Source: Alphaproteobacteria bacterium (GTDB taxonomy: Bacteria; Pseudomonadota; Alphaproteobacteria; SMXQ01). Taken from it: 64,000 nucleotides of DNA. The stretch spans positions 20 through 64,019 of the forward strand of contig JAURLI010000072.1 in assembly GCA_030831315.1 (NCBI GenBank), given 5' to 3'. The translations under genes and the position numbers were made by a program. Shown here in pieces: positions 1 to 64,000 of this stretch; position 1 is the first letter of the stretch; the number at the start of each line of letters is the position of its first letter. The notes below the pieces were generated by a model that worked only from the letters and a program-made list of their open reading frames with translations, ran no database searches and was not told the DNA's origin.

Positions 1-980
1 CTGGCGAGCATTTCCGGATGATTCTTGTAGAGGTCACGGACGAAACCCGAATCCTCGATCTCGCGCAGGAAGTGGAAGTTCCAAAGCGCCAGCGGGTGAA
101 TCTTCGCCGCATCGCCGTTCTTCTCGTCCTGCTTGAGGGCCTCCTGATAGACGTTGGAAACCGCGTCGAGGCCGGGGAACAGGTTGGGTTCCAGCACCGG
201 GGCGAGATCGTCGTAAAGGATTTCCGCCACCGCGCGGTCCAGCTTGCCTTCCTTGGTGTGCTTGTCCATCAGGATCTGCACGACCTTTTCGCGGTTCTGC
301 TTGAAATACGCGATGCCTTCCATCGTCGCCTTGAGGACGCGCTTCACGACGTCAGGATGCGTATCGACCATCTTCTTGCTGGTTGATACGGTCATGAAGA
401 ACACCATCGGCTGCGCCGGAATGTCGATGATCTTGAGACCGTTGCGATTGACGAACTCGAGCTTCGGCTGGGTAAGGAAGCAGGCGTCGATGTCGCCTTC
501 GACCAGCATCTGCTCCAGGCTCTTGCGGTTGATCTGCTTGGTGCCATCGGGCAGTTCGACGCGGGCCTCGCGCACGATCTCGACCTGGTCGGTATCGGGG
601 TTGAGGCCGTTCTGCTTGAGATAGAGCCAGGTGTTGAGCCCGGGATGGCGGCCGCGCGAGCCGAACTTGCGCTTGCGCACGTCTTCCAGCTTCTCGATCC
701 CGGTGTCGGGGCGGGTCACCAGCTTGATGTTGTTCTTGCTGACCGTCTGGCCCAGATAGACCCAGGTATCGCCGCGCGCACGCGCCGCGTAGGTGGACAC
801 GTGGTTACCGGAAACGAATTCGACCTCGCCGGTCGGCACCAGCTTGTGCGCGTCCTCGCGCCCGATGATCTTGTCGTATTCGACCGAAAGCCCGTTACGC
901 TCCCACGCACCGCACTCCTGGATGACATGCATCAGGGCGAGGTGGCTCGACGACCGGTAGGGAAAATGGATGTGGTCCAA
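1..980 (-). CDS. NMT1/THI5-like (SsuA/TauA-fold) binding-fold protein without signal peptide; 3' end runs off the window
   Basis: Absent from the ORF track because there is no stop inside the window. My reverse-strand translation reads (M)DHIHFPYRSSSHLALMHVIQECGAWERNGLSVEYDK...GNHVSTYAARARGDTWVYLGQ...LREIEDSGFVRDLYKNHPEML. It is colinear with the 46228..47214 protein (MADHIHFPYRSSSHLPFLHVVYESG...IRQIDDSGFIRDLYKNMPVTK). TTG at 980 lies 7 nt after GAGGAGA; an alternative ATG is at 1001. Confidence 0.8.
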   Translation of the reverse strand, partial: MDHIHFPYRSSSHLALMHVIQECGAWERNGLSVEYDKIIGREDAHKLVPTGEVEFVSGNHVSTYAARARGDTWVYLGQTVSKNNIKLVTRPDTGIEKLEDVRKRKFGSRGRHPGLNTWLYLKQNGLNPDTDQVEIVREARVELPDGTKQINRKSLEQMLVEGDIDACFLTQPKLEFVNRNGLKIIDIPAQPMVFFMTVSTSKKMVDTHPDVVKRVLKATMEGIAYFKQNREKVVQILMDKHTKEGKLDRAVAEILYDDLAPVLEPNLFPGLDAVSNVYQEALKQDEKNGDAAKIHPLALWNFHFLREIEDSGFVRDLYKNHPEMLA

Positions 981-1006
981 CTGGGTTCTCCTCTGCTTCA
1001 TGGCTT

Positions 1007-1030
1007 GCGGGCGGCCACCGGGCCGCCCGC
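1007..1030 (-). other. Perfect 10-bp GC hairpin (GCGGGCGGCC-ACCG-GGCCGCCCGC) between two co-directional genes
   Basis: Read directly from the sequence. It sits between the stop of the 1042..2364 gene and the start of the 1..980 gene. No U-run follows on the minus strand, so it is more likely an intercistronic stabiliser or attenuator than a full terminator. Confidence 0.5.
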
Positions 1031-1041
1031 GCCACTTTGAT

Positions 1042-2364
1042 TTACTTGCACTTTACTTCGGCAACCTCGGCGCCGTTCCCCATATAGGAGATTTCGCAGG
1101 CCATTCCCGCCTTGAGGGCGCCGCGCTTGGCTTCCTTGCCGGCGATCTCGATCTTGGTCCGGCTTCCCGAAACCTTGGACTTGATCGCCTTGCCGTTGGC
1201 CTTGTAATGCAGGACACGGCCGCCGTTCTCCACCTTTTCCAGGCTCGAGCTGACGGTGGTGATGCCGCCGCGGGCCTTGGCAAGCTTCATGAGCTCTTCA
1301 TCCGAAAGCGGCTCGCCGGGAAGGCCATGACGCACCGCCATGTCGTGCATGTAGGTGAAGATGCGCGCGTTCGGATAGGCGGTAGCGCTGATCAGTTCGG
1401 CAACGTCATCGGCGGTCTGCGGCGTGAAGTCCTCGCTGAACTGCAGCTTGGCGATCTTCAGGAATTCCGGATCGTTCGTGACCTTCATGTAAGCTGCGCG
1501 ATAAGCCGCGACGACATCCTTGGGCGACCCCGGCGGCAGTGCATACCATTTGTCGATCTGGTTGGTCTTGACCCAGAACCTGAACGCTTCCTGCGCTTCC
1601 CCCGACAGCTTGCCCTGCATCAGCGTGGGCATGGTCGGCACATTCGGGAAGGACACGCGAGGAACGATCTTGCCCCCCTCGGCCTCGCCAAGCTGGACGA
1701 AGGCATCGAATTCGCCGTTCTTGGCAAGGTCACGGTGCATCTTGATCGACGATGTGCCGAAGGCATCGACCTCTCCGCGGCGCGCCGCCATGGACAGCGC
1801 TGCGGTACCGGGATATCCGATGACGAACTTGACGTTCCAGCCAAGCGCATCCTTGCCCCACAGCATCATCTGGCCCCAGCTGCGGCTGCCGTCGATGTCG
1901 CCGATGATCACCGGCGGCTTCGACTTGTCGGTGACATTGGCGAATTTGGCCTTCCGCATGACGATGACCGAGCCGCCGCGCGCGACGCCGCCCACGTATT
2001 CGAACTTGGTCGGGTTGTATTCGACGACCGACTTGCGCAGGTTGCCCGAATCAACGTAGGAGCTCGATCCGCCGGTCCAGACGGTGCCGTCCTTCTTGGC
2101 GGTATTGGCGAAGTAATTCAGCGCCTGCACGCCGTGGCCCGCAGGCATGTTGCGGTAGAGGATCCGCGGCTTGCCCGGGAGATATTTTTCCAGGAACCGG
2201 CCGACGAGGCGGGTTGTGCCGTCGGTGCCGCCGCCGGGCGACGACCCGATCACGGCATCGAGCCGCTTGCCCTTGAAATCCACATCCGCCGCGACGGCGG
2301 GCGCGAGCGCCGTGCCGCAAAGCAGTCCGACGCTCAAAGCAATGCTGGCTGTGTTGCGAATCAT
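1042..2364 (-). CDS. TctC/Bug-family periplasmic binding protein with an extra ~85-aa C-terminal Cys-pair domain
   Basis: ORF track 1042..2565 trimmed to the ATG at 2364 (GGGAGA upstream). Signal peptide MIRNTASIALSVGLLCGTALAPAVAADV. Core motifs GSSPGGGTDGTTRLVGRFLEKYLPGKP and NMPAGHG. Paralog of 47248..48561 and 27486..28550. The C-terminal extension ends ...LKAGMACEISYMGNGAEVAEVKCK. Confidence 0.85.
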   Translation of the reverse strand: MIRNTASIALSVGLLCGTALAPAVAADVDFKGKRLDAVIGSSPGGGTDGTTRLVGRFLEKYLPGKPRILYRNMPAGHGVQALNYFANTAKKDGTVWTGGSSSYVDSGNLRKSVVEYNPTKFEYVGGVARGGSVIVMRKAKFANVTDKSKPPVIIGDIDGSRSWGQMMLWGKDALGWNVKFVIGYPGTAALSMAARRGEVDAFGTSSIKMHRDLAKNGEFDAFVQLGEAEGGKIVPRVSFPNVPTMPTLMQGKLSGEAQEAFRFWVKTNQIDKWYALPPGSPKDVVAAYRAAYMKVTNDPEFLKIAKLQFSEDFTPQTADDVAELISATAYPNARIFTYMHDMAVRHGLPGEPLSDEELMKLAKARGGITTVSSSLEKVENGGRVLHYKANGKAIKSKVSGSRTKIEIAGKEAKRGALKAGMACEISYMGNGAEVAEVKCK

Positions 2365-2656
2365 ATCAGTCTCCCATGGCTCGATCTGCCGAACGGGCGT
2401 GACGCTGCGGGGAACCGGAATGATGCTCTTGTGATTGTTTGAGGCTGTTGCCGCCTCTTGATGCCGGCTCCCTGTATCGCCCGACAATCTTCCCTGTCGA
2501 TTGTCGGCGAAAAAACCAGACAAGACAACGAAAGAGCGATCCTCGACCTCAGAAATCGGCCGCAAGGGACTGAATTATATCAGATGTCCGAAAAGACTAT
2601 CTACGCAGGAACGATGATGGGCAGCAATAAGCGGCCCGAAGCCCCCATCGCCCCCG

Positions 2657-3913
2657 TCAGGCCGCGGGCGCAGCGAAAGGCATGGCGCTGATTTCGCGGG
2701 CGACGCCCCTCAGTTCGTCCACCATCGACTGGGCGCCAGGCGAAAGCGCCGCATTGGCCCGCAGCGTCAGGCCGATGCGCCGGTCCGTGTCGGGAAGTTC
2801 CACCGGCAGGGAACGAAGCAGCCCGAAGTCCTCATCGTAATAGGCCTGATGGCGCGACAGCACGGCGATGCGATCACTCTCCATCAGGATTCCCCGCGCC
2901 ATGACCAGCGAGCTGGTCTCAATGACGTTGAGCGGCGGCGGTAGTCCGCATTCCTCAAGAACCTCGGTGAAGCGGGTGCGGCTCGGAATGCCTTCGCGTG
3001 GCAACACCCATTCGCAATCGCGAAGATCGGAAAGAGAAAGGTTTTTTCTTGCTGCGAGCGGATGACCCGCCCGCACGATCAGCGACAGCCGGTCGACGAA
3101 AAGGAATTCCTCGACCACGTCCGTCACTGGCGGCGGTTCGCGCAGCGCGCCGATAATCACATCGACATCGCCGCATCTGAGACCGGCCAACAGCGATTCG
3201 TACGGCCCGTCCACCGTCGCAACGCGCAACCGGGGGGACTTGTGCATCAGTCGGGTCACGGCGCGCGGCACCACCAATGTGCGGCACAGCGGCAGCGTTG
3301 CCACCGTGACCGTGCCGCCGCCCGTGCCGGCCAGTTGGTCGATCTCCTCGTCCGCGTTGCGCAATTCGGCAAGCGCGAGCTTGGCGCGCCTGACCAGTTC
3401 ATCCCCCGCCCATGTCGCGATCATGCCCTGCGGCGTGCGATTGAACAGCGACACGCCAATCATGCGCTCGATGTCACGAAAGGCCCGGTTCACCGCCGGC
3501 TGCGAGAGGCCGAGGCGGCGTGCCGCATAGGTGACGCTGCGGCATTCGGCGACACCGATCACGGCGCGGATTTGCCGAAAACTGACGTCACGGCTGAATC
3601 GCCACACCTGCGGGCGCCCTGACCGGGCGGTTCCGCTGGCACGAACCAATGCCGCCTCCGCCGCATCGAGATGCCCGAAGGCCTGGCGCGCGCGGCGCTC
3701 GAGGATGCGGCCATAGACAGTCGGCACCATGCCGTCGCGGCTGCGGTCGAACAACGGGTGGCCGACCTCGCTCTCTAGCCGCTTGATGGCATGGGTCACC
3801 GCCGGCTGCGACACGTTCAAAGCCGGCGAGGCACGGGCCACGCTGCGCTGGTCGACGACCGCGAGAAGCGCCCTCAGGCGACGCAGATTGGGCTCCATGA
3901 CGCGCTTTTCCAA
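2657..3913 (-). CDS. LysR-family transcriptional regulator with two tandem N-terminal HTH domains
   Basis: First HTH: LRRLRALLAVVDQRSVARASPALNVSQPAVTHAIKRLESEVGHPLFDR. Second HTH: FRQIRAVIGVAECRSVTYAARRLGLSQPAVNRAFRDIERMIGVSLFNR. A LysR effector domain follows. The TTG start at 3913 is uncertain; an ATG at 3898 is an alternative. Confidence 0.9.
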   Translation of the reverse strand: MEKRVMEPNLRRLRALLAVVDQRSVARASPALNVSQPAVTHAIKRLESEVGHPLFDRSRDGMVPTVYGRILERRARQAFGHLDAAEAALVRASGTARSGRPQVWRFSRDVSFRQIRAVIGVAECRSVTYAARRLGLSQPAVNRAFRDIERMIGVSLFNRTPQGMIATWAGDELVRRAKLALAELRNADEEIDQLAGTGGGTVTVATLPLCRTLVVPRAVTRLMHKSPRLRVATVDGPYESLLAGLRCGDVDVIIGALREPPPVTDVVEEFLFVDRLSLIVRAGHPLAARKNLSLSDLRDCEWVLPREGIPSRTRFTEVLEECGLPPPLNVIETSSLVMARGILMESDRIAVLSRHQAYYDEDFGLLRSLPVELPDTDRRIGLTLRANAALSPGAQSMVDELRGVAREISAMPFAAPAA

Positions 3914-4192
3914 ACCCGCTTCAGAAGAGAGGAAATACTCAAAATTTAATTATAGTAATATGATTTATATGGGTTTTTTCAATTTTATCGGATTCCTTAT
4001 AGCAGAAATCTATATCAGGTTCACGAAATATCATTGGACCTGCCGAGCCCCCTCCCCGACCCTTCATCCAGGCAAGCCGTCAAAGCGGCTGGCTGACAAA
4101 AACAACCGGCGGCAGCCCTCACCCTGAGGGCGCACGACCGGCAGCCGCGCGTCGCCAAACGGCCCGCGTTCAGCGCAATACAGGAGGCACTC
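3914..4192. promoter_or_regulatory. Divergent promoter/operator region between the LysR gene and tctC; strongly AT-rich core
   Basis: 279-nt intergenic spacer. The stretch around 3940-4030 (aaaatttaattatagtaatatgatttatatgggttttttcaattttatcgg...) is far more AT-rich than the surroundings. Confidence 0.5.
3998..4014. promoter_or_regulatory. Candidate LysR box: TATAG-N7-CTATA (contains T-N11-A)
   Basis: Perfect 5-bp inverted repeat, tatagcagaaatctata, in the divergent intergenic region. The T-N11-A architecture is the classical LysR recognition pattern. Confidence 0.4.
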
Positions 4193-5158
4193 ATGTCCCG
4201 TTTCTCGCTCCGCAGGCTTTCCCTGCTCGTCACCGTTTCCGCCGCAGGCGCGCTCGCCGCCAGCGGCAGTTCCTTCGCGTTCCCCGATAAGGCCGTCAAC
4301 TTCTTCGTCGGCGCGGGCGCCGGCGGCTCGACAGACGCCGGGGCGCGCATCCTCGCAAAGGCCATGGAAAAGAGCCTCAAGCAGCCGATCGTCGTGCTCA
4401 ACAAGACCGGCGGCGCCGGCTCCAAGGCGCTCGTCCTTCTCAAGAGCGAAAAAGCCGACGGCTACACGCTGGCCTTCGCCTATGCCCACCACGTCACCTT
4501 CCAGCCGCATTACCAGCGCGAAAAGTCACCCTACAAGGCGGCCGATTTCGACTACATCGGTTCGATCACTGCGCCGCGCATGAGTATCGTCGCGCTCAAC
4601 ACCGGTCCTTATGCCGACCTGAAGGAAATGGTCGCGCATTTCCGCAAGGAGAATAAGCCCTTGCGCCTGGCCTATTCCGGCGGCCCGGGCCGGCTGGTGG
4701 GCAACGCGATCTCCCGCGATCTCGGCTACCCGGTCAAGATCATCACCGAAAAGAGCGGCGGCAAGACGCTGCAGAAGCTGCTCGGTGGTCATGTCGATCT
4801 CGTCTATTCGGGCGGTGCCCATTCCAAGTACACGGAGGCCGGAAAGACCAAGGTGGTCGCCACGGTCGATGACGAAAGCGATCCCGATTACCCGAAGGCC
4901 AAGACAATGCCCCAGGTCGGCGTAAACGCGATCACGCCGACGCTGCAATTGCTGCTGGGGCCCAAGGGCATCCCTGCCGACCGCATGAAGGTTCTTTCGG
5001 ATGCCATGAAGGCCGCCCGCAAGGACGCCGAACTGACGAAGCTGTTCGAGAAGAATCTCAAGATGCACATCGACAGCAAGGATGGCGACAAGCTGCGCAG
5101 CTACATGCTCAAGTCGGAGCAGCAGTATCTGTCCCTCATCAAGTCCTACTCCAAGTAA
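4193..5158 (+). CDS. tctC: Tripartite tricarboxylate transporter substrate-binding protein TctC
   Basis: 321 aa. Signal peptide MSRFSLRRLSLLVTVSAAGALAASG, motif VGAGAGGSTDAGARILAKAME, SD caggagg upstream. tctB and tctA follow. Confidence 0.9.
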   Translation: MSRFSLRRLSLLVTVSAAGALAASGSSFAFPDKAVNFFVGAGAGGSTDAGARILAKAMEKSLKQPIVVLNKTGGAGSKALVLLKSEKADGYTLAFAYAHHVTFQPHYQREKSPYKAADFDYIGSITAPRMSIVALNTGPYADLKEMVAHFRKENKPLRLAYSGGPGRLVGNAISRDLGYPVKIITEKSGGKTLQKLLGGHVDLVYSGGAHSKYTEAGKTKVVATVDDESDPDYPKAKTMPQVGVNAITPTLQLLLGPKGIPADRMKVLSDAMKAARKDAELTKLFEKNLKMHIDSKDGDKLRSYMLKSEQQYLSLIKSYSK

Positions 5159-5197
5159 GGGTTCGTCACTCTTCATCGGTACCGGAAGCGAATCGAA

Positions 5198-5653
5198 ATG
5201 CGTAAGGCCGACATCGTTTCCGCCGGCGTAGTTGCCGTCTTCGGACTGTTCGTCCTGCTGGTCGTGATCCCCGTCTGGGTGCCCGGCCATCTGGAAGGCG
5301 GCGGCTATGGCCTGCGGGCCCAGGACTTCCCTCTGTTTACCGCGATTTCCTTCTCGCTGTTCGCGGCAGGACTGTTCGCCTACAGGGTGTTCTTCACCAA
5401 ACCCGACGAAGCCGATGAAACTCCCATCCCGCCGAAAAGCTGGCGCTTTCTTGCCATCGCCGGCGGTGTGCTGGCGGCCATCACCGTTCTTTTGGATACC
5501 GTCGGGTTCCTGGCCGGCGGCCCCGTGGCCATCGGCGCCTTCATGGTGATGATGGGCGAGCGCCGGCCGCTGCCGGTCGTCAGCCTGTCGCTGGCAGCGC
5601 CGCTCGCCGTGTGGCTGTTCTTCTGGAAATTCCTGGAGTTCCCGCTGCCTTAG
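5198..5653 (+). CDS. tctB: TTT small membrane subunit TctB
   Basis: 151 aa with four hydrophobic segments, positioned between tctC and tctA. Confidence 0.85.
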   Translation: MRKADIVSAGVVAVFGLFVLLVVIPVWVPGHLEGGGYGLRAQDFPLFTAISFSLFAAGLFAYRVFFTKPDEADETPIPPKSWRFLAIAGGVLAAITVLLDTVGFLAGGPVAIGAFMVMMGERRPLPVVSLSLAAPLAVWLFFWKFLEFPLP

Positions 5654-5683
5654 CCGCAAACCGTATCCGTCACAGGGCCATAA

Positions 5684-7204
5684 ATGGACTTTGAAACCAT
5701 CATCGCCGGCTTCGCCAGCAGTCTCACCCTGGCCAACCTGGTCTTCATCTGCCTCGGCGTCATCGTCGGCATCGTCGTCGGCGCTATCCCGGGCCTCAAC
5801 GGTCCGATGGCAATTGCCATCTGCGTCCCGCTGACCTTCGTGCTTGATCCCCTGACCGCCATCGCCTTTCTGATCGGCATCAACAAAGGCGCCAACTACG
5901 GGGGATCGGTCTCCGCCATTCTGATCAATGTTCCCGGCGCGGCGGAGGCCATGGCCACCACCTTCGATGGCTACCCGCTGGCCAGACTGGGAAAGGGTCT
6001 GAAGGCGCTCAAGATGTCGCTTTACGCATCGGTATGGGGCGACACTTTTTCTGATCTCGTTTTGATCCTCGTCGCCGCCCCCTTCGCCATCATGGCTCTC
6101 AAGATGGGGCCATCGGAACTTTTCGCCGTCCTTCTTTTTGCCCTGACCTTCATCGCGGCGCTGGTCGGCTCGTCCGCGACAAAAGGCATCATCGCCGCCA
6201 TCGCCGGTGTATTCCTGTCCACCGTGGGGCTCGACCCCGAAGCCTCGACCCCGCGCATGACATTCGGCCAGCTTGACCTTGAGGAAGGCGTTCCGCTGCT
6301 TGCGCTCATCGTCGGCATGCTGGCGCTGTCGGAAATCCTGATCCAGATCGAGGAAGGCTGGCGGACCCGCCATGCAAAGGAACCCGAACAGCGCGTCTCC
6401 GTGTTCGATGCCAAGGGCGACGACCGCCGCGTAACCTGGCCCGAATTCCGAGGCTGCCTGCGTACCATCTTCCGATCCAGCATCATCGGAACCGTCATCG
6501 GCGCGTTGCCCGGGTTGGGCTCGACGCTCGCGGGCTTCCTTGGGTACGGCGCGGCAAAGCGTGCTTCGAAAACCCCGGACGAATTCGGCAAGGGCAAGCT
6601 CGAGGGCGTGGCAGCGGCGGAAGCCGCCAACAGCGCCGTCGTCGGCGCCAACCTCATTCCGACACTGTCACTTGGGATTCCAGGAAACCTGTCGGCCGCC
6701 ATTTTGCTCGGCGCCTTGATCATTCATGGCGTCCAGCCCGGCCCGATGATCTTCGAGAGCCACGGGGAGTTGATCTACGGAATCTTTGGCGCCATGCTGG
6801 TCGCCAATTTCGCCAACCTCTTGATCGGTCATGGCGGCCTTCGGGTTTTCGCCTATATCATCAGCCTGCCCAACCGCTACATCCACCCCGTGATCGTGCT
6901 GATGTGCTTCGCCGGAACCTATCTGACCACCCAAAGCATGCTGGCAATCGGCGTCATGGTGGGATTCGCCCTACTCGGCTACATCATGCGCAAGCTCGAC
7001 TATTCCATTGTCGCCTTCATCATTGCCTTCATCATGGGACCGATGACCGAAGATGCCCTGCGCCAGACCATGGTTCTGTTCGGTGACCGGCCCACCGAAC
7101 TGCTCACCCGGCCGATCACCATGGTATTCTTCGCGCTGACGGCGTATTCCCTGTGGCGCTTCGTCGTCGGCCGAAAGCCGCAAATTCTGGCGGAGCCGAA
7201 CTGA
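5684..7204 (+). CDS. tctA: TTT large permease TctA
   Basis: 506 aa polytopic membrane protein with typical TctA stretches (GAIPGLNGPMAIAI..., IGALPGLGSTLAGFLGYG..., ANLIPTLSLGIPG). Confidence 0.9.
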   Translation: MDFETIIAGFASSLTLANLVFICLGVIVGIVVGAIPGLNGPMAIAICVPLTFVLDPLTAIAFLIGINKGANYGGSVSAILINVPGAAEAMATTFDGYPLARLGKGLKALKMSLYASVWGDTFSDLVLILVAAPFAIMALKMGPSELFAVLLFALTFIAALVGSSATKGIIAAIAGVFLSTVGLDPEASTPRMTFGQLDLEEGVPLLALIVGMLALSEILIQIEEGWRTRHAKEPEQRVSVFDAKGDDRRVTWPEFRGCLRTIFRSSIIGTVIGALPGLGSTLAGFLGYGAAKRASKTPDEFGKGKLEGVAAAEAANSAVVGANLIPTLSLGIPGNLSAAILLGALIIHGVQPGPMIFESHGELIYGIFGAMLVANFANLLIGHGGLRVFAYIISLPNRYIHPVIVLMCFAGTYLTTQSMLAIGVMVGFALLGYIMRKLDYSIVAFIIAFIMGPMTEDALRQTMVLFGDRPTELLTRPITMVFFALTAYSLWRFVVGRKPQILAEPN

Positions 7205-7278
7205 ATTTTTGAAAGCCGCCGCGGCGGCGAAACATCGCGTGACGGAAACTTGCCTGACTTATCCTTGAAGGTGTCAAC

Positions 7279-8400
7279 ATGACACAGCAGACACGGGTGC
7301 CCTGCGTGCTGATGCGAGGCGGAACCTCGAAGGGCGCGTATTTTCTCGCCTCCGACCTGCCCGCCGACCGCGCCCTGCGCGACCGGGTCATCCTGCGCAT
7401 CATGGGTTCGCCCGATCCGCGCCAGATCGACGGGCTCGGCGGCGCCGACCCGCTGACCACCAAGGTCGCCATCGTCGGGCCGTCGTCACGGCCGGATGCC
7501 GACATTGATTACCTGTTCGCCCAAGTCGTGGTCGACGAACCCACCGTCGATATCAGTCCCAACTGCGGCAACATGCTGGCGGGCGTCGGCCCCTTCGCTA
7601 TCGAGGCGGGCCTGTTCCCGGCCAATGATCCCGAAACCCGCATCCGCATCCACATGGTCAACAGCGCCAATGTCTGCGAGGTGATCCTGCAGACCCCGGG
7701 CGGCAAGGTGACTTACGACGGCGATGCCAAGATCGACGGCGTGCCCGGCACCGCCGCACCCGTGCTGACCAAGTTCCTCGACACCGCCGGCTCGACCTGC
7801 GGCGCGCTGCTGCCGACGGGCAACGTCGTGGACGAGATCGAAGGCGTGCCCTGCACCCTGATCGACAACGGCATGCCGGTCGTCGTCATGGACGCGAAGC
7901 ACTTCGGGCGCACCGGCTACGAAGACCGCGACGCCATGAACCGCGACACGGAATTGAAGGCGGCGATAGAGAAGATCCGCCTCAAGGCCGGGCCGATGAT
8001 GAATCTGGGCGACGTCACCGACAAGGTGGTACCCAAGATGTGCCTGATCGCCCCGCCGAAACACGGCGGCGTGGTCATGACCCGCTGCTTCATCCCCCAT
8101 GTCTGCCACGCCACCATCGGCGTGCTGGCGGCGGCCACCATCGCCACCGCCTGCGCCCTGCCCGGTTCCGCCGCGCAAGGTATCGCCCAGGTGAGCGAAG
8201 GCACGAACAAGCTGATGTCGATCGAACACCCGACCGGCGAAGTGACCGTGGGGCTGGAGCTGGAACCGGGCGCCAACCTTCCCGTCGTCCGCAGCGCAGC
8301 CCTTCTGCGTACCACGCGCCGCCTGATGGAAGGCTACGCCCTCCTCCCCGCCTCGATCTGGGACGGACGCGGCGAGCTTGCCCGGCAGGCCGCCGAATAG
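7279..8400 (+). CDS. PrpF-family isomerase, 4-oxalomesaconate tautomerase (GalD)-like
   Basis: 373 aa. N-terminus VPCVLMRGGTSKGAYFL and PNCGNMLAGVGPFA are hallmarks of the PrpF / methylaconitate isomerase / GalD family. The specific substrate is not determinable. Confidence 0.85.
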   Translation: MTQQTRVPCVLMRGGTSKGAYFLASDLPADRALRDRVILRIMGSPDPRQIDGLGGADPLTTKVAIVGPSSRPDADIDYLFAQVVVDEPTVDISPNCGNMLAGVGPFAIEAGLFPANDPETRIRIHMVNSANVCEVILQTPGGKVTYDGDAKIDGVPGTAAPVLTKFLDTAGSTCGALLPTGNVVDEIEGVPCTLIDNGMPVVVMDAKHFGRTGYEDRDAMNRDTELKAAIEKIRLKAGPMMNLGDVTDKVVPKMCLIAPPKHGGVVMTRCFIPHVCHATIGVLAAATIATACALPGSAAQGIAQVSEGTNKLMSIEHPTGEVTVGLELEPGANLPVVRSAALLRTTRRLMEGYALLPASIWDGRGELARQAAE

Positions 8401-8439
8401 ATTTATCCGTAAACCGCTTCAAGGGAGTGAACCCGTCAC

Positions 8440-9165
8440 ATGGCCGATACAGCCAAGAAATCCATCCTCGTCGTTTCCGCTCATGCCGCCGACTTCGTCT
8501 GGCGCTGCGGCGGCGCCATCGCGCTTTACGCCAAGCGCGGCTACCACGTGCGCGTCGTCTGCCTGTCCTACGGCGAGCGCGGCGAATCGGCGAAGGTCTG
8601 GCTCTCGGGCGAACGCGACATGGCCAAGGTCAAGGCCGGGCGCCGGGACGAGGCCGAACGCGCCGCCGCCATTCTGGGCGGCACGCCGGAATTTTACGAC
8701 CTTGGCGACTATCCGATGCGCGTCCCCGAAGAAGCGATCTACCGCCTCGCCGATACCTACCGCGAAATCCGCCCGGAATTCGTCCTCACCCACGCGCTGG
8801 AAGATCCCTACAACTTCGACCACCCGCTCGCCGCCCATGTCGCGCAGGAAGCGCGCGTCATCGCCCAGGCGCACGGCTACAAACCCGACGTCAAGGTGAT
8901 CGGCGCGCCCCAGGTCTACCTGTTCGAGCCGCACCAGACCGAACAGTGCAACTGGAAGCCGCAGTTCATCCTCGACATCTCCGAGGTGTGGGACCAGAAG
9001 CGCAAGGCCTTCGAGATCATGGAAGCGCAGGAATATCTCTGGGACTACTACACCCGCGTGGCGCTCAACCGCGGCATCCAGGGCAAGCGCAATTCCGGCC
9101 GCGACATGAAATACGGCGAGGCCTACCAGCGCATCTTCTCGAACGCCTCGGACCAGTTCATCTGA
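8440..9165 (+). CDS. PIG-L/LmbE-family zinc enzyme, 4-oxalomesaconate hydratase (GalB)-like
   Basis: 241 aa. ILVVSAHAADFVWRCGG...HVRVVCLSYGERGES...EDPYNFDHP fits the PIG-L/LmbE fold. The Pseudomonas putida gallate-pathway hydratase GalB belongs to this family and sits next to a PrpF-family GalD. Confidence 0.75.
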   Translation: MADTAKKSILVVSAHAADFVWRCGGAIALYAKRGYHVRVVCLSYGERGESAKVWLSGERDMAKVKAGRRDEAERAAAILGGTPEFYDLGDYPMRVPEEAIYRLADTYREIRPEFVLTHALEDPYNFDHPLAAHVAQEARVIAQAHGYKPDVKVIGAPQVYLFEPHQTEQCNWKPQFILDISEVWDQKRKAFEIMEAQEYLWDYYTRVALNRGIQGKRNSGRDMKYGEAYQRIFSNASDQFI

Positions 9166-9178
9166 GAACGGGAAAGGT

Positions 9179-10138
9179 CTAGCGGTCGTCGAAGGGCGGC
9201 TTGCCGGGCTCGGGCAGGAAGTTTTCCGTGAGCCCGCGCATGGCATTGCGGCCCATGGCGATCCGCGCATCGACCGTGCACGCCCCCGCATGCGGCGTCG
9301 GGATCAGGTTGGGCAGCGCCAGGAATTCCTTGTCGGCGGGCGGCTCGACGGCGAAGGCATCGATGCCCGCGCAGGAAATCGGCCCGTTGATGAGCGCTTC
9401 CTTCAGCGCCACCTCATCCACCAGAAGCCCGCGCGCGGTATTGACGAAGACGGCACCCGGCTTCATGCGGGAAAAAGCGGCACGGTCGTAGATGTTGCGG
9501 GTCTTCTTCGTCACCGTCAGGTGGACGGACAGGACGTCCGAGCGCGCCAGCAGCTCGTCGAATGACACCGCCTCCACCCCGTACTCGCGATAGAAATCGC
9601 CCATGTCGAGGATATCGCAGGCCAGCACCTTGCAGCCGAAGGGCTGCACCAGCTTGACCACTTCCTTGCCGATATGCCCGCAACCGTGAATGCCAACGGT
9701 GCAGCCGGAAAGATCGCGGCCGAGGATCGGCAGCGGTCCCTTGCCCGCCTTCATCTCGGCAATCAGCGGCGTCACGTGGCGCAGGCCCATCAGCATCAGG
9801 CACAGCGCCAGTTCCGCTACCGAACGCTTGTTGACGCCGCCCGCCCAGCCGAGGCGCACGCCGTGCTTTCGCATGGCGTGAGGATCGACCTTGTCGAGGC
9901 CGACGCCGAGCTTCGCCACCACCTTCAGTTCCGGCAGCGCCGACAGCACGCGGTCGTTGATCGGCTCGAAGGAGACGATCGCCGCGTCATAGCCCCGCAG
10001 GTATTCGATCACCCGTTCCTCGGAGAGGTAATAACGCTCGCCCGCCGTGTTCACCTTGCTGTCGGGATGCATCGCCTTCAGTTCATCCACCAGCGGCGGG
10101 AACTGGGCGAAGGCATAGGCGGGAACGGCGACGCGCAC
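9179..10138 (-). CDS. D-isomer-specific 2-hydroxyacid dehydrogenase family protein
   Basis: 319 aa. NAD fold GIHGCGHIGKEV and catalytic region FVNTARG...D..AL....I..AGIDAF..EP...HAG. GTG start with GAGAGG upstream. Confidence 0.9.
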   Translation of the reverse strand: MRVAVPAYAFAQFPPLVDELKAMHPDSKVNTAGERYYLSEERVIEYLRGYDAAIVSFEPINDRVLSALPELKVVAKLGVGLDKVDPHAMRKHGVRLGWAGGVNKRSVAELALCLMLMGLRHVTPLIAEMKAGKGPLPILGRDLSGCTVGIHGCGHIGKEVVKLVQPFGCKVLACDILDMGDFYREYGVEAVSFDELLARSDVLSVHLTVTKKTRNIYDRAAFSRMKPGAVFVNTARGLLVDEVALKEALINGPISCAGIDAFAVEPPADKEFLALPNLIPTPHAGACTVDARIAMGRNAMRGLTENFLPEPGKPPFDDR

Positions 10139-10164
10139 GGAAGACCTCTCTCGGAAATGGCGAC

Positions 10165-11637
10165 CTAGAGCATGATATTGATCGCTTTTTCTTCCGTATA
10201 GCTCAAGAGATCGTCGAGCGCTTCTTCGCGGCCGGTGCCCGAGTTCTTGTAGCCGCCGAACGGCGTCGCGGCGTAATGGGCGCCGACGCCGTTGATCCAG
10301 ATATAACCCGACTGGATGCGGCGCGCGGTGCGGATGGCGGCGGAAATGTCACGGGTCCAGACCGAACCCGACAGACCGAATTCCAGTTCGTTGGCGATCC
10401 TCAATGTGTCGTCGATATCTGTCCAACGAAACACCGACAGCACCGGGCCGAAGACCTCCTCGCGCGCAAGGCGCATGTCGGGCTTCATGTCGGCGAACAC
10501 CGTGGGTTCGATCCAGTAGCCCTTCTTGAAGGCTTCGCCCGTCGGGCGCTTGCCGCCGGTCATCAGGCGGCCGCCATCGGCCTTGCCCGCCTCGATATAG
10601 TGCAGGACCTTCTGGTACTGGCCCTTGTTGTTGATCGGCCCCATGTCGGAATCGTCCGACAGAGGCTCGCCGATCTTCATCTTGGCGATACGGCCGACGA
10701 GATCATTGAGGAAACGGTCATAGATGTCGGCATGCAGGAACAGGCGGCTGGTGGAGCCGCAGGACTGGCCCTGCCAGGCGAAGTTCATGCCGTTGATGGC
10801 GGCGGGAATGGCCTTTTCGAGATCGGCATCGGGGAAGACGATCATCGGGTTCTTGCCGCCAAGCTCCAGCGTCACGTTCTTGACCGCGACCTCGGCCGCC
10901 GTGCGCTGGATCATCATGCCGGTCGGCACCGAGCCGATGAAGGCCAGGCGCTTCACCCGCGGATGGCGAACCAGCGCGTCGCCCGCCTCGCGCCCCATGC
11001 CGGTGACGATGTTGACGACGCCCGGCGGCAGGATGTCCGCGCAGATCTCGGCAAGGATGCAGGCGCTGAACGGGCTTTGCTCGGACGGCTTTTCGACGAT
11101 GGTGTTGCCCGCCATGAGGGGGGCGGCCATCTTGGCAGCGGCGAACATCAGCGGGTGGTTGAAGGGGATGATGCGGCCGACGACGCCGTAGGGTTCGCGT
11201 ACGGTGATATGCAGGTTTTCCGGCGTCGCCGGGATGGTGTCGCCTTTGATCTCGTAGCCGAGGCCGGCGTAGTAATAGAGCTGGTCATAGGCGATCTGCA
11301 CGTCGCCGCGCATCTTGGCGATGGTATTGCCGGTGTCGATGACCTCGGTGACGAGGATGCGCTGGGATTGTTCCTTCAGCGCATCGGCCAGCTTGCGCAT
11401 GTAGCGCGCGCGCTCGGGCACCGGCAGCGCCGCCCAGGCGGGCTGCGCCGCTTCCGCCGCCTCGACCGCCGCGGCAATATCCTTCGCCGAGCCTTCCGGA
11501 ACCGATCCCAGGACTTCCTCGTTGGCCGGGTCGATCGATTCGAAGCGGCGCCCCGATTCGCTTTCGACCAGCTTGCCGTTGATCAGCATCCGCGGGTTTT
11601 CGATGGGAATGGCGTGGGAAAAGGACTGGGCAGACAT
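10165..11637 (-). CDS. NAD(P)-dependent aldehyde dehydrogenase
   Basis: ORF track 10165..11748 trimmed to the ATG at 11637 (GGGAG upstream). ALDH motifs VTLELGGKNP, FAWQGQSCGSTSR and EEVFGPV are present. Confidence 0.9.
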   Translation of the reverse strand: MSAQSFSHAIPIENPRMLINGKLVESESGRRFESIDPANEEVLGSVPEGSAKDIAAAVEAAEAAQPAWAALPVPERARYMRKLADALKEQSQRILVTEVIDTGNTIAKMRGDVQIAYDQLYYYAGLGYEIKGDTIPATPENLHITVREPYGVVGRIIPFNHPLMFAAAKMAAPLMAGNTIVEKPSEQSPFSACILAEICADILPPGVVNIVTGMGREAGDALVRHPRVKRLAFIGSVPTGMMIQRTAAEVAVKNVTLELGGKNPMIVFPDADLEKAIPAAINGMNFAWQGQSCGSTSRLFLHADIYDRFLNDLVGRIAKMKIGEPLSDDSDMGPINNKGQYQKVLHYIEAGKADGGRLMTGGKRPTGEAFKKGYWIEPTVFADMKPDMRLAREEVFGPVLSVFRWTDIDDTLRIANELEFGLSGSVWTRDISAAIRTARRIQSGYIWINGVGAHYAATPFGGYKNSGTGREEALDDLLSYTEEKAINIML

Positions 11638-11829
11638 GCTGGGGACTCCCTGATTATCGTTCTTGCCGTGCCTCAAATTGGTCCACGGCCCCGCCGCGGT
11701 CCAATAATATTTTGTAACCACCGGATCGTCTTGCGTTATGGCCGGCAACTACATGGTTTTACATAAAAAGACTGGAATTGAGAGAGGCCTGCCAAATGCC
11801 GATCCAAACCCGATCTATTACTTATTTTT

Positions 11830-12711
11830 ATGGGTACCCCCGGCATTGTGACTGGACAGGGCAGGCCCCGTCGCGCACCGTCAGGCAAAAGATGCGGCCA
11901 CGGGCCGCGCGGGGAGGCCGGACTGCTCGAGCTCTATCACAACGCCATGTCCGCCTGCAGCCAGAAGGTCCGCTTCTGCCTGGAGGAGAAGGGCCTTGAG
12001 TGGACCGACCGGCACATGAACCTGCGCGCGGGCGACCAGCAGACGCCCGCCTATCTCGCGCTCAACCCGCTGGGGGTGGTACCGACCCTGGTCCATGATG
12101 GCGCCGTGATCCCCGAATCGACCGTCATCAACGAATATCTCGATGACATCGCCCCTGCACCACCGCTGCGCCCCGCCGCCCCGGTGTCCGCCGCGCGCAT
12201 GCGCCTATGGACGAAGCAGCTCGATGAATGGATCCATGCCGATACGGGCGTCATTTCCAACGCGCTTGCCTTCCGCCACCAGAAGCTCGCCCTCGGCCCC
12301 GACAAGCTGCACGAGCTGATCGCGAGAATGCCCGACCCCGCCAAGCGGGCGCGCTATCAGTCCGTCGTCTATGAAGGCACCGCCTCTCCGCTCTTCATCG
12401 ATGCGATCAAGCGCTTCGCGTTCCTGATCGGCGCGCTCGACGATGCCCTTGAGGCCGGACCGTGGCTTGCCGGGCCGGAAATATCCCTTGCCGATATCGG
12501 TTACGCGCCGTATCTCACTCGACTGGAACATTTACGACTGCACAGGGTCTGGGACGACAAGCCGCGCGTGGCGGACTGGTACGAACGCATAAAGGAACGA
12601 CCGGCCTATGGCCGTTCCCACCGCGACTGGTTCGACGAAAAATACCTGACCCTGATGGCGGAAAAAGGTGACGACGCCTGGCCCGGGGTTGCCGCGGCGC
12701 TCGGCGCCTGA
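11830..12711 (+). CDS. Glutathione S-transferase family protein (start uncertain; probable CTG start at 11923)
   Basis: GST N-domain LELYHNAMSACSQKVRFCLEEKGLEW...LNPLGVVPTLVHDGAVIPESTVINEYLDD plus an alpha-helical C-domain. The ATG at 11830 has no SD and adds about 31 non-GST residues. The CTG at 11923 lies 5 nt after GGGGAGG. Confidence 0.8.
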   Translation: MGTPGIVTGQGRPRRAPSGKRCGHGPRGEAGLLELYHNAMSACSQKVRFCLEEKGLEWTDRHMNLRAGDQQTPAYLALNPLGVVPTLVHDGAVIPESTVINEYLDDIAPAPPLRPAAPVSAARMRLWTKQLDEWIHADTGVISNALAFRHQKLALGPDKLHELIARMPDPAKRARYQSVVYEGTASPLFIDAIKRFAFLIGALDDALEAGPWLAGPEISLADIGYAPYLTRLEHLRLHRVWDDKPRVADWYERIKERPAYGRSHRDWFDEKYLTLMAEKGDDAWPGVAAALGA

Positions 12712-12757
12712 ACCCGAAACGCGTTTTCTTATTTGCCCACTCGATACGAGGAACACC

Positions 12758-14623
12758 ATGTCCAAGAAGCCCAGCAAAAAGACCGCCACCGCGAAGAACG
12801 AGGCGGCTTTTCCCAAGCTCGACCGCCCCAAGGGCCTCGGAAACCGGCGCATGGGCTGGGGTTCGGACGTCGCCGCCGAGGCGATCCGCCGCCTCGACCT
12901 CAAGTACATCGCGCTGGTACCCGGCGCCAGCTATCGCGGCCTGCATGATTCGATCGTCAACTACCTGGGCAACGCCAATCCCCAGATGATGGTCTGCCTG
13001 CACGAGGAGCACGCCGTCGCCATCGCCGACGGCTACGCCCGCATCACCGAAAAGCCGATGGCCGTGGCGCTGCATTCCAACGTCGGCCTGATGCACGGCA
13101 TCATGCCGATCTTCAATTCCTGGTGTGGCCGCACGCCGGTCGTCATCTTCGGTGCGACCGGCCCGGTCGATGCCGACAAGCGCCGCCCGTGGATCGACTG
13201 GATCCATACCGCCAAGGACCAGGGCGGCATGATCCGCCCCTTCGTCAAGTTCGACGACCAGCCCGCCTCGCCGCAGGCGACGGTCGAATCGATCCTTCGC
13301 GCCACCCAGATGGCGACGACGCGCCCGTTCGGCCCGGTCTATATCTGCCTCGACGCCGACCTGCAGGAAGCGCCGCTCGACGGCGAGGTGCTGTTCCCCG
13401 ATCCCGCGCGCTTTCGCGCAGCACCGCCGCCGCCGGCCGCCGCCGACAGCGTGAAGGAAACCCTCGCCATCCTGCGCAAGGCCCGTTTTCCGCTGTTCAT
13501 GATGGGGCGCGTGTCGCGCAGCGAGGACGACTGGGCACGGCGCGTGCGTCTGGCCGAAGCGCTCGGCGCCGTCGTCATCACCGACCAGCACAATGGCGCC
13601 GCCTTCCCGACCGAACACCCCAACCATGTCGCCGCACCGTCCTTCCGCGTGAATGCGCCGGTGGCCGACCTGATGAAACAGGCCGACGTCATTGTTTCCT
13701 TCGACTGGCTCGACCTCGCCGGTACCTTGCGCCATGTCTTCGGCACCTCGCAGACCCAGGCCCCCGTCGACAAGACCGTGATCTCGTGCTCCCTCGATTC
13801 CCTCATCCACAACGGCTGGAGCGCCGATCACCAAGCTCTGCCCGCCGTCGATGTGCCCGTGCTTGCCGATCCCGATGTCTTCATCGGGCAGTTGCTCGAC
13901 GCGATGGGACCGGCAGCGAAGAAGACCGCTCCCCTGCCTGCCGGTGCGCGCAAGGCGACCCACTGGATCAAGGGCCCCGGCGGCAAGCTGAAAGCATCGG
14001 AAAGCGGGCCGCTGGCGCCGCTTGACCTCGCACTGACGATGTCTGCGTTCGCGCGCGCTAATGCGGGCGTACTGTCGCGCACGCCGCTCGGCTTCCCGGG
14101 TGAGGCCTGCCGCTTCACCCACCCGCTCGACTTCCTCGGCAACGACCAGGGCGGCGCCGTCGGCTCCGGCCCCGGTCACGCGGTAGGCGCGGCGCTGGCG
14201 CTGCGCGACAGCGAGCGCATGGCGATCGCCGTCATCGGCGACGGCGACTTCCTGATGGGCGTCAATGCACTGTGGACGGCGTCGCACTGCGAGCTGCCGC
14301 TGCTTCTTGTCGTCGCCAACAACCGCTCCTACTTCAACGACGAAGGCCATCAGGAGCGCGTCGCCATCGACCGCGACCGGCCCAAGGAAAACAAGTGGAT
14401 CGGACAGCAGATCGACAAGCCTGCCGTGGACCTCTGCAAGATGGCGGAAGCCCAGGGCTTTGAGGCGGAACAGGTGTCGACGACCAAGGACCTGCGCGCG
14501 GCGCTCGAGCGCGGCAAGAAGGCCTACAGGAAGGGCGGGCGCTACATGATCGACGCCCGTGTGCTGCCGGGCTATGCGGAGATCGCCGCGCGCGGCGCTT
14601 CGGGCGGACGCGGCGGGAAGTAG
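12758..14623 (+). CDS. Thiamine-diphosphate-dependent enzyme (acetolactate synthase / benzoylformate decarboxylase superfamily)
   Basis: ORF track 12668..14623 trimmed to the ATG at 12758 (GAGGAA upstream). ThDP motif GDGDFLMGVNALWTASHCELPLLLVVANN. N-terminal Pyr domain VPGASYRGLHDSI...HEEHAVAIADGYAR. There is a ~30-aa basic N-terminal extension, MSKKPSKKTATAKNEAAFPK. Confidence 0.9.
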   Translation: MSKKPSKKTATAKNEAAFPKLDRPKGLGNRRMGWGSDVAAEAIRRLDLKYIALVPGASYRGLHDSIVNYLGNANPQMMVCLHEEHAVAIADGYARITEKPMAVALHSNVGLMHGIMPIFNSWCGRTPVVIFGATGPVDADKRRPWIDWIHTAKDQGGMIRPFVKFDDQPASPQATVESILRATQMATTRPFGPVYICLDADLQEAPLDGEVLFPDPARFRAAPPPPAAADSVKETLAILRKARFPLFMMGRVSRSEDDWARRVRLAEALGAVVITDQHNGAAFPTEHPNHVAAPSFRVNAPVADLMKQADVIVSFDWLDLAGTLRHVFGTSQTQAPVDKTVISCSLDSLIHNGWSADHQALPAVDVPVLADPDVFIGQLLDAMGPAAKKTAPLPAGARKATHWIKGPGGKLKASESGPLAPLDLALTMSAFARANAGVLSRTPLGFPGEACRFTHPLDFLGNDQGGAVGSGPGHAVGAALALRDSERMAIAVIGDGDFLMGVNALWTASHCELPLLLVVANNRSYFNDEGHQERVAIDRDRPKENKWIGQQIDKPAVDLCKMAEAQGFEAEQVSTTKDLRAALERGKKAYRKGGRYMIDARVLPGYAEIAARGASGGRGGK

Positions 14624-14626
14624 GAC

Positions 14627-15025
14627 CTAGTCCTTCTTCCCCCGCCATTCCTCGGTGGTCTCGAACACCTCCTGCGCCAGGTGCATGGCTCCGTTCGCCG
14701 CGGGCAGGCCGCAGTAGAGACCGGACTGTAGGATCGCTTCCTTGATCTCCGCCCGCGTGACGCCGGTGTTGGCGGCAGAGCGCAGATGCATGATCAGTTC
14801 CGATTCGCGGTTGAGCGCGATCAGCATGACGATGGTCAGGAGGCTGCGCGTCTTCTTGTCCATGCCCGGCCGCGACCACACGTCGCCCCAGGCGTATTTG
14901 GTGATGAAATCCTGAAAATCCGCGTTGAAGTCGTTGCGGTTCTTTTCGGCGCGATCCACATGAGCATCGCCCAGCACCGAACGGCGCGTCGCCATGCCCT
15001 GCTTGTGGCGGTCCTTTTCGTCCAT
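14627..15025 (-). CDS. pcaC: 4-carboxymuconolactone decarboxylase
   Basis: ORF track 14627..15412 trimmed to MDEKDRHKQG... (132 aa). This is a CMD-family sequence (FITKYAWGDVWSRPGMDKKTRSLLTIVMLIALNRESELIMHLRSA) in pca operon context. Confidence 0.9.
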   Translation of the reverse strand: MDEKDRHKQGMATRRSVLGDAHVDRAEKNRNDFNADFQDFITKYAWGDVWSRPGMDKKTRSLLTIVMLIALNRESELIMHLRSAANTGVTRAEIKEAILQSGLYCGLPAANGAMHLAQEVFETTEEWRGKKD

Positions 15026-15039
15026 GACGGTCTCCCCGG

Positions 15040-16383
15040 TTAACTGCGTCGCGCGAGAACGCGATCGACGAAATCGAGCGCCGAGCCGAGATAGGCCTCG
15101 GGCCTGAGCGCGGCGTCGATCTCGCGCGCTGCCAGCGCCTTCGATATTTCCCTGTCGGCGAGAAGTGCGGTACGCAGGTCCGTTCCAGCCTTCACCGCCG
15201 CCGTACTTGCGCGCTTGATCGCGGCATGGGCGGCACCCTGCCCGATCTTTCGCGCAAGAACCATCTTCACCGATTCCGACATCATCTGCCCGCCCGATGC
15301 CGCAAGGTTGGCCGCCATGCGTTTGGGGAACACCTCCAGCCCTTTGGCCAGGAACACCGCCTGTTCGAGCGATCCGCCGGCAAGGGCGAACAGTTCCGGC
15401 ACCACCGCCCATTCCGCCTGCCAGCCGCCGAGGCCGCGCTCATTTTCCTGCGGCATCGCGGCCAGAAGCGTCTGGGCCAGGCCAGGTGCCCGCGTCGCAT
15501 TGGCAAGGATGGCAGCACACGACACGGGGTTGCGTTTCTGCGGCATGGCGGAAGACCCGCCACGGCCGGGTCCCGCGGGCTCGGCCACTTCGCCGATTTC
15601 GGTCTGGGCCAGCAATGCGATATCGCGCGCCATCTTGCCCAGCGTTCCGGCAAGGGAAGCAGCAAACAGGCCCGCTTCCACCACGCGGTCGCGATTGCCG
15701 TGCCAGGGCGCATCGGGCAACGCGAGTTTCAGATCGCGGGCGAGATTGCGCGCCACCTGCGGCCCCTTCTTGCCAAGCGAGGCCAAGGTTCCCGCGGCCC
15801 CGCCGAATTGCAGGACAAGGGCGCGCGCGCGCAATTCGCCAAGCCGCGCGCGGTGGCGCCTCACGCCATCGAGCCAGCCCGCCGCCTTGAGGCCGAAAGT
15901 CACCGGCAACGCCTGCTGCATCCACGTGCGCCCGGCCATCGGCGTCGCGCGGTATTTTTTGGCGAGCCGCGCCAGCGCGCGCTCGAGCTTCTTGAGGTCC
16001 GCCTCGACAATGGCGAAAGCCGCGCGCAACTGCAGCACGAGGCCGGTATCCATCGCATCCTGGCTGGTCGCCCCCCAGTGCACGAAGCCCGCAGCCGTCT
16101 TGTTCTTTGCGGCCACCTTGGCTGCGAGCGCCGCCTGCAGGGGAATGAAGGTATTGCCGGCGTCACGCGCCGCAGCACCGATGGCAGCCAGGTCAAAAGC
16201 CGCCGCGTCGCAGGCATTGATGATGGGGCCGACGGCAACGCGCGGAATGACGCCTGCCCCCGCTTCGGCGCGCGCAAGGGCCGCTTCGAAATCGAGCATG
16301 CCCTGAACATGGGCCCTGTCGTTGAACACCGCCTGCATGGCGCGGCCCGCGAAGATCTGGTCGAAGAGTCCGCCGCCCGCCAT
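15040..16383 (-). CDS. pcaB: 3-carboxy-cis,cis-muconate cycloisomerase
   Basis: 447 aa, fumarate-lyase superfamily (HWGATSQDAMDT, GSSAMPQKRNP), lying between pcaJ and pcaC. Confidence 0.9.
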   Translation of the reverse strand: MAGGGLFDQIFAGRAMQAVFNDRAHVQGMLDFEAALARAEAGAGVIPRVAVGPIINACDAAAFDLAAIGAAARDAGNTFIPLQAALAAKVAAKNKTAAGFVHWGATSQDAMDTGLVLQLRAAFAIVEADLKKLERALARLAKKYRATPMAGRTWMQQALPVTFGLKAAGWLDGVRRHRARLGELRARALVLQFGGAAGTLASLGKKGPQVARNLARDLKLALPDAPWHGNRDRVVEAGLFAASLAGTLGKMARDIALLAQTEIGEVAEPAGPGRGGSSAMPQKRNPVSCAAILANATRAPGLAQTLLAAMPQENERGLGGWQAEWAVVPELFALAGGSLEQAVFLAKGLEVFPKRMAANLAASGGQMMSESVKMVLARKIGQGAAHAAIKRASTAAVKAGTDLRTALLADREISKALAAREIDAALRPEAYLGSALDFVDRVLARRS

Positions 16384-16392
16384 CGCGCGCCC

Positions 16393-17166
16393 CTATTTAC
16401 CCGTGCCGTGGGCTTCGGCTGTGCGTTTGAGAAGATCGCGCAGCACCATGAGTTCCGTTTCGCTGGGCGAGCCGGTTTCGCGCAGGTCGTTGGCGAAGCG
16501 GACATCCCAGCCGGTCTTTTCGCGCACCTGGTCGGCGGTGACGCCAGGATGCAGGTCGGTCACGACCAGTTCCCGCGTCTCGGGATCGGGCCGCATGATG
16601 CAGAGATCGGTGATCACCGCCGTCGGCCCCTTGCCGGTCAGGCCCGCGGCTTGACGCGAGCCACCGCCCGTCAGGTGGCCCGCCGTGGTGATGAAATCGA
16701 GCTTGTCGACGAAGGCGCGCTTGTCCTGGCTCATGATGATCAGGATTTCGCCCGCCATGGCTGCGATCTCGGGCGCGCCGCCGGCACCCGGCAGGCGCAC
16801 CTTGGGCGCGTCATAAGGACCGATGACCGTGGTGTTGAGATTGGCGAAGCGGTCGATCTGCGCGCCGCCGAGGAAACCCACGTCAATGCGCCCGCCCTGC
16901 AGCCAGTAGCGGAAGATTTCCGGCGTGGACACGACCGTATCGGCATTGACCGCGAGATCGCCGTCGCCGATGGACAGCGGCAGGACCTCGGGCTTGGCGC
17001 CGATGGGGCCCGATTCGTAGATCAGCACCGCTTCCGGGGCATGGGTCAGGCGCGCGAGGTTGGCCGCCGTCGAGGGCAGGCCGATGCCGACGAAGCACAC
17101 GGTGCCGTTGCCCAGCATCCGCGCCGCGGCGACAGTCATCATTTCGCTGGTGGTGTAATCGGCCAT
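16393..17166 (-). CDS. pcaJ: 3-oxoadipate CoA-transferase subunit B
   Basis: ORF track 16393..17247 trimmed to MADYTTSEMMTVAAARML.... The start overlaps the pcaI stop by 1 nt (TGATG). CoA-transferase family I beta subunit. Confidence 0.9.
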   Translation of the reverse strand: MADYTTSEMMTVAAARMLGNGTVCFVGIGLPSTAANLARLTHAPEAVLIYESGPIGAKPEVLPLSIGDGDLAVNADTVVSTPEIFRYWLQGGRIDVGFLGGAQIDRFANLNTTVIGPYDAPKVRLPGAGGAPEIAAMAGEILIIMSQDKRAFVDKLDFITTAGHLTGGGSRQAAGLTGKGPTAVITDLCIMRPDPETRELVVTDLHPGVTADQVREKTGWDVRFANDLRETGSPSETELMVLRDLLKRTAEAHGTGK

Positions 17167-18023
17167 CAGACCTTGCCTCCGGTCTTCGCCAGCACGTCGC
17201 GGTATTCCGCCCAGTCGCGGGTCGCCAGGACGTGGCGCTCCATCCATTTGGTGAAGCTGTCGCGGTCGCGGGAAATGTCGTCCCAGGCGGTGTAGAAACG
17301 GTTGTCGCGCTCGTAATAGCCGTGGGCATAGGACGGATGCGCGCCCATCGGCACCTCGGCCACCGCCGAGACCACCCAGTAAGGCAGCACGCAGGCATTG
17401 GCATCGGCCTCAAGGTCGTCGACGATTTCCTCGACCGTGACGATGGCGCGCTTCGCCGCCATCACCGCTTCCTTCTGCACGCCGACGATGCCCCAGATCA
17501 GGACATTGCCCTTGCGATCGGCCTTCTGGGCGTGAATGACGGTAACGTCCGGGCGCACCGAAGGCACTGCCGCCAGTTGTTCGCCCGTGAACGGGCAATT
17601 GATGAACTTGATCCGCGGATTGTGCTTGGGCAGGTCCGAACCCGTGTAGCCGCGCAGGACGGCGAAGGGCAAACCGCTGGCGCCCGCCACATAGGCGTTG
17701 GCGAGCGCGGCGTGGGAATGTTCCTCGATCTCGAGCTTGTGCGGCCAGCCCTTTTCGACGGCATCGCGGAAACGATGGAGCGAGCCGACACCCGGATTGC
17801 CGCCCCACGAAAAAACGAGGCGCCGCGCGCAGCCCATGCCGATCAGCTGGTCGTAGATCAGGTCGGGCGTCATGCGCACCAGCGTCAGGTCTTTCCGCTT
17901 CTGGCGGATGACCTCATGGGCGGCGGCATGGGGAATAAGATGGGTAAATCCCTCCATGGCGACGGTATCGCCGTCCCGGAGGAATTCACCGATGGCTTCA
18001 GCTAGTGAACAGATTTTCGCCAT
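17166..18023 (-). CDS. pcaI: 3-oxoadipate CoA-transferase subunit A
   Basis: 285 aa, CoA-transferase alpha subunit (MAKICSLAEAIGEFLRDGDTVAMEGFTHLIP...), translationally coupled to pcaJ. Confidence 0.9.
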   Translation of the reverse strand: MAKICSLAEAIGEFLRDGDTVAMEGFTHLIPHAAAHEVIRQKRKDLTLVRMTPDLIYDQLIGMGCARRLVFSWGGNPGVGSLHRFRDAVEKGWPHKLEIEEHSHAALANAYVAGASGLPFAVLRGYTGSDLPKHNPRIKFINCPFTGEQLAAVPSVRPDVTVIHAQKADRKGNVLIWGIVGVQKEAVMAAKRAIVTVEEIVDDLEADANACVLPYWVVSAVAEVPMGAHPSYAHGYYERDNRFYTAWDDISRDRDSFTKWMERHVLATRDWAEYRDVLAKTGGKV

Positions 18024-18048
18024 TTACGAACACGGCGCGTCCCGATGC

Positions 18049-18657
18049 CTAGGCATCGAAGAACACGGTTTCCTGGTCCCCCTGCATGTGAATGTCGAGA
18101 TGATAGACGGCTCCACCCGGCGTGTCCTCGCGCCGCGCAATCACGGTCGGCCGGCGCGCCGCCTCGATCGAGTTGAGCACCGGGTCCTCGTCGTTCGCCT
18201 TGGTTTCATCGCCGAAGTAGATGCGGGTGAAGGCGTGCGACAGCATGCCGCGCGACTGGATGATGACGCTGATGTGCGGCGCCTGCAGGCGATTGCCCTG
18301 CCCCGGCACGCGGCCGGGCTTCACGGTATCGAAGGTGAAGCGGCCGTCCTTGTCGGTCTGGCAGCGGCCGAAGCCGTTGAAAGCCGGATCGAGGGCAACA
18401 TCCGCCCGGTTGTCGGCGGCATGCGCGTAGCGTCCGGCGGCATTGGCCTGCCAGACCTCGACCAGCGCATCGTCGAGCGGCGAGCCGTCACCCGCGATCA
18501 GGCGGCCAGTGATGCGAATGTGTTCGCCCTTGGTCGCCGGACCGGCGAGGACGTTGCTGGTGATGCCCTTGCGGCCGTAACCCTCGGGCGTCAGGCAGTA
18601 AGCAAAATAAGGCCCGATGGTCTGGCCGGGCGTTTGCTGCATCTTGCGGTTATCCAT
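18049..18657 (-). CDS. pcaG: Protocatechuate 3,4-dioxygenase alpha subunit
   Basis: 202 aa, intradiol dioxygenase fold, starting 2 nt after the pcaH stop. Confidence 0.9.
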   Translation of the reverse strand: MDNRKMQQTPGQTIGPYFAYCLTPEGYGRKGITSNVLAGPATKGEHIRITGRLIAGDGSPLDDALVEVWQANAAGRYAHAADNRADVALDPAFNGFGRCQTDKDGRFTFDTVKPGRVPGQGNRLQAPHISVIIQSRGMLSHAFTRIYFGDETKANDEDPVLNSIEAARRPTVIARREDTPGGAVYHLDIHMQGDQETVFFDA

Positions 18658-18659
18658 GA

Positions 18660-19370
18660 TCAGCCCTCCATCGGCGTGGCTTTGCTGCCGCGCAGGACGA
18701 TGTCGTATTCGTAACCGAGCGCGAAGTCGGCGTCCGTCGCCTCGACCGAGTAGCGCGAGATCAGACGATTGCGCGCGTTCACGTCGGGGATCGACAGGAA
18801 GATCGGATCGAGCGGCAGCAACGGATCACCCGGGAAATACATCTGCGTCACCAGGCGGGTGACGAAGCTCGGCCCGAACAGCGAGAAATGGATATGCGCC
18901 GGACGGAACGCCTTGTGATGGTTGGCCCAGGGATATTCCCCGGGGCGGATGCTGCGGAAGGTGTAGCGCCCGTCGGGGCCGGTCAGGAAGCGCCCGGCAC
19001 CGAAGAAATTGGGATCGAGCGGGGCATCATGGTTGTCCACCTTGTGGACGTAGCGCCCGGCGGCATTGGCCTGCCAGATCTCAATCAGGGCATTGGGCAC
19101 CGGACGGCCATTTTCGTCCGTGACGCGGCCGGTCACCTTGATGCGCTGGCCGAGCGGCTGGCCGTTGAGGGCGCCGTTCTTGGTCAGGTCCGAATCGATC
19201 TCGCGCACGGCATCATGGCCGTAAACGGGTCCGGTCAGCTCCGACAGCGTCTGGGGCAGCGGCACCAGCGGCTTCCTCGGCGACCGCTCGACGGTCGATT
19301 TGTAGCCTTCATAAAGGTACGGGGGCTGCAACCCCCAGTCCCTGGGCAGGTAGGTATTCGAATCGCTCAC
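18660..19370 (-). CDS. pcaH: Protocatechuate 3,4-dioxygenase beta subunit
   Basis: 236 aa. IEIWQANAAGRYVHKVDNHDAPLDPNFFGAGR...AFRPAHIHFSLFG carries the intradiol Tyr/His iron-ligand region. Confidence 0.9.
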   Translation of the reverse strand: MSDSNTYLPRDWGLQPPYLYEGYKSTVERSPRKPLVPLPQTLSELTGPVYGHDAVREIDSDLTKNGALNGQPLGQRIKVTGRVTDENGRPVPNALIEIWQANAAGRYVHKVDNHDAPLDPNFFGAGRFLTGPDGRYTFRSIRPGEYPWANHHKAFRPAHIHFSLFGPSFVTRLVTQMYFPGDPLLPLDPIFLSIPDVNARNRLISRYSVEATDADFALGYEYDIVLRGSKATPMEG

Positions 19371-19472
19371 GGTTCCCCCGTCGGATCAAAGGTTTGACGG
19401 TACCCCGCAGGGGGCCGCCGTCTCCGCCGCGTCCGATGCCGCCGCCCGGCAAGGGGCAAACCATTAGACATC

Positions 19473-19494
19473 GAACGCTTTCATTCTAGCGTTC
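19473..19494. promoter_or_regulatory. Inverted repeat GAACGC-N10-GCGTTC upstream of pcaH (candidate operator)
   Basis: Perfect 6-bp arms read directly, about 100 nt upstream of the pcaH start. An AT-rich aaaatttcgaaaaaa element lies nearby at 19515-19529. Confidence 0.3.
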
Positions 19495-19578
19495 TTTGTC
19501 CGCCGCTTAAGCGCAAAATTTCGAAAAAAGGCAGGTATTTGGAGAGAGCTGCCGCCCCCGGCCGGCCCGCCTGCCCGC

Positions 19579-20676
19579 CTACTGGCTTCTTTTCTTCTTC
19601 TTTTTCTTCTTGGCGCAGTACTTGGCGTCGGTGAAGCGTTCGCACTGGGTGCCGCCGCGGGCAAGGGCCGCGTTCATCAGGTCGACAACCGATTTGGGCG
19701 CAGCCACCAGCTCCACCGCCATATCCTGCAATTCCTTGCCGGTCAACGGATCGATGTCGAGGCGGCTCTTCTTGGCCTCCGCCAGAAATTTCGGGTTCTT
19801 CATGGTGGTATCGAAAGCCGTCCTTAGCGCGGCCAGCCGGTCGGCGGGAACATCCCGGTTGGTCAGCAGCGGACGACCGACGGCGGCGACCTTCCCCATC
19901 AGGTCGAGCACCATGCGCTGGTCGGGAGTCTGGGCGAGATCAACGAAGCGCGGCACATCGGGCAGGTCGGGATGCTTCTTCAGGCTGTTCTGGATCAGGA
20001 TCACGATCTTCTTGTCGCGGATCCAATGCGGGTAATCGGCGCGGATCTCATCCCAGGTGGCGCTGCCGCGCACGGCGATTTCGCCGCGCTCGAGCGCTAG
20101 GTCGACTTCGTGGCCGCCCTTGTAGCCGATGATGATCTTGAGCTTGAGACCGAACAGGTGATTGGCAAGCGCGGGGTAAATGAAATTCGCGCCCGTGGCG
20201 CTCGTAGCGCCGACGATCATTTCGCGATCCTTCGCCTGCATCAGCGAAGTAAATCCCGCCGCGCGCCAGGCAACCATGACGCTGACGGGCTGGATCGGCG
20301 TGCCGATCCAGTTGAACTTGGCCGCATCGTACTTGATGCCCCGTTCGCCCAGAGCCTGCGACATGGCGAGCGTCTGGGAGAACGCGCCGATCACGGAACC
20401 GTCGCGGGGCCCGGCGTTGTAAAGCCAGTTGGCGGCGACGCGGCTCGATGCGCCGGGGCGGTTCTGGACGATGACATTCGGTTTGCCCGGAACGTACTGA
20501 CCGAAATGGCGCGCGACCAAGCGCGCGGTCGTATCGTAACTGCCGCCCGCCGAGGTGCCGACAACGATGGTAATTTCCTTCTTCTTGTAGAAATCCTCGA
20601 CCGATTGGGCCACGGCGGGCAGCGAAACAAGCGCGGCAAGAGCCGCAACTGCGGAAACAAGGACGGGTCGGTTCAT
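19579..20676 (-). CDS. TctC/Bug-family binding protein with C-terminal poly-lysine tail (...AKKKKKKKRSQ)
   Basis: 365 aa. Signal peptide MNRPVLVSAVAALAALVSLPAVAQS. Subfamily motif FYKKKEITIVVGTSAGGSYDTTARLVARHFGQYVPGKPNVIVQNRPGAS. The tail is encoded at 19582-19611. Confidence 0.85.
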   Translation of the reverse strand: MNRPVLVSAVAALAALVSLPAVAQSVEDFYKKKEITIVVGTSAGGSYDTTARLVARHFGQYVPGKPNVIVQNRPGASSRVAANWLYNAGPRDGSVIGAFSQTLAMSQALGERGIKYDAAKFNWIGTPIQPVSVMVAWRAAGFTSLMQAKDREMIVGATSATGANFIYPALANHLFGLKLKIIIGYKGGHEVDLALERGEIAVRGSATWDEIRADYPHWIRDKKIVILIQNSLKKHPDLPDVPRFVDLAQTPDQRMVLDLMGKVAAVGRPLLTNRDVPADRLAALRTAFDTTMKNPKFLAEAKKSRLDIDPLTGKELQDMAVELVAAPKSVVDLMNAALARGGTQCERFTDAKYCAKKKKKKKRSQ

Positions 20677-20720
20677 GGCAGTCTCCCTTTCTTGCTTCCG
20701 GGCCCGTATTCAGGTCCCGG

Positions 20721-22196
20721 TCATTTCGTCAGGAACGCGAGCTTGTCCATCCATTTGGCGCGGATATCATCGGCGTATTCGCGGCTGACCGCGTTCACCT
20801 TCGGGAAATCGTCCTTCCAGTGCCATGGCCGCACGGCGTAGATGATGATGCGTGAATTGGTCATGTCATCGCCCTCGCGTCGCTCGGGCAGAAGCATGGG
20901 ATCGATATAACCGGTCCAGCAGCCGTCGATGATGTCGGTCTGGGTCTTGGGATCCCAACGCGTTGCCATCGCCCACATGACTTCCGCGGGATTGGTGATG
21001 TCGATATCGTCATCGACGATGATCACCATGCGCCCGAGATAGGCGGACGAGCCGCAGCCCGCCGCCACCAGCCCCGCCATCTTGGCGTGGCCCGCGTGCA
21101 TCTGCTTTATCGAGACAACGCGGATGAAGCGCGGCCCCCCGCCAGGCAAGGTGTAAACGCCCTGCACGCCGGGCACGCCCGCCGCTTCCAGTTCGTCCCA
21201 CATGGCGGCCGAGCGGAAATGCCCCGATCCAGCCGTGCCGAACCAGAAGCCCGGCAACGTCGGGCGCACCGGCGGCGCGCCGGTGATGATGGGGTCGTTG
21301 CGATGGTAGATCGCCTTGATTTCCAGCACCGGCTCGGGCCGCGAGTTGGAGGCGTAGTATCCGGGCCATTCGCCGAACGGGCCTTCGCTCGCCGAACGCC
21401 GGTCGGGTGGCGGCATGAAACCTTCAAACACGATCTCGGCGTCGGCGGGAAACGGAATGCCGGTGTGCTTGCCCGCGACGACCTCGATCGGCCGCCCGAT
21501 GCGCGCCCCGGCAAGGGCGTATTCGGAAACCTTTTCCGCCGCGGTAGACGCCGCCGCCGCGCCCAGGACCGGCGCCTGGCCGACGCTGATCACCATCGGA
21601 CAGGCTTCGCCGCGCGCCCAGTATTTCTTGCGGATGACGTCGCCATGCTTGCCCGGCTCGATAAAGGGAACCAGCGTATTCTCGTCCTCGACCTTGACGC
21701 GATAGGTGCCGACATTGACCCAGTCGCTGTCGGGATCTTTCGTCACCACCATGCATTCGGTGCCGATGTAATGCCCGCCATCGCCTTCATGCCAGATGGG
21801 TGCCGGAAAGGCGCGCGCGTTGACCTTTGCCCCTTCCATGACGTTTTCGAGCACCGGCCCCGCCTTCACCGTCGCCGGCGGGATCGGGGCCGAGGTCTTG
21901 CGCCGATGCTTGCGGTACTTCTGCACGGCCTCAAGGCCGGAACCGTTGTCGAACACCTTCGACGAGCGCACGTTGACGGCAACGCGAAAGCCCTTCGGGA
22001 AGCCCTTGATGTTATCGAAAACGATGATCGGCGGGTCCGGGCGTTCGAGGGACAACTCGTACAGCGCGCCGATTTCCATCTTCGTATCGGCGCCTTCAAC
22101 GACTTCGAGATCGTCCATCTCACGCGCCAGATCAAGGCAGGTGCGAAGGTCGCCAAGGGCGGCAAGGCGCCGCGATTCCACGTTATCGCCCGACAT
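20721..22196 (-). CDS. UbiD-family (prFMN-dependent) decarboxylase, paralog A (short class, 491 aa)
   Basis: ORF track 20721..22409 trimmed to MSGDNVESRRLAALGDL.... UbiD motifs WVNVGTYRVKV and SEGPFGEWPGYYAS, with a C-terminus shared with paralogs B, D and F. Confidence 0.9.
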   Translation of the reverse strand: MSGDNVESRRLAALGDLRTCLDLAREMDDLEVVEGADTKMEIGALYELSLERPDPPIIVFDNIKGFPKGFRVAVNVRSSKVFDNGSGLEAVQKYRKHRRKTSAPIPPATVKAGPVLENVMEGAKVNARAFPAPIWHEGDGGHYIGTECMVVTKDPDSDWVNVGTYRVKVEDENTLVPFIEPGKHGDVIRKKYWARGEACPMVISVGQAPVLGAAAASTAAEKVSEYALAGARIGRPIEVVAGKHTGIPFPADAEIVFEGFMPPPDRRSASEGPFGEWPGYYASNSRPEPVLEIKAIYHRNDPIITGAPPVRPTLPGFWFGTAGSGHFRSAAMWDELEAAGVPGVQGVYTLPGGGPRFIRVVSIKQMHAGHAKMAGLVAAGCGSSAYLGRMVIIVDDDIDITNPAEVMWAMATRWDPKTQTDIIDGCWTGYIDPMLLPERREGDDMTNSRIIIYAVRPWHWKDDFPKVNAVSREYADDIRAKWMDKLAFLTK

Positions 22197-22215
22197 CGGG
22201 TGCTCCACTGATTTT

Positions 22216-23268
22216 CTACTGGGACTTCTTCTTTTTCTTTCCGCCGCCAGTATTTTCCGTCGCCACCGCCGCCTTGAAGCGCGCAACCACGGCGGGGGAC
22301 GCAGCCGAAATACCTTCAACCATCTTCTGCAGCTTCGTGCCCTCGATCGGCTGGATTTCGAGCTTGGCGCGGCTCGCATCTGCAAGCAATTTCGGATCGC
22401 CAATCGCACTCATGAAGGCCTTGCGCAGGAGCGCGATCCGTTCCGTTGGCACGCCGGGCGGCGCCATCATGGCGCGGCCGATGGTTTCCGTCGTCGCCAG
22501 CAGCGAGATCACCTGCCGCTCTTCATCGTTGCGAGCATATTCGATCAGGGTCGGAACCTCCTTGAGCATCGGATCACGTTCCAGGGTCATCTGGAACAGA
22601 GGCACGATCTTTTTTTCCTTCACCCACTGCGGGTTCTGAAAAGTATAAGACATCCACGAATTACTGCCCCGCCCCGATACCTCGCCGCTTTCCATCGCCT
22701 TGTTCACTTCCGTGGCGCTGCCATAGCCGAGCACCACCTTGAACTTCGTTCCAAACAGGCGGTTCGCCATCAGCGGATACATTTCCTGGGTCGTACCCGG
22801 CGTCGTCGCCCCGACGGCAATCTGCTTCTTCGTGGCGTCGGTCAGCGTCTTGAAACCTGTGGAGTGCCAGACCACCAGCACATTGGTCGGACTGGCCGTC
22901 GTGCCGATCCAGTTGAATTTGCCGACGTCGTATTTGGCCTTGCCCGGATTAAGAAGCTGGAAAATCGGGATCGTATTGAGTGTGGCGCCAAGCTGTGTCC
23001 CATCCTTCGGCGCGACACTGTAAATGAACGCCGCGACACGGGTCCCCCCCGCGCCCGGCATGTTCTTCGGCACCATGGTGGGGTTTCCGGGAAGATGCTG
23101 GCCGAGATGTCGCGACATCAACCGCGCATAGGCGTCATAGCTGCCGCCGGCACCCGAACCGATGGAAATCGTGATGGTCTTTCCCGCGAAAAACTCGTCT
23201 GCCGAAACGGTCGCGGGCGCAAGCGCGCACGCACAGAGCACGGCAATGGCAGGAATACGATTCGTCAT
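22216..23268 (-). CDS. TctC/Bug-family binding protein with C-terminal poly-lysine tail (...GGGKKKKKSQ)
   Basis: ORF track 22216..23286 trimmed to the ATG at 23268 (AGGGAG upstream). Signal peptide MTNRIPAIAVLCACALAPATVSA. Motif FFAGKTITISIGSGAGGSYDAYARLMSRHLGQHLPGNP. Confidence 0.85.
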   Translation of the reverse strand: MTNRIPAIAVLCACALAPATVSADEFFAGKTITISIGSGAGGSYDAYARLMSRHLGQHLPGNPTMVPKNMPGAGGTRVAAFIYSVAPKDGTQLGATLNTIPIFQLLNPGKAKYDVGKFNWIGTTASPTNVLVVWHSTGFKTLTDATKKQIAVGATTPGTTQEMYPLMANRLFGTKFKVVLGYGSATEVNKAMESGEVSGRGSNSWMSYTFQNPQWVKEKKIVPLFQMTLERDPMLKEVPTLIEYARNDEERQVISLLATTETIGRAMMAPPGVPTERIALLRKAFMSAIGDPKLLADASRAKLEIQPIEGTKLQKMVEGISAASPAVVARFKAAVATENTGGGKKKKKSQ

Positions 23269-23483
23269 GGCAAGGCTCCCTGGCAATCGGGCTCTTCAAG
23301 GCCCCTCGTTCATGGTTTCATTGATAGCCCTCAGGCGGCAGGGATACAAGACGGCTGGAAGCCGGCAGTAGAGATTTTTTCGAATTTCAAAATTGTTTTC
23401 TTTATTTTCTTTGTACGGGCGCTTGGCTATTGTCGTCCCGGGCGCCTTCCTGCCCCGCGACGACCACAACCGGAACCACGGCG
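23269..23483. promoter_or_regulatory. Divergent promoter region with an AT-rich island (23371-23414)
   Basis: 215-nt spacer between divergent genes. It contains gagattttttcgaatttcaaaattgttttctttattttctttg, which stands out against the GC-rich background. Confidence 0.4.
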
Positions 23484-24545
23484 ATGAGTGACCAGGCCGC
23501 AACCCTCGAAGCGCTCGAAAAGCTTATGTCCGAAGCGCATGTGCGTGGGCAGTGGCAGGTGGGCGCCAACCGGCCGGAAAACATGAAGCGCAGCCCGGAC
23601 GGGCGTGTATGGATCGACCCCGTGGCCCAGGCGAAGCCCTACCTGTGGCCGTGGCCGGTGATGGAAAAGATCCTCGAAGGCTCCTGCGTCGCCCTGCCCG
23701 AAAGCAACACCGCAAGGCGCAGCCTGATCTACATGAACCCCGCCCTCCAGCGCGGCACCACCCACAACATCCTCGCGGGCATACAGGTCATCCAGCCCGG
23801 CGAAATCGCCTGGGCGCACCGCCATACGGTCAATGCCCTGCGCTTCACCATCGACGGCGGCAACGACGTCTATACGGTGGTCGACGGCGAAGTGCTGCCG
23901 ATGCTGCCCTATGACCTGATCCTGACCCCCGGCTGGTGCTGGCACGACCACCACAACGACCGCGGGCGCCCGGCGACATGGCTCGACGTGCTCGATGTGC
24001 CTTTCATCGCCGCCATCAACCAGAACTATTACGAGGAACTGGGCGAAACGACCCAGGACCGCCGCAACGAGGCACCCCTGCCCGGCATCGAGCTGCTGCG
24101 CCCGATCGGCGAAAACCGCCCGACGGCGCCGCGCCCCTTCCGCTATCCGTGGGCGGAAACGCGCGCAAGGCTCGAACAGCTGGCCGAACAGCCTCCCGAT
24201 CCCTGCGACGGTATCGCCATCGAATACATCAACCCCGTGAACGGCGGTGCGGCCCTGTCGACGCTCGCCTGTTATGCGCAGATGCTGCCGCCCGGCTTCG
24301 AAGGACAGCGCCGGCGGCGCGGCGCAAGTGCCGTGCATTTCGTTGTCTCGGGCGAAGGACGCATCGAATTCGACGATACGACCCTTTCCTTTTCGCAACA
24401 TGACGGCATGGCGGTGCCGAACTGGACATGGCACCGCTTCGTCAATGCCTCCGCTTCCACACCTGCCTTCCTGTTCACGGTGACCGACCGGCCGATCCTC
24501 GATGCGTTCGGTCTCTACCGCGAACAGGCTGAAACGAAAACATAA
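23484..24545 (+). CDS. Gentisate 1,2-dioxygenase-family bicupin
   Basis: ORF track 23430..24545 trimmed to MSDQAATLEALEKL.... The N-terminal cupin iron motif is IQPGEIAWAHRHTVNALRFTIDGG...TPGWCWHDHHN. Paralog of 51208..52320 and 26355..27410. Confidence 0.85.
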   Translation: MSDQAATLEALEKLMSEAHVRGQWQVGANRPENMKRSPDGRVWIDPVAQAKPYLWPWPVMEKILEGSCVALPESNTARRSLIYMNPALQRGTTHNILAGIQVIQPGEIAWAHRHTVNALRFTIDGGNDVYTVVDGEVLPMLPYDLILTPGWCWHDHHNDRGRPATWLDVLDVPFIAAINQNYYEELGETTQDRRNEAPLPGIELLRPIGENRPTAPRPFRYPWAETRARLEQLAEQPPDPCDGIAIEYINPVNGGAALSTLACYAQMLPPGFEGQRRRRGASAVHFVVSGEGRIEFDDTTLSFSQHDGMAVPNWTWHRFVNASASTPAFLFTVTDRPILDAFGLYREQAETKT

Positions 24546-24566
24546 TCCACCCGGGAGAACCGCCCC

Positions 24567-25358
24567 ATGGCGCGCAAGACCACATCCAAAGCCAAGACCG
24601 CGAAGAAACCACGCACTACCAAGGCGGCGCCCGCAAAGGGCCGGCGCAGCGATCCCCTGAAGGCGCACGAGCAGAAGCTCTTCGATCTCGCCAACGGCCA
24701 GTTCGAATCGGCTGCCTACAAGCGCATGTTCGCGGCCCCTTGGACGAAGAAGGGCGTGCAGCAGTTCTTCATGCAGCATGCCCAGTTCAACCTGAACCGG
24801 CGCGATTGCTGGGGCCATGTCCAGGGCTCCGCCCCCCTCGCCGTAAAGAAAATCGTATGGGAGCACGAGGAAGAGGAACTCGGCGGCGTTGCCGCGCGCG
24901 GCGGCGCCAATCACTACGAGCTTGCGGTTCAGCAGGGAGCATCCTTCGGACTCAAGCCAAAGGACTATTACGACGCTCCGACGATGGATGGGTCCTTCGT
25001 TTCCTTCCAGGCGTGGCTGCACATCGCCCAGCATTCGCACTGGCTCGAGGCCTTCGCCGCCTCTGCCGCGCTCGAATATTCGAACTCGGAAAAGGTCATT
25101 CGCGGTGGCTGCCTGTCGCGCCGCATGGGTGAAAAGCTCCAGAAGGAGCTCGGCATCCCGATGAAGAAACAGTATTCGAACGAGGAACACGTCACCGCCG
25201 ACGTCGCCCACGGCGAATTGCTGATCACCATCGGCCGCATGTACGGCGACACGCAGGAAGCGCGTGACCTAATCATGGCGGGCGCGGTCAAGAGCTGGAC
25301 CGTGGACCGCGTGTTCCGGAACTTCCTCGCCAGCCTGCTGGAGGACTGCGCCCGCTAG
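24567..25358 (+). CDS. TenA/PqqC/CADD-like heme-oxygenase-fold protein (putative di-iron enzyme) with basic N-terminal tail
   Basis: 263 aa, GGGAGAA upstream. Candidate ligand motifs are WEHEEEELGG...NHYEL, ALEYSNSE and EEHVTADVAHGE (H-x3-D-x2-H). Paralog of 52343..53074, more distantly of 39331..40104. Confidence 0.75.
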   Translation: MARKTTSKAKTAKKPRTTKAAPAKGRRSDPLKAHEQKLFDLANGQFESAAYKRMFAAPWTKKGVQQFFMQHAQFNLNRRDCWGHVQGSAPLAVKKIVWEHEEEELGGVAARGGANHYELAVQQGASFGLKPKDYYDAPTMDGSFVSFQAWLHIAQHSHWLEAFAASAALEYSNSEKVIRGGCLSRRMGEKLQKELGIPMKKQYSNEEHVTADVAHGELLITIGRMYGDTQEARDLIMAGAVKSWTVDRVFRNFLASLLEDCAR

Positions 25359-26191
25359 GCGTCCTTCTCTTCCGTCGCGCCGAGTTTGCGCGACAACTCG
25401 CGGGTTACATCCTTGAGGATTCGCGCGGCTTCGCCCGAATAGGACGTGTCGTAGCTGCCGCGCACGCCGATCAAAGTCATGGCGAGGGCGATATGCACGT
25501 CGCGGCCGAATACGGGTGCCGCGATATTCGCGTGATTGGGCGTGCGTTCGCCGATGGCCCGCGTGATGCCGCGCTTGCGCACCTCGTCACGGATCTTAAC
25601 GACCCGTTCCATCGTCATCTGGTCCCTGCCCTCGCGCGCGGCGTTCCATTCCGGAATCTCGCGATCGAGCAACGGCTTGCTCAATTGATCGGATTCGTAG
25701 GCAAGAAACAGGTTGCCGGCCGACGTGGTAAGAAGCGGAAGCACCACGCCTTCGCGGATGCGGATGGGTGTCGACAGGGTCGCATGTTCGCAACGGATCA
25801 CCGTCGGACCGTGGGTGCCCCAGATCGTCAGGGTCGAGACCAGCCCGGTGCGCTGCGACAGGTCGGGCATCGCCGCCATCGCAAGGCGCACGGGATCGAT
25901 GCGGCTGATCGCCGCAAGGCCGAGACGCAGCACCTCTGGTCCCAGATCGTAGCGGCCGGAAATCTCGTCCTGCTCCACCAGCCCACTGTCGACCAGGGCG
26001 CGCAGGTAGCGGTAGGCCCGGCTCGGCGACATATCGGCGGCGGCGGCAACCCGCGTCAGCGTCGTCGGCCCGTCAAAATTCGAGACGACACCAAGCAGAT
26101 GCGCGCCGATCACCAGCGTGCTGTTGCCGCGCGTCTCCGGCGCCTTGGCACGGGGGCGACGGGGTTTCTTGGGAGCGGGCTTGCGGGCCAT
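25355..26191 (-). CDS. IclR-family transcriptional regulator
   Basis: 278 aa. Winged HTH TLTRVAAAADMSPSRAYRYLRALVDSGLVEQDEISGRYDLGP plus an IclR effector domain. Its stop overlaps the convergent 24567..25358 gene by 4 nt (CTAG). Confidence 0.9.
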   Translation of the reverse strand: MARKPAPKKPRRPRAKAPETRGNSTLVIGAHLLGVVSNFDGPTTLTRVAAAADMSPSRAYRYLRALVDSGLVEQDEISGRYDLGPEVLRLGLAAISRIDPVRLAMAAMPDLSQRTGLVSTLTIWGTHGPTVIRCEHATLSTPIRIREGVVLPLLTTSAGNLFLAYESDQLSKPLLDREIPEWNAAREGRDQMTMERVVKIRDEVRKRGITRAIGERTPNHANIAAPVFGRDVHIALAMTLIGVRGSYDTSYSGEAARILKDVTRELSRKLGATEEKDA

Positions 26192-26354
26192 GAACAGCCT
26201 TTCGGTGGGTCGGGGGAATGGCGAAATGCAGGCGGATTATATTTTTGATATTCGAAATAACCAGCCCCGACGACCAGCAAAAAGCAAAAGCCGTTTCCCA
26301 TAGCGCAACGGCTCAGGCAAAATAGCCCTGCCGCGGGCCGCAGGGGAGGCAGGC
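26192..26354. promoter_or_regulatory. Divergent promoter region (IclR / dioxygenase-like operon) with an AT-rich element
   Basis: Contains ggattatatttttgatattcgaaataacc (26235-26262), the only AT-rich patch in the spacer. Confidence 0.4.
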
Positions 26355-27410
26355 GTGAGCCAAGCGAAAGACAAGCCGGGAGGCATCGGAGCGGAAAAGC
26401 GCGATGCCTTCGACCGTCGGGTGCGGGACAGGAACCTGCTCGGCTACTGGATGATTCCCAACCGCTCCGACGGCCACCGCGAGCCCGAACCGGGCTACGG
26501 CGTCCATCTCTGGCACTGGTCGGAGATGCAGGCGATCCTCGACGAGGCCGTCGACAACATCCCCAAGGAAGAAGCCCACCGCCGCTTCATCGGCTACCAG
26601 CATCCCGATCTCAAGATGGGCACGACGCCTAACCTGATGCTCGGCGCCCAGATGCTGATGCCGGGCGAGATGGCGCCCTGCCACCGTCACACGATGGATG
26701 CCGTGCGCTTCGTCGTCGAAGGCGACGGCAGCACCTGTACCGTGGTCGAAGGCGAAGAATTCCCGATGGCGCGCGGCGATCTCGTCACCACGCCGAACTG
26801 GAGCTGGCACGACCACATTTCCGGCGGCGCCAGCCGGACGATCTGGATGGACGCCGCGGTGGCGCCACTGACGACTCATTTCCGTATCGGTTTTGCCGAC
26901 CTGCACCAGGCGCCGCAGCAGACCGTGACGCGCCCGCGCGGCTGGTCGGCGGCCCAGTTCGGTCCGCTGCGGGCGAAGAACCGGGAGTACTCTGCCACCG
27001 CTTACCGCCCGCCTTACCGCTATCCCTGGGTCGAAACGAAAGCCGCCCTCGATGTCCTTGCCGAAGGTGCCGGCGACCCGTACGAGGCCGTGACTCTCTC
27101 CTTTGCCGATCCCCTTTCCGGCGGGCCAACGCTGCCCACCGTCGATTGCGAACTGACAATGCTGCGATCTGGAGAAAAGACTCGTTCCCACCGCCACACG
27201 GCGGCGGCGATCTATCATGTCTTTCAAGGACGCGGCAGCGCTGCGGTCGGAGACGCTCGCGTCGCATGGGAAGAAGGCGATACCTTCGTCGTGCCCAGCT
27301 GGGCCTGGCATGGGCTGGAAAACCGCGGCAGCGAACCCGCGCTGCTGTTTTCCATAAACGACGGCCCGGTGATGAATGCGCTCGGATTCTGGCGGGAAGA
27401 GCGCAGATAA
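26355..27410 (+). CDS. Gentisate 1,2-dioxygenase-family bicupin
   Basis: 351 aa, GTG start after GGGAGG. N-cupin motif MPGEMAPCHRHTMDAVRFVVEGDG...TPNWSWHDH. The C-cupin retains SHRHTAAAIYHVFQGRG. Confidence 0.85.
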   Translation: MSQAKDKPGGIGAEKRDAFDRRVRDRNLLGYWMIPNRSDGHREPEPGYGVHLWHWSEMQAILDEAVDNIPKEEAHRRFIGYQHPDLKMGTTPNLMLGAQMLMPGEMAPCHRHTMDAVRFVVEGDGSTCTVVEGEEFPMARGDLVTTPNWSWHDHISGGASRTIWMDAAVAPLTTHFRIGFADLHQAPQQTVTRPRGWSAAQFGPLRAKNREYSATAYRPPYRYPWVETKAALDVLAEGAGDPYEAVTLSFADPLSGGPTLPTVDCELTMLRSGEKTRSHRHTAAAIYHVFQGRGSAAVGDARVAWEEGDTFVVPSWAWHGLENRGSEPALLFSINDGPVMNALGFWREERR

Positions 27411-27485
27411 CGCCGATAAGGGGTTGCAGCGCTTTGCGAATATTGCGACCCTTGGGCAAATTTCAAAAATACAGGGAGTGTTCAC

Positions 27486-28550
27486 ATGAAGATATCCGCT
27501 TCGCTCCGCTTTGCCGCGCTTGCCGCCGTGACCGCGGCGGCCGTCGCAACGACACCGGCCGTCGCCGAGGTGTCCTTCAAGGGCAAGACGGTCAAGATCA
27601 TCATCAATTCGAAGCCGGGCGGCGGCACCGACGCCAGCGCCCGCCAGGTCGGCGCGCTGCTTGCCGACAATCTGCCGGGCAAGCCGCAGATCGTGTTCCA
27701 GAACCTTCCAGGCGGCGGCGGCATCAAGGCGAATAATTACTTCGCCGCTAAGGTCAAGGGTGACGGCCTGACCGCGCTGGCCGGATCGCGCACCCAGGTC
27801 AGCCCCTACAAGCTGCGCCACAAGAGCGTGAAATACGATCCGGGCAAGTACCGCTTTGTCGGCGGCACAGCCCGTCTCGGCACCATCATCCTGATCAACA
27901 AGGATCCGAAAATTCAGGCGCGGCTCATGGACAAGTCCCAGAAGCCGGTCGCCTTCGGCGCCATCGACGGCGAACGCACCGGCGACCATGCCGCCGTCTG
28001 GGCGATGGAATACCTCGGCTGGAATCTCAAGTTCGTGCTGGGCTACGCGGGCACGTCGGAAATGCTGCTGGCGGCGCGCCGCGGCGAAGTCGACATGGTC
28101 AACAACCAGACCGTGTTCAATGTCATGCCGCTAATGAACGACAACATGAAGGCGATCGTCCAGCTCGGCAACCGCGACGACAACGACAAGTTTGTCGAGC
28201 GCGTCGAATTCAAGGGCGTGCCGGTTCTGGGCGACATGCTGAAAGGCAAGCTCGACGCCAAGGCGGCAAAGTCCTACGCGGGCTGGCTCGACGACCAGAC
28301 CGTGGAAAAGTGGATCGCCCTGCCCGCCGGCACTCCCGACGACCTGACCAAGGCCTGGCGCGATGCCCATGACAAGGTGATGAAGGATCCCAAGTTCGTC
28401 GAGCTCGCCAAGCGGGAATTCGGCGGCGACTTCGGCTGGTATACGGGCCGGCAGATGGACAGCATCGTGAAAAATCTCGTCGCCACCACGGACGAGGACC
28501 TCGCCTTCTTCATCAACCTGCGCAAGAAGCACGGGCTGCCCATTCAGTAA
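27486..28550 (+). CDS. TctC/Bug-family binding protein (EVxFKGK subfamily, no C-terminal extension)
   Basis: 354 aa. Signal peptide MKISASLRFAALAAVTAAAVATTPAVAEV, motif NSKPGGGTDASARQVGALLADNLPGKP. Colinear with 1042..2364 and 47248..48561 but ends where their extra domain begins. Confidence 0.85.
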   Translation: MKISASLRFAALAAVTAAAVATTPAVAEVSFKGKTVKIIINSKPGGGTDASARQVGALLADNLPGKPQIVFQNLPGGGGIKANNYFAAKVKGDGLTALAGSRTQVSPYKLRHKSVKYDPGKYRFVGGTARLGTIILINKDPKIQARLMDKSQKPVAFGAIDGERTGDHAAVWAMEYLGWNLKFVLGYAGTSEMLLAARRGEVDMVNNQTVFNVMPLMNDNMKAIVQLGNRDDNDKFVERVEFKGVPVLGDMLKGKLDAKAAKSYAGWLDDQTVEKWIALPAGTPDDLTKAWRDAHDKVMKDPKFVELAKREFGGDFGWYTGRQMDSIVKNLVATTDEDLAFFINLRKKHGLPIQ

Positions 28551-28559
28551 TCCATCAGC

Positions 28560-28600
28560 GCGCAGCCGGCGATTACCCCCGCCGGCTGCGCAACTTCTTT
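28560..28600 (+). terminator. Candidate intrinsic terminator/attenuator between the binding-protein gene and the permease gene
   Basis: 12-bp GC stem (gcgcagccggcg / cgccggctgcgc) with an 8-nt loop, followed by the pyrimidine-rich aacttcttttcctttcccc. It lies 10 nt after the stop at 28550. Confidence 0.45.
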
Positions 28601-28634
28601 TCCTTTCCCCGTTGACCGGGCCTCAATCCAGAAC

Positions 28635-30632
28635 ATGAAAGACCTTTACGATCCGTCGGCCATGCTCAATGGCTTCCTCGGCCTGATGACTCCGGCCGGG
28701 ATCGCCCTGATCATCGCCGGCACCGTCGTCTGCTCGATCTTCGCCGCCATGCCCGGCATCGGCACGCTGCTGCTGCTCTCGATGGTTCTGCCCTACGCGA
28801 TGAAGCTCGATCCCTTCCTGTGCATCGCGCTGCTCATCAGCATCGGCGCGGTCGGCGGCACGGCCAGCACGTTTTCGTCCGTCCTGATCGCAGTGCCGGG
28901 CACCGCCGGGTCACAGGCGACGATCCTCGACGGCCACCCGATGGCCAAGCGTGGCGAAGCCGCGCGCGCCTTCGGTGCCGCCTATGTCGGCTCCGCCGTC
29001 GGCGGCCTGTTCGGCGGGCTGGTCTTCGTACTCTCGCTGCCGGTGATGAAGCCGCTGGTCTTCGCGCTGGGATCGCCGGAATTCATGATGCTGGTACTGT
29101 GGGGCCTGTCGGCGGTCGGCGTGCTCTCGGGCAATGCGCCGGTGAAGGGCCTGATGGCGGCGGCACTTGGCCTCGGTCTGTCGCTGATCGGCACCGACGC
29201 GCGCACCGGCATAGAGCGCTTCACCTTCGAAGACTATTACCTGTGGAACGGCATCCACCTCGTCCTCATCGCGCTCGGCATCTTCGCCGTGCCGGAACTG
29301 GTGGACCTTTCCGTGCGTCGCACCTCGGTCGCGGAAGCGGGGCGCATCGGCAAAGGCCAATGGGAAGGCGCCAAGGACGTCTATCGTCATTGGTGGCTGG
29401 TGCTGCGCAGTTCCGTTGTCGGCGTCTGGGTGGGGATGATCCCCGGCCTCGGCTCCTCGGTCGCGGACTGGTTTGCCTATGCCCACGCGGTGCAGACGGA
29501 AAAGAACCCCGAAAAATTCGGCACCGGCGACGTGCGCGGCGTGCTGGCGCCTGAAAGCGCCAACAATGCCAAGGAAGGCGGCGACCTGATCCCCTCGATC
29601 CTGTTCGGCGTTCCCGGCGGCACATCGATGGCGCTGATGCTGACGGCCTTCATTTCCGTCGGCATACAGCCCGGAGAAAAGATGCTGGGCGAACAGTTGC
29701 CCTACCTCTACGCGATGCTGTGGGTGCTGATCATTTCCAACCTTATCGCCACCAGCATCTCGATGGGATTCGCCAACAGCTTCGCCAAGCTGTCGCTGGC
29801 ACCTTTCTACGCCATCGTGCCGATGACGCTGATCTTCTGCGTCGTCGCCGCCTTCAGCGCCAACTACGCCTGGGCCGACTTTCTGGTCCTGGCGATCTTC
29901 TCCGTCGTCGGCATCATCATGAAGCGCCACGGCTGGCCGCGCCCGCCCCTGCTGGTGGCCGTGGTGCTGGGGCCACAGTTGCAGAACTATCTGTGGCTGA
30001 CCGTGGAACGCTATGAGCCGCAGGAGTGGATGCTGCGCCCGGGCGTCATGGCCTTCGCCGCGCTGATCGCCCTTACCGTTGCCGTACCGATCATTCGCAA
30101 TCGCCGGCGCAAGGCGCGCGGCATGCACATGGATCTTGCCAGCGAAGGGCCGAAGGTCGGCCCGAAGGGCGATATCGCTATCGTCGCCTTCTATCTTGCG
30201 CTGGCGGCATTTGCCGTGAGCCAGGCCGTCGCCTGGCCGGCCAAGGCCGCGGTCCCGGTCTACGCCTTTGCCGCCTTCGGCAGCGCCCTTGCGGTCGCAC
30301 AACTGGCACTCAGCCTGATGGCGCTCAGGCGGAGCGGTAACGTCGCTTACGCGCCCACCGACGAAGACCGCGAGAAAGCACGCCGCTTCCGGGAAATCAT
30401 CCTGTGGATCGGGGGTTTGGGTGCCGGCATCATCGTTGTCGGCTTCACCGTGACGCTGTTCCTGTTTCCGCTGCTCTATGCGCGGCGCTACGGCGGCGGC
30501 TGGAAGCTGGCGCTCGGCATGGGCATCAGCGCGGTCGCCATATTGATCGGGATTTTCGACACGCTGATCCACATCATCTGGCCGGAACCGCTCGTCGAGC
30601 TGCTGTGGGACGCGATCTTCCCCGGCAAATAG
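28635..30632 (+). CDS. TTT permease: TctA domain fused to a C-terminal TctB-like four-helix module
   Basis: 665 aa. Residues ~1-500 are colinear with TctA (e.g. MIPGLGSSVADWFAYAHA, DLIPSILFGVPGG). Residues ~505-665 add four hydrophobic helices ending LLWDAIFPGK, comparable to the standalone TctB end FFWKFLEFPLP. Confidence 0.85.
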   Translation: MKDLYDPSAMLNGFLGLMTPAGIALIIAGTVVCSIFAAMPGIGTLLLLSMVLPYAMKLDPFLCIALLISIGAVGGTASTFSSVLIAVPGTAGSQATILDGHPMAKRGEAARAFGAAYVGSAVGGLFGGLVFVLSLPVMKPLVFALGSPEFMMLVLWGLSAVGVLSGNAPVKGLMAAALGLGLSLIGTDARTGIERFTFEDYYLWNGIHLVLIALGIFAVPELVDLSVRRTSVAEAGRIGKGQWEGAKDVYRHWWLVLRSSVVGVWVGMIPGLGSSVADWFAYAHAVQTEKNPEKFGTGDVRGVLAPESANNAKEGGDLIPSILFGVPGGTSMALMLTAFISVGIQPGEKMLGEQLPYLYAMLWVLIISNLIATSISMGFANSFAKLSLAPFYAIVPMTLIFCVVAAFSANYAWADFLVLAIFSVVGIIMKRHGWPRPPLLVAVVLGPQLQNYLWLTVERYEPQEWMLRPGVMAFAALIALTVAVPIIRNRRRKARGMHMDLASEGPKVGPKGDIAIVAFYLALAAFAVSQAVAWPAKAAVPVYAFAAFGSALAVAQLALSLMALRRSGNVAYAPTDEDREKARRFREIILWIGGLGAGIIVVGFTVTLFLFPLLYARRYGGGWKLALGMGISAVAILIGIFDTLIHIIWPEPLVELLWDAIFPGK

Positions 30633-30635
30633 CCG

Positions 30636-31757
30636 CTAGCGGGGGATATTGTCCTCGTCGAGGTACCTGCCCATGGCGCAGGCGACTCCGCTCTTTTCCA
30701 GTTCCGCCAGGAACATCCGGTGGATGCGCGGATCCTGGTTTTGGTACTCGATCTGGTTGCCGCCCTTGTTGACGTCGATATCGACGCCGCGCTTGATGGC
30801 GCGTTTTTCCTCGGTGAAAGGATAGCGGGTCGAACCCATCGCGGTCGCGAGGTAACGCGCCGGAACGGCAGCCGTGTTGAAGTGCTGGTGCCAGATCATG
30901 TCGGTGGGCGCGAACACCGAGCCCTGCTTCCAGTCGAAGCGCTTCAGTTCTTCATCGCCATCGTGCCAAAACAGCGAATAACCGTGCCCCGACACGATGA
31001 AGACATGAAAGTCCGGCCCGTGACGGTGGCCCTTCTTGTAGGTGCCCACGCCCATCTGCGAACAATGGGCGTGCAGGTTGCCGTCGGCGAGGCAGAACTG
31101 CACATGGGCGCTGCCCGCCCCGCGCTGGTTCCATGACTGGACCTCGAAACCCGCGACATCGGCCACGAAATTAGTCTCCCACATCCTGAGCCCGCGATGC
31201 ACCGTGCTGCGCGCGCCGCTGCCTTCAAACCACGATCCATCGGCCCCTTCACGCAGCGGGAATTTCCAGCCGTTGGCGAAGATGAAGTCATCGTCATGGA
31301 TGAGATTCATGATCAGGCAGAGGTTGTTGGTGGAGGCCAGCCTTGCGCGCTCGCTGCCGGATCCGTTGAAGATCTGGTAGCGGGCGTTAAGCGGGATCGC
31401 AAACAGCGAATTCGGCCCCCATTCGAAACTGCGCTTTTCGCCGTTGGCCATCTCGATCGTCGTCGAGCCGTGGCCCGATACGACAAGGAACACCTCTTCG
31501 TAGAGATGCCCCTGGGGCACAGTCTTGGCCCCCGGGGCCAGATCGAACAGGAACACCGATACAAAATCGCCGCGGCCTTTCAGATGCACGAAGGCGGCTT
31601 CGACCCCTGCCCGCGCCCAGTGCGCGGTCGGTGCCGTGTGCAGATCGACGCAGAAATCCTCGATCACCGGCAGGCCCTCTGCCTCGCACCAGTCGAGGTA
31701 GGGCTCCAGCAGGATGCCGGTGTACTGGATCTGCTTCTTGAGGTCTTCGAGCGCCAT
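30636..31757 (-). CDS. Bicupin protein, paralog 1 of a tandem array (function unknown; metal site only in the C-terminal cupin)
   Basis: ORF track 30636..32297 trimmed to MALEDLKKQIQY.... The ATG shares 1 nt with the upstream stop (TGATG). Motifs FEWGPNSLFAIPLNARYQIFNGSG, MWETNFVADV, VGTYKKGHRHGPDFHVFIVSGHGYSLFW and WHQHFNT. Confidence 0.85.
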   Translation of the reverse strand: MALEDLKKQIQYTGILLEPYLDWCEAEGLPVIEDFCVDLHTAPTAHWARAGVEAAFVHLKGRGDFVSVFLFDLAPGAKTVPQGHLYEEVFLVVSGHGSTTIEMANGEKRSFEWGPNSLFAIPLNARYQIFNGSGSERARLASTNNLCLIMNLIHDDDFIFANGWKFPLREGADGSWFEGSGARSTVHRGLRMWETNFVADVAGFEVQSWNQRGAGSAHVQFCLADGNLHAHCSQMGVGTYKKGHRHGPDFHVFIVSGHGYSLFWHDGDEELKRFDWKQGSVFAPTDMIWHQHFNTAAVPARYLATAMGSTRYPFTEEKRAIKRGVDIDVNKGGNQIEYQNQDPRIHRMFLAELEKSGVACAMGRYLDEDNIPR

Positions 31758-32869
31758 CAGTATCCGCTTTCGTCGATGTATTCGCCCATCAGCGACGTGA
31801 CGCCGTTCTTGCGCAGCTCGGACAGGAACAGTGCATGAATGCGTGGGTCCTGATCGTGATATTCGATCTGGTTGCCGCCCTTCTTCACGTCCACGTCGAC
31901 GCCGAGCGTGATCTGTTTCTTGGCGGTGGTCAGCGGATAGCGCGTGGAACCGAGCGCCAGCGGCAGATAGCGCGCCGGGTTGGGCCCGGTGTTGAAATGT
32001 TGGTGGAAGATGTTGTCTACCGGCGCAAACACGACGCCGGGCGCCCAGTCGACGCGGCGGAAGTCCTTGTCGCCTTCGAACCAGAACAGCGAATAGCCGC
32101 TGCCCGAAAGCAACAGCACATGGAAGTCGGCACCGTGGCGATGGCCCTTCTTGTAGGTACCGACGGCCATTTCCGAGGTGTGTACGTGCACCACCCCGTC
32201 GGCCAGCGCGAAGCGCATGTTGGACGACCGCCCGCCGCGCTTTTCCCAGCCTTCGAGCTTGAAGTTGGCGACATCGGCGACAAAGTTGGTTTCCCACATG
32301 AAGCGTCCGGGCTGGGTTTCGATCTTTTCGCCCTCGCCGTCGAAATAGCCGGGCTTTCCGATGCGGCCGGGAAACAGCGCGTCATTGGCGAAGATGAAAT
32401 CGCGGTCGTGAAAGATGTTCAGCATGATCGGCAGCGAATTGGCCGAGATCAGACGCGCCTTCTCGCGCCCCGATCCGTTGAAATGCTGGTATCGCGTATT
32501 GAGCGGCAGCGCGAACAGGGAATTCGGCCCCCATTCGAAAGTGTGCCGTGTCCCATCGATCTCCACCATGGTCGAGCCATGGCCCGACAGGACGTAGATC
32601 ACCTCTTCATAGACGTGACGCTGGGGAAGCGTCTTGCCACCGGGCGCCAGATCAAGGACGAACAGGGCCATGAAGTCGCCGCGCCCATCCAGATGTACAA
32701 AGGCCGCATCGGCGCCGAGCCGCGGCCAGGGCGCGGTTTTTACCTCGTGCAGGTTGACGGCGAATTCCCGCACGACGGGCACGCCTTCGTCCGCGCTCCA
32801 TTCGAGATAAGGATCGCGCAGGTAGTCGATGCCTTCGCGCCCCTGTGGCGCTTCTTCGGTCGCACTCAT
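31757..32869 (-). CDS. Bicupin protein, paralog 2 of the tandem array
   Basis: ORF track 31757..33184 trimmed to MSATEEAPQGREGIDYL.... The start overlaps the upstream stop (ATGA). Same motif set (FEWGPNSLFALPLNTRYQHFNGSG, VGTYKKGHRHGADFHV, FHQHFNTG). Confidence 0.85.
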   Translation of the reverse strand: MSATEEAPQGREGIDYLRDPYLEWSADEGVPVVREFAVNLHEVKTAPWPRLGADAAFVHLDGRGDFMALFVLDLAPGGKTLPQRHVYEEVIYVLSGHGSTMVEIDGTRHTFEWGPNSLFALPLNTRYQHFNGSGREKARLISANSLPIMLNIFHDRDFIFANDALFPGRIGKPGYFDGEGEKIETQPGRFMWETNFVADVANFKLEGWEKRGGRSSNMRFALADGVVHVHTSEMAVGTYKKGHRHGADFHVLLLSGSGYSLFWFEGDKDFRRVDWAPGVVFAPVDNIFHQHFNTGPNPARYLPLALGSTRYPLTTAKKQITLGVDVDVKKGGNQIEYHDQDPRIHALFLSELRKNGVTSLMGEYIDESGY

Positions 32870-33975
32870 TCCCTGATAAAACCTTCCATCTTCGGGGCGA
32901 GGCCGATCTTTTCCATCGCCTCCACGTACATGCGGTGAATGCGCGGGTCCTGATCCCCGTATTCGATCTGGTTGCCGCCCTGTTTCACGTCGACGTCGAT
33001 GCCCTGGTATATGCGCCACATGTTCTGGGTGAAGGGATAGCGCACGCTGCCGTGGCCGACGGCGAGGTAACGCACCGGCTCTGCCCCAGTATTGAAATGC
33101 TGGTGGAACATCATGTCGGGCGGCGCGAACACCCAGCCGTGGCACCAGTCGACGCGGGTAATGTCGTCGTCGCCTTCGTACCACAGCAGCGAGTAGCCGG
33201 TGCCCGACAGGCAGTAAACGTGAACGTCCGGCCCATGCCGGTGCGCCTTCTTGTAGGTGCCGACGGGCATTTCCGAGACATGGGCATGCAGGATGCCGTC
33301 AGCGAGGATGAGCTGGATATGCGAGCCGCCCGCCCCGCGCGCCGCCCATTTCTCGAGCTTGAGATCGGTCGCATCGGGCACGAAATTGGTTTCCCACATG
33401 TGCTTGCCCGGACGCACGGCGATGAAGTCGCCATCGCCCCGGAAATGTCCCTCTCCGCCCTCGCGCTCGGGAAAGCGCGCCAGATTGTCGAAAACGAAGC
33501 TCTCGCTGTGGAACAGGTTCATCACGGCGGGCAGGTTCGACGATACGGCGAGGCGCACCGGTTCGGAGCCCGAGCCGTTGAAATGCCGGTAGCGGGCGTT
33601 GAGCGGCGGCGCGAAAATGCTGTTGGGACCCCATTCGAAGGTGTGGCTGCGGCCTTCGCTGTCCTCAACCGTCGTGGTGCCGCGCCCCGACAAGACGTAA
33701 ACGACCGATTCGCAGAGATGACGCACGGGCGCGCTGGCGCCCCCCGGCGGAATTTCCCAGACGAACACGGTCATGAAATCGCCGCGTCCCTGCACGTGGG
33801 CGATGGCGCCGTTCACGCCGAAACGCGGCCACGGCTTGACGTCGAGATCGAGAAGATTGAAGCCGAAGGCTTCGAAGATCGGCACCCCCTGCCCCTTCGC
33901 CCATTCAAGGTAGGGATCCACCATGAACTTTCCGGCGGGAACCGCGGCACCAGTCTGGGAGGTCTCGGACGCCAT
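32866..33975 (-). CDS. Bicupin protein, paralog 3 of the tandem array
   Basis: ORF track 32866..34041 trimmed to MASETSQTGAAVPAGKF..., 10 nt after the stop of UbiD paralog B. Motifs FEWGPNSIFAPPLNARYRHFNGSG, VGTYKKAHRHGPDVHV and FHQHFNTG. Confidence 0.85.
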   Translation of the reverse strand: MASETSQTGAAVPAGKFMVDPYLEWAKGQGVPIFEAFGFNLLDLDVKPWPRFGVNGAIAHVQGRGDFMTVFVWEIPPGGASAPVRHLCESVVYVLSGRGTTTVEDSEGRSHTFEWGPNSIFAPPLNARYRHFNGSGSEPVRLAVSSNLPAVMNLFHSESFVFDNLARFPEREGGEGHFRGDGDFIAVRPGKHMWETNFVPDATDLKLEKWAARGAGGSHIQLILADGILHAHVSEMPVGTYKKAHRHGPDVHVYCLSGTGYSLLWYEGDDDITRVDWCHGWVFAPPDMMFHQHFNTGAEPVRYLAVGHGSVRYPFTQNMWRIYQGIDVDVKQGGNQIEYGDQDPRIHRMYVEAMEKIGLAPKMEGFIRE

Positions 33976-33985
33976 CACCTGTCCT

Positions 33986-35455
33986 TCAGTCCCGCAGGAA
34001 CTTGAGCTTGTCGCGCCACTTGGCGCGGACTTCCTCGGCATAGCCCTTGCTCACCGCATTGACCTTTGGGAAGTCGTCCTTCCAGTGCCAGGGCCGGACG
34101 GCGTAGACGATCATGCGCGAATTGGTGATGTCGTCTTTTTCGCGCTTTTCAGGCGACAGCGCCGGGTCGATATGCCCAGTCCAGCAGCCGTCGATGATGT
34201 CGGTCTGGGTCTTGGGGTCCCAGCGCGTCGCCATCGCCCACATCACCTCGGCGGGCTTGGTGATGTCGATATCGTCGTCGACGACCACGATCATGCGCGC
34301 CATGTAGGCACCCGGCCGGCATCCCGCCAGCACAAGGCCCGCCATCTTGGCGTGGCCCGCGTGCATCTGCTTGATCGAGACCACCGGAATGAAGCGCGAG
34401 CCGCCGCCCTGCAACAGCCACACGCCGGTCACCCCCGGCACGCCCGCGCCTTCCAGCGCGTCCCACAACCCGGCAAGGCGCGGAATTTTGATCTGGCGGC
34501 CCGGATAGTTGGGCTTCACCGGCGGCTGACCGAGGATGATCGGATCGTTGCGATGATAGACGGCCTTAACGTGGACCACCGGCTCCGGCCGGTCGGCGGA
34601 TGCGTAATAGCCCGGCCATTCGCCGAACGGCCCCTCGGTCGCCGATTCCTTGTCGAGCGGCGGCATGAAGCCCTCGAAAACCAGTTCCGCGTCCGCCGGG
34701 AAAGGCAGGCCCGTATGCTTGCCGCGCACGGTCTTGACCGCCTGTCCGACGCGCCCGCCGGCAATCGCCAACTCGCTCTCGCCGTCCTTGGCCGAAAGCG
34801 AGGCGACGACGCCCAGAACCGGCGCCTGTCCGACGACGACGGCGATCGGGCAGGCCTCGCCCTTGTCCCAGTATTTCTTGCGGATCACGTCGCCGTGCTT
34901 GCCGGGTTCTATGAACACGGACAGGCGCTTGTCGTCCTGGATCATCACGCGATAGGTGCCGATGTTCACCCAGTCGCTGTCGGGATCCTTGGTCACGATC
35001 AGGCATTCTGTGCCGATGTAATTGCCGCCGTCGCCTTCGTGCCAACGCGGCGCCGGGTAGTTCGACAGGTTGACCGCGGCACCCTCGACGATGTTGTCCA
35101 TGACCGGGCCGCTGTTGACGTCCTGGGGCGGGATCGGCTCGCTTTTCTGCTTGGGCCGCGCGCGATAGGCGCGCACCGCATCGAGGCTGATATCGCCGAC
35201 CAGGAAGCGCGATGTGCGCACGTTCGAAAGGATGCGAAAGCGCGGATCGAAGCCGGGAATATCCTCGAACAGCAGCACCGGCGGATAGGTATGCTCGTTC
35301 GAAAGTTCGAACAGCGCGCCGATTTCAAGGTCGGCCTTTGCCCCTTTGACGCGCACCAGCTCGCCCTCGGCCTCGGCCTCGCGCAGGAAGACGCGCAGGT
35401 CGGCCATCGCCTCCTGCCGCCGTTCGCGCACATCGTCTTTTTTGCTTTCCGCCAT
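33986..35455 (-). CDS. UbiD-family decarboxylase, paralog B (short class, 489 aa)
   Basis: Motifs WVNIGTYRVMI, TEGPFGEWPGYYAS, QMHAGHAKMAGL and WDPKTQTDIIDGCWTGHIDP. Embedded between bicupin genes. Confidence 0.9.
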   Translation of the reverse strand: MAESKKDDVRERRQEAMADLRVFLREAEAEGELVRVKGAKADLEIGALFELSNEHTYPPVLLFEDIPGFDPRFRILSNVRTSRFLVGDISLDAVRAYRARPKQKSEPIPPQDVNSGPVMDNIVEGAAVNLSNYPAPRWHEGDGGNYIGTECLIVTKDPDSDWVNIGTYRVMIQDDKRLSVFIEPGKHGDVIRKKYWDKGEACPIAVVVGQAPVLGVVASLSAKDGESELAIAGGRVGQAVKTVRGKHTGLPFPADAELVFEGFMPPLDKESATEGPFGEWPGYYASADRPEPVVHVKAVYHRNDPIILGQPPVKPNYPGRQIKIPRLAGLWDALEGAGVPGVTGVWLLQGGGSRFIPVVSIKQMHAGHAKMAGLVLAGCRPGAYMARMIVVVDDDIDITKPAEVMWAMATRWDPKTQTDIIDGCWTGHIDPALSPEKREKDDITNSRMIVYAVRPWHWKDDFPKVNAVSKGYAEEVRAKWRDKLKFLRD

Positions 35456-35484
35456 GCTCTCCGCCTGTTACCCGACCTTCCGGC

Positions 35485-36585
35485 TCACGCCGGGGCCATG
35501 ACCTCGAAACCGTTCTTCGCGCATTCCTCGACATAGGTATTCCAGATCCACGAACGCAGGTCGGGATCGAGGTCCTTGTAGTGAATCAGCTTGCCGCCTT
35601 CCGACACATGCTTGTGCGACTTGTCGAACAGATGGTTGATCGGCAGCTTGCGCGAGCGCAGCTTGATGGCGAGCTGCACGCTGACCGGGTCCGTGCCGAA
35701 ATGCCCATGCCACCACATGTTGGGCGGCACGATCACGCCGATGTCGTCCTCGGGCCAATCGAAGCGCTCCATGGCGCCGTTCTCCTGCCACATCAGCGAA
35801 TAGCCCTTGCCCGACAGGTTGAACACGAAGGCCGAAGGCCCGTGCCGGTGCGGGTTGAAGAAACGAAGCCCCGGATGCTCGGCGATGTGCACGGAAATGA
35901 CGCTGTTCGCCATCTCGAAATAGGCGGTGTTGTTGCCAACGCCCTTTTCGCGGAAGGACGACCGCTGCACGCCGAGCACATCGGGCACGAAGGTCGTCTC
36001 ATAAAGGTTGACCGCGGTCTTGTTGTGATTGGGGTCCGGTTCGAACAGCACGGCTTCGGACGGGTCGATATCGGCTTCGATGCGGTTGAAGTCGTAATCG
36101 AGGCCGAAGACGAACTTGCGGTCGCGGTAGAGGTTGTAAACGATGGGTATGGTGTTGACGCTGACGAAGCGCGCCGGCTCGCTGCCCGACCCGTTGTGCA
36201 GCTGGTAGCGGCAATTCATGGGGATGGCGAACAGCGAACGCGGGCCCCATTCGAAAGACACCTTGCCCTTCGCGGTTTCGACCGTCGCATTGCCGTGACC
36301 CGCCATGATGTAGATGCATTCGTCGGCAAGCTGGCGCCACGGCGCGCTCGATTTGCCCGGTGCCAGTTCGCCCACGAACATACCGGCAAGGGATTCGGCG
36401 CCGATCAGGTCGACGAAGGCAGCACCGATGCCGCGCTCGGCCCAGGGCGCCACGGGAAAACTTTTCAGCGGGCCGAAGGCATAGCCGCGATGCAGCGCAA
36501 GGCCTAGGTCGTCCTCCACCCATTTTTCGTAGGCCGTGCGCCCATCCCAGGGAACGCCCGTATGCTTTTCGCGAACCGTGACCAT
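35485..36585 (-). CDS. Bicupin protein, divergent paralog 4
   Basis: ORF track 35485..36600 trimmed to the ATG at 36585 (GGGAGGA 3 nt upstream). Motifs FEWGPRSLFAIPMNCRYQLHNGSG, LYETTFVPDV, FFNPHRHGPSAFVFNLSGKGYSLMW and WWHGHFGT. Confidence 0.85.
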   Translation of the reverse strand: MVTVREKHTGVPWDGRTAYEKWVEDDLGLALHRGYAFGPLKSFPVAPWAERGIGAAFVDLIGAESLAGMFVGELAPGKSSAPWRQLADECIYIMAGHGNATVETAKGKVSFEWGPRSLFAIPMNCRYQLHNGSGSEPARFVSVNTIPIVYNLYRDRKFVFGLDYDFNRIEADIDPSEAVLFEPDPNHNKTAVNLYETTFVPDVLGVQRSSFREKGVGNNTAYFEMANSVISVHIAEHPGLRFFNPHRHGPSAFVFNLSGKGYSLMWQENGAMERFDWPEDDIGVIVPPNMWWHGHFGTDPVSVQLAIKLRSRKLPINHLFDKSHKHVSEGGKLIHYKDLDPDLRSWIWNTYVEECAKNGFEVMAPA

Positions 36586-36858
36586 TAATCCTCCCGACAC
36601 TTACTCGCGCTGCGGCGGAGAAAAAGGACGGGAACGGATGCGATGGAAAACCGCTGCGCTGCGCGCCTTGCGGTCCCGGACCTCCCTGTCTTTTTTTTCG
36701 CGTCGTTGCGCTCTTTTGTTTATTTTACACCGGCAGCCCCGTCGCGCCAGTGCCCATCTCGTCCGTTTCTCCTGGTTTTCAACGCTTCGCGGCCTTTTCC
36801 CGATTGACCGGAAAAATTCCGATTATCAGAATGACGTAAAAGCACCAATCGAGAGACA
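36586..36858. promoter_or_regulatory. Divergent promoter region (bicupin/UbiD operon versus IclR gene)
   Basis: 273-nt spacer with a T-run (cttttttttcg), ttttgtttattttaca and ggaaaaattccgattatcagaatgacgtaaaa patches. No specific site can be defined. Confidence 0.35.
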
Positions 36859-37719
36859 ATGCCAAAACCGCCAGCGAAAACTGCCCGCCACGCCGCCGCC
36901 ACGCCGAGATCGCCGAAGAACGCCAACCGTTCGGTCGGCATCGGCCTGGCCGTGCTTCAGGCCATCGCCGGACTCGGCCGCGCCGGCACGTTGTCTGAAA
37001 TCGCGCGGGCCGCGCGCATGCCGGCAAGCCGCACGCACCGCTTCCTTGCCGGCATGATCCAGGTCGGCGCGGTGCGCCAGGATCCTGTTTCGGGCCGCTA
37101 CGACCTTGGGCCGCTGATGGTCGATCTCGGCGTGGCGGCGCTCGGCCGCGTCGACGGGGTCAAGTCGGGCAGCGAGGCCCTCGCCCGCCTGACCGAACGC
37201 ACGGGCCTTGTGTCCGTGCTCGTCATCTGGTCCACCAACGGACCTACCGTAATCCGCTGGGAACAGGGCGAACTGGCAACCGCCATCCGCATCCGCGAAG
37301 GGCGCAACCTGTCGCTGTTGCGCACGGCATCGGGAAAGATTTTTCTCGCTCACCTCGGGTCCGAAAAAACCGGGGAGCTGGTCGATACCGAATTGGCGAG
37401 TGCCGCGCACAGGGCGAGCACTTCGCCGCTGCGCACGCTCGATGACGTCGAAAAGGAAAAACTGCGCGTGCGTTCCGAAGGCATTGCCGACAATCCAGGC
37501 GAGTCGGATCTCGGCATAGCCGCCCTCGCGGCTCCCGTATTCGGCGCCGCCGGCACGCTGGCGATGGTCATCGCGCTGATCGGGGTGCATGGCGTCGCCC
37601 AGCTCGACCGCCACGGGCCTTCTGCTACGGCACTCAGGGAAGCTGCCGACGAGGTGACGCTCAGCCTGGGAGGGCGCCCTGCCACGGCGCCACGGCTGCC
37701 CGTGCGCCCGGCAACCTGA
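36859..37719 (+). CDS. IclR-family transcriptional regulator
   Basis: 286 aa. SVGIGLAVLQAIAGLGRAGTLSEIARAARMPASRTHRFLAGMIQVGAVRQDPVSGRYDLGP plus an effector domain. Confidence 0.9.
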   Translation: MPKPPAKTARHAAATPRSPKNANRSVGIGLAVLQAIAGLGRAGTLSEIARAARMPASRTHRFLAGMIQVGAVRQDPVSGRYDLGPLMVDLGVAALGRVDGVKSGSEALARLTERTGLVSVLVIWSTNGPTVIRWEQGELATAIRIREGRNLSLLRTASGKIFLAHLGSEKTGELVDTELASAAHRASTSPLRTLDDVEKEKLRVRSEGIADNPGESDLGIAALAAPVFGAAGTLAMVIALIGVHGVAQLDRHGPSATALREAADEVTLSLGGRPATAPRLPVRPAT

Positions 37720-37720
37720 T

Positions 37721-39310
37721 CTAGTCGATCCGCTTGCGCACGTTGCGCAGCTTGGCGCCGGTCTCGAAATGGCGTCCCTCAACAGCGAGCTGCGCCTCTT
37801 CTTCCAGTTCCTTCGTCCACGCGCCGAGCTGGTAGCCGTACCAGGGCGAGCGCAGATCGAGGGCGGGCAGTTGCAGCTCGCGCCAGATGTCGAGCGCGCG
37901 TTCCATGTATTCCCTGCGCGGCAACGAGATCGGCGGGTAATCCCAAGGCATCGTCGCGTCGATCAGCAGGCCCGTGGATACCGGCGCCTCCGCCGTGGCG
38001 ATGCCGCGCGAGGTACCCGGCGGCGCCACCGAAGGATCGAGGGCCAGAAGCGGGGTCTCGATCGACTTGACGTCGACATGCGGGCGCACCCGCCATGCGA
38101 CCGCCCACAGGATATGCTCCAGCGAGGTGATGTCGATATCCTCGTCCACGGCGATCGCGAACTTGCCGATGTATTTCGACGCGAGATGCTCGAGCGCCTT
38201 CATACCCTCGTCGGCGCTGTGCTTCTTCAGCTTGACGACGACGAGGGAATTGGCGCCGCCGCATTCGAGATAGTCGAGATCGCTCACGGTCGTGAAACCG
38301 GCATCGATCAGAAACTTCTTGGCCGCCGCCGACCGGCCGAGGTGACGCATCATCGAGGATTCGGACGGCGGCAGTTGCGACAGGATGGCGAGGTAGATGG
38401 GCTTCCTGCGCATGGTGATGCAGGTCACGTCCATGAAGAAGCTGTAGTCGCGCTGGGCCATGTAGCCGGGGAACTCGCCGAAGGGGCCTTCCATCTCGAC
38501 CTCGCTGGTCGGCACGGTACCTTCGATGACGATTTCCGCCTCGGCCGGAACCAGCAGGTCCTGCGTGCGACATTTGACCAGATCGAGCGGCTTGCCCGCG
38601 ATGGAGCCGGCGACGTCGTATTCGCACATGTCGTTGGGAATGCGGGTAACGGCGGTATAGCTGACGTGCGGCGGCGCCCCCAGCACGATGGCGGCCGGCA
38701 TGCGCTCGACCCCCGCCGCGCGCCACAGGTCGATGTGGTTGCGCATGCCGACGCCGAGCATGGCGGGCAACGTGCCGATGCGGTCCGGCGCCTTGACCAT
38801 GCCGCGGTAGTTGCCGAGGTTGTGCAGGCCCGTTTCCGGGTCCTTGCTGACCCAGTGCGAGGCCGAGGTATAGGGGGCGTTGTCGAACCCGGGCGTCGAA
38901 ATCGGCACCGGCAGAAGGTCGAGGCCTCCGGTCTTGAGCCGCTCGCCCTCGATCACGACCTCCTGGCAGGAACCGGTCGCCACCACGTTCGATGGCGTCG
39001 GGTTCTTCATCGCCTGCGCCCACCGGTCCGGGATCTCGTCCACCGCGCAGCCCATGCCGAGTGCATAGATTTCGGAAGATCCCGCCATCGCGCCGACCAG
39101 CACGGGCATGTCGTACTTGCGCCCCCTCGCGTCGTGGACGTTTTCGAACAGGAAGGCCTTGCGCTTGGCTTCCGGCAGGCCGCGGAACTGCAGCCGCACG
39201 AGCGGATGCAGTTCGGTGTCCTTGTTGATCGGCACCGTGACGCGCACGAGCTTGTCGGCGGCTTCCAGCGCCGCGACATATTCGGCGAGATTGCGATAGG
39301 ACCGCGCCAT
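37721..39310 (-). CDS. UbiD-family decarboxylase, paralog C (long class, 529 aa)
   Basis: ORF track 37721..39640 trimmed to MARSYRNLAEYVAALEAADKLVRVTVPINKDTELHPLV... (AAGGGAAAGGA upstream). Motifs HNLGNYRGMV and MEGPFGEFPGYMAQ. C-terminal extension WDYPPISLPRREYMERALDIWRELQLP. Confidence 0.9.
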   Translation of the reverse strand: MARSYRNLAEYVAALEAADKLVRVTVPINKDTELHPLVRLQFRGLPEAKRKAFLFENVHDARGRKYDMPVLVGAMAGSSEIYALGMGCAVDEIPDRWAQAMKNPTPSNVVATGSCQEVVIEGERLKTGGLDLLPVPISTPGFDNAPYTSASHWVSKDPETGLHNLGNYRGMVKAPDRIGTLPAMLGVGMRNHIDLWRAAGVERMPAAIVLGAPPHVSYTAVTRIPNDMCEYDVAGSIAGKPLDLVKCRTQDLLVPAEAEIVIEGTVPTSEVEMEGPFGEFPGYMAQRDYSFFMDVTCITMRRKPIYLAILSQLPPSESSMMRHLGRSAAAKKFLIDAGFTTVSDLDYLECGGANSLVVVKLKKHSADEGMKALEHLASKYIGKFAIAVDEDIDITSLEHILWAVAWRVRPHVDVKSIETPLLALDPSVAPPGTSRGIATAEAPVSTGLLIDATMPWDYPPISLPRREYMERALDIWRELQLPALDLRSPWYGYQLGAWTKELEEEAQLAVEGRHFETGAKLRNVRKRID

Positions 39311-39330
39311 GCCGGTATCCTTTCCCTTGC

Positions 39331-40104
39331 TTATTTCTTGCTGACGCGCACGCCCGCCTTCGCTTTCTCGTAGCAGGCATCGAGCATCTGGCAATAGAGA
39401 TCGACCGGCGTCAAAGCGCAGTATTCGAACGGATAGCCCGGTCGCTCCGTCACCCCCTTCGTCAGGATGCGGCGCAGCACGTGCTTGGTGACGGAGGAAT
39501 GCGCCTCGCGTCCCAGGTGGTCCTGCGTGTCGGCCTCGTGATGTTTGTGGAAGTAATCGGCCTGCTTTGGCGTCAGCTTGTAGTGCTTGGTCAGCGCCTT
39601 GTACCAGCGCATGCAGGACCAGCCGAAAGCCCCTTCCCACAGGACGGATGCCCAGTATTCATGCATGGCGCCATCGTTGACCAGGGTGCGATGGAAGTCG
39701 GTCAGCGCACGCGCCTCGGGCATCATCGGGCGGGTGAGAATCTGGTCCGCCGTGAGACTCAGGGCCTTGCCCGAGGAAATCAGGATCTTGATGTGGCCCG
39801 GGGGCTCCGGATGGCCGAATTCGTCGAGCACCTTGTGGGTATAGGTCTCCATCAGGTCGACGTTGGAGACGAAGAAGGACAGATGCTTGTAGAACTGCAC
39901 CATATAGAGCGAGTTGATTACCGGCACGAAGGCGCCCCAGTTGGAATAGAACAGCTGGATCGTGCTCAGCGGCAGCTTGCCCTTTTCCAGATCCGTCATG
40001 AACCGGGTCTTCTCGACGGTCTTGTTCCAGCGGGCTTCGACCCGCTTCTGGAGGTCTTCCAGATACGGACCGACCTCCTTATTGGATATCTTCAGCGTTG
40101 TCAT
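39331..40104 (-). CDS. TenA/PqqC-like heme-oxygenase-fold protein (divergent third paralog)
   Basis: 257 aa, all-helical-looking sequence. Motifs VLDEFGHPEPPGHIKIL, VLWEGAFGW and FHKHHEADTQDHLG. Sandwiched between two UbiD genes with 20-nt and 52-nt spacers. Confidence 0.75.
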   Translation of the reverse strand: MTTLKISNKEVGPYLEDLQKRVEARWNKTVEKTRFMTDLEKGKLPLSTIQLFYSNWGAFVPVINSLYMVQFYKHLSFFVSNVDLMETYTHKVLDEFGHPEPPGHIKILISSGKALSLTADQILTRPMMPEARALTDFHRTLVNDGAMHEYWASVLWEGAFGWSCMRWYKALTKHYKLTPKQADYFHKHHEADTQDHLGREAHSSVTKHVLRRILTKGVTERPGYPFEYCALTPVDLYCQMLDACYEKAKAGVRVSKK

Positions 40105-40156
40105 GACGTTACCTGCCCTTTCTGCGCCAAGGCGCCATCGTTCGAATTTTTTTCAT

Positions 40157-41620
40157 TCAGTCGTCAAGAAACTTGAGCCGGTCGCGCCAGCGGGCGCGAA
40201 CTTCCTCGGCATACTCGCGGCTGACCGCATTGACCTTCGGGAACTGGTCCTTCCAGTGCCACGGACGCACGGCGTAGATGATGATGCGCGAATTGGTCGT
40301 GTCCCCCGCCGCCCGCTTTTCCGGCGGCAGCACGGGATCGAGATAGCCCGACCAGCAGCCGTCGATGATGTCGGTCTGTGTCTTCGGGTCCCAGCGCGTC
40401 GCCATCGCCCAGACGACCTCGGCCATGCTGGTGATGTCGATGTCGTCGTCGACCACGATGGTCATGCGGCCGAGGAATGCCGCAGGCGCCGCGCCGGTGG
40501 CGACGAGGCCCGCCATCTTGGCGTGGCCCGCGTGCATCTGGCGGATGGCAACGACGTTTATGAAACGGGTACCGCCCGCCGAAAGTTTCCAGACACCGGT
40601 GACACCGGGCACGCCCGCGCCTTCGAGGGCGTCCCAGATCGCCGCCGCGCCCGCGATATGGGTCTGGCGCCCGGGCAGCGTCGGACGCACCGGCGGCTGG
40701 CCGATCAGGATGGGATCGTTGCGGTGATAGACCGCTGTGACCCGCGTCGCCGGCTCGTCCCGCCGGCCCGACGCGTAATAGCCCGGCCATTCGCCGAAGG
40801 GACCTTCCGGGCGAGTTTCGACATCGGGCGATACCATCAGGCCTTCGACGGCGATTTCCGCATCGGCGGGAATCGGCAGCCCAGTTTTCGACCCCTTGAT
40901 GACCTCGATGGCACGGCCGATCTGGCCGCCCGCGATGGCAAGCTCGGAAATGCACTGCCCGTAGCCCACCCGCGCCACGCTGCCCAGTACCGGCGCCTGG
41001 CCGAAGCAGACGACAACGGGGCAGGCCTCGCCGCGCTCCCAGTACTTGCGGCGGATGACGTCGCCGTGCTTGCCCGGTTCGGTGAACACGGTCAGCGTGC
41101 GACGATCATGCACCTGGGTGCGGTAGGTGCCGACGTTGATCCAGTCGCTGTCGGGGTCCTTCATGATGACGACGCATTCGGTGCCGAGATAGACGCCGCC
41201 GTCGTCTTCGTGCCAGACGGGCTGGGGAAAGCGTGTCATGTCCACATGATCGCCTTCCATCACGTTTTCCATCACCGGGCCGCTTGCCACCTCGCGCGGG
41301 GGGATCGGCTCGGCCTTGCGCTTGTCCCTGCAGGCGCGATAGGCGCGCACGGCGTCGAGGTTCAGCTCGCCCACCATCAACGGCGAAGTACGCACGTTCA
41401 TGATCACCCGGCAGCCGGGCGCGCAACCCTTCATGTCCTTGAACAGCAGGACCGGCGGGTAGAGTTGTTCGAGGCTGAGCTCGTAAAGGGCGCCCATCTC
41501 GCGGTCCGGATCGGCGCCTGCGACGACCTGCACCTCGCCGCGGCTTTCGGAAATGCGCAGGAATTCGCGCAACGACGCGATCGCCGCGGTCTTTTTGTCG
41601 TTGACGCGCGCATCGCTCAC
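40157..41620 (-). CDS. UbiD-family decarboxylase, paralog D (short class; start uncertain)
   Basis: ORF track 40157..41734. Alignment with paralogs B and F suggests the GTG at 41620 (VSDARVNDKKTAAIASLREFL...), but no clear SD precedes it; the ATG at 41734 remains possible. Motifs WINVGTYRTQV and PEGPFGEWPGYYAS. Confidence 0.85.
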   Translation of the reverse strand: MSDARVNDKKTAAIASLREFLRISESRGEVQVVAGADPDREMGALYELSLEQLYPPVLLFKDMKGCAPGCRVIMNVRTSPLMVGELNLDAVRAYRACRDKRKAEPIPPREVASGPVMENVMEGDHVDMTRFPQPVWHEDDGGVYLGTECVVIMKDPDSDWINVGTYRTQVHDRRTLTVFTEPGKHGDVIRRKYWERGEACPVVVCFGQAPVLGSVARVGYGQCISELAIAGGQIGRAIEVIKGSKTGLPIPADAEIAVEGLMVSPDVETRPEGPFGEWPGYYASGRRDEPATRVTAVYHRNDPILIGQPPVRPTLPGRQTHIAGAAAIWDALEGAGVPGVTGVWKLSAGGTRFINVVAIRQMHAGHAKMAGLVATGAAPAAFLGRMTIVVDDDIDITSMAEVVWAMATRWDPKTQTDIIDGCWSGYLDPVLPPEKRAAGDTTNSRIIIYAVRPWHWKDQFPKVNAVSREYAEEVRARWRDRLKFLDD

Positions 41621-41734
41621 GACGGCTGCCGGACGCAAATCCAGCCTCTTGAACCCGGTAAAATCCCCGCCTGCACGCCGGCATCTCCCTGTGCGGTCAA
41701 AATGGCGGATTTCTGCTGTTTTTCTGGCCGCCAT

Positions 41735-41851
41735 CGGGACCCCGAGGGGCCCGATTCAGGGATAGACAAGGGTAGTCCTTCATGCAAGTCTAAAAATCGA
41801 AATGCGTTCTGTTTTTGTGAATATCAGAAAAATAACCGGGGATTCGCAGGG
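41735..41851. promoter_or_regulatory. Divergent promoter region (UbiD-D operon versus Rieske operon), AT-rich
   Basis: Contains gcaagtctaaaaatcgaaatgcgttctgtttttgtgaatatcagaaaaataacc, the most AT-rich stretch for several kb. Confidence 0.35.
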
Positions 41852-42163
41852 ATGAGCAGGGATTACGTCGTCGGCCGGATCGAGGACATTCCCGACAAGG
41901 GTTCGGTGGCGGTTCGCGCCGGCAGGCAGACGATCGCCGTGTTCCGGGACGGTGAAAGTTTCTACGCCATCCACGACAATTGCCCGCACAAGGGCGGACA
42001 CATGTGCCAGGGCGAATTCGAGCCGCAGAACGCCCTTGTCCGCTGCCCGATCCACCTTTGGGGCTGGAGCCTCAGGACCGGCGAACTCGAGACCGATACG
42101 CGCCAGATGATCCGCACCTACCCCGTGAAGGTGGTGGACGGTCAGGTCGTCCTCAGCGCATGA
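41852..42163 (+). CDS. Small Rieske [2Fe-2S] domain protein (NirD/ferredoxin-like, 103 aa)
   Basis: Hidden in the spurious 39962..42163 track ORF. MSRDYVVGRIEDIPDKGSVAV...HDNCPHKGGHMCQGEFEPQNALVRCPIHLWGW carries the CxH...CxxH cluster ligands. Confidence 0.8.
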   Translation: MSRDYVVGRIEDIPDKGSVAVRAGRQTIAVFRDGESFYAIHDNCPHKGGHMCQGEFEPQNALVRCPIHLWGWSLRTGELETDTRQMIRTYPVKVVDGQVVLSA

Positions 42164-42191
42164 TTTAGCGGATATCTGCAGGAGACCAGAG

Positions 42192-43349
42192 ATGACCAAG
42201 GTCAAGACCGAGGGCGCTCCCGAACGGGCGGAAATCGTCAAGCCCGAGCGTGTCGATCCGCGCGTCCATGATTATGAAATCATCGATACCGACATTCACC
42301 TGCTGCCCGACTGGGACCGGCTGCGCGACTACATGCCCGAACCCTATCGCACCAAGCTCAAGACCTTCCCGCTCGTGGGCTCGGACTACAACCCGTCCTA
42401 CGCGACCAACAAGCCGGGCACCGGGCAGGAAGTTTTCGGCCGCGCCAAGACCGGCGCCGATGTGCTGGATTCGATGAAGGATACGGGCGCCAATTCGGTC
42501 ATCATCGTGCCCGGATTCCTCAGGCCCCAGAGCATGTATCACAAGTCCTGGGTTTCCGTTCTGGCCTCGGCCTACAACGACTACGTGATCGAGAACGTCT
42601 TTCCGGCCAGCCCCGACATCAAGGCGGAGCTGATGATCAACCAGCGCATCCCCGAAGATGCGGCACGGGAAATCCGCCGGGTCGGCCATCACAAGCAGTT
42701 CGTCAGCGCCTATACCGAATTCGGCGGCAACTACGAGCAGATCGGCACCGTCGATCACGACCCGATCTTCGAGGCCGCGCTCGAACACCAGCTGATCGTC
42801 ACCCTTCACGCAGGCACGTTCTGGCAGGCCTACACGCCCTTGCACCAGGGCGCGCGCACGTGGACGGAACTGCTCGGCGTTTCGACCATGGCAATCTGCC
42901 TGGCGGACGTCGCCAGCATGATCATCCAGGGCGTTTTCGACAAGTACCCGGACCTGCGCTGCACAATCAAGGAAGGCGGCTTCTGGTGGATACCGGAGAT
43001 GTCGCTGCGGCTCGACGATTATTACCTGAACCACCCGCACGACATCAGCCTGTGCGAACGCAAGATCGAGGCAGGCGAAGCCTTCCTGCGCCACCTGCCG
43101 AGCGATTACATCTGGGAACACTTCCGCTTCTCGACCCAGCCGATGCTGTTTCCGAAAAATCCGAAACACGCTCAGTGGCTCTGGGAAATGTGCCGGGCAG
43201 AGGACATGCTGCTGTTCTCCACCGACTGGCCCCACGCCACCTTTGATCCGCCCAACTGGATGTTCGATACAGGCTTCATCACCGAAAAGGCGCGGCGCAG
43301 GATATTCAGCGAAAATGCCCGCGCCTGGTACCCGCGGCTGGCAAAATAG
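42192..43349 (+). CDS. Amidohydrolase_2 (ACMSD/LigW/LigJ-type) metal-dependent decarboxylase/hydratase family protein
   Basis: 385 aa. N-terminal IIDTDIHLLP (DxH variant of the metal motif), internal TLHAG, and C-terminal LLFSTDWPH aspartate motif. Confidence 0.85.
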   Translation: MTKVKTEGAPERAEIVKPERVDPRVHDYEIIDTDIHLLPDWDRLRDYMPEPYRTKLKTFPLVGSDYNPSYATNKPGTGQEVFGRAKTGADVLDSMKDTGANSVIIVPGFLRPQSMYHKSWVSVLASAYNDYVIENVFPASPDIKAELMINQRIPEDAAREIRRVGHHKQFVSAYTEFGGNYEQIGTVDHDPIFEAALEHQLIVTLHAGTFWQAYTPLHQGARTWTELLGVSTMAICLADVASMIIQGVFDKYPDLRCTIKEGGFWWIPEMSLRLDDYYLNHPHDISLCERKIEAGEAFLRHLPSDYIWEHFRFSTQPMLFPKNPKHAQWLWEMCRAEDMLLFSTDWPHATFDPPNWMFDTGFITEKARRRIFSENARAWYPRLAK

Positions 43350-43393
43350 GTTCGCGCGGCACAAGCGCGGCGATAGTAACAGGGAGATTACGA

Positions 43394-45013
43394 GTGGACG
43401 GCAAGCACGACGGGTCCGCGCAGTTGCAGGACCTGAGGGCGCATCTCGAGCGCCTGGAAAAGGAAGAACTTCTCACCCGCGTCACGCGGCCGATCAACAA
43501 GGATACGGAACTCATGCCGCTCGTGCGCTGGCAGTTCCGCGGCCTGCATGAGGATCAGCGGCGAGGCTTCCTGTTCGAAAACGTCACCGATGCGCGCGGA
43601 CGCAATTTCGAGGGATCCGTCGCGGTCGGCATATATGCCGCCTCGCGCAAGGTCTATTCCCTCGGCATGGGCTGCCCGGTCGACCAGATCCGCAAACGCT
43701 GGGCGGAAGCCCAGGCCCGGCCGCTCAAGCCGGTCGAGGTCGCCACCGGCCCGGTGCATGAGGAAGTGCACATGGGCAAGGACCTCCTCGCCCACAACGG
43801 CATCGAGGAATTCCCGATTCCCATTTCGACGCCCGGTTTTGACGTCGGCCCCTACACCACCGCGTCGAACTGGATCACGCGCGATCCCGATACGGGCTGG
43901 ATCAACGTCGGCAACTACCGCGGACAGGTCAAGGCGGCCGATCGATTCGGCATGTTCATCAGCCCGCGCAATCACGGCTTCAAGCACTGGGATTCGGCGC
44001 GTCAGAAGGGCAAGGCGCTGGAAGCGGCACTGGTCATTGGCGGCCCCGCCGCCGTCACCTATGCGTCTGGTTCACGCATTCCCTGGGGCGTCGAGGAATA
44101 CGCCGTCGCCGGCGGCCTGATCGGCGAGCCGCTCGAGGTCGTCAAGTGCAAGACCGTCGACCTGACCGTTCCGGCCCATGCCGAGTTGGTGATCGAGGGA
44201 CGCATCAGCCACGAATACCTGGAGCCGGAAGCGCCGTTCGGCGAATACACCGGCTACATGGGCGGGCGCCTCTATAACGCGGTGATGGAAGTCACCGCTA
44301 TCACCCACCGCAAGAATCCCGTCTTTGCCGCGATCATCAGCCAGATGCCGCCGAGCGAATCGAGCATGCTGAAGAAAATCGGCCAGGATGCGGCCTATCT
44401 CCATTACCTGCGCAACACCTGCAACCTGCCCGATGTCCTCGAAGTCAACTGCCACGAGATCGCCGTCGATTCCTGGGTCGTCGTGCGCATGCGCCGCTGC
44501 AACCAGGCCGCCGTATGGCAGGCGCTCTACGCCGTCGCCGGACGCAACGCGATGGTCGGCAAGTACATCATCGCGGTGGACGAGGACATCGATGCGAGCG
44601 ACCTCGACGCCGTCATCTGGGCGCTGAGCTACCGCACCCAGCCCCATGCCGACAGCCTGATCCTGCCCAACCGCTCCGTCGGGCTCGATCCGTCGGGCCT
44701 GCCGCCGGGCGAGGACATCAGCGATTCGACCGTGCAGCAGCATTTCGGCTCGGCCATCCTGATCAACGCGATGCGCAAATGGGATTACCCGCCGGTCTCA
44801 CTGCCGCGCAAGGAATACATGGAAAACGCGCGGCGCATCTGGGAGGAACTCCAGCTGCCCCGCCTGACCCCGCGCAACCCGTGGCACGGCTACGAGCTGG
44901 GCGACTGGTCGGAACGCGACCGCGAGGAGGCCGACTGGGCCGTGAAAGGCGAGTACATCAGGACCGGCGAACGCGCGCTGAAAGAGCGCAAGCCGGTCGA
45001 AGGCGAAGAATAA
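43394..45013 (+). CDS. UbiD-family decarboxylase, paralog E (long class, 539 aa)
   Basis: GTG start after AGGGAG. Motifs RVTRPINKDTELMPLV, WINVGNYRGQV and PEAPFGEYTGYMGG. C-terminal WDYPPVSLPRKEYMENARRIWEELQLP shared with paralog C. Confidence 0.9.
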   Translation: MDGKHDGSAQLQDLRAHLERLEKEELLTRVTRPINKDTELMPLVRWQFRGLHEDQRRGFLFENVTDARGRNFEGSVAVGIYAASRKVYSLGMGCPVDQIRKRWAEAQARPLKPVEVATGPVHEEVHMGKDLLAHNGIEEFPIPISTPGFDVGPYTTASNWITRDPDTGWINVGNYRGQVKAADRFGMFISPRNHGFKHWDSARQKGKALEAALVIGGPAAVTYASGSRIPWGVEEYAVAGGLIGEPLEVVKCKTVDLTVPAHAELVIEGRISHEYLEPEAPFGEYTGYMGGRLYNAVMEVTAITHRKNPVFAAIISQMPPSESSMLKKIGQDAAYLHYLRNTCNLPDVLEVNCHEIAVDSWVVVRMRRCNQAAVWQALYAVAGRNAMVGKYIIAVDEDIDASDLDAVIWALSYRTQPHADSLILPNRSVGLDPSGLPPGEDISDSTVQQHFGSAILINAMRKWDYPPVSLPRKEYMENARRIWEELQLPRLTPRNPWHGYELGDWSERDREEADWAVKGEYIRTGERALKERKPVEGEE

Positions 45014-45065
45014 GCGCCGCAAAAGGCGTGCCCCGCCGAAGGCGCGGGCAAAACAGGAGGGAAAC

Positions 45066-46175
45066 ATGACGGGATACAAGACAGGACAGGTGCGCCTTGG
45101 CTGTTACGCCGGGGCGTTGACCGCGGCGATCGCGCTTGCGGCCCCCGCGGGTGCGCAAGGCTTCGACGCGAAGGCCGAAGCCGCCTTCTTCAAGGGCAAA
45201 ACGGTCACCGTCGTCGTCGGCTTCGGCACCGGCGGTGGCTACGACACCTATGCCCGGCTGCTTGCCCGACACTACGGTCGCCATCTGCTGGGCGCACCCA
45301 ACGTCATTGTCCAGAACATGCCGGGCGCGTCCGGTATCAAGTCGGGCAATTACATTTACGAGGTCGCCCCGCGCGACGGGACGGCCATTTCGCTGTTCAA
45401 CAAGTCGATGCCGACCTACGAGGCGCTTGAACGGCCGGGCGTCCGTTTCAAGTCGAAAGAGCTCAACTGGATCGGGTCGATCGAAGCCGCCAATGCCACG
45501 ATGATCGTGATGGCATCTTCGGGCATCAAGACGATGGCCGATGCGGGCAAGCGCGAGGTCATCCTGGGCGCGGTCAGCGCATCCGGGTCGATGGGTTTCT
45601 ACCCGGCCATGACCAACCGCCTGCTCGGCACGAAATTCAAAATCATCTCGGGCTATCCCGGATCAAAGGCGATCACGCTGGCGATGGAACGCGGCGAGGT
45701 CGAAGGCGTCGGCAGCCCGCCGTGGACGTCCTGGCTCGCCACCACGCCCGAATGGGTGCGCGACAAGAAGATCAACGTGCTGGCGCAGCTCGGCCTCAAG
45801 AAGGATCCGACGATCCCGGGGCCGCTGCTGACCGAACTCGCGGCGGACGAGAAATCCCGCAAGATCATCGAGTTCGTCTCCGCCGACATCGCCATCGGGC
45901 GTCCTGTGGCCGCGCCGCCCAAGGTGCCCGCCGGGCGCGTTCAGGCCATGCGCCGGTCCTTCGATGCCGCGCTTAAGGACCAGAAGCTTCTCGCCGATGC
46001 GATGCGCCTCAAGCTCGATATCGGTCCCGACACGGGCGAAACCGTCGAAAAGCTGGTGCACGCCATGATCGACACGCCGAAAGACATCATCGCCGAGGCC
46101 AAGGACGCGATCGAGCCCAAGGGCCTCGTCAAACGAGAGATCAAGAGCAAGAAGAAAAAGAAGAAAGCCGAATAG
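45066..46175 (+). CDS. TctC/Bug-family binding protein with C-terminal poly-lysine tail (...KSKKKKKKAE)
   Basis: 369 aa, AGGAGGG upstream, signal peptide, motif FFKGKTVTVVVGFGTGGGYDTYARLLARHYGRHLLGAPNVIVQNMPGASG. The K-run is at 46149-46166. Confidence 0.85.
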   Translation: MTGYKTGQVRLGCYAGALTAAIALAAPAGAQGFDAKAEAAFFKGKTVTVVVGFGTGGGYDTYARLLARHYGRHLLGAPNVIVQNMPGASGIKSGNYIYEVAPRDGTAISLFNKSMPTYEALERPGVRFKSKELNWIGSIEAANATMIVMASSGIKTMADAGKREVILGAVSASGSMGFYPAMTNRLLGTKFKIISGYPGSKAITLAMERGEVEGVGSPPWTSWLATTPEWVRDKKINVLAQLGLKKDPTIPGPLLTELAADEKSRKIIEFVSADIAIGRPVAAPPKVPAGRVQAMRRSFDAALKDQKLLADAMRLKLDIGPDTGETVEKLVHAMIDTPKDIIAEAKDAIEPKGLVKREIKSKKKKKKAE

Positions 46176-46227
46176 GCAACTAAACCGCGCCGGCCAATGC
46201 CGGCACGCGACATTAAGGGAGGTAACA

Positions 46228-47214
46228 TTGGCGGACCATATCCATTTCCCCTATCGTTCTTCGAGCCACCTGCCATTCCTGCACGTGGTTTACGAATCGG
46301 GTTCGTGGAAGAAGCACGGGCTCGAGGTCGATTACAATTACAAGATCAGTTCCAAGGACGCGCACATGGAAGTGCCGTCGGAACATGTCGAATTCGTCGG
46401 CGGCAATCATGTCTCGACCTACGCCCAGCGCGCCCACGAAGACACTTGGGTATACCTGGGCCAGAGCGTGAATACGCTGAATACGCGTCTTGTCGTGAAG
46501 CTGGACTCCGAAATCTGCGGCGTGCCGGACCTGATGGGCAAGAAGATCGGTACCCGCGGCATGCACCCGGGGCTCAACGACTGGATCTACTGCAAGCAGC
46601 GGGGACTGGATGTGGACCGCGGCGACATTGAATTCGTCAGCCAGATCAGCGCCCCCATGGGCAGCATGGACCCCGGCTTCAAGGATGAGGACGTCGAGCG
46701 TCTGCCGCTCTGGCACTGGGTGCGCGACGGCAAGGTCGATGCCGCCTTCGTCACGGCGCCGGGCTGCCTTCACGCGCAGAAGGCGGGACTCAAGGTCATC
46801 GACATCGATCCGCTGCCGATGATCTGGTTCACGACGATCTCCTCGTCCTCCACCTTCATCAAGAAGCATCCCGATATCGTGGAGCGATTCCTCAAGGGGC
46901 TGATCGAGGGCATCCACTACTTCAAGACCCACGAGGCGGAAGCGACCGCCATGATCAAGAAGCACTATACGGATGAAGGCCAACTGACAGACGACGAGGC
47001 GACCTTCCTTTATCACGACGTCGCCCGAATTCTGGAACCGAAGCTCTATCCGTCGATGACGTCGATCTCGAACGTCTATCAGGAGGCGATCCGCCAGAAC
47101 AAGGATGCGCGCCAGGTCAATCCCATGGAACTTTGGGACATGCACCACATCCGCCAGATCGACGACAGCGGGTTCATTCGTGATCTCTACAAGAACATGC
47201 CCGTGACGAAATGA
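46228..47214 (+). CDS. NMT1/THI5-like (SsuA/TauA-fold) protein without signal peptide
   Basis: 328 aa, TTG start after AAGGGAGG. It begins directly MADHIHFPYRSSSHLPF with no hydrophobic leader. Paralog of the 1..980 gene. Confidence 0.8.
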   Translation: MADHIHFPYRSSSHLPFLHVVYESGSWKKHGLEVDYNYKISSKDAHMEVPSEHVEFVGGNHVSTYAQRAHEDTWVYLGQSVNTLNTRLVVKLDSEICGVPDLMGKKIGTRGMHPGLNDWIYCKQRGLDVDRGDIEFVSQISAPMGSMDPGFKDEDVERLPLWHWVRDGKVDAAFVTAPGCLHAQKAGLKVIDIDPLPMIWFTTISSSSTFIKKHPDIVERFLKGLIEGIHYFKTHEAEATAMIKKHYTDEGQLTDDEATFLYHDVARILEPKLYPSMTSISNVYQEAIRQNKDARQVNPMELWDMHHIRQIDDSGFIRDLYKNMPVTK

Positions 47215-47247
47215 TTGAGGCGGGGCGACCCGCCAAAGGAGGCCACA

Positions 47248-48561
47248 ATGCACAAAATGCTTTCCCGTAGCTTTGCGCGTACCGCCTTCATTGCCGGCAT
47301 CACTGCCGGCATGGCTTGCACGATTTCTGCTCCGGCCAGCGCCGAGGTCGATTTCAAGGGCAAGCAGATCGTCATGATCATCGGCAATGCCGCCGGCGGC
47401 GGCACCGATGCCGTCGGCCGTCTTGTCGGCGAATACCTGACGCGATACCTGCCGGGCAAACCAACACTCATTGTCCGAAACATGCCCGGCGCCGGCGGCA
47501 TCACCGCCCTCAACTTCTTCGCCACCCAGGTGAAGAACGACGGCACCTACCTTACCACCGGGGCTTCGACCCAGACCGATCCCGTCCATTGGCGGGCCAA
47601 GGCATCGAAATACGACCCCCGGGACTTCCGCATGATCGGCGGCATCGTGCGCGGCTCGACCGTGCTGATGCTGAACAAGAAGGCGGTCGAACGCCTCACG
47701 GACAAGTCAAAACCGCCGGTCGTGGTCGGCGCCATCGACGGCACCCGCTCGGGCATCATCATGTCCATGTGGGGCGGCAAGTACCTGGGCTGGAACATCA
47801 AGTGGGTAACCGGCTACGGCGGCACTTCGGAACTGATTCTCGCGCTGCAGCGTGGCGAGATCGACCTGACGTCCACCGCTAACAGCTTCCTCATCCGCGA
47901 GATGCTGCAAAAAGGCAGCCACGTCGCGCTCGCCCAGTCGGGCACGCTGGTTGACGGCAAGCTGATCGCGCGTGCGGAGCACAAGACCGTTCCGATCTTC
48001 CCCGAACAGATCCGCCCGCACCTCAAGTCCGAGGTCGAGCAGCAGGCCTTCGGCTACTGGGAAGGCATCAACGCCACGGACAAGTGGCTCGCCCTGCCCA
48101 AGGGCACGCCCGATGACGTGGTCAAAGCCTACGAAACCGCATTCCTGAAAGCGGTCAAGGACCCGACCTTCATCCAGCGGGGCAAGGCCTCGATCAGCGA
48201 GGACATCAGCGCCCTCAACGCGGCCGATCAGGACAAGCTGGTCCGCCAGCTTGCGGCGACCACGGACGAGGCGCTGACCTTCATCGAAAACGTGAAGAAA
48301 GAACAGGGCCTCCGTTCACATGCCAAGAAGAAGGTGGCGATCAGAACCGTCAGCACGAAGATCGACGCCGTCGAGAACAAGAGCCGGGTGCTGGTGTTCA
48401 AGGCAGCTGGCAAGACCGACAAGGTCGAACTTTCGGGCGGCGCCACCGAGATCAAGATCGCCGGCAAGAAAGCCTCGCGCCGCGACCTGAAAGCGGGCAT
48501 GGCCTGCGATATCAGTTATGGCGCCTCGGGGAGCATGGCGAAGGCCGTTACCTGCAAGTAA
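47248..48561 (+). CDS. TctC/Bug-family binding protein with an extra ~85-aa C-terminal Cys-pair domain
   Basis: ORF track 47215..48561 trimmed to the ATG at 47248 (AAAGGAGG upstream). Signal peptide MHKMLSRSFARTAFIAGITAGMACTISAPASAEV. The C-terminal extension ends ...LKAGMACDISYGASGSMAKAVTCK. Confidence 0.85.
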   Translation: MHKMLSRSFARTAFIAGITAGMACTISAPASAEVDFKGKQIVMIIGNAAGGGTDAVGRLVGEYLTRYLPGKPTLIVRNMPGAGGITALNFFATQVKNDGTYLTTGASTQTDPVHWRAKASKYDPRDFRMIGGIVRGSTVLMLNKKAVERLTDKSKPPVVVGAIDGTRSGIIMSMWGGKYLGWNIKWVTGYGGTSELILALQRGEIDLTSTANSFLIREMLQKGSHVALAQSGTLVDGKLIARAEHKTVPIFPEQIRPHLKSEVEQQAFGYWEGINATDKWLALPKGTPDDVVKAYETAFLKAVKDPTFIQRGKASISEDISALNAADQDKLVRQLAATTDEALTFIENVKKEQGLRSHAKKKVAIRTVSTKIDAVENKSRVLVFKAAGKTDKVELSGGATEIKIAGKKASRRDLKAGMACDISYGASGSMAKAVTCK

Positions 48562-48631
48562 TGCATCCGGTGGCCGCGCGCAGGGCGTGGCCACCGTCGT
48601 TTTCTCAATCAGCAAAGTCCGGAACACGGAA

Positions 48632-50110
48632 ATGAGCGCAAAAAAGGATGACATTGATCCCGCCCTCAGGAAGGCCGCGATGGCCGACCTGCGCGATTAC
48701 CTGCGCATCGTCACCGAACGTGGCGAACTGGAAGAAGTCCACGGCGCGGACCCCATGCTGGAGATGGGCGCGCTCTATGAGCTGTCGCTGGAAAAGCTCT
48801 ATCCGCCCGTCCTGCATTTCCGCAACCTCAAGGGAATCGATCCGAACTTCTCGGTCCTGACCAACGTACGGTTCGCACGCACGATGGTCGGCAATCTTGA
48901 TCTGGAGGCTGTGCGAAACCTCAAGAACACGAACCGCTGGGCCTCGGACCCCATTCCGCCCGAGGAAGTGAACACCGGCCCGATCATGGATCACGTCGAT
49001 GAAGGGGATGCCGTCAATCTTCTCAAGTTTCCGGCAGCACAGTGGAAAGAAGGCGACGGCGGCCGCTACATCGGCACCGAATGTCTCGTCATAAACCGCG
49101 ATCCCGATACCGGCTACGTCAACCTCGGCACCTACAGAAACATGGTCGTTGACGGCAAGACCCTCGCCGTCTTCATCGAACCTGGCAAGCATGGCGATCT
49201 CATCCGCAAGAAATACTGGGCTCGGGGTGAACCGTGCCCGATGGTGATCTGCGTCGGTCAGGCACCCATTCTCGGCATGGTCGCGGGTACCGCGTCGCGT
49301 TTCGGCGTCAGCGAATACGACATGGCGGGTGCGCGCATCGGCCGAGCGATCAAAGTGGTGCGCGGCAAGCTCACTGACCTGCCCATCCCCGCAGATGCGG
49401 AAGTGGCCTTTGAGGGCTTCATGCCCCCGGTCGAGGTCGAAAGCACCACCGAAGGCCCGTTCGGCGAGTGGCCGGGCTATTACGCTTCTGACGTGCGGCG
49501 CGAAACGGTACTCAAGGTCGGGGCGACCTATCACAGGGACAAACCGATCCTGATCGGCCAACCGCCTGCCAAGCCTACCCTGCCCGGCCGACAGCCCTCT
49601 CTTACAGCAATGGCGGCGCTGTGGAATGCTCTGGAAGCGGCCGGCGTACCCGGAGTCAAGGGCGTGTGGAAGATGGCCGGTGGGGGCGTCAGCTTCATCA
49701 ACGTTGTCGCCATCGAGCAGATGCATGCAGGCCACGCCAAGATGGCCGGCATGGTGGCGGCCGGTTGTGCGCCCGGCGCCTACATGACGCGAATCGTCAT
49801 TATTGTCGATGACGACATCGACGTCACCAACCCGGCCGAAGTGATGTGGGCGCTGGCGACGCGATGGGACCCCAAGACCCAGACCGACATCATCGACGGC
49901 TGCTGGACTGGCTATATCGACCCTTACCTGCCGCCGGACAAACGCGAAAAGGACGACCTGACGACACCGCGGGTCATCATCTACGCAGTACGGCCATGGC
50001 ACTGGAAGGACCAGTTCCCGAAGGTCAACGCCGTCAGCCGGGATTACGCGGACGAAGTTCGTAAAAAGTGGGCGTCAAAGCTTCCATTCCTGAATATGCC
50101 TGAAAGATAG
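48632..50110 (+). CDS. UbiD-family decarboxylase, paralog F (short class, 492 aa)
   Basis: ORF track 48518..50110 trimmed to MSAKKDDIDPALRKAAMADLRDYL.... Motifs YVNLGTYRNMV, TEGPFGEWPGYYAS and WDPKTQTDIIDGCWTGYIDP. Confidence 0.9.
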   Translation: MSAKKDDIDPALRKAAMADLRDYLRIVTERGELEEVHGADPMLEMGALYELSLEKLYPPVLHFRNLKGIDPNFSVLTNVRFARTMVGNLDLEAVRNLKNTNRWASDPIPPEEVNTGPIMDHVDEGDAVNLLKFPAAQWKEGDGGRYIGTECLVINRDPDTGYVNLGTYRNMVVDGKTLAVFIEPGKHGDLIRKKYWARGEPCPMVICVGQAPILGMVAGTASRFGVSEYDMAGARIGRAIKVVRGKLTDLPIPADAEVAFEGFMPPVEVESTTEGPFGEWPGYYASDVRRETVLKVGATYHRDKPILIGQPPAKPTLPGRQPSLTAMAALWNALEAAGVPGVKGVWKMAGGGVSFINVVAIEQMHAGHAKMAGMVAAGCAPGAYMTRIVIIVDDDIDVTNPAEVMWALATRWDPKTQTDIIDGCWTGYIDPYLPPDKREKDDLTTPRVIIYAVRPWHWKDQFPKVNAVSRDYADEVRKKWASKLPFLNMPER

Positions 50111-50133
50111 AAAACGCTGCAGGAGACAGAACC

Positions 50134-51186
50134 ATGCGCCGGATGAAATTAAGCTCGATTGCCATTATCGCCGCTTTCTGCACGGCCCCAGCAATGGCCG
50201 CCGATTTTTACGCCGGAAAGCAAATCAAGATCGCCATCGGCCTTGGTGCAGGATCGACCTACGACGCCTATGCCCGAACGCTCGTGCGCCACATGGGCCG
50301 CCATATTCCCGGCAGGCCCGAATTCCTTAACGTCAACATGCCCGGTGCCGGCAGCCTGAAGGCCTATAACTACATCTACACGGTTGCCAAGAAGGACGGC
50401 ACCGAATTCGGCACCGGTCACCGCTTCGTCCCCATCATGCCGCTGTTCGGCATCAAGGGGACCCAGTTCGACGGCACCAAATTCGGCTACATCGGCTCGG
50501 CCAACCGGGAAGTCGGCGTCACCATTGCCTGGCACACGTCGCCGGTAAAGACCTTCGATGATCTGAAGAAGCACGAACTGATCATCGGCACGACCGGTGC
50601 GGGCGCCCAGCTCACCAACTTTACCAGCGTGCTCAAGACCGCGCTCGGCGCCAAGCTGAAAGTCGTCTACGGCTACAAGACCACGCGCGAGATCGACCTT
50701 GCCGTCGAGCGTGGCGAAATTCAGGGTCGCGCTGGCGTGTCCTACAATTCGATCAAGAACGCGACGCCGGAATGGCTGAGCCAGAAGAAGATCAGCATCC
50801 TGAACCAGATGGGGCTCAGCAAGCATCCCGAATTGCCGAACGTGCCGAATATCCTCGATCTCGTGACCGCCAAGCTTGACCGCGAGGCGATCGAGCTTCT
50901 GCTGGCACCCTCCGAAATGGGCCGCCCCTTCGTGACGCCCCCGGGCATTCCGGCCGACCGTCTTGCCGCGCTTCGGAGCGCCTTCGACCAGACGATGAAG
51001 GACAAGGCTTTCCTTGCGGACGCTGAAAAGCAGAAAATGGAAATCAACCCGATGACGGGGGCAGAGGTGGAGACCTTGATCAAGCGCATATATGCCACCG
51101 CATCGCCCGAAGTCGTCGCCCGCGCCAAGGCGCTCACGGCCGACGGCATCAACACCTCGAAGAAGAAAAACAAGAAAAGCCAGTAA
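50134..51186 (+). CDS. TctC/Bug-family binding protein with C-terminal lysine-rich tail (...SKKKNKKSQ)
   Basis: 350 aa, AGGAGA upstream. Signal peptide MRRMKLSSIAIIAAFCTAPAMA, motif FYAGKQIKIAIGLGAGSTYDAYARTLVRHMGRHIPGRP. The tail is at 51160-51183. Confidence 0.85.
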   Translation: MRRMKLSSIAIIAAFCTAPAMAADFYAGKQIKIAIGLGAGSTYDAYARTLVRHMGRHIPGRPEFLNVNMPGAGSLKAYNYIYTVAKKDGTEFGTGHRFVPIMPLFGIKGTQFDGTKFGYIGSANREVGVTIAWHTSPVKTFDDLKKHELIIGTTGAGAQLTNFTSVLKTALGAKLKVVYGYKTTREIDLAVERGEIQGRAGVSYNSIKNATPEWLSQKKISILNQMGLSKHPELPNVPNILDLVTAKLDREAIELLLAPSEMGRPFVTPPGIPADRLAALRSAFDQTMKDKAFLADAEKQKMEINPMTGAEVETLIKRIYATASPEVVARAKALTADGINTSKKKNKKSQ

Positions 51187-51207
51187 GCAAAGGAACCGGG
51201 ATCAGGC

Positions 51208-52320
51208 ATGAGCGACGACGCACTCAAGTCCCTCGACGAAAAGCTGAAACAGGCCGGAATGTACGGCCAGTGGACGGCCGACCTCTACCTTCAGCAGGTG
51301 ATGGACGGCCCGAAGCCCGCCGGTATTCCGAAGGTCTGGCGCTGGGACGAGGTTTCGGCGCTGCTCGACGAAGCCTGCACGGCCATGTCCGAAAGCCTGA
51401 CCGCCCGGCGCAGCCTGATGTTCGTCAATCCCGGCCTGCAGCGCGGCAGCACCCATACCCTCGCCATGGGCGTGCAGATGATCCTGCCCGGCGAAACCGC
51501 GTGGTCGCACCGCCATTCGATCTCCGCCCTGCGCTTCACCATCATGGGCAGCAAACGGCTTTATTCGGTGGTGGACGGCGAGTCCTGTCTGATGGAGCCG
51601 AACGACCTCGTGCTGACGCCGGGATGGACATGGCATGACCATCACAACGAATCGGACGAGCGCTGCGCCTGGCTCGACGTTCTCGACGTGCCGCTGATGA
51701 TCGCCCTCAACCAGGCGTTCTACGAACCCTATGGCGAGGAGCGCCAGCCGCTGCGCAACGACGGCGAGGCGCAGGCGACCCGTTACGGCACTTTCCCGCC
51801 CGCCTGGGAAGCCGCACCCGAACGCCGCGTGCCCGTCCGCTACGCCTGGGCCGACATGGAAGTACGCCTGCGCGCCGTGGCGGCAACGGGAGACGGCAGC
51901 CCCTTCGACGGCGTCGCGCTGGAATATGCAAACCCGATCACCGGCGGGCCGACGCTGCCGACGCTGACGTGCTGGGCGAACTGGATCAAGCCCGGACAGA
52001 AGCTGCAAAGCCACCGTCGCACGTCCTCGGCCATCTATCACGTCATCCGGGGCGAAGGACGGGCCCGGATCGGCGATACCGACCTGAGCTTCGGCCCGCG
52101 CGACAGCTTCTGCGTGCCCAACTGGAGCTGGCACCACATCGAAAACGCAAGCGCGCGCGACGAGCTCGTGCTGTTTTCGGTGCATGACATCCCGGTGCTG
52201 CGCGCGCTTGGCCTCTACCGAGAAGACCCCATCGGACAAGTGGGCGCCGCCGCGCCCGCACGCGTACCGGGCGATCTCGCCCGCCCCGGCGGTCCCTCCA
52301 AATGGGACCAGCCGGAATAG
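51208..52320 (+). CDS. Gentisate 1,2-dioxygenase-family bicupin
   Basis: 370 aa. ILPGETAWSHRHSISALRFTIMGS...TPGWTWHDHHN. Colinear with 23484..24545. Confidence 0.85.
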   Translation: MSDDALKSLDEKLKQAGMYGQWTADLYLQQVMDGPKPAGIPKVWRWDEVSALLDEACTAMSESLTARRSLMFVNPGLQRGSTHTLAMGVQMILPGETAWSHRHSISALRFTIMGSKRLYSVVDGESCLMEPNDLVLTPGWTWHDHHNESDERCAWLDVLDVPLMIALNQAFYEPYGEERQPLRNDGEAQATRYGTFPPAWEAAPERRVPVRYAWADMEVRLRAVAATGDGSPFDGVALEYANPITGGPTLPTLTCWANWIKPGQKLQSHRRTSSAIYHVIRGEGRARIGDTDLSFGPRDSFCVPNWSWHHIENASARDELVLFSVHDIPVLRALGLYREDPIGQVGAAAPARVPGDLARPGGPSKWDQPE

Positions 52321-52342
52321 ATATTTCAGAAAGGACGAGACG

Positions 52343-53074
52343 ATGACGACCACGCTGGCAGATGCGGCCCTGATGGCGGAACTTAAAGACGCGATTTCGA
52401 CGATGGCGAATGCCCAGTTCGATTCCCCGAACTACCGCCGGTTGCTTGCCCTGCCTCTCACCAAGGCCCGCGCCCAGGCCTATGTCATCCAACGCACCCA
52501 CTGGACCATCAACCGGCGCGACTGCTGGGCGCTGGCGCAGGGTATCGCGCCGCTCGACGTCAAGAAGGTCATCTGGGACCACGAACGCGAGGAACTGGCC
52601 GGCAAACCCGAGGACGGGACTCCCGATCACTACACCCTTTCGATCCGCGAGGCGGCGGCCCTCGATCTCACGCCCGACGATCTCGTCAACACGCCGCCCT
52701 TCGACGGCGCCGTGACCTGCATGGCGGCGTGGCTGCACCTGGTCAAGCACAGCCACTGGCTTTCCGCGGTCGCCGCCTGCTCGGCACTGGAACTGTCGAA
52801 TTCCGAAGCGGTTCTGAAGAACGGCTCGATGTCGCGGCGCATGGGCGAGAAGATGCAGCGCGAACTCGGCATCCCGATGAAGAAACAGCCCATGAACGAT
52901 GTCCACATGGTCGCCGACGCCGAGCACGGCAACCTGATGACCGATGTCGCCGCGCGCCACCTGCATACCCGCGCCGATTATGAGTTGATCGTCGAAGGCC
53001 TGCGCCAGAGCTGGACCATCGACAGGGTATGGAAAGGCCAGTTGGCCGACCTGCTGGAAAGCATTCCCGCCTGA
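52343..53074 (+). CDS. TenA/PqqC/CADD-like heme-oxygenase-fold protein (putative di-iron enzyme)
   Basis: ORF track 52184..53074 trimmed to the ATG at 52343 (AAGGA upstream), MTTTLADAALMAELKD.... Motifs IWDHEREELAG...DHYTL, ALELSNSE and DVHMVADAEHGN. Confidence 0.75.
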   Translation: MTTTLADAALMAELKDAISTMANAQFDSPNYRRLLALPLTKARAQAYVIQRTHWTINRRDCWALAQGIAPLDVKKVIWDHEREELAGKPEDGTPDHYTLSIREAAALDLTPDDLVNTPPFDGAVTCMAAWLHLVKHSHWLSAVAACSALELSNSEAVLKNGSMSRRMGEKMQRELGIPMKKQPMNDVHMVADAEHGNLMTDVAARHLHTRADYELIVEGLRQSWTIDRVWKGQLADLLESIPA

Positions 53075-53131
53075 TCCACCTGCCTTTCCGGCCCGTACAA
53101 AGTGCGGCTTCAGTAACCTACGGACCGAATA

Positions 53132-54568
53132 TTGACCGCACCCGTCATCTGCCTGTTCAGCCAGGACCTGCGCCTTGACGATCACCCGGCGCTTTGCGCC
53201 GCCGTGGCGAGCGGTCATCCCGTCATCCCTCTTTACGTCCTCGATGAAAGCACCGACTGGGCGCCGGGTGGTGCCGGCCGCTGGTGGCTGCACCACAGCC
53301 TAGTCGCCCTCGCCAGCACCCTTGCCGCAAAGGGCAGCCGCCTGATCCTGCGCCAGGGTGACCATGCCGCCACAATTGCGGCCTTTGCCCGCGAGGTTGG
53401 CGCATCGGCCATATATTTCTCGCGCCGGTACGAACCGCGCGCAGCGCTGGCACAGGAACAGCTGAAAAACGCCCTCATCGCCGACGGCATAACCTGTCAT
53501 CGCTTCGGCGGAACGCTTCTGTTCGAACCCGAATCGGTGTTCACAGGCGCAGGCGGCCCGTTCAAGGTTTTCACGCCTTTCTATCGCGCCTGCCTTGCCG
53601 GGCCGCCACCGCCAGCACCCATTCCGGCCCCGGACCGCATTCCCGCTCCGGGTACATGGCCCGCGAGCGACGCGGTTGAGGGCTGGCGCCTAAAGCCATC
53701 GAAACCCGACTGGTCGGGCGGCCTCAGGTCCGCCTGGCGGCCCGGGGAAAAAGCAGCCGGAGAACGCCTCGCCGATTTTCTGGCAGGCGGCGCAGCGGAA
53801 TATCCCCAGCAGCGCGACCGACCGGACCGCGACGGCACCTCCCGCCTTTCGCCGCATCTGCATTTCGGGGAAATCAGCCCGCGCCGCATCTGGCAGATGG
53901 CGAATTTCGCAGCCGACGCCGGAGGCCGCGCCGGGATCGACGGATTCCTGCGCCAGCTCGCATGGCGCGAATTCTGCCACCACCTGCTGCATCATTTCCC
54001 GCAGATCGACCGCGCGCCCTTTCGCCCGGAATTCGCGTCATTCCCCTGGCGCGACGATCCGCAGGCTCTCGCCCTTTGGCAGAAAGGCCGCACCGGTTAC
54101 CCGATCGTCGATGCCGGGATGCGCCAGCTCTGGCAGACGGGCTGGATGCACAACCGGGTGCGCATGATCGCCGCATCCTTTCTGGTCAAGGATATGCTGA
54201 TCCCCTGGCAGCGCGGGGCGGAATGGTTCTGGGATACGCTGGTCGACGCCGATCTCGCCAACAACGCGGCGGGCTGGCAATGGGTGGCGGGTTCCGGCGC
54301 CGACGCCGCCCCCTATTTCCGCATCTTCAATCCCGTATTGCAGGGCGGCCGCTTCGATCCCGACGGTGCCTATATCCGGCAGTGGCTGCCCGAACTGGCT
54401 GCCCTGCCCGCCGACACCATCCACGCGCCGTGGCAGGCCGACGATGCGACGCTCGCGGCGGCAAAGGTACGGCTGGGCGAAACCTATCCCCACCCGATGG
54501 TCGATCACGGCAAGGCCCGCGACCGCGCCCTTGCCGCCCTCAAGACGATCAAGAAGGGTGAGGGCTGA
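53132..54568 (+). CDS. phrB: Deoxyribodipyrimidine photolyase (class I CPD photolyase/cryptochrome family)
   Basis: 478 aa, TTG start. Motifs LSPHLHFGEISPR, LAWREF, TGYPIVDAGMRQLWQTGWMHNRVRM and DADLANNAAGWQWVAGSGADAAPYFRIFNP. Confidence 0.9.
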   Translation: MTAPVICLFSQDLRLDDHPALCAAVASGHPVIPLYVLDESTDWAPGGAGRWWLHHSLVALASTLAAKGSRLILRQGDHAATIAAFAREVGASAIYFSRRYEPRAALAQEQLKNALIADGITCHRFGGTLLFEPESVFTGAGGPFKVFTPFYRACLAGPPPPAPIPAPDRIPAPGTWPASDAVEGWRLKPSKPDWSGGLRSAWRPGEKAAGERLADFLAGGAAEYPQQRDRPDRDGTSRLSPHLHFGEISPRRIWQMANFAADAGGRAGIDGFLRQLAWREFCHHLLHHFPQIDRAPFRPEFASFPWRDDPQALALWQKGRTGYPIVDAGMRQLWQTGWMHNRVRMIAASFLVKDMLIPWQRGAEWFWDTLVDADLANNAAGWQWVAGSGADAAPYFRIFNPVLQGGRFDPDGAYIRQWLPELAALPADTIHAPWQADDATLAAAKVRLGETYPHPMVDHGKARDRALAALKTIKKGEG

Positions 54569-54570
54569 GA

Positions 54571-55713
54571 TCAGCCTGCGTCGTGGTGGGCGCGCGCCTC
54601 GGGGCTACCCGCCACGGGGCGCGGCAGGCCGATGCATTTCTCCGCCGGCAGGCTGACGGCAACGTTCGAGCCGATACCGAAATCCCATTCGGGCCGCGCG
54701 CGCACGCGGAACGTATCGTCGCCCACACTGATTTCGTAGTCGATCAGATCGCCCAGGAAGATGCGATTGACGATGCGGCCCGAGAAGGTGTTTTCGCCGG
54801 CGCCACTGGCGCTGACGATGATGTCTTCGGGACGCACGATCACTTCGACCGCCGCGCCGGCGGACACAGGCGTCGCGAAGGTACAGGCGACGGCGCCGTG
54901 GCGGGTGGTGACCCGCCCCCGCCCATCCGCGCCCGGGGCGCCATCCAGCGTGCCTTCCAGCATGTTGGTGGAGCCGATGAAGTCGGCCACGAATTCGCAA
55001 TTCGGCCGGTGATAGATGTCGTGGGGGGTGCCGCGCTGGATGACCTTGCCCGCATTCAGAACCGCGATTTCGTCGGACAGCGCCAGCGCTTCCGCCTGGT
55101 CATGGGTCACGTAAAGCGTGGTTACCCCCAGTTCCAGTTGCAGGCGCTTGAGTTCGAAGCGCATCTGTTCGCGCAGCTTGGCATCGAGGTTGCTGAGCGG
55201 CTCGTCCAGCAGAAGCAGGCTCGGCTCGCGCACAAGTCCGCGCGCAAGCGCCAAACGCTGCTGCTGGCCGCCGGAAAGCTGGGTCGCGGCACGGTCGCCG
55301 AACCCGCTGAGGCGGACCATGTCGAGCGCGCGGTTGACGCGGCGCTCGACGTCCTCGCGCGAATACTTCTTGTCCTTGGCCACGCGCAACGGGAAGGCCA
55401 CGTTCTCGAACACCGTCATGTGCGGCCAGATCGCGTAGGACTGGAACACCATGCCGATGCCGCGCTGGTTCGCAGGCCTCAGAACACGGTTGGCGCTGTC
55501 GTAGACCGTATTGCCGCCGATGGCGATGCCCCCGGAATCGGGCCGCTCCAGACCGGCAACGCAGCGCAGCGTCGTCGTCTTGCCGCAACCGGATGGCCCA
55601 AGCAGTGTCAGAAGCTTGCCCTGCTCGACATCGAGCGAGACACCGTCGATCGCGTGCACGCGTGTGCCGTCGCGCGCGATGAAGGTCTTCATCAGGGACT
55701 GGATCGAGAGCAT
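54571..55713 (-). CDS. ABC transporter ATP-binding protein (FbpC/PotA-like)
   Basis: Walker A GPSGCGKTT, signature LSGGQQQR, Walker B LLLLDEP, and a C-terminal TOBE-like regulatory domain. Confidence 0.9.
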   Translation of the reverse strand: MLSIQSLMKTFIARDGTRVHAIDGVSLDVEQGKLLTLLGPSGCGKTTTLRCVAGLERPDSGGIAIGGNTVYDSANRVLRPANQRGIGMVFQSYAIWPHMTVFENVAFPLRVAKDKKYSREDVERRVNRALDMVRLSGFGDRAATQLSGGQQQRLALARGLVREPSLLLLDEPLSNLDAKLREQMRFELKRLQLELGVTTLYVTHDQAEALALSDEIAVLNAGKVIQRGTPHDIYHRPNCEFVADFIGSTNMLEGTLDGAPGADGRGRVTTRHGAVACTFATPVSAGAAVEVIVRPEDIIVSASGAGENTFSGRIVNRIFLGDLIDYEISVGDDTFRVRARPEWDFGIGSNVAVSLPAEKCIGLPRPVAGSPEARAHHDAG

Positions 55714-55737
55714 GACTGGTTCTTCCTTGTTTTTTCT

Positions 55738-57474
55738 CTAGTGGTCCACACGCACGGCGCGTTCGATCCGCCGCAAGATGAACACGATGACGATGAGCGG
55801 CATGATCTGGATGACACCGAGCGCGCAAACGGCCCCGAAACTGCCGCCCTCTTCCCACATGGTCAGGCTGATGGTTCCGAGCACCTGGGTGCCGGGACCA
55901 GCCAGGAAGATCGAGGCCGCAAGTTCTCGAACCGCCAGCACGAAGACGTAAAGCCAAGAAGCCACCAGTACCGGCGCCAGCAGGGGCAGCAGGACCCTGC
56001 GGAAGGTCTGGCCGATGGTTGCGCCTGAAACTTCGGCGACCTCTTCGAGTTCCCGGTGGATCTGCACGAGGCCGCCCGAGGCGAAGCGCATGCCGTAAGG
56101 CAGGTACATCGTCACATAGGCGATCAGCAGGATCCAGATCGTGTTGTAGACCGGCAGCGGGATCACGAGATAGGCGAACAGGATGGATGCGCCGATGATC
56201 ACGCTCGGGATGGCAATGGGCGTGAAGGCGATGGCGTCCAGTATCCAGCCCTGATGCTTCATCATGCGCTGGGCCACCCATGCCATCATGAAGGCAAGGA
56301 TGGTGACGCCCGTCGCCGCCATGACGCCGAGCATGCCGGAGTTCTTCAGGGCCGTGAGAAACACCGGGTACTCGATCAGGAATCGATAGTTATCAAGCCC
56401 GGCCTTGTCGAGAACGGCGAGAGAAGGCGCCGCGATCGTCGGGAAAAACGACTGCCAAAGAAGCGTCGCCAGCGGCAGTCCCAGATTGATCAAGAAACTG
56501 AAGGCCACCAGCATGGCAAGTGGCCAGCGCCAGGCGCCAAGACGGATCGGCGTCGGCTGATAGCCCTTGCCGGTGACGGTCGCGTAGGCCTCCGCGTTCG
56601 CCGTGGCCTTTCGGTAGAGATAGACGCCAAGGATACACAGGGCCAGAAGACCCAGGCCGAGCGCCGCGGCGACGCCGAACTTTGGCGGTGCTTCGCTGGT
56701 GGCGAACTGGATTTCCGTGGTCAGGACGTGAATGCGGGCCGGCATGCCGAGAAGACGCGGCACCTCGAAGGATTCGATGCCGCGCACGAACAGAAGCAGC
56801 AGCGTGGACAGGATCGCCGGGCGCAGCAGCGGCATCGTCACCCGGGAGGCCACCTGCCAGTTGCCCGCGCCGGACACGACAGCCGCTTCTTCCATGCGGA
56901 TGTCGAGCACGCGGAAGGCCGGCCCCATCAGCAGGTAGGCGAGCGGGAAGTAATGCGACGACAGCGCCCAGATCATGCCGCCCATTGAATAGATGTTGAA
57001 CGGCGCCTCGCTCAGCCCGAACCACGACTTCAACAGCCCGTTGCCCCAGCCGATGTTGGGCGACAGGATCAGCGCCCAGGCCATGGTCGTGAGCAGGCCG
57101 GGAATGGCGAAGGACATCAGGGCGAGCAGATGGAAGGTATCGCGCCACGGCGCATCCGTGCGCTCGACCACCCAGGCGATGCCGCCCCCCATGAGCAGCG
57201 TCAGCACTGCGGTGCCCGAAGCGAAGATCACCGAATTGGCAAAAAGCCCGGCGATACCGCGTGTCGTATAGGCATCGACGAAATTCTTGAGCGTGGCTGC
57301 GCCTGGGCCAAGCGGCGTGTCCTCGGTCAGCGCCACATAGAACAACGAGCCGAGCGGCACGAACACCAGCCACACGCCGAGTGCGACACCGAGCGCAAGG
57401 AGCACGTAGCCGGGCGAAAGCCAGCGTGCCCATCGGCCCCCAAAAGTTGAGCCCGTTTCCGTAGTGGCTGTCAT
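55738..57474 (-). CDS. ABC transporter permease, duplicated-domain FbpB/AfuB-like
   Basis: 578 aa with two tandem permease modules, each with an EAA-type loop (MEEAAVVSGAG / LEEVAEVSGAT). Confidence 0.9.
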   Translation of the reverse strand: MTATTETGSTFGGRWARWLSPGYVLLALGVALGVWLVFVPLGSLFYVALTEDTPLGPGAATLKNFVDAYTTRGIAGLFANSVIFASGTAVLTLLMGGGIAWVVERTDAPWRDTFHLLALMSFAIPGLLTTMAWALILSPNIGWGNGLLKSWFGLSEAPFNIYSMGGMIWALSSHYFPLAYLLMGPAFRVLDIRMEEAAVVSGAGNWQVASRVTMPLLRPAILSTLLLLFVRGIESFEVPRLLGMPARIHVLTTEIQFATSEAPPKFGVAAALGLGLLALCILGVYLYRKATANAEAYATVTGKGYQPTPIRLGAWRWPLAMLVAFSFLINLGLPLATLLWQSFFPTIAAPSLAVLDKAGLDNYRFLIEYPVFLTALKNSGMLGVMAATGVTILAFMMAWVAQRMMKHQGWILDAIAFTPIAIPSVIIGASILFAYLVIPLPVYNTIWILLIAYVTMYLPYGMRFASGGLVQIHRELEEVAEVSGATIGQTFRRVLLPLLAPVLVASWLYVFVLAVRELAASIFLAGPGTQVLGTISLTMWEEGGSFGAVCALGVIQIMPLIVIVFILRRIERAVRVDH

Positions 57475-57583
57475 GTTGTTGGCACCCCGACCTCACGTGA
57501 ACAGACGCGGGCGGCGCAACCGGCGCCCCCGCATCGAAGAAACCCGCGCAGGGCGAAGCCTGCGCGGGGAACAGACCTGCGAA

Positions 57584-58621
57584 CTAACGGCGGGCGAAGA
57601 GTTCCTTGAACAGCTTGCCCCACTTGTCTTCTTCCGCGCCGGCGATGACGGCCGGAATGACGACCTTGTTGCCGATGCCGTCGAGGACGCCCTTGGGGTT
57701 CGTGTCGACGCCCGGACGGGTCGGGATACGCCCGCCCTTGGTCAGGACCTTCTGACCGTCGGCGCTCGCCAGGAAGTTGGCGACCAGCTTCGCCGCGTTC
57801 GGATGCGGCGCGCCTGAGTTGACGCCGACCTGACCGTAGAACACCGTGACGGGTTCCAAATACCAGAAGTCGGTGGCGCCACCGCGCATCTTCACGTTAA
57901 CGGTGAGGTTGACGTAGTTGTTCAGCGCGACCGCGTATTCGCCGGCGCCGACCTGACGGGCCATCGCAAGGTGACCCTTGGTAACCGCGGGCTTCAGATT
58001 CTTGACCAGCGCGCCGACGATTTCCTTGCACTTGGCTTCGCCGTAGTGCTTGCACATGGCATAGAGCCATTCTTCGTCGGTGCCATCGATCGCAACCTTT
58101 CCGGCCCACTCGGTCTTCTTCGCGAATTCTTCATAGGTCTTGGGCAGCTCCGACTTCTTCACCAGGTTGGTGTTGAAGGCGGGCGAATTGTAATTGGCGT
58201 AAATGCCGACCCAGCGCATCCCCGGATCCTTGGCGCCGGCGGGAATGGCTTTGGCCTCGGGCGGATCGATCACGGTCAGCCATTCCTTGGGCAGCCGGTG
58301 CAGCGCGGTAGTCTGCAGGATGTCCCAGCTGTCCTTGCGGGCACGTTTTTCGACGGTGATGCGCGCCAGAAGGCCGGTGTCGGACGAACGCACGTATTCG
58401 ACCTTGATGCCGGTGGCTTTTTCGAAGGCACCGTAAACGGTGGCACCTTCCTTTTCGTTCATCGAGGCATAAACGACGACCTTGCCTTCCTTCTTGGCCT
58501 TGGCGACGAGGTCCTTGTCGGCCATCCACGACGGATCGGCGGCAAGGGCGCTACCGGCGGCAAAAACCGCGGCGGTACCAATGGCGGCGAGGCGCGCCGC
58601 GCGCATGGTCAAAGTGGTCAT
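57584..58621 (-). CDS. ABC transporter periplasmic binding protein (Fe(III)/AfuA-like family)
   Basis: ORF track 57584..58813 trimmed to the ATG at 58621 (AGGGAG upstream). Signal peptide MTTLTMRAARLAAIGTAAVFAAGSALA, then KEGKVVVYASMNEKEGATVYGAFEKATGIKVEYVR. Confidence 0.85.
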   Translation of the reverse strand: MTTLTMRAARLAAIGTAAVFAAGSALAADPSWMADKDLVAKAKKEGKVVVYASMNEKEGATVYGAFEKATGIKVEYVRSSDTGLLARITVEKRARKDSWDILQTTALHRLPKEWLTVIDPPEAKAIPAGAKDPGMRWVGIYANYNSPAFNTNLVKKSELPKTYEEFAKKTEWAGKVAIDGTDEEWLYAMCKHYGEAKCKEIVGALVKNLKPAVTKGHLAMARQVGAGEYAVALNNYVNLTVNVKMRGGATDFWYLEPVTVFYGQVGVNSGAPHPNAAKLVANFLASADGQKVLTKGGRIPTRPGVDTNPKGVLDGIGNKVVIPAVIAGAEEDKWGKLFKELFARR

Positions 58622-58685
58622 ATTGTTAAGTCTCCCTGTTTGGCCGGCCCCGGAACGGGAACCGGAAGTAAATGACTGGAATCGA

Positions 58686-59738
58686 TTACTGGGCGGCCCG
58701 GCGCAGCCGGTCCAGAAGGTCCTTCGGACGCGAATAGACCGCGTCGAGAAGCTTGTTGATGCGCTCGCCACGCACCGGGTTGATCTCGAGCTTCTGCTTG
58801 TCGGCGTCGGCAAGATAGGCCTTGTCCTTCATGGTCGCATCGAAAGCGTCGCGCAGCACCTTCACGCGGTCTGCAGGGACCCCCGGGGGCGTCAGGAAAG
58901 GCCGCCCCATGACCTGTTCGGCAAAGGCGAGTTCGAACAGCTGCTTGTCTTCGGCTTTCATGGGCAGGTCCACCACCAGCGGCGCATTGGGATAGGCCGG
59001 ATCCTTTTCGAGGCCCATCTGCAGCAGCACCACAACCCTGCCCTCTTTCACCCAGGGCGCGAAGCGGTTGCGGAAATTGGGCGACGAGCCGCCCGAGGTA
59101 TGGGCGTCGACCTCGCCGTTTTCGAGCGCGAGAAGAGCTTCCTGTGACCCCTTGTAGCCTTCGATGACGCGGAATTTCGTCCCGAACACCTCGTTCATCA
59201 GGCGCGGATAGACCGAGGTCGCGGCGCCGCGCCCGGTGGACGACGTCGTCAACTCGCGCCCCTTGAGGTCTTCGAAGGTCTTCACGCCGGTCTTCCCCGC
59301 CACCAGCATCAGACCCAGTTCCTGCTGCGGCGATCCGATCCAGTGAAACTTGCGGCCATCGAACTTGAGCGCCGTCGGCTTCTTTTTCTTCTTTTTGCCC
59401 TGGGGCGCGCCGAGCAGCGGCATGAAGGCGACGTTGCGCTGCAACTGGCCGATCACCGAACCGTCCTGCGCGGCAACGTTGTAAAGATGGTTGGCCGCGA
59501 TTACCCCCGCCGCCCCCACCATGTTGCGCACCAGAAGCTTCGGCTTGCCGGGAATATGATTGGCGATGTGGCGAGCCAGGTGGCGGGCATAGAGGTCATA
59601 GCCGCCGCCGACCGAACCGGAAGCGACCAGCGACATCTGCTTGTCTTTGAAAAATTCGGCCGCGCCGACGGGCGCCCCCAACAGGACGGCCGGCACGAAG
59701 GCGGCAACGGATAGGCGCAAAAGGCGCGAAGACGGCAT
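58686..59738 (-). CDS. TctC/Bug-family binding protein with internal K6 insertion and no lysine tail
   Basis: ORF track 58686..59957 trimmed to the ATG at 59738 (GGGAGGA upstream). Signal peptide MPSSRLLRLSVAAFVPAVLLGAPVGA. Subfamily motif FFKDKQMSLVASGSVGGGYDLYARHLARHIANHIPGKP. Insertion APQGKKKKKKPT encoded at 59379-59396. Confidence 0.85.
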   Translation of the reverse strand: MPSSRLLRLSVAAFVPAVLLGAPVGAAEFFKDKQMSLVASGSVGGGYDLYARHLARHIANHIPGKPKLLVRNMVGAAGVIAANHLYNVAAQDGSVIGQLQRNVAFMPLLGAPQGKKKKKKPTALKFDGRKFHWIGSPQQELGLMLVAGKTGVKTFEDLKGRELTTSSTGRGAATSVYPRLMNEVFGTKFRVIEGYKGSQEALLALENGEVDAHTSGGSSPNFRNRFAPWVKEGRVVVLLQMGLEKDPAYPNAPLVVDLPMKAEDKQLFELAFAEQVMGRPFLTPPGVPADRVKVLRDAFDATMKDKAYLADADKQKLEINPVRGERINKLLDAVYSRPKDLLDRLRRAAQ

Positions 59739-60058
59739 GGTTATTCCTCCCCGTTCGGACTGTCCTACCGTGGAACAAGTCCCTGATGCGGCCCCTTTTT
59801 TGCCCCTGTGAAATGGACGAGGGGGCCGGTCGTATTTTTCTTTGAAATGTAAGCATTGTTCGGCCCCCCTCTCAACCGCTTTTGCGAGCCTGCGGGCGAC
59901 AAAAACCGCCTTGCCGGGCCCGTCTTCCCGGGGCGGATTTCCGCCGAATTTCCTCAATGGAAAGAGGGGTTAAAGACTGTAGATTTTAACGTCCTGATAT
60001 ACGAAACTGCCCCCCTGATTAGGCCCCGGGGCGTCGTAAAAGAGCTGACCAAACCAAA

Positions 60059-61879
60059 ATGAAACCAACGGATACGTCCGATCCCGACTACTTTCACCGG
60101 GTCGTGGATTGCCAGTGGGCCTGTCCGGCCCATACACCGGTTCCCGAATACATTCGGTTGATCGCCCAGGGTCGCTTCGCCGACGCCTACCTGGTCAACC
60201 GCCAGTCCAACGTTTTCCCGGGCATTCTCGGGCGCGTCTGCGACCGGCCCTGCGAACCCGCCTGCCGCCGCGGCCGGCTGGGTGCCGAGGAAAAGCCGGT
60301 CGCCATCTGCCGCCTGAAGCGCGTCGCCGCCGACCATCGCGGCGACGTGACCGAGCACCTGCCCAAGGCGCCGGAACAGAAGAACGGCAAGCGCGTGGCG
60401 CTGGTCGGCGCCGGCCCCGCTTCGCTGACGGTGGCCAATGACCTGGCCCAGATCGGCTATGCCTGCACCATTTTCGAAGCCCTCGACAAACCGGGCGGGC
60501 TGATGCGTTCCAACATTCCGTCCTTCCGTCTGCCCGCGCAGGTTCTGGATGACGAAATCGGCTACGTCGTCGGCATGGATGTCGACCTGCGCCTCGGCAC
60601 CCCGGTCAAGAGCATGAAGGCGCTGCTGGCCGAGGGCTATGATGCCGTCTTCGTCGGTTCCGGCGCGCCCAAGGGCAAGAATCTCGATCTGCCCGGCCGC
60701 GAGGAAGCCGCCGCCAATATCCATATCGGCATCCAGTGGCTGGAATCGGTTGCCTTCGGGCACATCAATTCGGTCGGCAAGCGCGTGCTGATTATCGGCG
60801 TCGGCAATACGGCGATGGACTGCTGCCGGTCCTCGCTCCGGCTCGGCGCCACCGACGTCAAGGTCATGGCGCGCAAGCCGCGCGCCTTCTTCAAGGCTTC
60901 CGAATGGGAGCTCGAGGACGCCGAGGAAGAAAACGTCGAGATCGTCATCAACCACTCGCCCAAGTCCTTCGTCGTGAAGGACGGCAAGCTCGCCGGCATG
61001 ATGTTCGAAAAGATCGAATACAGCTTCGATGCGAAGGGCGAAATCACCGATCAGCAAGTCGTCGAGGACGTCTTCTTTCCGGCCGACGACGTGGTGCTGG
61101 CGATCGGCCAGGACAATGCCTTCCCGTGGATCGAGCGCGATCTCGGTATCGAGTTCGGCAAGTGGGAAGTGCCTGTTGTCGACAAGAAGACCTTCCAGTC
61201 CACCCGCCCCGAGGTGTTCTTTGGCGGCGATGCTGCCTTCGGCCCCGCCAACATCATCTGGGCGGTGGAGCACGGCCACCAGGCCGCGATTTCCATCCAT
61301 CGCCATTGCATGGGCGAGAGCGTTTCCGACCGCCTGCCGCGCGGGGTGACGCTCGCCTCCACCAAGATGGGCATGCACGAGTGGAGCTATTCCAACGATT
61401 TCGATCCTTCGGCCCGGCGCAAGATGCAGCACGTCGAACTGAAGCGCCGCTTCGAAAAGCTCGATGTCGAAGTCGAACTGGGCTTCACTGCTGACGAAGC
61501 GGCGACCGAGGTCGAACGCTGCCTCAACTGCGACATCCAGACCGTGTTCATGCCGCAGCTCTGCACCGAATGCGATGCCTGCATTGATATCTGCCCGGTC
61601 GACTGCCTGACCATCACCCCCGACGGCGAGGAAGCCGATGTACTGAAGCGCCTGTCGGCCCCGGTCGAGAACCCGGGTCAGGCGGTTTTCGCCTCCGTGC
61701 CGCTCAAGCTCACGGGGCGCATCATGGTCAAGGACGAGAACGTCTGCCTGCATTGCGGCCTGTGCGCCGAGCGCTGCCCGACCGCGGCCTGGGACATGCA
61801 GAAATCGAGCATCGATATCCCCTATGCGTCCGATGAACTTGGAGGAAACACACCGTGTCAGCAGCGCAAGGCCGGCTGA
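60059..61879 (+). CDS. GltD-like NAD(P)H-dependent FAD oxidoreductase fused to a C-terminal 2x[4Fe-4S] ferredoxin domain
   Basis: 606 aa. N-terminal Fe-S region CQWACPAHTPVPEYI...GRVCDRPCEPAC, dinucleotide folds VALVGAGPASL and VLIIGVGNTAMDC, C-terminal CLNCD...CTECDACIDICP and CLHCGLCAERCP. Confidence 0.85.
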   Translation: MKPTDTSDPDYFHRVVDCQWACPAHTPVPEYIRLIAQGRFADAYLVNRQSNVFPGILGRVCDRPCEPACRRGRLGAEEKPVAICRLKRVAADHRGDVTEHLPKAPEQKNGKRVALVGAGPASLTVANDLAQIGYACTIFEALDKPGGLMRSNIPSFRLPAQVLDDEIGYVVGMDVDLRLGTPVKSMKALLAEGYDAVFVGSGAPKGKNLDLPGREEAAANIHIGIQWLESVAFGHINSVGKRVLIIGVGNTAMDCCRSSLRLGATDVKVMARKPRAFFKASEWELEDAEEENVEIVINHSPKSFVVKDGKLAGMMFEKIEYSFDAKGEITDQQVVEDVFFPADDVVLAIGQDNAFPWIERDLGIEFGKWEVPVVDKKTFQSTRPEVFFGGDAAFGPANIIWAVEHGHQAAISIHRHCMGESVSDRLPRGVTLASTKMGMHEWSYSNDFDPSARRKMQHVELKRRFEKLDVEVELGFTADEAATEVERCLNCDIQTVFMPQLCTECDACIDICPVDCLTITPDGEEADVLKRLSAPVENPGQAVFASVPLKLTGRIMVKDENVCLHCGLCAERCPTAAWDMQKSSIDIPYASDELGGNTPCQQRKAG

Positions 61880-63672
61880 ACGACTTCGTCGTCAAGATCG
61901 CAACGGCCAACGGCACCGGTTCGGCGAGCGCCAACGGGCTGCTCCTGAAGGCGTTCTTTCGCATGGGCATTCCCGTGGTGGGCAAGAACTACTTCCCGTC
62001 CAACATTCAGGGCATGCCCACCTGGTACGAAATCCGCGTCACCCGCGACGGCTTTACGGCGCGCTCGGGCGAGGTCGATCTCATGATCGCCATGAACGCC
62101 GAGACTTACGCTCAGGACGTCAAGGAAGTCGCCCCGGGCGGCTACCTCGTCTATGACGCGACCTGGCCGCGCCAGAAGACCCTGTCGCGCCCCGACATCA
62201 CCGTGATCGGCATCCCGCTCGCCCAGATGGTGAACGATTCCTTCGCCAATGCCCGCGTGCGCATCCTGATGAAGAACATGGCCTATGTCGGCGCGCTGGC
62301 CGCACTGGTCAACATCGAGATGGACGTCATCCGCGGCCTGATCGAGGAAATGTTCGCCGGCAAGCCCAAGCTGATCCCCGCCAACATGCAGGCGATCGAG
62401 CTCGGCTACAACTGGGTGAAGGAAAACATCGCTTCGCCGCTGCCGCTGCGCGTCGAGCGCTTGGACAAGACCAAGGGCCACATCATGATCGACGGCAACA
62501 CCGCCGCCGGGCTCGGCTGCGTCTATGCGGGCGCGACCGTCGGCGCGTGGTACCCGATCACGCCGTCGACCTCGCTGATGGACGCCTACAAGTCGTTCTG
62601 CGCCAAGCTGCGCACAGACAAGGAAACCGGCGAGAAGCGCTACATCATCGTTCAGGGCGAAGACGAGCTGTCTTCGGCCGGCATCACGCTGGGGGCGGGC
62701 TGGACGGGTGCCCGTGCCTTCACGACGACGTCGGGGCCCGGAATTTCGCTGATGAGCGAGCTGGTCGGCCTCGCCTATTACTCCGAAGTGCCGATGGTGC
62801 TGTTCGACATCCAGCGCGTCGGACCGTCGACGGGCATGCCGACGCGTACCCAGCAGGGCGACCTGCAGATCTGCGCCTATGCCTCGCACGGCGACACCAA
62901 GCATGTCTGCCTCTATCCGGCCGACCCGCGCGAATGCTTCGAGATGGCGGTCAATGCCTTCGACCTGGCCGAACGCCTGCAAACGCCCGTGTTCGTCGTA
63001 TCCGATCTCGACGTCGGCATGAACGACTGGATGGTGCCGGACCTGACCTGGGACGATTCCTACCGGCCCGACCGCGGCAAGGTCCTGTCGGATGCGGAAC
63101 TGGAAAAGATCACCAAGTTCTCGCGTTATCTCGATGTCGACGGTGACGGCATTCCCTACCGCACCCTGCCCGGCTGCCACCCCAAGGGCGCCAACTTCAA
63201 CCGCGGCGCCGGCCACAACAAATGGGGCGGGCGCACGGAACTGAGCGACGAATACCAGGACGTCATGGACCGGTTGCTGGTGAAGTGGCGGACGGCTTCG
63301 ACCCTCGTGCCCAAACCCGAAATCATCAAGGCTGCCAGCGGCACGAACTGGGGCATCCTGACCGTCGGCAGTTGCGACGGCGCCTGCAAGGAAGCCCTCG
63401 CGCGCCTCGCCGACAAGGGCATCGGCGTCGATTACCTGCGGGTCAAGGGCTTCCCCTTCTCCGCCGAAGTCGAGGCCTTCCTCGCCTCCCATGAACGGGT
63501 CTTCGTCGTCGAACAGAACCGCGACGCCCAGCTGCGCGGCATGCTGCTGAATGAAACCGATGTCGAAAAAGCCAAAATGACGTCGGTGCTCAATTACGAC
63601 GGCATGCCCATGGATCATCGCACCATCGTCCGCGCCATCGAGGACGCGGTTGCCAAGGAGGCCGCGGCATGA
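61855..63672 (+). CDS. korA: 2-oxoacid:ferredoxin oxidoreductase alpha (fused gamma/alpha) subunit
   Basis: 605 aa, GTG start after GGAGGA. The N-terminal gamma-like segment is VVKIATANGTGSASANGLLLKAFFRMGIPVVGKNYFPSNIQGMPTWYEIRV, followed by an alpha domain (GNTAAGLGCVYAGATVGAWYPITPST). Confidence 0.85.
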   Translation: MSAAQGRLNDFVVKIATANGTGSASANGLLLKAFFRMGIPVVGKNYFPSNIQGMPTWYEIRVTRDGFTARSGEVDLMIAMNAETYAQDVKEVAPGGYLVYDATWPRQKTLSRPDITVIGIPLAQMVNDSFANARVRILMKNMAYVGALAALVNIEMDVIRGLIEEMFAGKPKLIPANMQAIELGYNWVKENIASPLPLRVERLDKTKGHIMIDGNTAAGLGCVYAGATVGAWYPITPSTSLMDAYKSFCAKLRTDKETGEKRYIIVQGEDELSSAGITLGAGWTGARAFTTTSGPGISLMSELVGLAYYSEVPMVLFDIQRVGPSTGMPTRTQQGDLQICAYASHGDTKHVCLYPADPRECFEMAVNAFDLAERLQTPVFVVSDLDVGMNDWMVPDLTWDDSYRPDRGKVLSDAELEKITKFSRYLDVDGDGIPYRTLPGCHPKGANFNRGAGHNKWGGRTELSDEYQDVMDRLLVKWRTASTLVPKPEIIKAASGTNWGILTVGSCDGACKEALARLADKGIGVDYLRVKGFPFSAEVEAFLASHERVFVVEQNRDAQLRGMLLNETDVEKAKMTSVLNYDGMPMDHRTIVRAIEDAVAKEAAA

Positions 63673-64000
63673 CTTACATCCGCAAGCCCAATATCGCCTA
63701 CAAGGGCCGCGCCACCAACACGCTCGGCCTAACCGAAGCCTCCTACGAAGGCGCCATGTCGACGCTATGCGCCGGTTGCGGCCACGATTCGATCACCGCC
63801 GCCATGACGCGGGCGTTTTTCGAGCTCGGCATTCCGCCCAACCGCGCGGTGAAGGTTTCAGGCATCGGCTGCTCGTCCAAGACGACCGCCTATTTCCTCT
63901 CCCAGTCCCACGGCTACAACACCGTGCACGGCCGCATGCCCTCGATCACCACCGGAGCGTCGGCCGCCAACAGCGAGTTGCACTACGTCGGCGTGTCGGG
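63669..64000 (+). CDS. korB: 2-oxoacid:ferredoxin oxidoreductase beta (ThDP-binding) subunit, 5' part only
   Basis: The start overlaps the korA stop (ATGA). My translation is MTYIRKPNIAYKGRATNTLGL...LCAGCGHDSITAAMTRAFFELGIPPNRAVKVSGIGCSSKTTAYF..., typical of KorB N-termini. It runs off the window. Confidence 0.8.
   Translation, partial: MTYIRKPNIAYKGRATNTLGLTEASYEGAMSTLCAGCGHDSITAAMTRAFFELGIPPNRAVKVSGIGCSSKTTAYFLSQSHGYNTVHGRMPSITTGASAANSELHYVGVS

What the first reader, a model, noticed from the sequence alone, without database searches (positions are those of the whole stretch)
19582..19611. C-terminal poly-lysine tails (consensus K5-7 x SQ) on four periplasmic TctC-like binding proteins
Four paralogs of one TctC subfamily end in lysine runs directly before the stop. 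These are ...AKKKKKKKRSQ (19582-19611), ...GGGKKKKKSQ (22219-22239), ...KSKKKKKKAE (46143-46172) and ...SKKKNKKSQ (51160-51183). Canonical TctC (4193..5158) and the EVxFKGK subfamily lack them. The tails are encoded by mixed AAG/AAA codons and three share the terminal SQ, so they look selected rather than slippage artefacts. No hydrophobic segment accompanies them, so they are not sorting signals of the PEP-CTERM or LPXTG type. Polycationic tails on soluble periplasmic receptors are something I do not recognise as described. Possibilities include tethering to anionic membrane or LPS surfaces, docking on the permease, or electrostatic capture of polyanionic ligands.
Basis: seen in the sequence. 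Interest (0 to 1): 0.7.

Follow-up and report, generated by a model that had tools for sequence, protein, structure and literature searches.

The report
Poly-lysine tails on periplasmic binding proteins
Four related nutrient-capturing proteins of an uncultured soil or lake bacterium really do end in runs of 5-7 lysines, and a fifth carries the run in an internal loop; the feature is conserved, arose many times in this family and seems undescribed, and it most likely acts as an electrostatic sticker, which nobody has tested.

Summary
Four Sec-exported, TctC-fold binding proteins (37-40% identical) end in K5-K7 runs. These are the only lysine runs in all six reading frames of the 64 kb window; simulations expect none.

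The runs are selected at the protein level. They are kept in orthologs down to 43-61% identity. Their composition is K404, R11, E0. They use mixed AAG/AAA codons, and independent assemblies agree. About 8% of 50%-identity representatives carry a tail, with about 13 inferred gains. In 858 kb of related loci, all five lysine-tailed ORFs belong to this subfamily.

Tails co-occur with strongly cationic protein bodies (+16 against +2). Every binding protein in the window has pI 9.5-9.9, while the clearly cytoplasmic catabolic enzymes are mostly acidic.

The terminal "SQ" is not a conserved motif. The best reading is a disordered polycationic appendage that raises adsorption of these "orphan" receptors to anionic envelope surfaces. 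A plain charge or solubility adaptation is the main rival. No published description was found. It is a new variant of a known kind, of moderate interest.

The parts
19579..20676 (-). K1: Sec-exported TctC-fold binding protein. The tail AKKKKKKKRSQ is encoded at 19582-19614 and follows a conserved C-x10-C loop (CERFTDAKYC).
   Evidence: Translation. All 25 orthologs down to 43% identity carry tails of 5-11 K. AlphaFold pLDDT is 91.5, and the tail is coil with pLDDT about 69.
22216..23268 (-). K2: paralog with tail GGGKKKKKSQ (22219-22248). It lies immediately upstream of a UbiD decarboxylase gene and K1.
   Evidence: Translation. The syntenic ortholog in L081 ends GGGKKKSKKARKAQ.
45066..46175 (+). 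K3: paralog with tail KSKKKKKKAE (46143-46172), downstream of Amidohydro_2 and UbiD genes.
   Evidence: Translation. Representative P0121 ends SKKKKKAKAE. Cluster members are shown.
50134..51186 (+). K4: paralog with tail SKKKNKKSQ (51157-51183), between a UbiD gene and a bicupin plus haem-oxygenase-like pair.
   Evidence: Translation. Twenty of 21 orthologs down to 61% identity carry tails.
58686..59738 (-). K5: fifth paralog, 36-41% identical to K1-K4. It has no tail (ends ...RLRRAAQ) but carries an internal KKKKKK (59379-59396) within a 10-residue loop insertion.
   Evidence: The insertion is kept in 13 of 15 orthologs at >=72% identity and is absent at <=60%. AlphaFold pLDDT is 91.9, with the loop at about 71.
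5198..7204 (+). TctB (5198-5653) and TctA (5684-7204), next to the canonical, tail-less TctC (4193-5158). This is a candidate shared membrane partner.
   Evidence: The partnership is inferred, not shown.
28635..30632 (+). 665-aa TctA with a C-terminal multi-helix extension that looks like TctB, next to an EVxFKGK-type binding protein (27486-28550). This is a second candidate partner.
   Evidence: Pfam TctA, E 8e-113, covering residues 24-440. Sequence. The TctB-like nature of the extension was read by eye only.

Best explanation
The lysine runs are short, disordered polycationic appendages. Four are C-terminal tails and one is a surface-loop insertion. They add about +5 to +10 charge to periplasmic binding proteins of a divergent, mostly 'orphan' TctC/Bug-type subfamily that is already very basic.

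The runs were probably built by expansion of AAG/AAA codons at tolerant, unstructured positions, and they are kept by selection for positive charge. They are made of lysine rather than arginine, which fits Sec export: arginine is rate-limiting for SecYEG, whereas lysine can be deprotonated in transit.

Most likely the appendages make the receptors adsorb electrostatically to the anionic surfaces lining the periplasm. The main candidate is the phosphatidylglycerol- and cardiolipin-bearing outer face of the inner membrane; peptidoglycan and periplasmic glucans are also possible. Adsorption would keep these abundant receptors concentrated near the few shared TctAB permeases. It would be a charge-based counterpart of the lipid anchor on Gram-positive binding proteins, and it should work best at low ionic strength.

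Shown: the runs are real, specific to this subfamily, conserved in orthologs, gained repeatedly, selected for charge, linked to a cationic protein body, and attached to a TctC fold with signal peptides.

Inferred: retention of the tail in the mature protein, binding to membrane or other envelope polyanions, and any effect on uptake.
For: Reality and non-randomness:
-.

Conservation:
- K1 orthologs 25/25.
- K4 orthologs 20/21.
- K2 and K3 orthologs.
- K5 loop in 13/15 orthologs.

Charge selection rather than RNA selection:
- Inside the runs the composition is K404, R11, E0, D1. A purine-rich RNA signal would tolerate GAA/GAG (Glu) codons.

Position independence:
- The one tail-less paralog has an internal K6 insertion.

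Repeated gain:
- 12 of 149 representatives carry tails with different junction sequences.
- Parsimony on a neighbour-joining tree gives 13 changes.

Subfamily specificity:
- 5 of 142 subfamily members against 0 of about 2,820 other ORFs in 858 kb of related loci.
- In the window, 4 of 5 paralogs have tails (5 of 5 with the loop), against 0 of 5 other binding proteins.

Co-evolution with body charge:
- Mean body charge is +16 for tailed proteins against +2 for untailed, p = 2.5e-21. For representatives only it is +13.7 against +2.8, p = 6e-6.
- Within the K4 clade, tail-less P0444 has a body charge of -4 while its tailed sibling P0443 has +25.

Orphan status:
- Only 5 of 80 loci have a TctA gene within 6 kb.

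Fold and disorder:
- Foldseek gives TphC/TBP/Bug27 at probability 1.0.
- A profile search against PDB sequences hits 7ndr at E = 5.6e-12.
- The tail is predicted as coil with lower pLDDT.

Literature:
- Sec substrates prefer Lys over Arg (PMC9110029).
- Freshwater microbes show a basic shift that is sharpest in secreted proteins (PMC6706942).
Against: - No experiment or computation here shows binding to lipids, peptidoglycan or TctAB.
- The tail could be removed after export.
- The link with a globally cationic body fits a plain charge or solubility adaptation with no binding partner equally well.
- Other basic binding proteins in the same window (canonical TctC, the EVxFKGK type, an ABC binding protein) manage without tails.
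- Most subfamily members (about 92%) have no tail, so the tail is not needed for the basic transport function.
- The background in the subfamily-specificity test is mostly cytoplasmic proteins.
- Cytoplasmic proteins in the window also carry K/A/P-rich N-terminal extensions. This hints at a lineage-wide tendency to make lysine-rich termini.
- The habitat is guessed from the names of related MAGs only.
Confidence: 0.4

Rival explanations
1. Charge ballast without a binding partner. The tails and the loop are simply the cheapest mutational route (codon-repeat expansion in disordered ends) to raise net positive charge. They would be part of a lineage-wide basic shift of secreted proteins that improves solubility, colloidal stability or Donnan retention in a dilute habitat.
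For: - Tails track the cationic body charge.
- All ten binding proteins in the window have pI 9.5-9.9, while the catabolic enzymes are mostly pI 5.3-6.7.
- There is no conserved motif or fixed length.
- A basic shift that is strongest in secreted proteins is documented for freshwater microbes (PMC6706942).
- Polyionic tags are known to enhance solubility (title of PMC6027335).
Against: - Within the window, tails are confined to one subfamily; five other equally basic binding proteins lack them.
- Clustering 5-10 charges in one flexible run is what polybasic adhesion motifs do. Spreading the charges over the surface would serve solubility as well.
- The freshwater habitat is not established.
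Confidence: 0.3
2. Ligand capture. The flexible cationic tail pre-concentrates or 'fly-casts' anionic substrates (aromatic di- or tri-carboxylates, humic-type polyanions) towards the binding cleft.
For: - The genes sit next to UbiD and Amidohydro_2 decarboxylases, bicupin dioxygenases and protocatechuate pathway genes, which implies aromatic carboxylate substrates.
- The closest solved structures bind terephthalate.
Against: - Homologs in similar gene contexts, including a cultured Neorhizobium relative next to UbiX, lack tails.
- Binding proteins of this fold bind ligands in a defined cleft.
- The position of the run (C-terminus or loop) is not fixed relative to the cleft.
- There is no evidence of polymeric substrates.
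Confidence: 0.1
3. Expression or stability signal. C-terminal lysines protect against C-terminus-recognising proteases or improve translation termination, and so raise the level of these abundant proteins.
For: Lys and Arg are enriched at bacterial C-termini, and C-terminal Lys raises expression, partly through slower degradation (PMC7246954).
Against: - That effect concerns the last one or two residues. In the window the last residues are SQ or AE, not K.
- Runs of 5-11 K are far longer than that effect needs.
- K5's run is internal.
- It does not explain the co-evolving body charge.
Confidence: 0.08
4. Non-functional by-product. The runs are neutral slippage expansions, an RNA-level purine-rich element (for example a translation enhancer for the downstream gene), or an assembly artefact.
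For: - Tail length varies among relatives, from 3 to 12 K.
- AAA use is slightly raised in the runs, 30% against 17%, p = 0.08.
- Three of the tails lie within 7 to about 55 nt of the next gene's start.
Against: - The runs are kept across orthologs down to 43% identity.
- There are zero Glu among 437 run positions, although Glu codons are purine-rich.
- The run also occurs internally in K5.
- Codons are mixed and independent assemblies agree.
- Simulations expect 0.0 such runs.
Confidence: 0.05

Closest known systems
TctC/Bug periplasmic solute receptors of tripartite tricarboxylate transporters (for example TphC/TBP for terephthalate, BugD, Bug27, AdpC, MatC)
   Same: - Same two-domain fold (Foldseek probability 1.0, target-normalised TM-score about 0.8).
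- Profile matches to these PDB chains.
- Signal peptide present.
- 'Orphan' genes placed next to catabolic enzymes rather than tctAB, as the TTT review describes for Bug proteins (PMC5812351).
   Different: - Only 16-21% identical to solved members.
- K1-K4 fall below Pfam's TctC threshold.
- They carry polycationic tails or a loop, and net charge of +14 to +17.
- No tail is mentioned in the TTT review.
Polybasic membrane-targeting tails of eukaryotic peripheral proteins (for example the hexalysine C-terminus of K-Ras4B, or the MARCKS effector domain). Recalled from general knowledge, not tested here.
   Same: A disordered run of about 6 or more lysines at or near a terminus. Position and exact sequence are loosely constrained and charge is conserved. 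The expected behaviour is salt-sensitive adsorption to acidic phospholipids.
   Different: - The eukaryotic examples act on the cytoplasmic leaflet and usually cooperate with a lipid anchor.
- Here there is no lipobox, CAAX box or hydrophobic segment, and the compartment is the bacterial periplasm.
- Lipid binding is not shown.
Lipoprotein-anchored substrate-binding proteins of Gram-positive bacteria (general knowledge)
   Same: The proposed outcome is the same: the receptor is kept at the membrane surface next to its permease.
   Different: The Gram-positive anchor is a covalent N-terminal lipid attached through a lipobox. Here the attachment would be non-covalent, C-terminal and electrostatic. 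No lipobox is seen in K1-K5 (by eye).
General C-terminal Lys/Arg enrichment in bacterial proteins (Weber et al. 2020, PMC7246954)
   Same: Positive residues are favoured at C-termini.
   Different: That bias concerns positions -1 and -2 and occurs in all protein classes. Here the runs are 5-11 K, specific to one subfamily, often followed by non-basic residues, and once internal.
Engineered poly-lysine stretches used to stall SecYEG translocation (cited in PMC9110029)
   Same: Consecutive lysines in a Sec substrate.
   Different: Those are artificial translocation blocks. [quoted passage not shown] Here the runs are natural, conserved and presumably exported.

Membership tests
TctC/Bug family (Pfam PF03401), TTT solute receptors | Score above Pfam's gathering threshold (27 bits) | tested here: not met
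   K1 16.8 bits, K2 23.8, K3 24.5, K4 no hit. The canonical TctC at 4193-5158 scores 97.9. The database's precomputed annotation lists PF03401 for K5 (P0270) and for many homologs.
TctC/Bug family (Pfam PF03401), TTT solute receptors | Two-domain periplasmic binding-protein fold matching solved TctC/Bug structures | tested here: met
   AlphaFold models have pLDDT 91.9 (K5) and 91.5 (K1). The top 17 Foldseek hits for the K5 model are all TTT receptors (8hk9, 4x9t, 7ndr, 2qpq, 6hke, 2dvz, 2f5x, 5oei), with E 1e-16 to 5e-12. The profile search against PDB sequences returns only TTT receptors, best E 5.6e-12.
TctC/Bug family (Pfam PF03401), TTT solute receptors | N-terminal export signal (periplasmic location) | tested here: met
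   Read directly from the sequence: hydrophobic N-termini ending in AxA-type sites (AVA-QS, VSA-DE, AGA-QG, AMA-AD, VGA-AE), with no twin-arginine consensus and no lipobox. No signal-peptide predictor was available.
TctC/Bug family (Pfam PF03401), TTT solute receptors | Works with TctA/TctB membrane subunits | not testable with these tools
   TctBA (5198-7204) and a 665-aa TctA (28635-30632) are in the window, but not next to K1-K5. Only 5 of 80 related loci have a TctA gene within 6 kb. That matches 'orphan' Bug genes but does not prove a partnership.
Polybasic membrane-targeting motif | Disordered run of about 5 or more basic residues with charge, not sequence, conserved | tested here: met
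Polybasic membrane-targeting motif | Salt-sensitive binding to acidic phospholipids | not testable with these tools
   This needs liposome or fractionation experiments.
PEP-CTERM / LPXTG-type C-terminal sorting signals | Signature motif followed by a hydrophobic helix and then a basic cluster | tested here: not met
   There is no hydrophobic stretch or motif before the lysine runs. The basic run follows an amphipathic C-terminal helix or a Cys loop.
Lpp-type covalent attachment to peptidoglycan through a C-terminal lysine | Lysine as the very last residue, used by an L,D-transpeptidase | tested here: not met
   The window tails end in SQ, SQ, AE and SQ. Family-wide, 18 of 59 distinct tails do end in K. 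The presence and specificity of transpeptidases were not tested.

The most novel reading that the evidence does not exclude
Polycationic tails (or loops) may turn soluble periplasmic receptors into surface-adsorbed ones. This would be a non-covalent, salt-tunable anchor to the anionic inner-membrane face, or even covalent capture on peptidoglycan through lysine side chains. It would have evolved repeatedly in orphan TTT receptors of dilute-water Alphaproteobacteria to speed delivery to scarce shared permeases. As a by-product, these proteins would be natural Sec substrates that carry consecutive lysines, which the Sec field regards as translocation blocks.
Probability: 0.3. Interest if true: 0.65.

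Novelty: new variant of a known kind. Interest (0 to 1): 0.45.

Why it matters
Binding-protein-dependent secondary transporters (TTT and TRAP) are assumed to use freely diffusing periplasmic receptors. How dozens of orphan receptors share one or two permeases is an open question.

A conserved, convergently gained polycationic appendage points to a simple physical answer: electrostatic confinement at the membrane. It is directly testable with tail deletions, liposome binding and uptake assays at different ionic strengths.

The appendage also offers natural test substrates for how SecYEG handles runs of lysines. It is a clear case of the 'basic shift' of secreted proteins in low-salt habitats. 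If it turns out to be only charge ballast, it is still a neat example of repeat expansion as an adaptive shortcut, but of modest importance.

Tried and rejected
- **Sequencing or assembly artefact: rejected.** Codons are mixed, no A-run exceeds 5, and independent assemblies give the same tails.
- **Chance: rejected.** Simulations give 0.0 runs against 4 observed.
- **A conserved 'K5-7 x SQ' motif: rejected.** The residues after the run vary, and orthologs of K1 and K2 in a sister genome end in SG and AQ.
- **RNA-level purine element or translational coupling: rejected as the main cause.** No Glu occurs in the runs, and K5's run is internal.
- **A tail compensating for an acidic body: rejected.** The bodies are strongly basic.
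- **Tail linked to orphan status: uninformative.** Nearly all subfamily members are orphans.
- **Acidic docking patch on TctA/TctB:** reading the sequences gave nothing convincing.
- **Distance between K5's loop and the C-terminus in the model: could not be done.** Model coordinates are not exposed to scripts.
- **Naming the organism:** only 'uncultured Alphaproteobacteria/Pseudomonadota MAG' labels were found among close relatives.
- **Cultured relatives carrying a tail: none found.** The plasmid collection holds only relatives at 30-39% identity, and no alignment reaches the tail. The one relative translated, from Neorhizobium, has no tail.
- **Literature: nothing on lysine tails of binding proteins**.

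Full report

Yes.
- K1, 19579-20676(-), ends ...YCAKKKKKKKRSQ*.
- K2, 22216-23268(-), ends ...GGGKKKKKSQ*.
- K3, 45066-46175(+), ends ...KSKKKKKKAE*.
- K4, 50134-51186(+), ends ...SKKKNKKSQ*.

The lysine codons are mixed, 21 AAG and 9 AAA. Outside the runs the window uses 17% AAA, and the difference is not significant (p = 0.08). No A-run exceeds five bases, so homopolymer error is not an issue. Proteins more than 90% identical from other assemblies carry the same tails with only point differences, such as ...KKKKKKKKSQ and ...AAKKKKKKKSQ.

A six-frame scan finds only five lysine-rich runs in the whole 64 kb. Two hundred first-order Markov simulations gave on average 0.0 runs of K>=5, against four observed.

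**2.

The fifth run, KKKKKK at 59379-59396(-), lies inside a fifth paralog, K5 (58686-59738(-)). K5 is 36-41% identical to K1-K4 and has no tail; it ends ...RLRRAAQ*. In the alignment its hexalysine is a 10-residue insertion in a loop that is short in the other four. So all five members of this subfamily in the window carry a lysine run, and nothing else in the window does.

**3. What the proteins are**

K1-K4 score below Pfam's TctC gathering cut-off: 16.8, 23.8 and 24.5 bits for K1-K3, and no hit for K4. The canonical TctC at 4193-5158 scores 97.9 bits.

The fold is nevertheless clear:
- A profile of the five paralogs matches only TTT receptors among PDB sequences, with 7ndr TphC at E = 5.6e-12.
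- AlphaFold models are confident, pLDDT 91.9 for K5 and 91.5 for K1.
- The 17 best Foldseek matches for the K5 model are all TctC/Bug structures. The terephthalate binders rank near the top: 8hk9 first, 4x9t second and 7ndr third.

All five have N-terminal hydrophobic signal sequences with AxA-type cleavage sites. None shows a twin-arginine motif or a lipobox. This was read from the sequence, because no predictor was available.

The tail of K1 is modelled as coil with reduced confidence. The K5 loop also has reduced confidence.

The family is large. The profile finds 4,654 clusters (at 50% identity) at E <= 1e-30. By record titles, the related genome loci are almost all from uncultured Alphaproteobacteria: Xanthobacteraceae, Beijerinckiaceae, Hyphomicrobiales and Rhodospirillaceae MAGs.

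**4. Gene context**

The K genes sit among aromatic-acid catabolic genes:
- six UbiD-type decarboxylase genes;
- an Amidohydro_2 decarboxylase-type gene;
- six cupin or bicupin genes, of the broad kind that includes gentisate dioxygenases;
- three haem-oxygenase-like iron enzymes;
- protocatechuate 3,4-dioxygenase subunit genes, two CoA-transferase genes and a gene whose cluster members are named 3-carboxymuconate cycloisomerase.

The arrangement K2-UbiD-K1 with divergent bicupin and haem-oxygenase-like genes is syntenic in a relative 76% identical.

TctB/TctA (5198-7204) and a 665-aa TctA (28635-30632) are in the window. They lie next to other, tail-less binding proteins. In 80 related loci only 5 have a TctA gene within 6 kb. 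These are therefore 'orphan' receptors, as the TTT review describes for Bug proteins (PMC5812351).

**5. Are the runs selected?**

Conservation in orthologs:
- K1: all 25 orthologs, down to 43% identity, carry tails of 5-11 lysines after a conserved C-x10-C loop. More distant relatives keep the loop and end in short basic stubs such as CAKK or CVKKKR, which look like seeds for expansion.
- K4: 20 of 21 orthologs down to 61% identity carry tails.
- K2: the ortholog in the sister genome ends GGGKKKSKKARKAQ.
- K3: the representative ends SKKKKKAKAE.
- K5: the loop insertion is kept, with variable length, in 13 of 15 orthologs at >=72% identity. It is absent from homologs at <=60%.

Composition of the runs:
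- In 59 distinct tails the runs contain K404, R11, G5, N4, A3, E0 and D1.
- The absence of glutamate, whose codons are as purine-rich as lysine's, argues for selection on protein charge rather than on an RNA element.
- The 37:1 excess of K over R contrasts with 992:807 in the protein bodies. This fits Sec export, in which arginine is rate-limiting and lysine can cross deprotonated (PMC9110029).

There is no conserved ending. The residues after the run are: none 18, AE 6, SS 5, SQ 4. The 'x-SQ' consensus is therefore local to this genome.

**6. Distribution**

Among the best 149 representatives at 50% identity, retrieved with a profile from which the tails had been removed, 12 (8%) have lysine tails, and their junction sequences differ.

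On a neighbour-joining tree built without the termini, parsimony needs 13 changes from a tail-less root to explain 16 tailed leaves among 153. The deep branches are poorly resolved, so the count is rough. Several independent gains are still clear.

In 858 kb of related loci, 5 of 2,962 ORF segments end in lysine runs, and all 5 belong to this subfamily, which has 142 members there. In the window, the five other binding proteins (canonical TctC, three EVxFKGK-type and an ABC type) have no tails.

**7. An unexpected correlate**

Tailed proteins have very cationic bodies. With the signal peptide and the last 15 residues removed, mean net charge is +16 for tailed proteins against +2 for untailed ones (p = 2.5e-21). 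Among representatives only, it is +13.7 against +2.8 (p = 6e-6).

Within the K4 clade, the single tail-less ortholog (P0444) has a body charge of -4, while its sibling P0443 has +25 and a tail.

In the window every binding protein has pI 9.5-9.9. The catabolic enzymes with clear starts mostly lie at pI 5.3-6.7. Some other cytoplasmic proteins there are basic, partly because of uncertain starts or lysine-rich N-terminal extensions.

So the tails are the sharp end of a clade-level cationisation of periplasmic receptors. They do not compensate for acidic bodies. A basic shift that is strongest in secreted proteins has been reported for freshwater against marine microbes (PMC6706942). Several related MAGs have names suggesting lakes and soils, but the habitat of this organism is not established.

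**8. Mechanism**

The data support a charge-selected, position-tolerant, disordered polycation.

The reading I favour (confidence about 0.4) is electrostatic adsorption to anionic envelope surfaces, chiefly the outer face of the inner membrane. This would keep orphan receptors near the scarce shared permeases. It is analogous in effect to lipid-anchored binding proteins, and in physics to eukaryotic polybasic tails.

The main rival (about 0.3) is charge ballast with no binding partner. Ligand capture (0.1), a C-terminal stability or termination effect (0.08; PMC7246954) and neutral or RNA-level explanations (0.05) fit less well. The reasons are given under the rival explanations. None of the binding steps is shown.

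**9. Novelty**

Four full-text searches and the TTT review gave no description of lysine tails on periplasmic binding proteins. [quoted passage not shown]

I file this as a new variant of a known kind: TctC/Bug-fold receptors with a polycationic appendage. It is of moderate interest because it is real, conserved, convergent and easily testable, but the mechanism is unproven and could be mundane.

Noticed in passing
window 58686-59738 (-), run at 59379-59396: A fifth paralog of the tailed subfamily has no tail. It carries an internal KKKKKK in a 10-residue loop insertion, conserved in 13 of 15 close orthologs.
   Followed up: yes
whole window; binding-protein genes at 1042-2370, 4193-5158, 19579-20676, 22216-23268, 27486-28550, 45066-46175, 47245-48561, 50134-51186, 57584-58813, 58686-59738: Every periplasmic binding protein in the window has pI 9.5-9.9 (net +13 to +22), while the catabolic enzymes are mostly pI 5.3-6.7. 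This is a compartment-wide basic shift.
   Followed up: partly
window 1042-2370 (-) and 47245-48561 (+), last ~85 codons; also P0129, P0132, P0133 and others: Two EVxFKGK-type binding proteins, and about 15 of 149 representatives of the tailed subfamily (420-435 aa), carry an extra lysine-rich C-terminal domain of about 85 residues. It has two conserved cysteines (...GMxCxhxY......hxC[KDNS]*) and no Pfam match. It may be an alternative C-terminal add-on to the lysine tail.
   Followed up: partly
window 20721-22209, 33986-35455, 37721-39640, 40157-41734 (all -), 43394-45013, 48518-50110 (+): There are six UbiD-family decarboxylase paralogs in 64 kb, each near cupin or bicupin genes (six in total), three haem-oxygenase-like iron enzymes and an Amidohydro_2 gene. 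I did not recognise a UbiX prenyltransferase gene in the window. This is an unusually dense aromatic-acid decarboxylation and ring-cleavage island.
   Followed up: partly
window 28635-30632 (+): A 665-aa TctA whose Pfam TctA domain ends at residue 440. About 225 residues with several hydrophobic helices follow, and they look like a fused TctB. The same 664-aa form is conserved in a relative (L081).
   Followed up: no
window 24567-25358 (+) and 25355-26191 (-); L081 5115-6038: Cytoplasmic proteins also carry Lys/Ala/Pro-rich N-terminal extensions. The haem-oxygenase-like protein starts MARKTTSKAKTAKKPRTTKAAPAKGRR, and the IclR regulator starts MARKPAPKKPRRPRAKAP. The ORF in L081 corresponding to the haem-oxygenase-like gene begins with an even longer AK-rich stretch, though the called gene there is shorter. 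This hints at a lineage tendency towards lysine-rich termini.
   Followed up: no
window 19615-19650 (-): The K1 clade has a conserved C-x10-C loop (CERFTDAKYC), probably a disulfide, directly before the tail. More distant relatives keep the loop but end in short stubs (CAKK, CVKKKR), which suggests the tail grew from a short basic end.
   Followed up: partly
window 19588-19590 (-): The single Arg in K1's tail is an AGA codon, one substitution from AAA. Near-identical sequences from other assemblies have Lys there.
   Followed up: yes

Follow-up and report, generated by a model that had tools for sequence, protein, structure and literature searches.

The stretch of DNA analysed here (64,000 nucleotides; the window) probably holds a modular catabolic island that serves several aromatic or heteroaromatic carboxylic acids and belongs to an uncultured soil alphaproteobacterium. 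Six full-length UbiD genes were found in the window, four encoding proteins of 487-492 residues (the short class: A, B, D and F) and two of 529-539 residues (the long class: C and E). The genes are spread over six tight operons, with internal gaps of at most 84 bp, that pair them with seven secreted binding proteins (SBPs), a TctA permease, gentisate dioxygenase (GDO)-type dioxygenases and IclR regulators (Table 1). The six ORFs of the original prediction, with their coordinates and two length classes, were all confirmed from the ORFs and Pfam matches, whereas its interpretation was borne out in part.

Table 1. Features of the window, in order of position
Feature	Coordinates	Strand	Remarks
Beta-ketoadipate pathway, protocatechuate branch (pca block)	14627-19370	-	Pfam
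TctC-like periplasmic binding protein, divergent (SBP family 1)	19579-20676	-	Weak Pfam TctC
UbiD A, short class	20721-22196	-	491 aa; Pfam UbiD; PhdA-like
SBP family 1 paralog	22216-23286	-	37-40% mutual identity of paralogs
GDO-family bicupin (gentisate-1,2-dioxygenase family)	23430-24545	+	Pfam
CADD-like HDO protein	24567-25358	+	Pfam
IclR-family regulator	25355-26191	-	Pfam; 39% identical to second copy
Third GDO-family bicupin	26355-27410	+	351 aa; PDB 3BU7, 199.5 bits
SBP family 2	27486-28550	+	42% identical to second copy
TctA permease	28635-30632	+	665 aa; Pfam TctA 8e-113
Tandem bicupin	30636-31757	-	~370 aa; paralogous to next two
Tandem bicupin	31757-32869	-	~370 aa
Tandem bicupin	32866-34041	-	~370 aa
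UbiD B, short class	33986-35455	-	489 aa; Pfam UbiD
Fourth bicupin of tandem type	35485-36600	-	33-36% identical to tandem three
IclR-family regulator, second copy	36859-37719	+	Pfam
UbiD C, long class	37721-39310	-	529 aa; Pfam UbiD; conserved C-terminal tail
CADD/PqqC-fold (heme-oxygenase-like) HDO	39331-40104	-	Pfam Haem_oxygenas_2; between UbiD D and C
UbiD D, short class	40157-41620	-	487 aa from GTG start; Pfam UbiD
Small Rieske protein	41852-42163	+	103 aa
Amidohydro_2 protein	42192-43349	+	Family includes non-oxidative aromatic decarboxylases
UbiD E, long class	43394-45013	+	539 aa; Pfam UbiD
SBP family 1 paralog	45066-46175	+	
NMT1/THI5-like protein	46228-47214	+	Pfam
SBP family 2, second copy	47215-48561	+	
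UbiD F, short class	48632-50110	+	492 aa; Pfam UbiD; tree position
SBP family 1 paralog	50134-51186	+	
GDO-family bicupin, paralog	51208-52320	+	Pfam
CADD-like HDO protein, paralog	52343-53074	+	Pfam

A-F are members of the UbiD family, with Pfam UbiD matches (E 7e-51 to 2e-57) far above chance. UbiD_C was present in all six proteins and UbiD_N in all but D, for which an alternative ATG start lies at 41734 (the NCBI call from there is 525 aa). N-x-G-x-Y-R, the Glu of S/C/E-E-[YL]..AG and E-[GA]-P-F-G-E were found in 6/6 sequences, and the motif strings predicted for A-F matched exactly. The metal-ligand His is likewise present throughout, as EPGKH or RNH; in C it comes after a 5-residue loop insertion and its alignment is therefore less certain. 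Both the N/H/E metal set and the R/E/E catalytic set are complete in A-F. One predicted feature had to be reassigned. The stretch WDYPP(I/V)SLPR.EYME...W.ELQLP, described as a long-class extension, is mostly common to the short class, aligning with the 'W(H)WKDxFPKVN...W..KL' C-terminal helix of the short class and PhdA. The extra piece of the long class starts after it, as a tail of ~45 aa (PW.GY.LG.W...EEA..AV.G....TG) conserved throughout the long-class family.

Judged by orthology and tree topology, the six UbiDs are old, separately conserved paralogs, and most likely differ for this reason in substrate or regiospecificity. For each of A, B, C and D there is an ortholog at 83-89% identity in the sister genome. 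By locus, orthologs lie in L005 for A (86%, flanked by SBPs and pca genes as here), in L003 and L004 for B (84-86%), and in L003 for C (89%) and D (83%). A and B also have orthologs in more distant MAGs. E has an 88% homolog in L090, in the same Rieske-Amidohydro_2-UbiD-SBP context. In the tree, the short-class paralogs diverged before the species bearing their orthologs. That the six genes are redundant recent or decaying duplicates, or an assembly or binning artefact merging similar regions, is very improbable, although the DNA comes from a metagenome-assembled genome, the island holds many multi-copy gene families and the same-species NCBI assembly ends inside the Amidohydro_2 gene. The paralogs, with all catalytic residues kept, are just 61-64% (short class, pairwise) and 46% (C versus E) identical, with ~29% between classes. 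An independent assembly is 98% identical across 23986-42580, and synteny with the sister MAG runs from D, via A, into the pca genes. A separate metagenome contig has an opposite-strand 523-aa ORF (no Pfam on record) at the position of D, followed by Rieske-Amidohydro_2-E-SBP-UbiD. Base composition is even along the region. The six UbiDs are intact and probably competent, as originally proposed.

The density of UbiD genes is less exceptional than was first suggested. Across 82 related loci (at most ±10 kb each), one UbiD was present in 55, two in 20, three in 5 and four in 2, so that 27/82 hold 2-4 within ~21 kb; the sister MAG (MFD02416) carries at least five in 35 kb, in syntenic order. Six therefore marks the upper end of a continuum. 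The wider toolkit (UbiD, GDO, HDO, bicupins, Amidohydro_2, TctA and SBPs) recurs in MAGs of Hyphomicrobiaceae, Gemmatimonas, Binatia and 'Thermodesulfobacteriota'. It is widespread among uncultured soil bacteria, and the present host is known from metagenomes only.

The predicted lack of a UbiX partner held for the window, where no Flavoprotein/PF02441 match was obtained among ~55 called genes (Pfam) and a tblastn search with E. coli UbiX gave no match. The same probe recovered UbiX in five related loci (53-60% identity), which validates it. As ubiX was linked in just these 5/82 UbiD loci, its absence here is no peculiarity, and a proteobacterium is expected to carry ubiX elsewhere in the genome. 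In the cultured Paraburkholderia tuberum, a long-class homolog has a Rieske dioxygenase cluster on one side and is directly followed by UbiX on the other.

In the tree, A-F fell into uncharacterised clades and did not group with enzymes of unrelated pathways, in line with the original prediction. A, B, D and F form a distinct subclade within the radiation that holds PhdA, and the long class forms its own clade near HmfF, separate from it. Against solved UbiD structures the short class scored 405 bits with PhdA and at most 151 bits with any other; the top PDB match was 7PDA (PhdA, 405 bits) for B and HmfF 6H6X (180 bits) for E. Both of these characterised relatives, the nearest ones, use free (hetero)aromatic acids as substrates, which was counted for the catabolic reading. 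Counting against it, no characterised relative is more than 50% identical; all close homologs are MAG sequences, and the best on plasmids of cultured organisms reach 43% identity at most. A biosynthetic role, in quinone (UbiD, MqnL/SCO4490 type) or secondary metabolite formation (TtnD, SmdK, BagN type), scarcely comes into consideration. A-F all match the generic subfamily model TIGR00148 and, weakly, menaquinone and BagN models, but scores fall far short of the equivalog cut-offs (PRK10922, 112-150 bits versus 788; SCO4490, 141-199 versus 496; BagN, 103-164 versus 1000). Biosynthetic genes (prenyltransferase, PKS, NRPS or others) are absent from the window, and the neighbours serve transport, ring cleavage and the beta-ketoadipate pathway.

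These neighbours argue for the catabolic reading. The operon SBP-UbiD_A-SBP is co-directional with pcaHG and lies 208 bp upstream. The pca block comprises pcaH, pcaG, two CoA-transferase subunits (pcaIJ), a pcaB-like lyase and a CMD-domain protein. Its pcaH/G and pcaB-CMD stretches align with L005, where the CoA-transferase stretch (16393-18023) gave no alignment >300 bp, and in the sister genome pcaH/G and pcaB-CMD likewise follow SBP-UbiD_A-SBP. The N-termini of SBP family 1 are signal-peptide-like by eye; the weakness of SBP matches to Pfam TctC (E 1e-3 to 3e-8) counts against the catabolic reading. A corresponding TctA of 664 aa, with a weak TctB match, is encoded in L083. Uptake of phthalate isomers by TTT systems has been documented (PMC13040137).

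The bicupin-HDO pairs at 23430-25358 and 51208-53074 are 46% (bicupin) and 48% (HDO) identical to each other. The paired bicupins keep the HRH...WHDH His ligands and scored 235-243 bits with NCBIfam gentisate and 5-aminosalicylate dioxygenase models, under the cut-offs; the third GDO-family bicupin scored 252 bits, where the cut-off is 442. In the tandem type, HRHG...WHxHF sits in the C-terminal barrel, and barrel order is opposite to that of gentisate dioxygenases (N-terminal barrel versus GDO C-terminal barrel: hhalign probability 93%). The three tandem copies are 52-58% identical, the triplet is kept in L002, L003, L004 and L086, and the operon of B reads cupin-UbiD_B-cupin-cupin-cupin. Among the window genes, Pfam showed neither a maleylpyruvate isomerase nor a hydrolase of the FAH family, so that a gentisate-type cleavage product has no recognised next step, a further point against the catabolic reading.

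UbiD_D-HDO-UbiD_C is one operon, with C last. Its HDO protein has conserved E95, H104, H188, D192, H196 and E227, an AF2 model (pLDDT 93.5) and CADD 8VAG as best Foldseek match (TMt 0.84), and is probably a di-metal protein; in 8 further related loci its gene adjoins a UbiD. E and F belong to a 10-gene operon (41852-53074, + strand). The Rieske-Amidohydro_2 pair in it is kept in L086 and L090, and an NMT1-like gene again stands between UbiDs in L041, L048, L087, L089 and L090. Inspection of its N-terminus gave no signal peptide, so the NMT1/THI5-like protein is probably cytoplasmic. These recurrent UbiD/CADD-like/NMT1-like/bicupin modules appear undescribed so far.

Such pairing could also mean that some UbiDs form part of hetero-oligomeric (de)carboxylases as subunits, D+C with the HDO and E+F with the NMT1-like protein, resembling the phenylphosphate carboxylase alpha/beta UbiD-like core or the putative benzene/naphthalene carboxylases. 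Long and short UbiDs share an operon here and a locus in L003, L013, L036, L045, L047 and L066, and two long-class UbiDs stand in tandem in L086. Four-gene modules recur (UbiD-HDO-NMT1-UbiD in L089; UbiD-NMT1-HDO-UbiD in L041, L048 and L087), their two UbiDs drawn from two different, consistently paired subclades. Phenylphosphate carboxylase beta was the top NCBIfam model for all four short-class proteins, but far under the equivalog cut-off (215-251 bits versus 469; alpha, at most 150 versus 565), and PpcB is 33% identical to the short class. No gamma/delta subunit, phenylphosphate synthase or small VdcD-like ORF was found in the window, where intergenic gaps are too small. The complete catalytic set means that none of the six looks purely structural, A and B have no second UbiD in their operons, and the surrounding genes encode O2-dependent dioxygenases rather than a pathway of anaerobic carboxylation. 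The hetero-oligomer is accordingly considered unlikely.

For the preferred catabolic island, the following scheme is proposed. Periplasmic TctC-like SBPs would bind di- or tri-carboxylated ring compounds and pass them to the TctA-type tripartite tricarboxylate permease. Each cytoplasmic UbiD would then remove one ring carboxyl non-oxidatively, with prFMN presumably supplied through ubiX elsewhere in the genome. UbiD reactions are reversible, so the decarboxylating direction is read solely from context. The gentisate/salicylate-type dioxygenases (three canonical, four domain-permuted) could cleave the products or, in the case of A, the product would enter protocatechuate 3,4-cleavage through the genes just downstream. 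The CADD-like di-metal proteins may carry out an O2-dependent step, e.g. hydroxylation between decarboxylation and ring cleavage, and the operons would be controlled by the IclR regulators. The same-operon pairs D+C and E+F may act in sequence on one poly-carboxylated ring. The originally suggested alternatives, many substrates or sequential decarboxylation, both fit this catabolic gene context.

The closest solved structure to the short class is PhdA, the phenazine-1-carboxylic acid decarboxylase of Mycolicibacterium fortuitum (PDB 7PDA). The two align end to end, with roughly half of residues identical, and have EGPFGEW, VNVGTYR and the W.WKD helix at the C-terminus in common. PhdA belongs to the same large radiation, and its substrate is a free aromatic acid. 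However, the A, B, D, F subclade is not sister to PhdA, and the genes around it in the window encode TctC-like SBPs and cupin dioxygenases. The PhdA partners PhdB (UbiX) and PhdC, an HpaC-like prFMN maturase (PMC13040415), are absent from the window.

HmfF, the 2,5-furandicarboxylic acid decarboxylase (PDB 6H6V, 6H6X), is the closest solved structure to the long class, with 180 bits across residues 70-436, and acts on a dicarboxylated heteroaromatic ring. At the position taken to be HmfF R304, C has Arg and E has Gln. HmfF His296/297, which sets furan specificity (PMC7976604), is replaced by Ser in C and E, inside an invariant 'PPSESS'. Unlike C and E, HmfF (448 aa) has no ~45-aa tail, and the hmf genes and HmfG are absent here.

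PpcA/PpcB of Thauera and Aromatoleum provide a precedent for two UbiD paralogs in one complex. They differ in that short-class scores are about half of the equivalog cut-off, and in that gamma/delta subunits are missing here and the gene context is aerobic.

In the degradation of phthalate, UbiD enzymes are known to take part only in anaerobes, where they act on CoA thioesters. The tph/iph operons of Comamonas serve terephthalate and isophthalate catabolism with TctC-type SBPs and IclR regulators. Their carboxyl groups are removed oxidatively (Rieske dioxygenase and dehydrogenase) and without UbiD, but they resemble the present island in combining SBPs of the TctC family with a shared TctBA permease and regulators of the IclR type, and in leading to protocatechuate.

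Real genes were distinguished from the many shadow ORFs by codon-position G+C, and six operons were read from strand and spacing (Table). The G+C content of the window was ~63% and uniform along its length. All six UbiD ORFs of the original prediction (A to F) were recovered where it had placed them, and the loop sequences it quoted matched the window exactly; its observation is confirmed and its interpretation supported in part. Short-class proteins (A, B, D and F) were 61–64% identical to each other, the long-class pair C and E shared 46%, and identity between classes was ~29%. The six had the three-part UbiD architecture of UbiD_N, a Rift-related UbiD domain and UbiD_C. Pfam matched UbiD in 6/6 (E 7e-51 to 2e-57), UbiD_C in 6/6 (3e-15 to 3e-26) and UbiD_N in 5/6, D being below threshold.

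Table. Window coordinates and gene content of the UbiD island and its surroundings. HDO, CADD-like heme-oxygenase-fold protein; GDO, gentisate-1,2-dioxygenase-family bicupin; SBP, TctC-like periplasmic binding protein.
Feature	Coordinates	Strand	Size or content
NMT1-like gene	3-1052	-	
Protein with SBP profile match	1042-2565	-	507 aa
LysR-type regulator ORF	2657-3913	-	418 aa
Canonical TctCBA system, PrpF-family isomerase	4193-8400		
UbiD A	20721-22196	-	491 aa
HDO	24567-25358	+	
Permuted bicupins (four)	30636-34041; 35485-36600	-	~370 aa each
UbiD B	33986-35455	-	489 aa
UbiD C	37721-39310	-	529 aa
HDO	39331-40104	-	
UbiD D	40157-41620	-	487 aa
Rieske, Amidohydro_2	41852-43349	+	
UbiD E	43394-45013	+	539 aa
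NMT1/THI5-like protein	46228-47214	+	
UbiD F	48632-50110	+	492 aa
HDO	52343-53074	+	
GltD-like Fe-S flavoprotein, POR/POR_N gene	60059-63672	+	
Operon i		-	SBP, UbiD A, SBP; 208 bp; pcaH, pcaG, two CoA-transferase genes, pcaB-like, CMD
Operon ii		+	GDO, HDO
Operon iii		+	GDO, SBP, TctA (665 aa)
Operon iv		-	bicupin, UbiD B, three bicupins
Operon v		-	UbiD D, HDO, UbiD C
Operon vi		+	Rieske (103 aa), Amidohydro_2, UbiD E, SBP, NMT1-like, SBP, UbiD F, SBP, GDO, HDO

The six sequences were aligned with fragments of PhdA and HmfF, which came from the PDB alignments. The catalytic loop was intact as claimed, E-[GA]-P-F-G-E and N-x-G-x-Y-R occurring together in 6/6. The Asn and Arg of the latter motif and the Glu of (S/C/E)E(Y/L)..AG were kept throughout. 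A metal-ligand His (EPGKH or RNH) was present in all six; in C, RNH is preceded by a 5-residue loop insertion, which makes the alignment of this His less certain. Each protein has the Asn/His/Glu ligands of the Mn2+/K+-prFMN phosphate site (N168/H191/E233 in Fdc1), as well as the catalytic Arg and the Glu...Glu acid/base loop E-x-P-F-G-E. The motif WDYPP.SLPR.EYME..W.ELQLP had been taken for a long-class extension; it aligned instead with a C-terminal helix that the short class and PhdA also have. The true extra piece is a stretch of ~45 residues that follows this helix (PW.GY.LG.W...EEA..AV.G....TG), and the long-class homologs of Paraburkholderia, Clostridia, Chloroflexi and Deltaproteobacteria share this tail.

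Positions 23986-42580 were 98% identical to contig JAYOFB010000006.1 of a same-species MAG (GCA_038117025.1). This contig (related locus L001) ends at window position 42580, inside the Amidohydro_2 gene. The protein of the HDO gene between D and C had 85% identity to its counterpart there, against 96–99% for the flanking genes; this is local divergence between strains. The sister MAG MFD02416.bin.1.43 (loci L003 and L005; ~77–80% nucleotide identity) was syntenic for D -> C -> B -> A -> pca genes and had one further UbiD, giving at least five in 35 kb. An independent 8.7 kb metagenome contig (L090) agreed with this junction; it comprised, in order, a 523-aa ORF at the UbiD D position, Rieske, Amidohydro_2, an 88% E homolog, SBP, UbiD and NMT1-like genes. 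Given the 98%-identical second assembly, the syntenic sister and L090, the six-UbiD cluster is not an assembly artefact.

A scan of GTDB species representatives returned at least 545 relatives. Every one of the 80 loci listed among these was of MAG origin, and the listed loci came from Alphaproteobacteria, Binatia, Chloroflexota, 'Delta'/Thermodesulfobacteriota, Gemmatimonas and others. UbiDs were counted by HMM in 82 loci, to at most ±10 kb: 55 loci had one, 20 had two, five had three and two had four. The window, with five UbiDs in 16 kb and six in 29.4 kb, had the top count of all seen. The density described as exceptional was the highest found, but it lies at the end of a continuum in which 27/82 loci had 2–4 UbiDs. 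The island is an unusually dense, not unique, version of a toolkit widespread in soil MAGs.

Searches of the 64-kb window for UbiX, by Pfam and by tblastn with E. coli UbiX, gave no match. The query was validated by 53–60% matches in five related loci (L021, L056, L059, L079 and L082). As ubiX was linked in only 5/82 related loci, its absence from the window is the rule; the missing UbiX partner noted in the original prediction is real, but it is no peculiarity. Cultured Paraburkholderia tuberum has a long-class homolog that shares 64% identity with E, and a PF02441 gene (UbiX) follows it directly. Ahead of the UbiD at this locus (L084; GCA_902833905.1, 2345-12237) come genes for a Rieske dioxygenase system, for an aldehyde dehydrogenase and for a bicupin. 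The Paraburkholderia tuberum locus is a tractable entry to the long-class substrate.

Two IclR regulator genes lie between the operons. The SBPs formed two paralog families with 37–42% identity; their Pfam TctC matches were weak, and their N-termini were signal-peptide-like by eye. The 507-aa protein had no Pfam match at E <= 0.001 and was caught by an ad hoc SBP profile built from the island SBPs; it adjoins an NMT1-like gene, and L002 has a comparable pair (538 aa + NMT1) flanking its UbiD/cupin module. The 418-aa LysR-type ORF, which adjoins the canonical TctCBA system and PrpF-family isomerase, had two separate HTH_1 matches and may have a duplicated N-terminal DNA-binding domain or be an over-extended or merged ORF. 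At the other end of the window, a region otherwise full of O2-dependent dioxygenases also encodes a GltD-like Fe-S flavoprotein together with a 2-oxoacid:ferredoxin oxidoreductase. A small Rieske protein (102–103 aa) was always paired with Amidohydro_2 beside long-class UbiDs, in the window, in L086 (1-1497) and in L090 (1568-3071). LigW and the decarboxylases of gamma-resorcylate type belong to Amidohydro_2, and a Rieske pairing is odd for a hydrolase-fold decarboxylase.

Gentisate 1,2-dioxygenases are bicupins whose N-terminal barrel holds a 3-His Fe(II) site. Three canonical bicupins of the island kept the HRH...WHDH His ligands and matched PDB GDO entries with up to 199.5 bits. Their NCBIfam scores were 235–252 bits, where the equivalog cut-off is 442, and similar scores came from the 5-aminosalicylate dioxygenase model; the three are predicted to be members of the gentisate-dioxygenase family. 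In four further bicupins of ~370 aa the 3-His motif (HRHG...WHxHF) lies in the C-terminal barrel; their N-terminal barrel aligned to the non-catalytic GDO C-terminal barrel (hhalign 93%). The domain order is therefore swapped. Triple tandem bicupins were conserved in L002 (3453-6848), L003, L004 and L086 (4948-8350), and their retention in distant genomes suggests that the triplet may form a hetero-oligomer. Searched with Foldseek, an AF2 model of the ~370-aa bicupin (4 sequences, pLDDT 68) matched bicupins of a generic kind only (oxalate decarboxylase, vicilins; TM ~0.47); the predicted model confirms a generic bicupin fold and nothing beyond it.

HDO family members are ~247-aa proteins with conserved E95, H104, H188, D192, H196 and E227. 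The structure matching the HDO model (pLDDT 93.5) best was that of CADD, a di-metal enzyme (TMt 0.84), ahead of PqqC, FlcD, UndA and BesC. The JGI label 'PqqC' for this family was set aside as a generic name, since the E/H/H/D/H/E pattern and the CADD top match speak for a di-metal HDO rather than for cofactor-less PqqC. HDO genes were found directly beside UbiD or GDO genes in many phyla (for example L041, L048, L087 and L089). When sampling was centred on HDO (L083, L087 and L089), a same-strand UbiD lay within three genes in two of the three; in L083 the UbiD was ~9 kb away and divergent. One of the HDO-centred loci was a UbiD-HDO-NMT1-UbiD module.

The NMT1/THI5-like protein recurs between UbiD pairs (L089 6788-7765; L087 8487-9398). 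Because it has no signal peptide, it probably stays in the cytoplasm and is no part of a transporter. The idea that it is a 4,5-dihydroxyphthalate decarboxylase was dropped: it had no support in the literature, and searches of the plasmid collection and of NCBIfam found no homolog and no model.

The arrangement UbiD-HDO-UbiD in the window is matched by UbiD-HDO-NMT1-UbiD or UbiD-NMT1-HDO-UbiD in MAGs of Binatia, 'Thermodesulfobacteriota' and Alphaproteobacteria. It seems improbable to us that these recurrent modules, whose UbiDs are PhdA-related, are a new multi-component UbiD system in which HDO is a dedicated decarboxylase partner, whether as an O2-dependent prFMN maturase/activator or as an obligately coupled oxygenase. 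A coupled oxygenase, if true, would make a reversible decarboxylation irreversible. A literature search found no paper tying UbiD to heme-oxygenase-like proteins. The repeated linkage of UbiD to CADD-like di-metal proteins, permuted bicupin triplets and cytoplasmic NMT1-like proteins suggests partner functions so far undescribed for the UbiD family, and the partner families themselves appear undescribed.

The best-supported explanation is a multi-substrate catabolic island working in three stages. Aromatic or heteroaromatic poly-carboxylates would be taken up by transport of the tripartite tricarboxylate (TTT) type, decarboxylated non-oxidatively by UbiD enzymes, and the rings then cleaved by the cupin-type or the protocatechuate route. 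The sister genome retains the link between UbiD A and pcaHG, a link which suggests that UbiD A may make protocatechuate from a carboxylated dihydroxybenzoate. The main rival explanation holds that UbiD pairs are in some cases hetero-oligomers. On the multi-substrate explanation, candidate substrates are benzene polycarboxylates (lignin-, humic- and pyrogenic-carbon-derived), hydroxyphthalates and N-heterocyclic acids; if poly-carboxylated aromatics are indeed used, an aerobic non-oxidative decarboxylation route would contribute widely to soil carbon turnover. In the literature searched, UbiD in phthalate degradation has so far been confined to CoA thioesters in anaerobes, and no account was found of free aromatic dicarboxylates being decarboxylated by an aerobic, non-oxidative route. 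An aerobic free-acid route via UbiD would be new, if true. Searches combining UbiD with gentisate, TTT or heme-oxygenase-like proteins likewise returned no description of such a cluster type.

UbiD enzymes are wanted as catalysts of reversible (de)carboxylation, and their known specificities number only about a dozen. None of the six reached an NCBIfam equivalog cut-off. The top model for the short class was phenylphosphate carboxylase beta (215–251 bits; cut-off 469), and the alpha model gave at best 150 bits (cut-off 565). No gene for a gamma or delta subunit or for phenylphosphate synthase was found nearby, and the intergenic gaps are too short for small subunits. The long class matched only the generic TIGR00148 model. 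Scores against canonical UbiD (112–150 bits; cut-off 788), the menaquinone SCO4490 type (141–199; cut-off 496) and the VdcC/AroY type (180–215; NCBIfam VdcC cut-off 650) were far below the cut-offs, and so was the BagN score. There is no small-ORF space beside any of the six for the VdcC/AroY D subunit gene. The JGI label '4-hydroxy-3-polyprenylbenzoate decarboxylase' on homologs is a generic name.

Among solved structures the short class was closest to 7PDA (405 bits; runner-up <=151 bits), which is PhdA, a phenazine-1-carboxylate decarboxylase (PMC10850782), and the long class to HmfF (180 bits). A distance-based NJ tree joined the six with 120 UbiDs of related loci and with the PhdA and HmfF fragments as its only two characterised references. 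In it, A, B, D and F formed one subclade, with orthologs paralog by paralog in other MAGs, inside a wide radiation that also contains PhdA; C and E formed their own clade, separate from that of HmfF. PhdA of M. fortuitum grouped with other MAG sequences, apart from A, B, D and F, and is not their ortholog. Its system has phdB (UbiX) and phdC (an HpaC-like maturase) as neighbours, whereas the window genes had no Pfam Flavoprotein or flavin-reductase match. PhdC has the fold of an HpaC-like flavin reductase (PMC13040415), and HDO, of CADD/PqqC fold, was rejected as a PhdC-type maturase by homology; were it a prFMN maturase, HDO would resemble PhdC/LpdD in role while being unrelated in origin. 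His296/297 specifies furan in HmfF (PMC7976604) and aligns to Ser in C and E, within the family-invariant PPSESS; the hmf context, including HmfG (UbiX), was not found in the window. A to F are new members of two uncharacterised UbiD clades, which the island and its soil-metagenome relatives define as populous: a PhdA-related subclade, consisting of MAGs only among the listed loci, and a long-tailed clade near HmfF that includes cultured organisms, Paraburkholderia tuberum among them. Binding proteins are encoded alongside both, and SBP ligands could reveal the substrates.

Follow-up and report, generated by a model that had tools for sequence, protein, structure and literature searches.

Four copies of a widespread, unstudied two-barrel metal enzyme are encoded, together with an aromatic-acid decarboxylase, in one operon of an uncultured soil alphaproteobacterium. 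The operon occupies the minus strand of the 64,000-nucleotide stretch of DNA that was analysed, hereafter the window, and its five genes are, in order, bicupin-4, UbiD-B, bicupin-3, bicupin-2 and bicupin-1 (Table 1). The bicupins belong to a large family without a characterised member. Its synteny with UbiD decarboxylases is conserved, and the islands in question have as many as six UbiD genes, along with GDO-like dioxygenases, haem-oxygenase-like proteins and numerous proteins that bind carboxylates. As a tentative reading, to which we give somewhat less than even confidence, the bicupins would be ring-cleaving oxygenases of the Fe(II) type, present as paralogous isozymes in a catabolic operon.

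The operon and its surroundings

The gene order, the ATGA and TGATG start/stop overlaps and the 10-nt gap after the UbiD gene, all given in a preliminary description of this DNA, were confirmed by reading the minus strand. A promoter and terminator scan revealed no terminator-like site between the genes of the operon; the single minus-strand terminator match was inside bicupin-1, and the match count did not exceed chance expectation. Upstream of bicupin-4, a divergent gene encodes an IclR-family protein that probably regulates the five genes. The sole promoter-like match in the region between the two faces the IclR gene, the number of matches again being not above chance. Comparison of the 5.95-kb region with a plasmid collection by megablast gave no match.

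Table 1. The bicupin operon and the divergent regulatory gene, in coordinates of the window.
Feature	Position	Strand	Description
bicupin-4	35485..36585	-	366 aa; first gene of the operon; GGGAGGA 5' of ATG; divergent paralogue
UbiD-B	33986..35455	-	489 aa; prFMN-type UbiD-family decarboxylase; start 29 nt past bicupin-4 stop
bicupin-3	32866..33975	-	369 aa; ATG 10 nt past UbiD-B stop
bicupin-2	31757..32869	-	370 aa; start overlaps bicupin-3 stop, ATGA 32866-32869
bicupin-1	30636..31757	-	373 aa; start overlaps bicupin-2 stop, TGATG 31755-31759
Intergenic region, bicupin-4/IclR gene (divergent)	36586..36858		presumed promoter/operator region
IclR-family transcriptional regulator	36859..37719	+	divergent; Pfam HTH_IclR and IclR_C

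The paralogy of the four bicupins is well beyond chance: copies 1-3 are 52-58% identical to one another and copy 4 is 33-36% identical to the rest (33-58% overall), with BLASTP E values between copies of 1e-55 to 1e-163. The motifs earlier quoted as common to all of them are present in the copies, save that bicupin-3 reads WETNFVPDA and thus lacks the final DV.

UbiD-B matches all three Pfam UbiD domains and falls below the cutoff of every NCBIfam equivalog. Its closest solved structure is 7PDA (E 2.7e-120), the phenazine-1-carboxylate decarboxylase PhdA of M. fortuitum (PMC10850782). PhdA, of the M. fortuitum phdA/phdB/phdC system, is thus its nearest solved relative, but the publication describing the phenazine-degradation locus of M. 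fortuitum makes no mention of a cupin.

Throughout the island, paralogous copies are the rule. The window holds 6 UbiD, 3 GDO-like and 3 haem-oxygenase-like genes and about 9 genes for TctC-like binding proteins, along with pcaGH, pcaB, pcaIJ and one Amidohydro_2 gene. Two open reading frames (19579-20676 and 50134-51186) considered as further members of the bicupin family were rejected, being TctC-like binding proteins. Outside the mapped genes, no ORF of 70-149 codons had a coding-like composition, so that this filter yielded no UbiX candidate, nor did any gene in the window stand out as PhdC.

A gentisate-dioxygenase-type motif in the C-terminal barrel

The bicupin family comprises 482 clusters at 50% identity with E<=1e-30, or 1486 with E<=1e-10, annotated only generically as 'cupin' or 'hypothetical'. 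That it could not be assigned to a characterised enzyme, as first remarked, was borne out by Pfam, NCBIfam, PDB sequence and profile, and Foldseek searches. Among curated Pfam and NCBIfam models nothing fitted beyond Cupin_2; the remaining hits were Auxin_BP, Cupin_1 in copy 3 only (19.4 bits against a cutoff of 22) and GDO models far below threshold (19-24 bits against TIGR02272 and NF049978, with cutoffs of 442 and 650). Searches of PDB sequences and profiles returned single-barrel matches only. This family did not come up in literature searches on bicupin with UbiD, UbiD with cupin and TctC, UbiD with gentisate, or ring cleavage by bicupins.

An AlphaFold2 model of bicupin-1 (pLDDT 89, pTM 0.88) consists of two beta-barrel domains. 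Foldseek gave no close solved structure in the PDB; all matches were generic bicupins with a TM of about 0.46, and the family was therefore not filed as oxalate decarboxylase, quercetinase or vicilin, identities that had been considered. The best of these structural matches were Cupin_1-type bicupins, OxdC, MncA and 7S vicilins (Foldseek E ~1e-15), but with a TM of only 0.44-0.48 and 10-14% identity. OxdC and MncA have Mn sites, 3His-1Glu, in both barrels, whereas the N-terminal barrel of the present family lacks those His ligands; the combination of 3His-1Glu in both barrels with a Cupin_1 match, expected of an oxalate decarboxylase or MncA, was not found.

The metal-ligand-type His cluster does lie in the C-terminal barrel, as had been proposed. 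It consists of H231, H244, H246, H290 and H292 (bicupin-1 numbering, used throughout) and is kept in all four window copies. These five histidines do not vary among 51 family members, and 60 of the 62 tabulated sequences (the four window copies and 58 from related loci) have them. The surrounding segment, KKGHRHG...GYS...RFDW...WHQHFNT, aligns with AHRHT...GYS...RFDW...WHEHCNT of the S. pomeroyi gentisate 1,2-dioxygenase 3bu7 (family profile, E 1.6e-7). With the catalytic N-terminal barrel of another gentisate 1,2-dioxygenase, 2phd, the profile match was weak and below significance (E ~0.07). Like GDO-type bicupins (gentisate, salicylate and 1-hydroxy-2-naphthoate 1,2-dioxygenases, TIGR02272), the family has two cupin barrels in about 350-390 aa, carries the HRH...GYS...FDW...WHxH signature of a 3-His metal site and is found in aromatic-acid catabolic clusters. 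Unlike them, it has its conserved site in the C-terminal and not the N-terminal barrel, its N-terminal barrel has a conserved set of its own, and its genes stand in conserved tandem arrays. The local GDO-like bicupins have an invariant HRH...WHDH in the N-terminal barrel, so the earlier remark on their opposite polarity holds. When the profiles of the two groups were aligned with hhalign, 78 columns matched, in one barrel only; the bicupins are therefore something other than divergent copies of the GDO genes nearby.

The N-terminal barrel had been called degenerate, with the variants HLYEE, HVYEE, HLCES and QLADE. These variants were read correctly, HLCES being that of bicupin-3, whose C-terminal His cluster is intact, and canonical ligands are indeed absent, the corresponding positions being Q82, H84, E88 and Y127. 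However, the barrel has its own H-x-x-E-E...Y set, and the conservation of H84, E87, E88 and Y127 within the family is 90% or higher, so that "degenerate" describes it only in part.

Copies 1-3 are identical at all 20 tabulated positions of the C-terminal barrel. Bicupin-4 differs from them in the second shell of that barrel (H229S, K241F, K242N, D249S, H251F, Q291G, N294G), and in the N-terminal barrel by H84Q. Near H244, H246 and H290 in sequence are the invariant H231 and H292, together with K241, K242, R245 and R273.

Related loci in uncultured Alphaproteobacteria

Many uncultured Alphaproteobacteria share a tightly joined core of UbiD and two bicupin genes. Neighbours at these loci, besides UbiD, are GDO-like and Haem_oxygenas_2 genes, TctC/NMT1 binding proteins, aldolases and aldehyde dehydrogenase. 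All loci from the genome collection (L001-L028) belong to metagenome-assembled genomes and no named isolate was among the database matches; a whole soil or peat route for aromatic (poly)carboxylates may therefore be unstudied.

Tandem bicupin genes at related loci overlap by 4 or 1 nt in 14 of 23 pairs, and the junction is 2 nt or less in 18 of the 23. Loci whose bic1 homologue has about 65% identity retain the 4-nt or 1-nt overlap in the UbiD-bicupin-bic1 core. Within the window, such an overlap is possible at only 3 of 37 co-directional junctions, namely the two bicupin junctions and pcaI/pcaJ.

The number of bicupin genes varies among related genomes (1, 2, 3 or 5). Loci with one copy exist (L014-L020, L030, L032), which indicates that a single copy can suffice. 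In L014-L020 a bic2-clade gene stands by itself; bic1-clade genes are always preceded by a paralogue and never stand alone. Bicupin-4 forms its own clade, and a second gene of this clade lies directly upstream of UbiD in L002 and L017. Triplets lie directly after GDO-like and Haem_oxygenas_2 genes in L008-L012 and L029, where a separate ring-cleavage enzyme is thus already there; the first two triplet genes of L008-L012 form clades of their own, apart from bic2 and bic3. Some triplets and single genes have no adjacent UbiD (L008, L009, L030-L032), and some singles adjoin genes for MmgE/PrpD, a class II aldolase, an HpcH/HpaI aldolase or a EutA-like ATPase instead. The EutA-like ATPase, which follows single bicupins at some loci, has no counterpart in the window.

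Possible roles of the bicupins

Under the reading that we favour, H244 and H246 (of HRH) and H290 (of WHxH) would form a 3-His metal site of gentisate-dioxygenase type, with which the bicupins would cleave the rings of hydroxy-aromatic carboxylates, presumably by means of Fe(II) and O2. The PhdA-like UbiD-B would presumably take off a carboxyl group in this pathway, whose substrates TctC/TctA systems would import. The four copies would be isozymes, each probably a homo-oligomer of its own, acting on differing but related substrates, the pocket of copy 4 being clearly distinct, and the overlapping starts and stops would reflect operon compaction with translational coupling. The bicupin fold, the GDO-like motif, the invariant histidines and the aromatic-catabolic context, in the window and elsewhere, point to an oxygenase. 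However, 3-His cupin sites also serve isomerases, decarboxylases and hydrolases, and the activity is predicted from sequence; moreover, the similarity to GDO is confined to one barrel, and the N-terminal H84/E87/E88/Y127 set is left unexplained. As to the isozymes, the identity of copies 1-3 at the 20 C-terminal positions weakens the case for different substrates, and the conserved overlaps, their rarity in the window and the never-alone bic1 clade fit a heteromer better.

Such a heteromer had been proposed from the overlaps, described as a signature of stoichiometric co-production, a step that exceeds the evidence. Copies 3, 2 and 1, or at least 2 and 1, would then form one mixed complex, its ratio fixed by translational coupling; it might be a heterotrimer or hexamer, and copy 4 a separate enzyme paired with UbiD. 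We consider this possible but rather doubtful. In its favour are the frequent overlaps at related tandem pairs, their retention in the core at about 65% bic1 identity, the constant presence of a paralogue upstream of bic1-clade genes, and the fact that the only other overlap-capable junction of the window is pcaI/pcaJ, PcaIJ being a heteromer. The top Foldseek neighbours are trimer-forming bicupins: OxdC, MncA and vicilins assemble as trimers or hexamers, and the trimers of vicilins can combine different paralogues. Ring-cleaving cupins made of two different products of adjacent genes, one of them non-catalytic, are known in the hydroquinone 1,2-dioxygenases PnpCD and HapCD, and a comparable pair exists in another genome, where L023_1, a paralogue lacking H244 and H290, shares a 4-nt overlap with an intact copy, an arrangement that would suit a non-catalytic partner subunit. 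In the window, by contrast, none of the four copies has lost a histidine of the cluster or an invariant second-shell residue, and PDB sequence or profile searches showed no similarity to PnpC or PnpD at E<=1. Also against a fixed complex are the variable copy number, the occurrence of bic2-clade and other members as single genes, the first two triplet genes of L008-L012, which are not orthologous to bic2 and bic3, and the expansion of paralogues across the whole island. Characterised GDO-type bicupins are homo-oligomers, and none of the 150 best family representatives is a bicupin-bicupin (or UbiD-bicupin) fusion. A mixed complex, if true, would add a novel quaternary structure to those of cupins that cleave rings. 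Its strictest form, an obligate bicupin-3/2/1 (or 2/1) complex with an active GDO-like C-terminal site in every subunit and a fixed PhdA-like UbiD partner, used on aromatic polycarboxylates, seems unlikely; it would be a new class, a heteromeric ring-cleaving oxygenase coupled to prFMN decarboxylation in uncultured soil Alphaproteobacteria.

It is similarly improbable, in our view, that the bicupins are not oxygenases and act instead, with a metal, as isomerases, tautomerases, hydrolases or non-oxidative (de)carboxylases. Their substrates would be ring-fission products, such as those from the GDO-like dioxygenases nearby, or polycarboxylates, such as compounds of the tricarboxylate type. The triplets placed directly after GDO-like and Haem_oxygenas_2 genes would suit such a role, as would the single copies beside MmgE/PrpD, aldolase and EutA-like ATPase genes rather than UbiD; the basic K241, K242, R245 and R273 would suit polycarboxylates, and oxalate decarboxylase is among the top Foldseek matches. 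However, its TM is only about 0.46, and HRH...WHxH is the signature of gentisate dioxygenase, not of the 3His-1Glu Mn site of oxalate decarboxylase. Finally, we hold it very improbable that the bicupins, above all copy 4, which forms a cassette with a UbiD gene, turn over no pathway intermediate and serve to bind, mature or reactivate prFMN or the decarboxylase. The second bic4-clade gene upstream of UbiD in L002 and L017 and the lack of a UbiX candidate under the composition filter are in line with such a role, and the dedicated prFMN helpers PhdC and LpdD do adjoin UbiD genes (PMC13040415). These helpers have other folds, however, PhdC being HpaC-like with a flavin-reductase fold (PMC13040415), and Pfam and NCBIfam searches matched the bicupins to cupin families only, with no homology to the prFMN chaperones or maturases VdcD/LpdD and PhdC. 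The loci without adjacent UbiD likewise argue against an accessory role, and a metal-type His cluster so strictly conserved speaks for catalysis.

Once a substrate is assigned to any of the copies, thousands of genes could be annotated, and the PhdA-like UbiD clade would gain a physiological setting.

Layout of the operon

The bicupins, paralogous two-barrel cupin proteins, are a real, conserved, uncharacterised enzyme family in conserved partnership with UbiD decarboxylases; they represent a new variant among cupin metalloenzymes, not a new kind of system. On the minus strand of 30600-36900, sequence reading gave five closely packed genes, four encoding bicupins and one the UbiD-family decarboxylase UbiD-B, and it agreed in every material respect with the gene order, coordinates and overlaps of the preliminary description. 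No minus-strand terminator-like site was found between the five genes in a terminator scan, whose sole match on that strand sits within bicupin-1, the match count being no higher than chance. The neighbouring TctA permease gene converges on bicupin-1, its end lying 3 nt from the bicupin-1 stop, and its product extends ~200 aa past the TctA domain at the C-terminus.

Features of the window and of related loci (L numbers)
Feature	Position	Strand	Remark
bicupin-4	35485-36585	-	366 aa; GGGAGGA precedes ATG
UbiD-B	33986-35455	-	489 aa; starts 29 nt past bicupin-4 stop
bicupin-3	32866-33975	-	369 aa; ATG 10 nt past UbiD-B stop
bicupin-2	31757-32869	-	370 aa; ATGA overlap with bicupin-3 at 32866-32869
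bicupin-1	30636-31757	-	373 aa; TGATG overlap with bicupin-2 at 31755-31759
IclR-type regulator	36859-37719	+	transcribed divergently from operon
UbiD-family genes	20721-22409, 33986-35455, 37721-39310, 40157-41734	-	
UbiD-family genes	43394-45013, 48518-50110	+	
GDO-like bicupins	23430-24545, 26355-27410, 51208-52320		invariant HRH...WHDH in N-terminal barrel
GDO-like/Haem_oxygenas_2 pairs	23430-25358, 51208-53074	+	
UbiD, Haem_oxygenas_2-like, UbiD trio	37721-41734	-	middle gene 39331-40104
TctC-like proteins	1042-2565, 19579-20676, 22216-23286, 58686-59957	-	
TctC-like proteins	27486-28550, 45066-46175, 47215-48561, 50134-51186	+	
TctA permease	28635-30632	+	
pcaI/pcaJ	16393-18023	-	CoA-transferase subunits; 1-nt start/stop overlap possible
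Rieske-type protein	about 41840-42163	+	
L023 paralogues	8988-10001, 9998-11089		degenerate, intact
L002 bic4-UbiD pairs	2507-5105, 5139-7743		
L017 bic4-UbiD pairs	2470-5079, 5116-7755		
EutA-like ATPase	L030 9134-10642, L032 4963-6474, L029 11975-13498, L011 13463-14965		

Family, fold and putative metal site

By sequence comparison the four bicupins are clear paralogues (BLASTP E-values 1e-55 to 1e-163), copies 1-3 being mutually 52-58% identical and 33-36% identical to copy 4. Pfam gave a weak Cupin_2 match alone, in the N-terminal barrel (residues about 70-140), and NCBIfam models of gentisate and 5-aminosalicylate dioxygenases scored 19-24 bits, against cutoffs of 442-650 bits. More than 4,200 significant relatives came up in a database search, most from alphaproteobacterial metagenome bins and all with generic names such as "hypothetical" or "cupin domain protein". 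A HMMER profile search of 1.84 billion representative proteins matched 482 clusters (50% identity) at E<=1e-30 and 1486 at E<=1e-10, the members again bearing generic names only. The earlier statement that the family could not be assigned to a characterised enzyme thus holds. An AlphaFold2 model of bicupin-1, built from 51 family members, consists of two beta-barrels (pLDDT 89, pTM 0.88), and Foldseek against the PDB found no close solved relative, returning generic bicupins only (MncA, oxalate decarboxylase, vicilins and quercetinase; TM 0.44-0.48, 10-14% identity). Because the model is confident and the matches are all bicupins, we consider the predicted bicupin fold certain.

Five histidines of the C-terminal barrel, H231, H244, H246, H290 and H292 (bicupin-1 numbering), are invariant in 51 aligned members, and the whole cluster is kept in 60 of 62 tabulated sequences (58 from related loci and the four window copies, all of which retain it). 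The bicupin stretch KKGHRHG...SGxGYSLFW...RFDW...WHQHFNT aligns with AHRHT...GQGYSI...RFDW...WHEHCNT of 3bu7, the gentisate 1,2-dioxygenase (GDO) of S. pomeroyi, which the family profile matches at E 1.6e-7; for the catalytic N-terminal barrel of 2phd, also a GDO, the E-value of about 0.07 is below significance. Mapped onto canonical cupin motifs, H244, H246 and H290 take the ligand positions of a GDO-type 3-His site, and outside the bic4 clade H251 may serve as a fourth ligand. The shared motifs quoted in the preliminary description are present, save that copy 3 reads ...PDA and not ...DV.

In the N-terminal barrel, the canonical ligand positions are held by Q82, H84, E88 and Y127, which do not make a standard metal site. 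The motif had been called degenerate; this is right against the textbook cupin motif, but its own residues H84, E87, E88 and Y127 are at least 90% conserved across the family alignment, so that this barrel is under selection for something. The opposite polarity proposed relative to the local GDO-like bicupins was borne out, their HRH...WHDH being N-terminal and the bicupin His cluster C-terminal. Mere divergence from the local GDO genes does not account for the bicupins, since in a profile-profile comparison the two families align over one barrel only.

Related loci: one complex or several enzymes

The comparison covered 28 genome loci (all metagenome bins, mostly Alphaproteobacteria) and 13 metagenome contigs. 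L001 matches the window almost exactly, at 95-100% protein identity. The order bic4-UbiD-bic3-bic2-bic1 recurs in L002, L004 and L017, and a shorter UbiD-bicupin-bic1 core, with the 4-nt or 1-nt overlap kept, in L005-L007, L013 and L036-L041 (bic1 homologue about 65% identical in L036-L041). A second triplet type (GDO-like, Haem_oxygenas_2, three bicupins, binding protein) is found in L008-L012 and L029, with no UbiD within 10 kb of the L008 and L009 triplets. In a neighbour-joining tree the bic1, bic2, bic3 and bic4 genes fall into separate clades, each of which keeps its place in the gene order; within the second triplet type, gene three groups as sister to the bic1 clade, and genes one and two have their own clades. 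L002 and L017 carry the bic4-UbiD pair twice in tandem, with another bic4-clade gene directly upstream of another UbiD gene; compared with their window counterparts, the bicupin of the second pair is 64-65% identical and its UbiD 44%. A EutA-like (PF06277) ASKHA ATPase of about 500 aa, absent from the window, directly follows the single bicupins of L030 and L032, and lies a few genes downstream of the triplets of L029 and L011.

From the start/stop overlaps, the preliminary description had proposed that the tandem copies form a hetero-oligomer, a reasonable but unproven hypothesis. Of 23 junctions between tandem bicupins in related loci, with starts chosen heuristically, 14 are overlaps of -4 or -1 and 18 measure 2 nt or less. 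Among 37 co-directional junctions of the window, only the two bicupin ones and pcaI/pcaJ allow such an overlap, and PcaIJ is a heteromer; pcaH and pcaG are 2 nt apart. Genes of the bic1 clade are never alone in the loci compared. In L023, a paralogue having lost FEWGP, the inter-domain loop and two ligands (H244R, H290I) overlaps an intact copy by 4 nt, and may, from its sequence, be a non-catalytic partner subunit. Nevertheless, the near-universal retention of the His cluster argues against a complex, copy number ranges from one to five, and one gene can suffice, since single copies exist (L014-L020, L022, L024-L026, L030, L032). Triplet make-up differs between lineages, no fused double-bicupin is present among the 150 best family representatives, and paralogue expansion affects every gene family of the island. 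At all 20 tabulated C-terminal-barrel positions, copies 1-3 share the same residue, which weakens equally the idea of different substrates and that of a catalytic plus a structural subunit. On this sub-question alone, we give independent isozymes about an even chance, and regard the heteromer as rather unlikely.

Proposed role and the catabolic island

The nearest solved relative of UbiD-B is 7PDA (E 2.7e-120), the phenazine-1-carboxylate decarboxylase PhdA of M. fortuitum (PMC10850782). UbiD-B is much closer to PhdA than to pyrrole-2-carboxylate, ferulate, protocatechuate or UbiD-proper enzymes. No UbiX was recognised among the window genes; a composition filter, not a homology search, detected no further small coding-like ORF outside the mapped ones.

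A conserved GDO-like 3-His site exists in the bicupins, as read from the alignments, and we infer every later step of the mechanism. In this proposal, the rings of hydroxy-aromatic carboxylates would be opened at the C-terminal site by Fe(II)-type, O2-dependent catalysis, and K241, K242, R245 and R273 would bind the carboxylate groups. The PhdA-like UbiD-B would act in the same pathway by taking off a carboxyl group, with substrates coming in through TctC/TctA systems. Copy 4, given its substitutions H229S, K241F, K242N, D249S, H251F, Q291G and N294G, would bind a different, less anionic substrate, and its step is perhaps the one most directly tied to the decarboxylase. It appears improbable that the bicupins are instead non-oxygenase cupin enzymes working on polycarboxylates or on the products of ring fission. 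Far less credible still is a role as UbiD accessory proteins: PhdC and LpdD are known examples of such helpers, but their folds are different.

The 64-kb window is a paralogue-rich catabolic island. It contains six UbiD genes, four of them PhdA-like paralogues 60-64% identical to UbiD-B, three GDO-like bicupins, three Haem_oxygenas_2-like proteins, about nine TctC-like binding proteins, two TctA permeases, pcaGH, pcaB, pcaIJ, one Amidohydro_2 enzyme and two IclR regulators. The UbiD genes at 37k and 43k share 47% identity. The many orphan TctC-like solute-binding proteins fall into two or three subfamilies; several of them miss, or only just reach, the Pfam TctC threshold, and for most of the orphans the partner gene is a UbiD, not a permease. 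A GDO-like bicupin directly followed by Haem_oxygenas_2 (PF14518) is a recurring pair (window, L008-L012, L029, L033), often directly upstream of a bicupin triplet. The trio of UbiD, Haem_oxygenas_2-like protein and UbiD is conserved in L001, L014 and L040, its middle protein in the window being under the Pfam cutoff and without PDB relative. Finally, the last part of a long spurious ORF just upstream of the Amidohydro_2 gene conceals the gene of a small Rieske-type [2Fe-2S] protein (CPH...CPIH); in L033-L035, too, Amidohydro_2 has a small Rieske gene of this kind in front of it.
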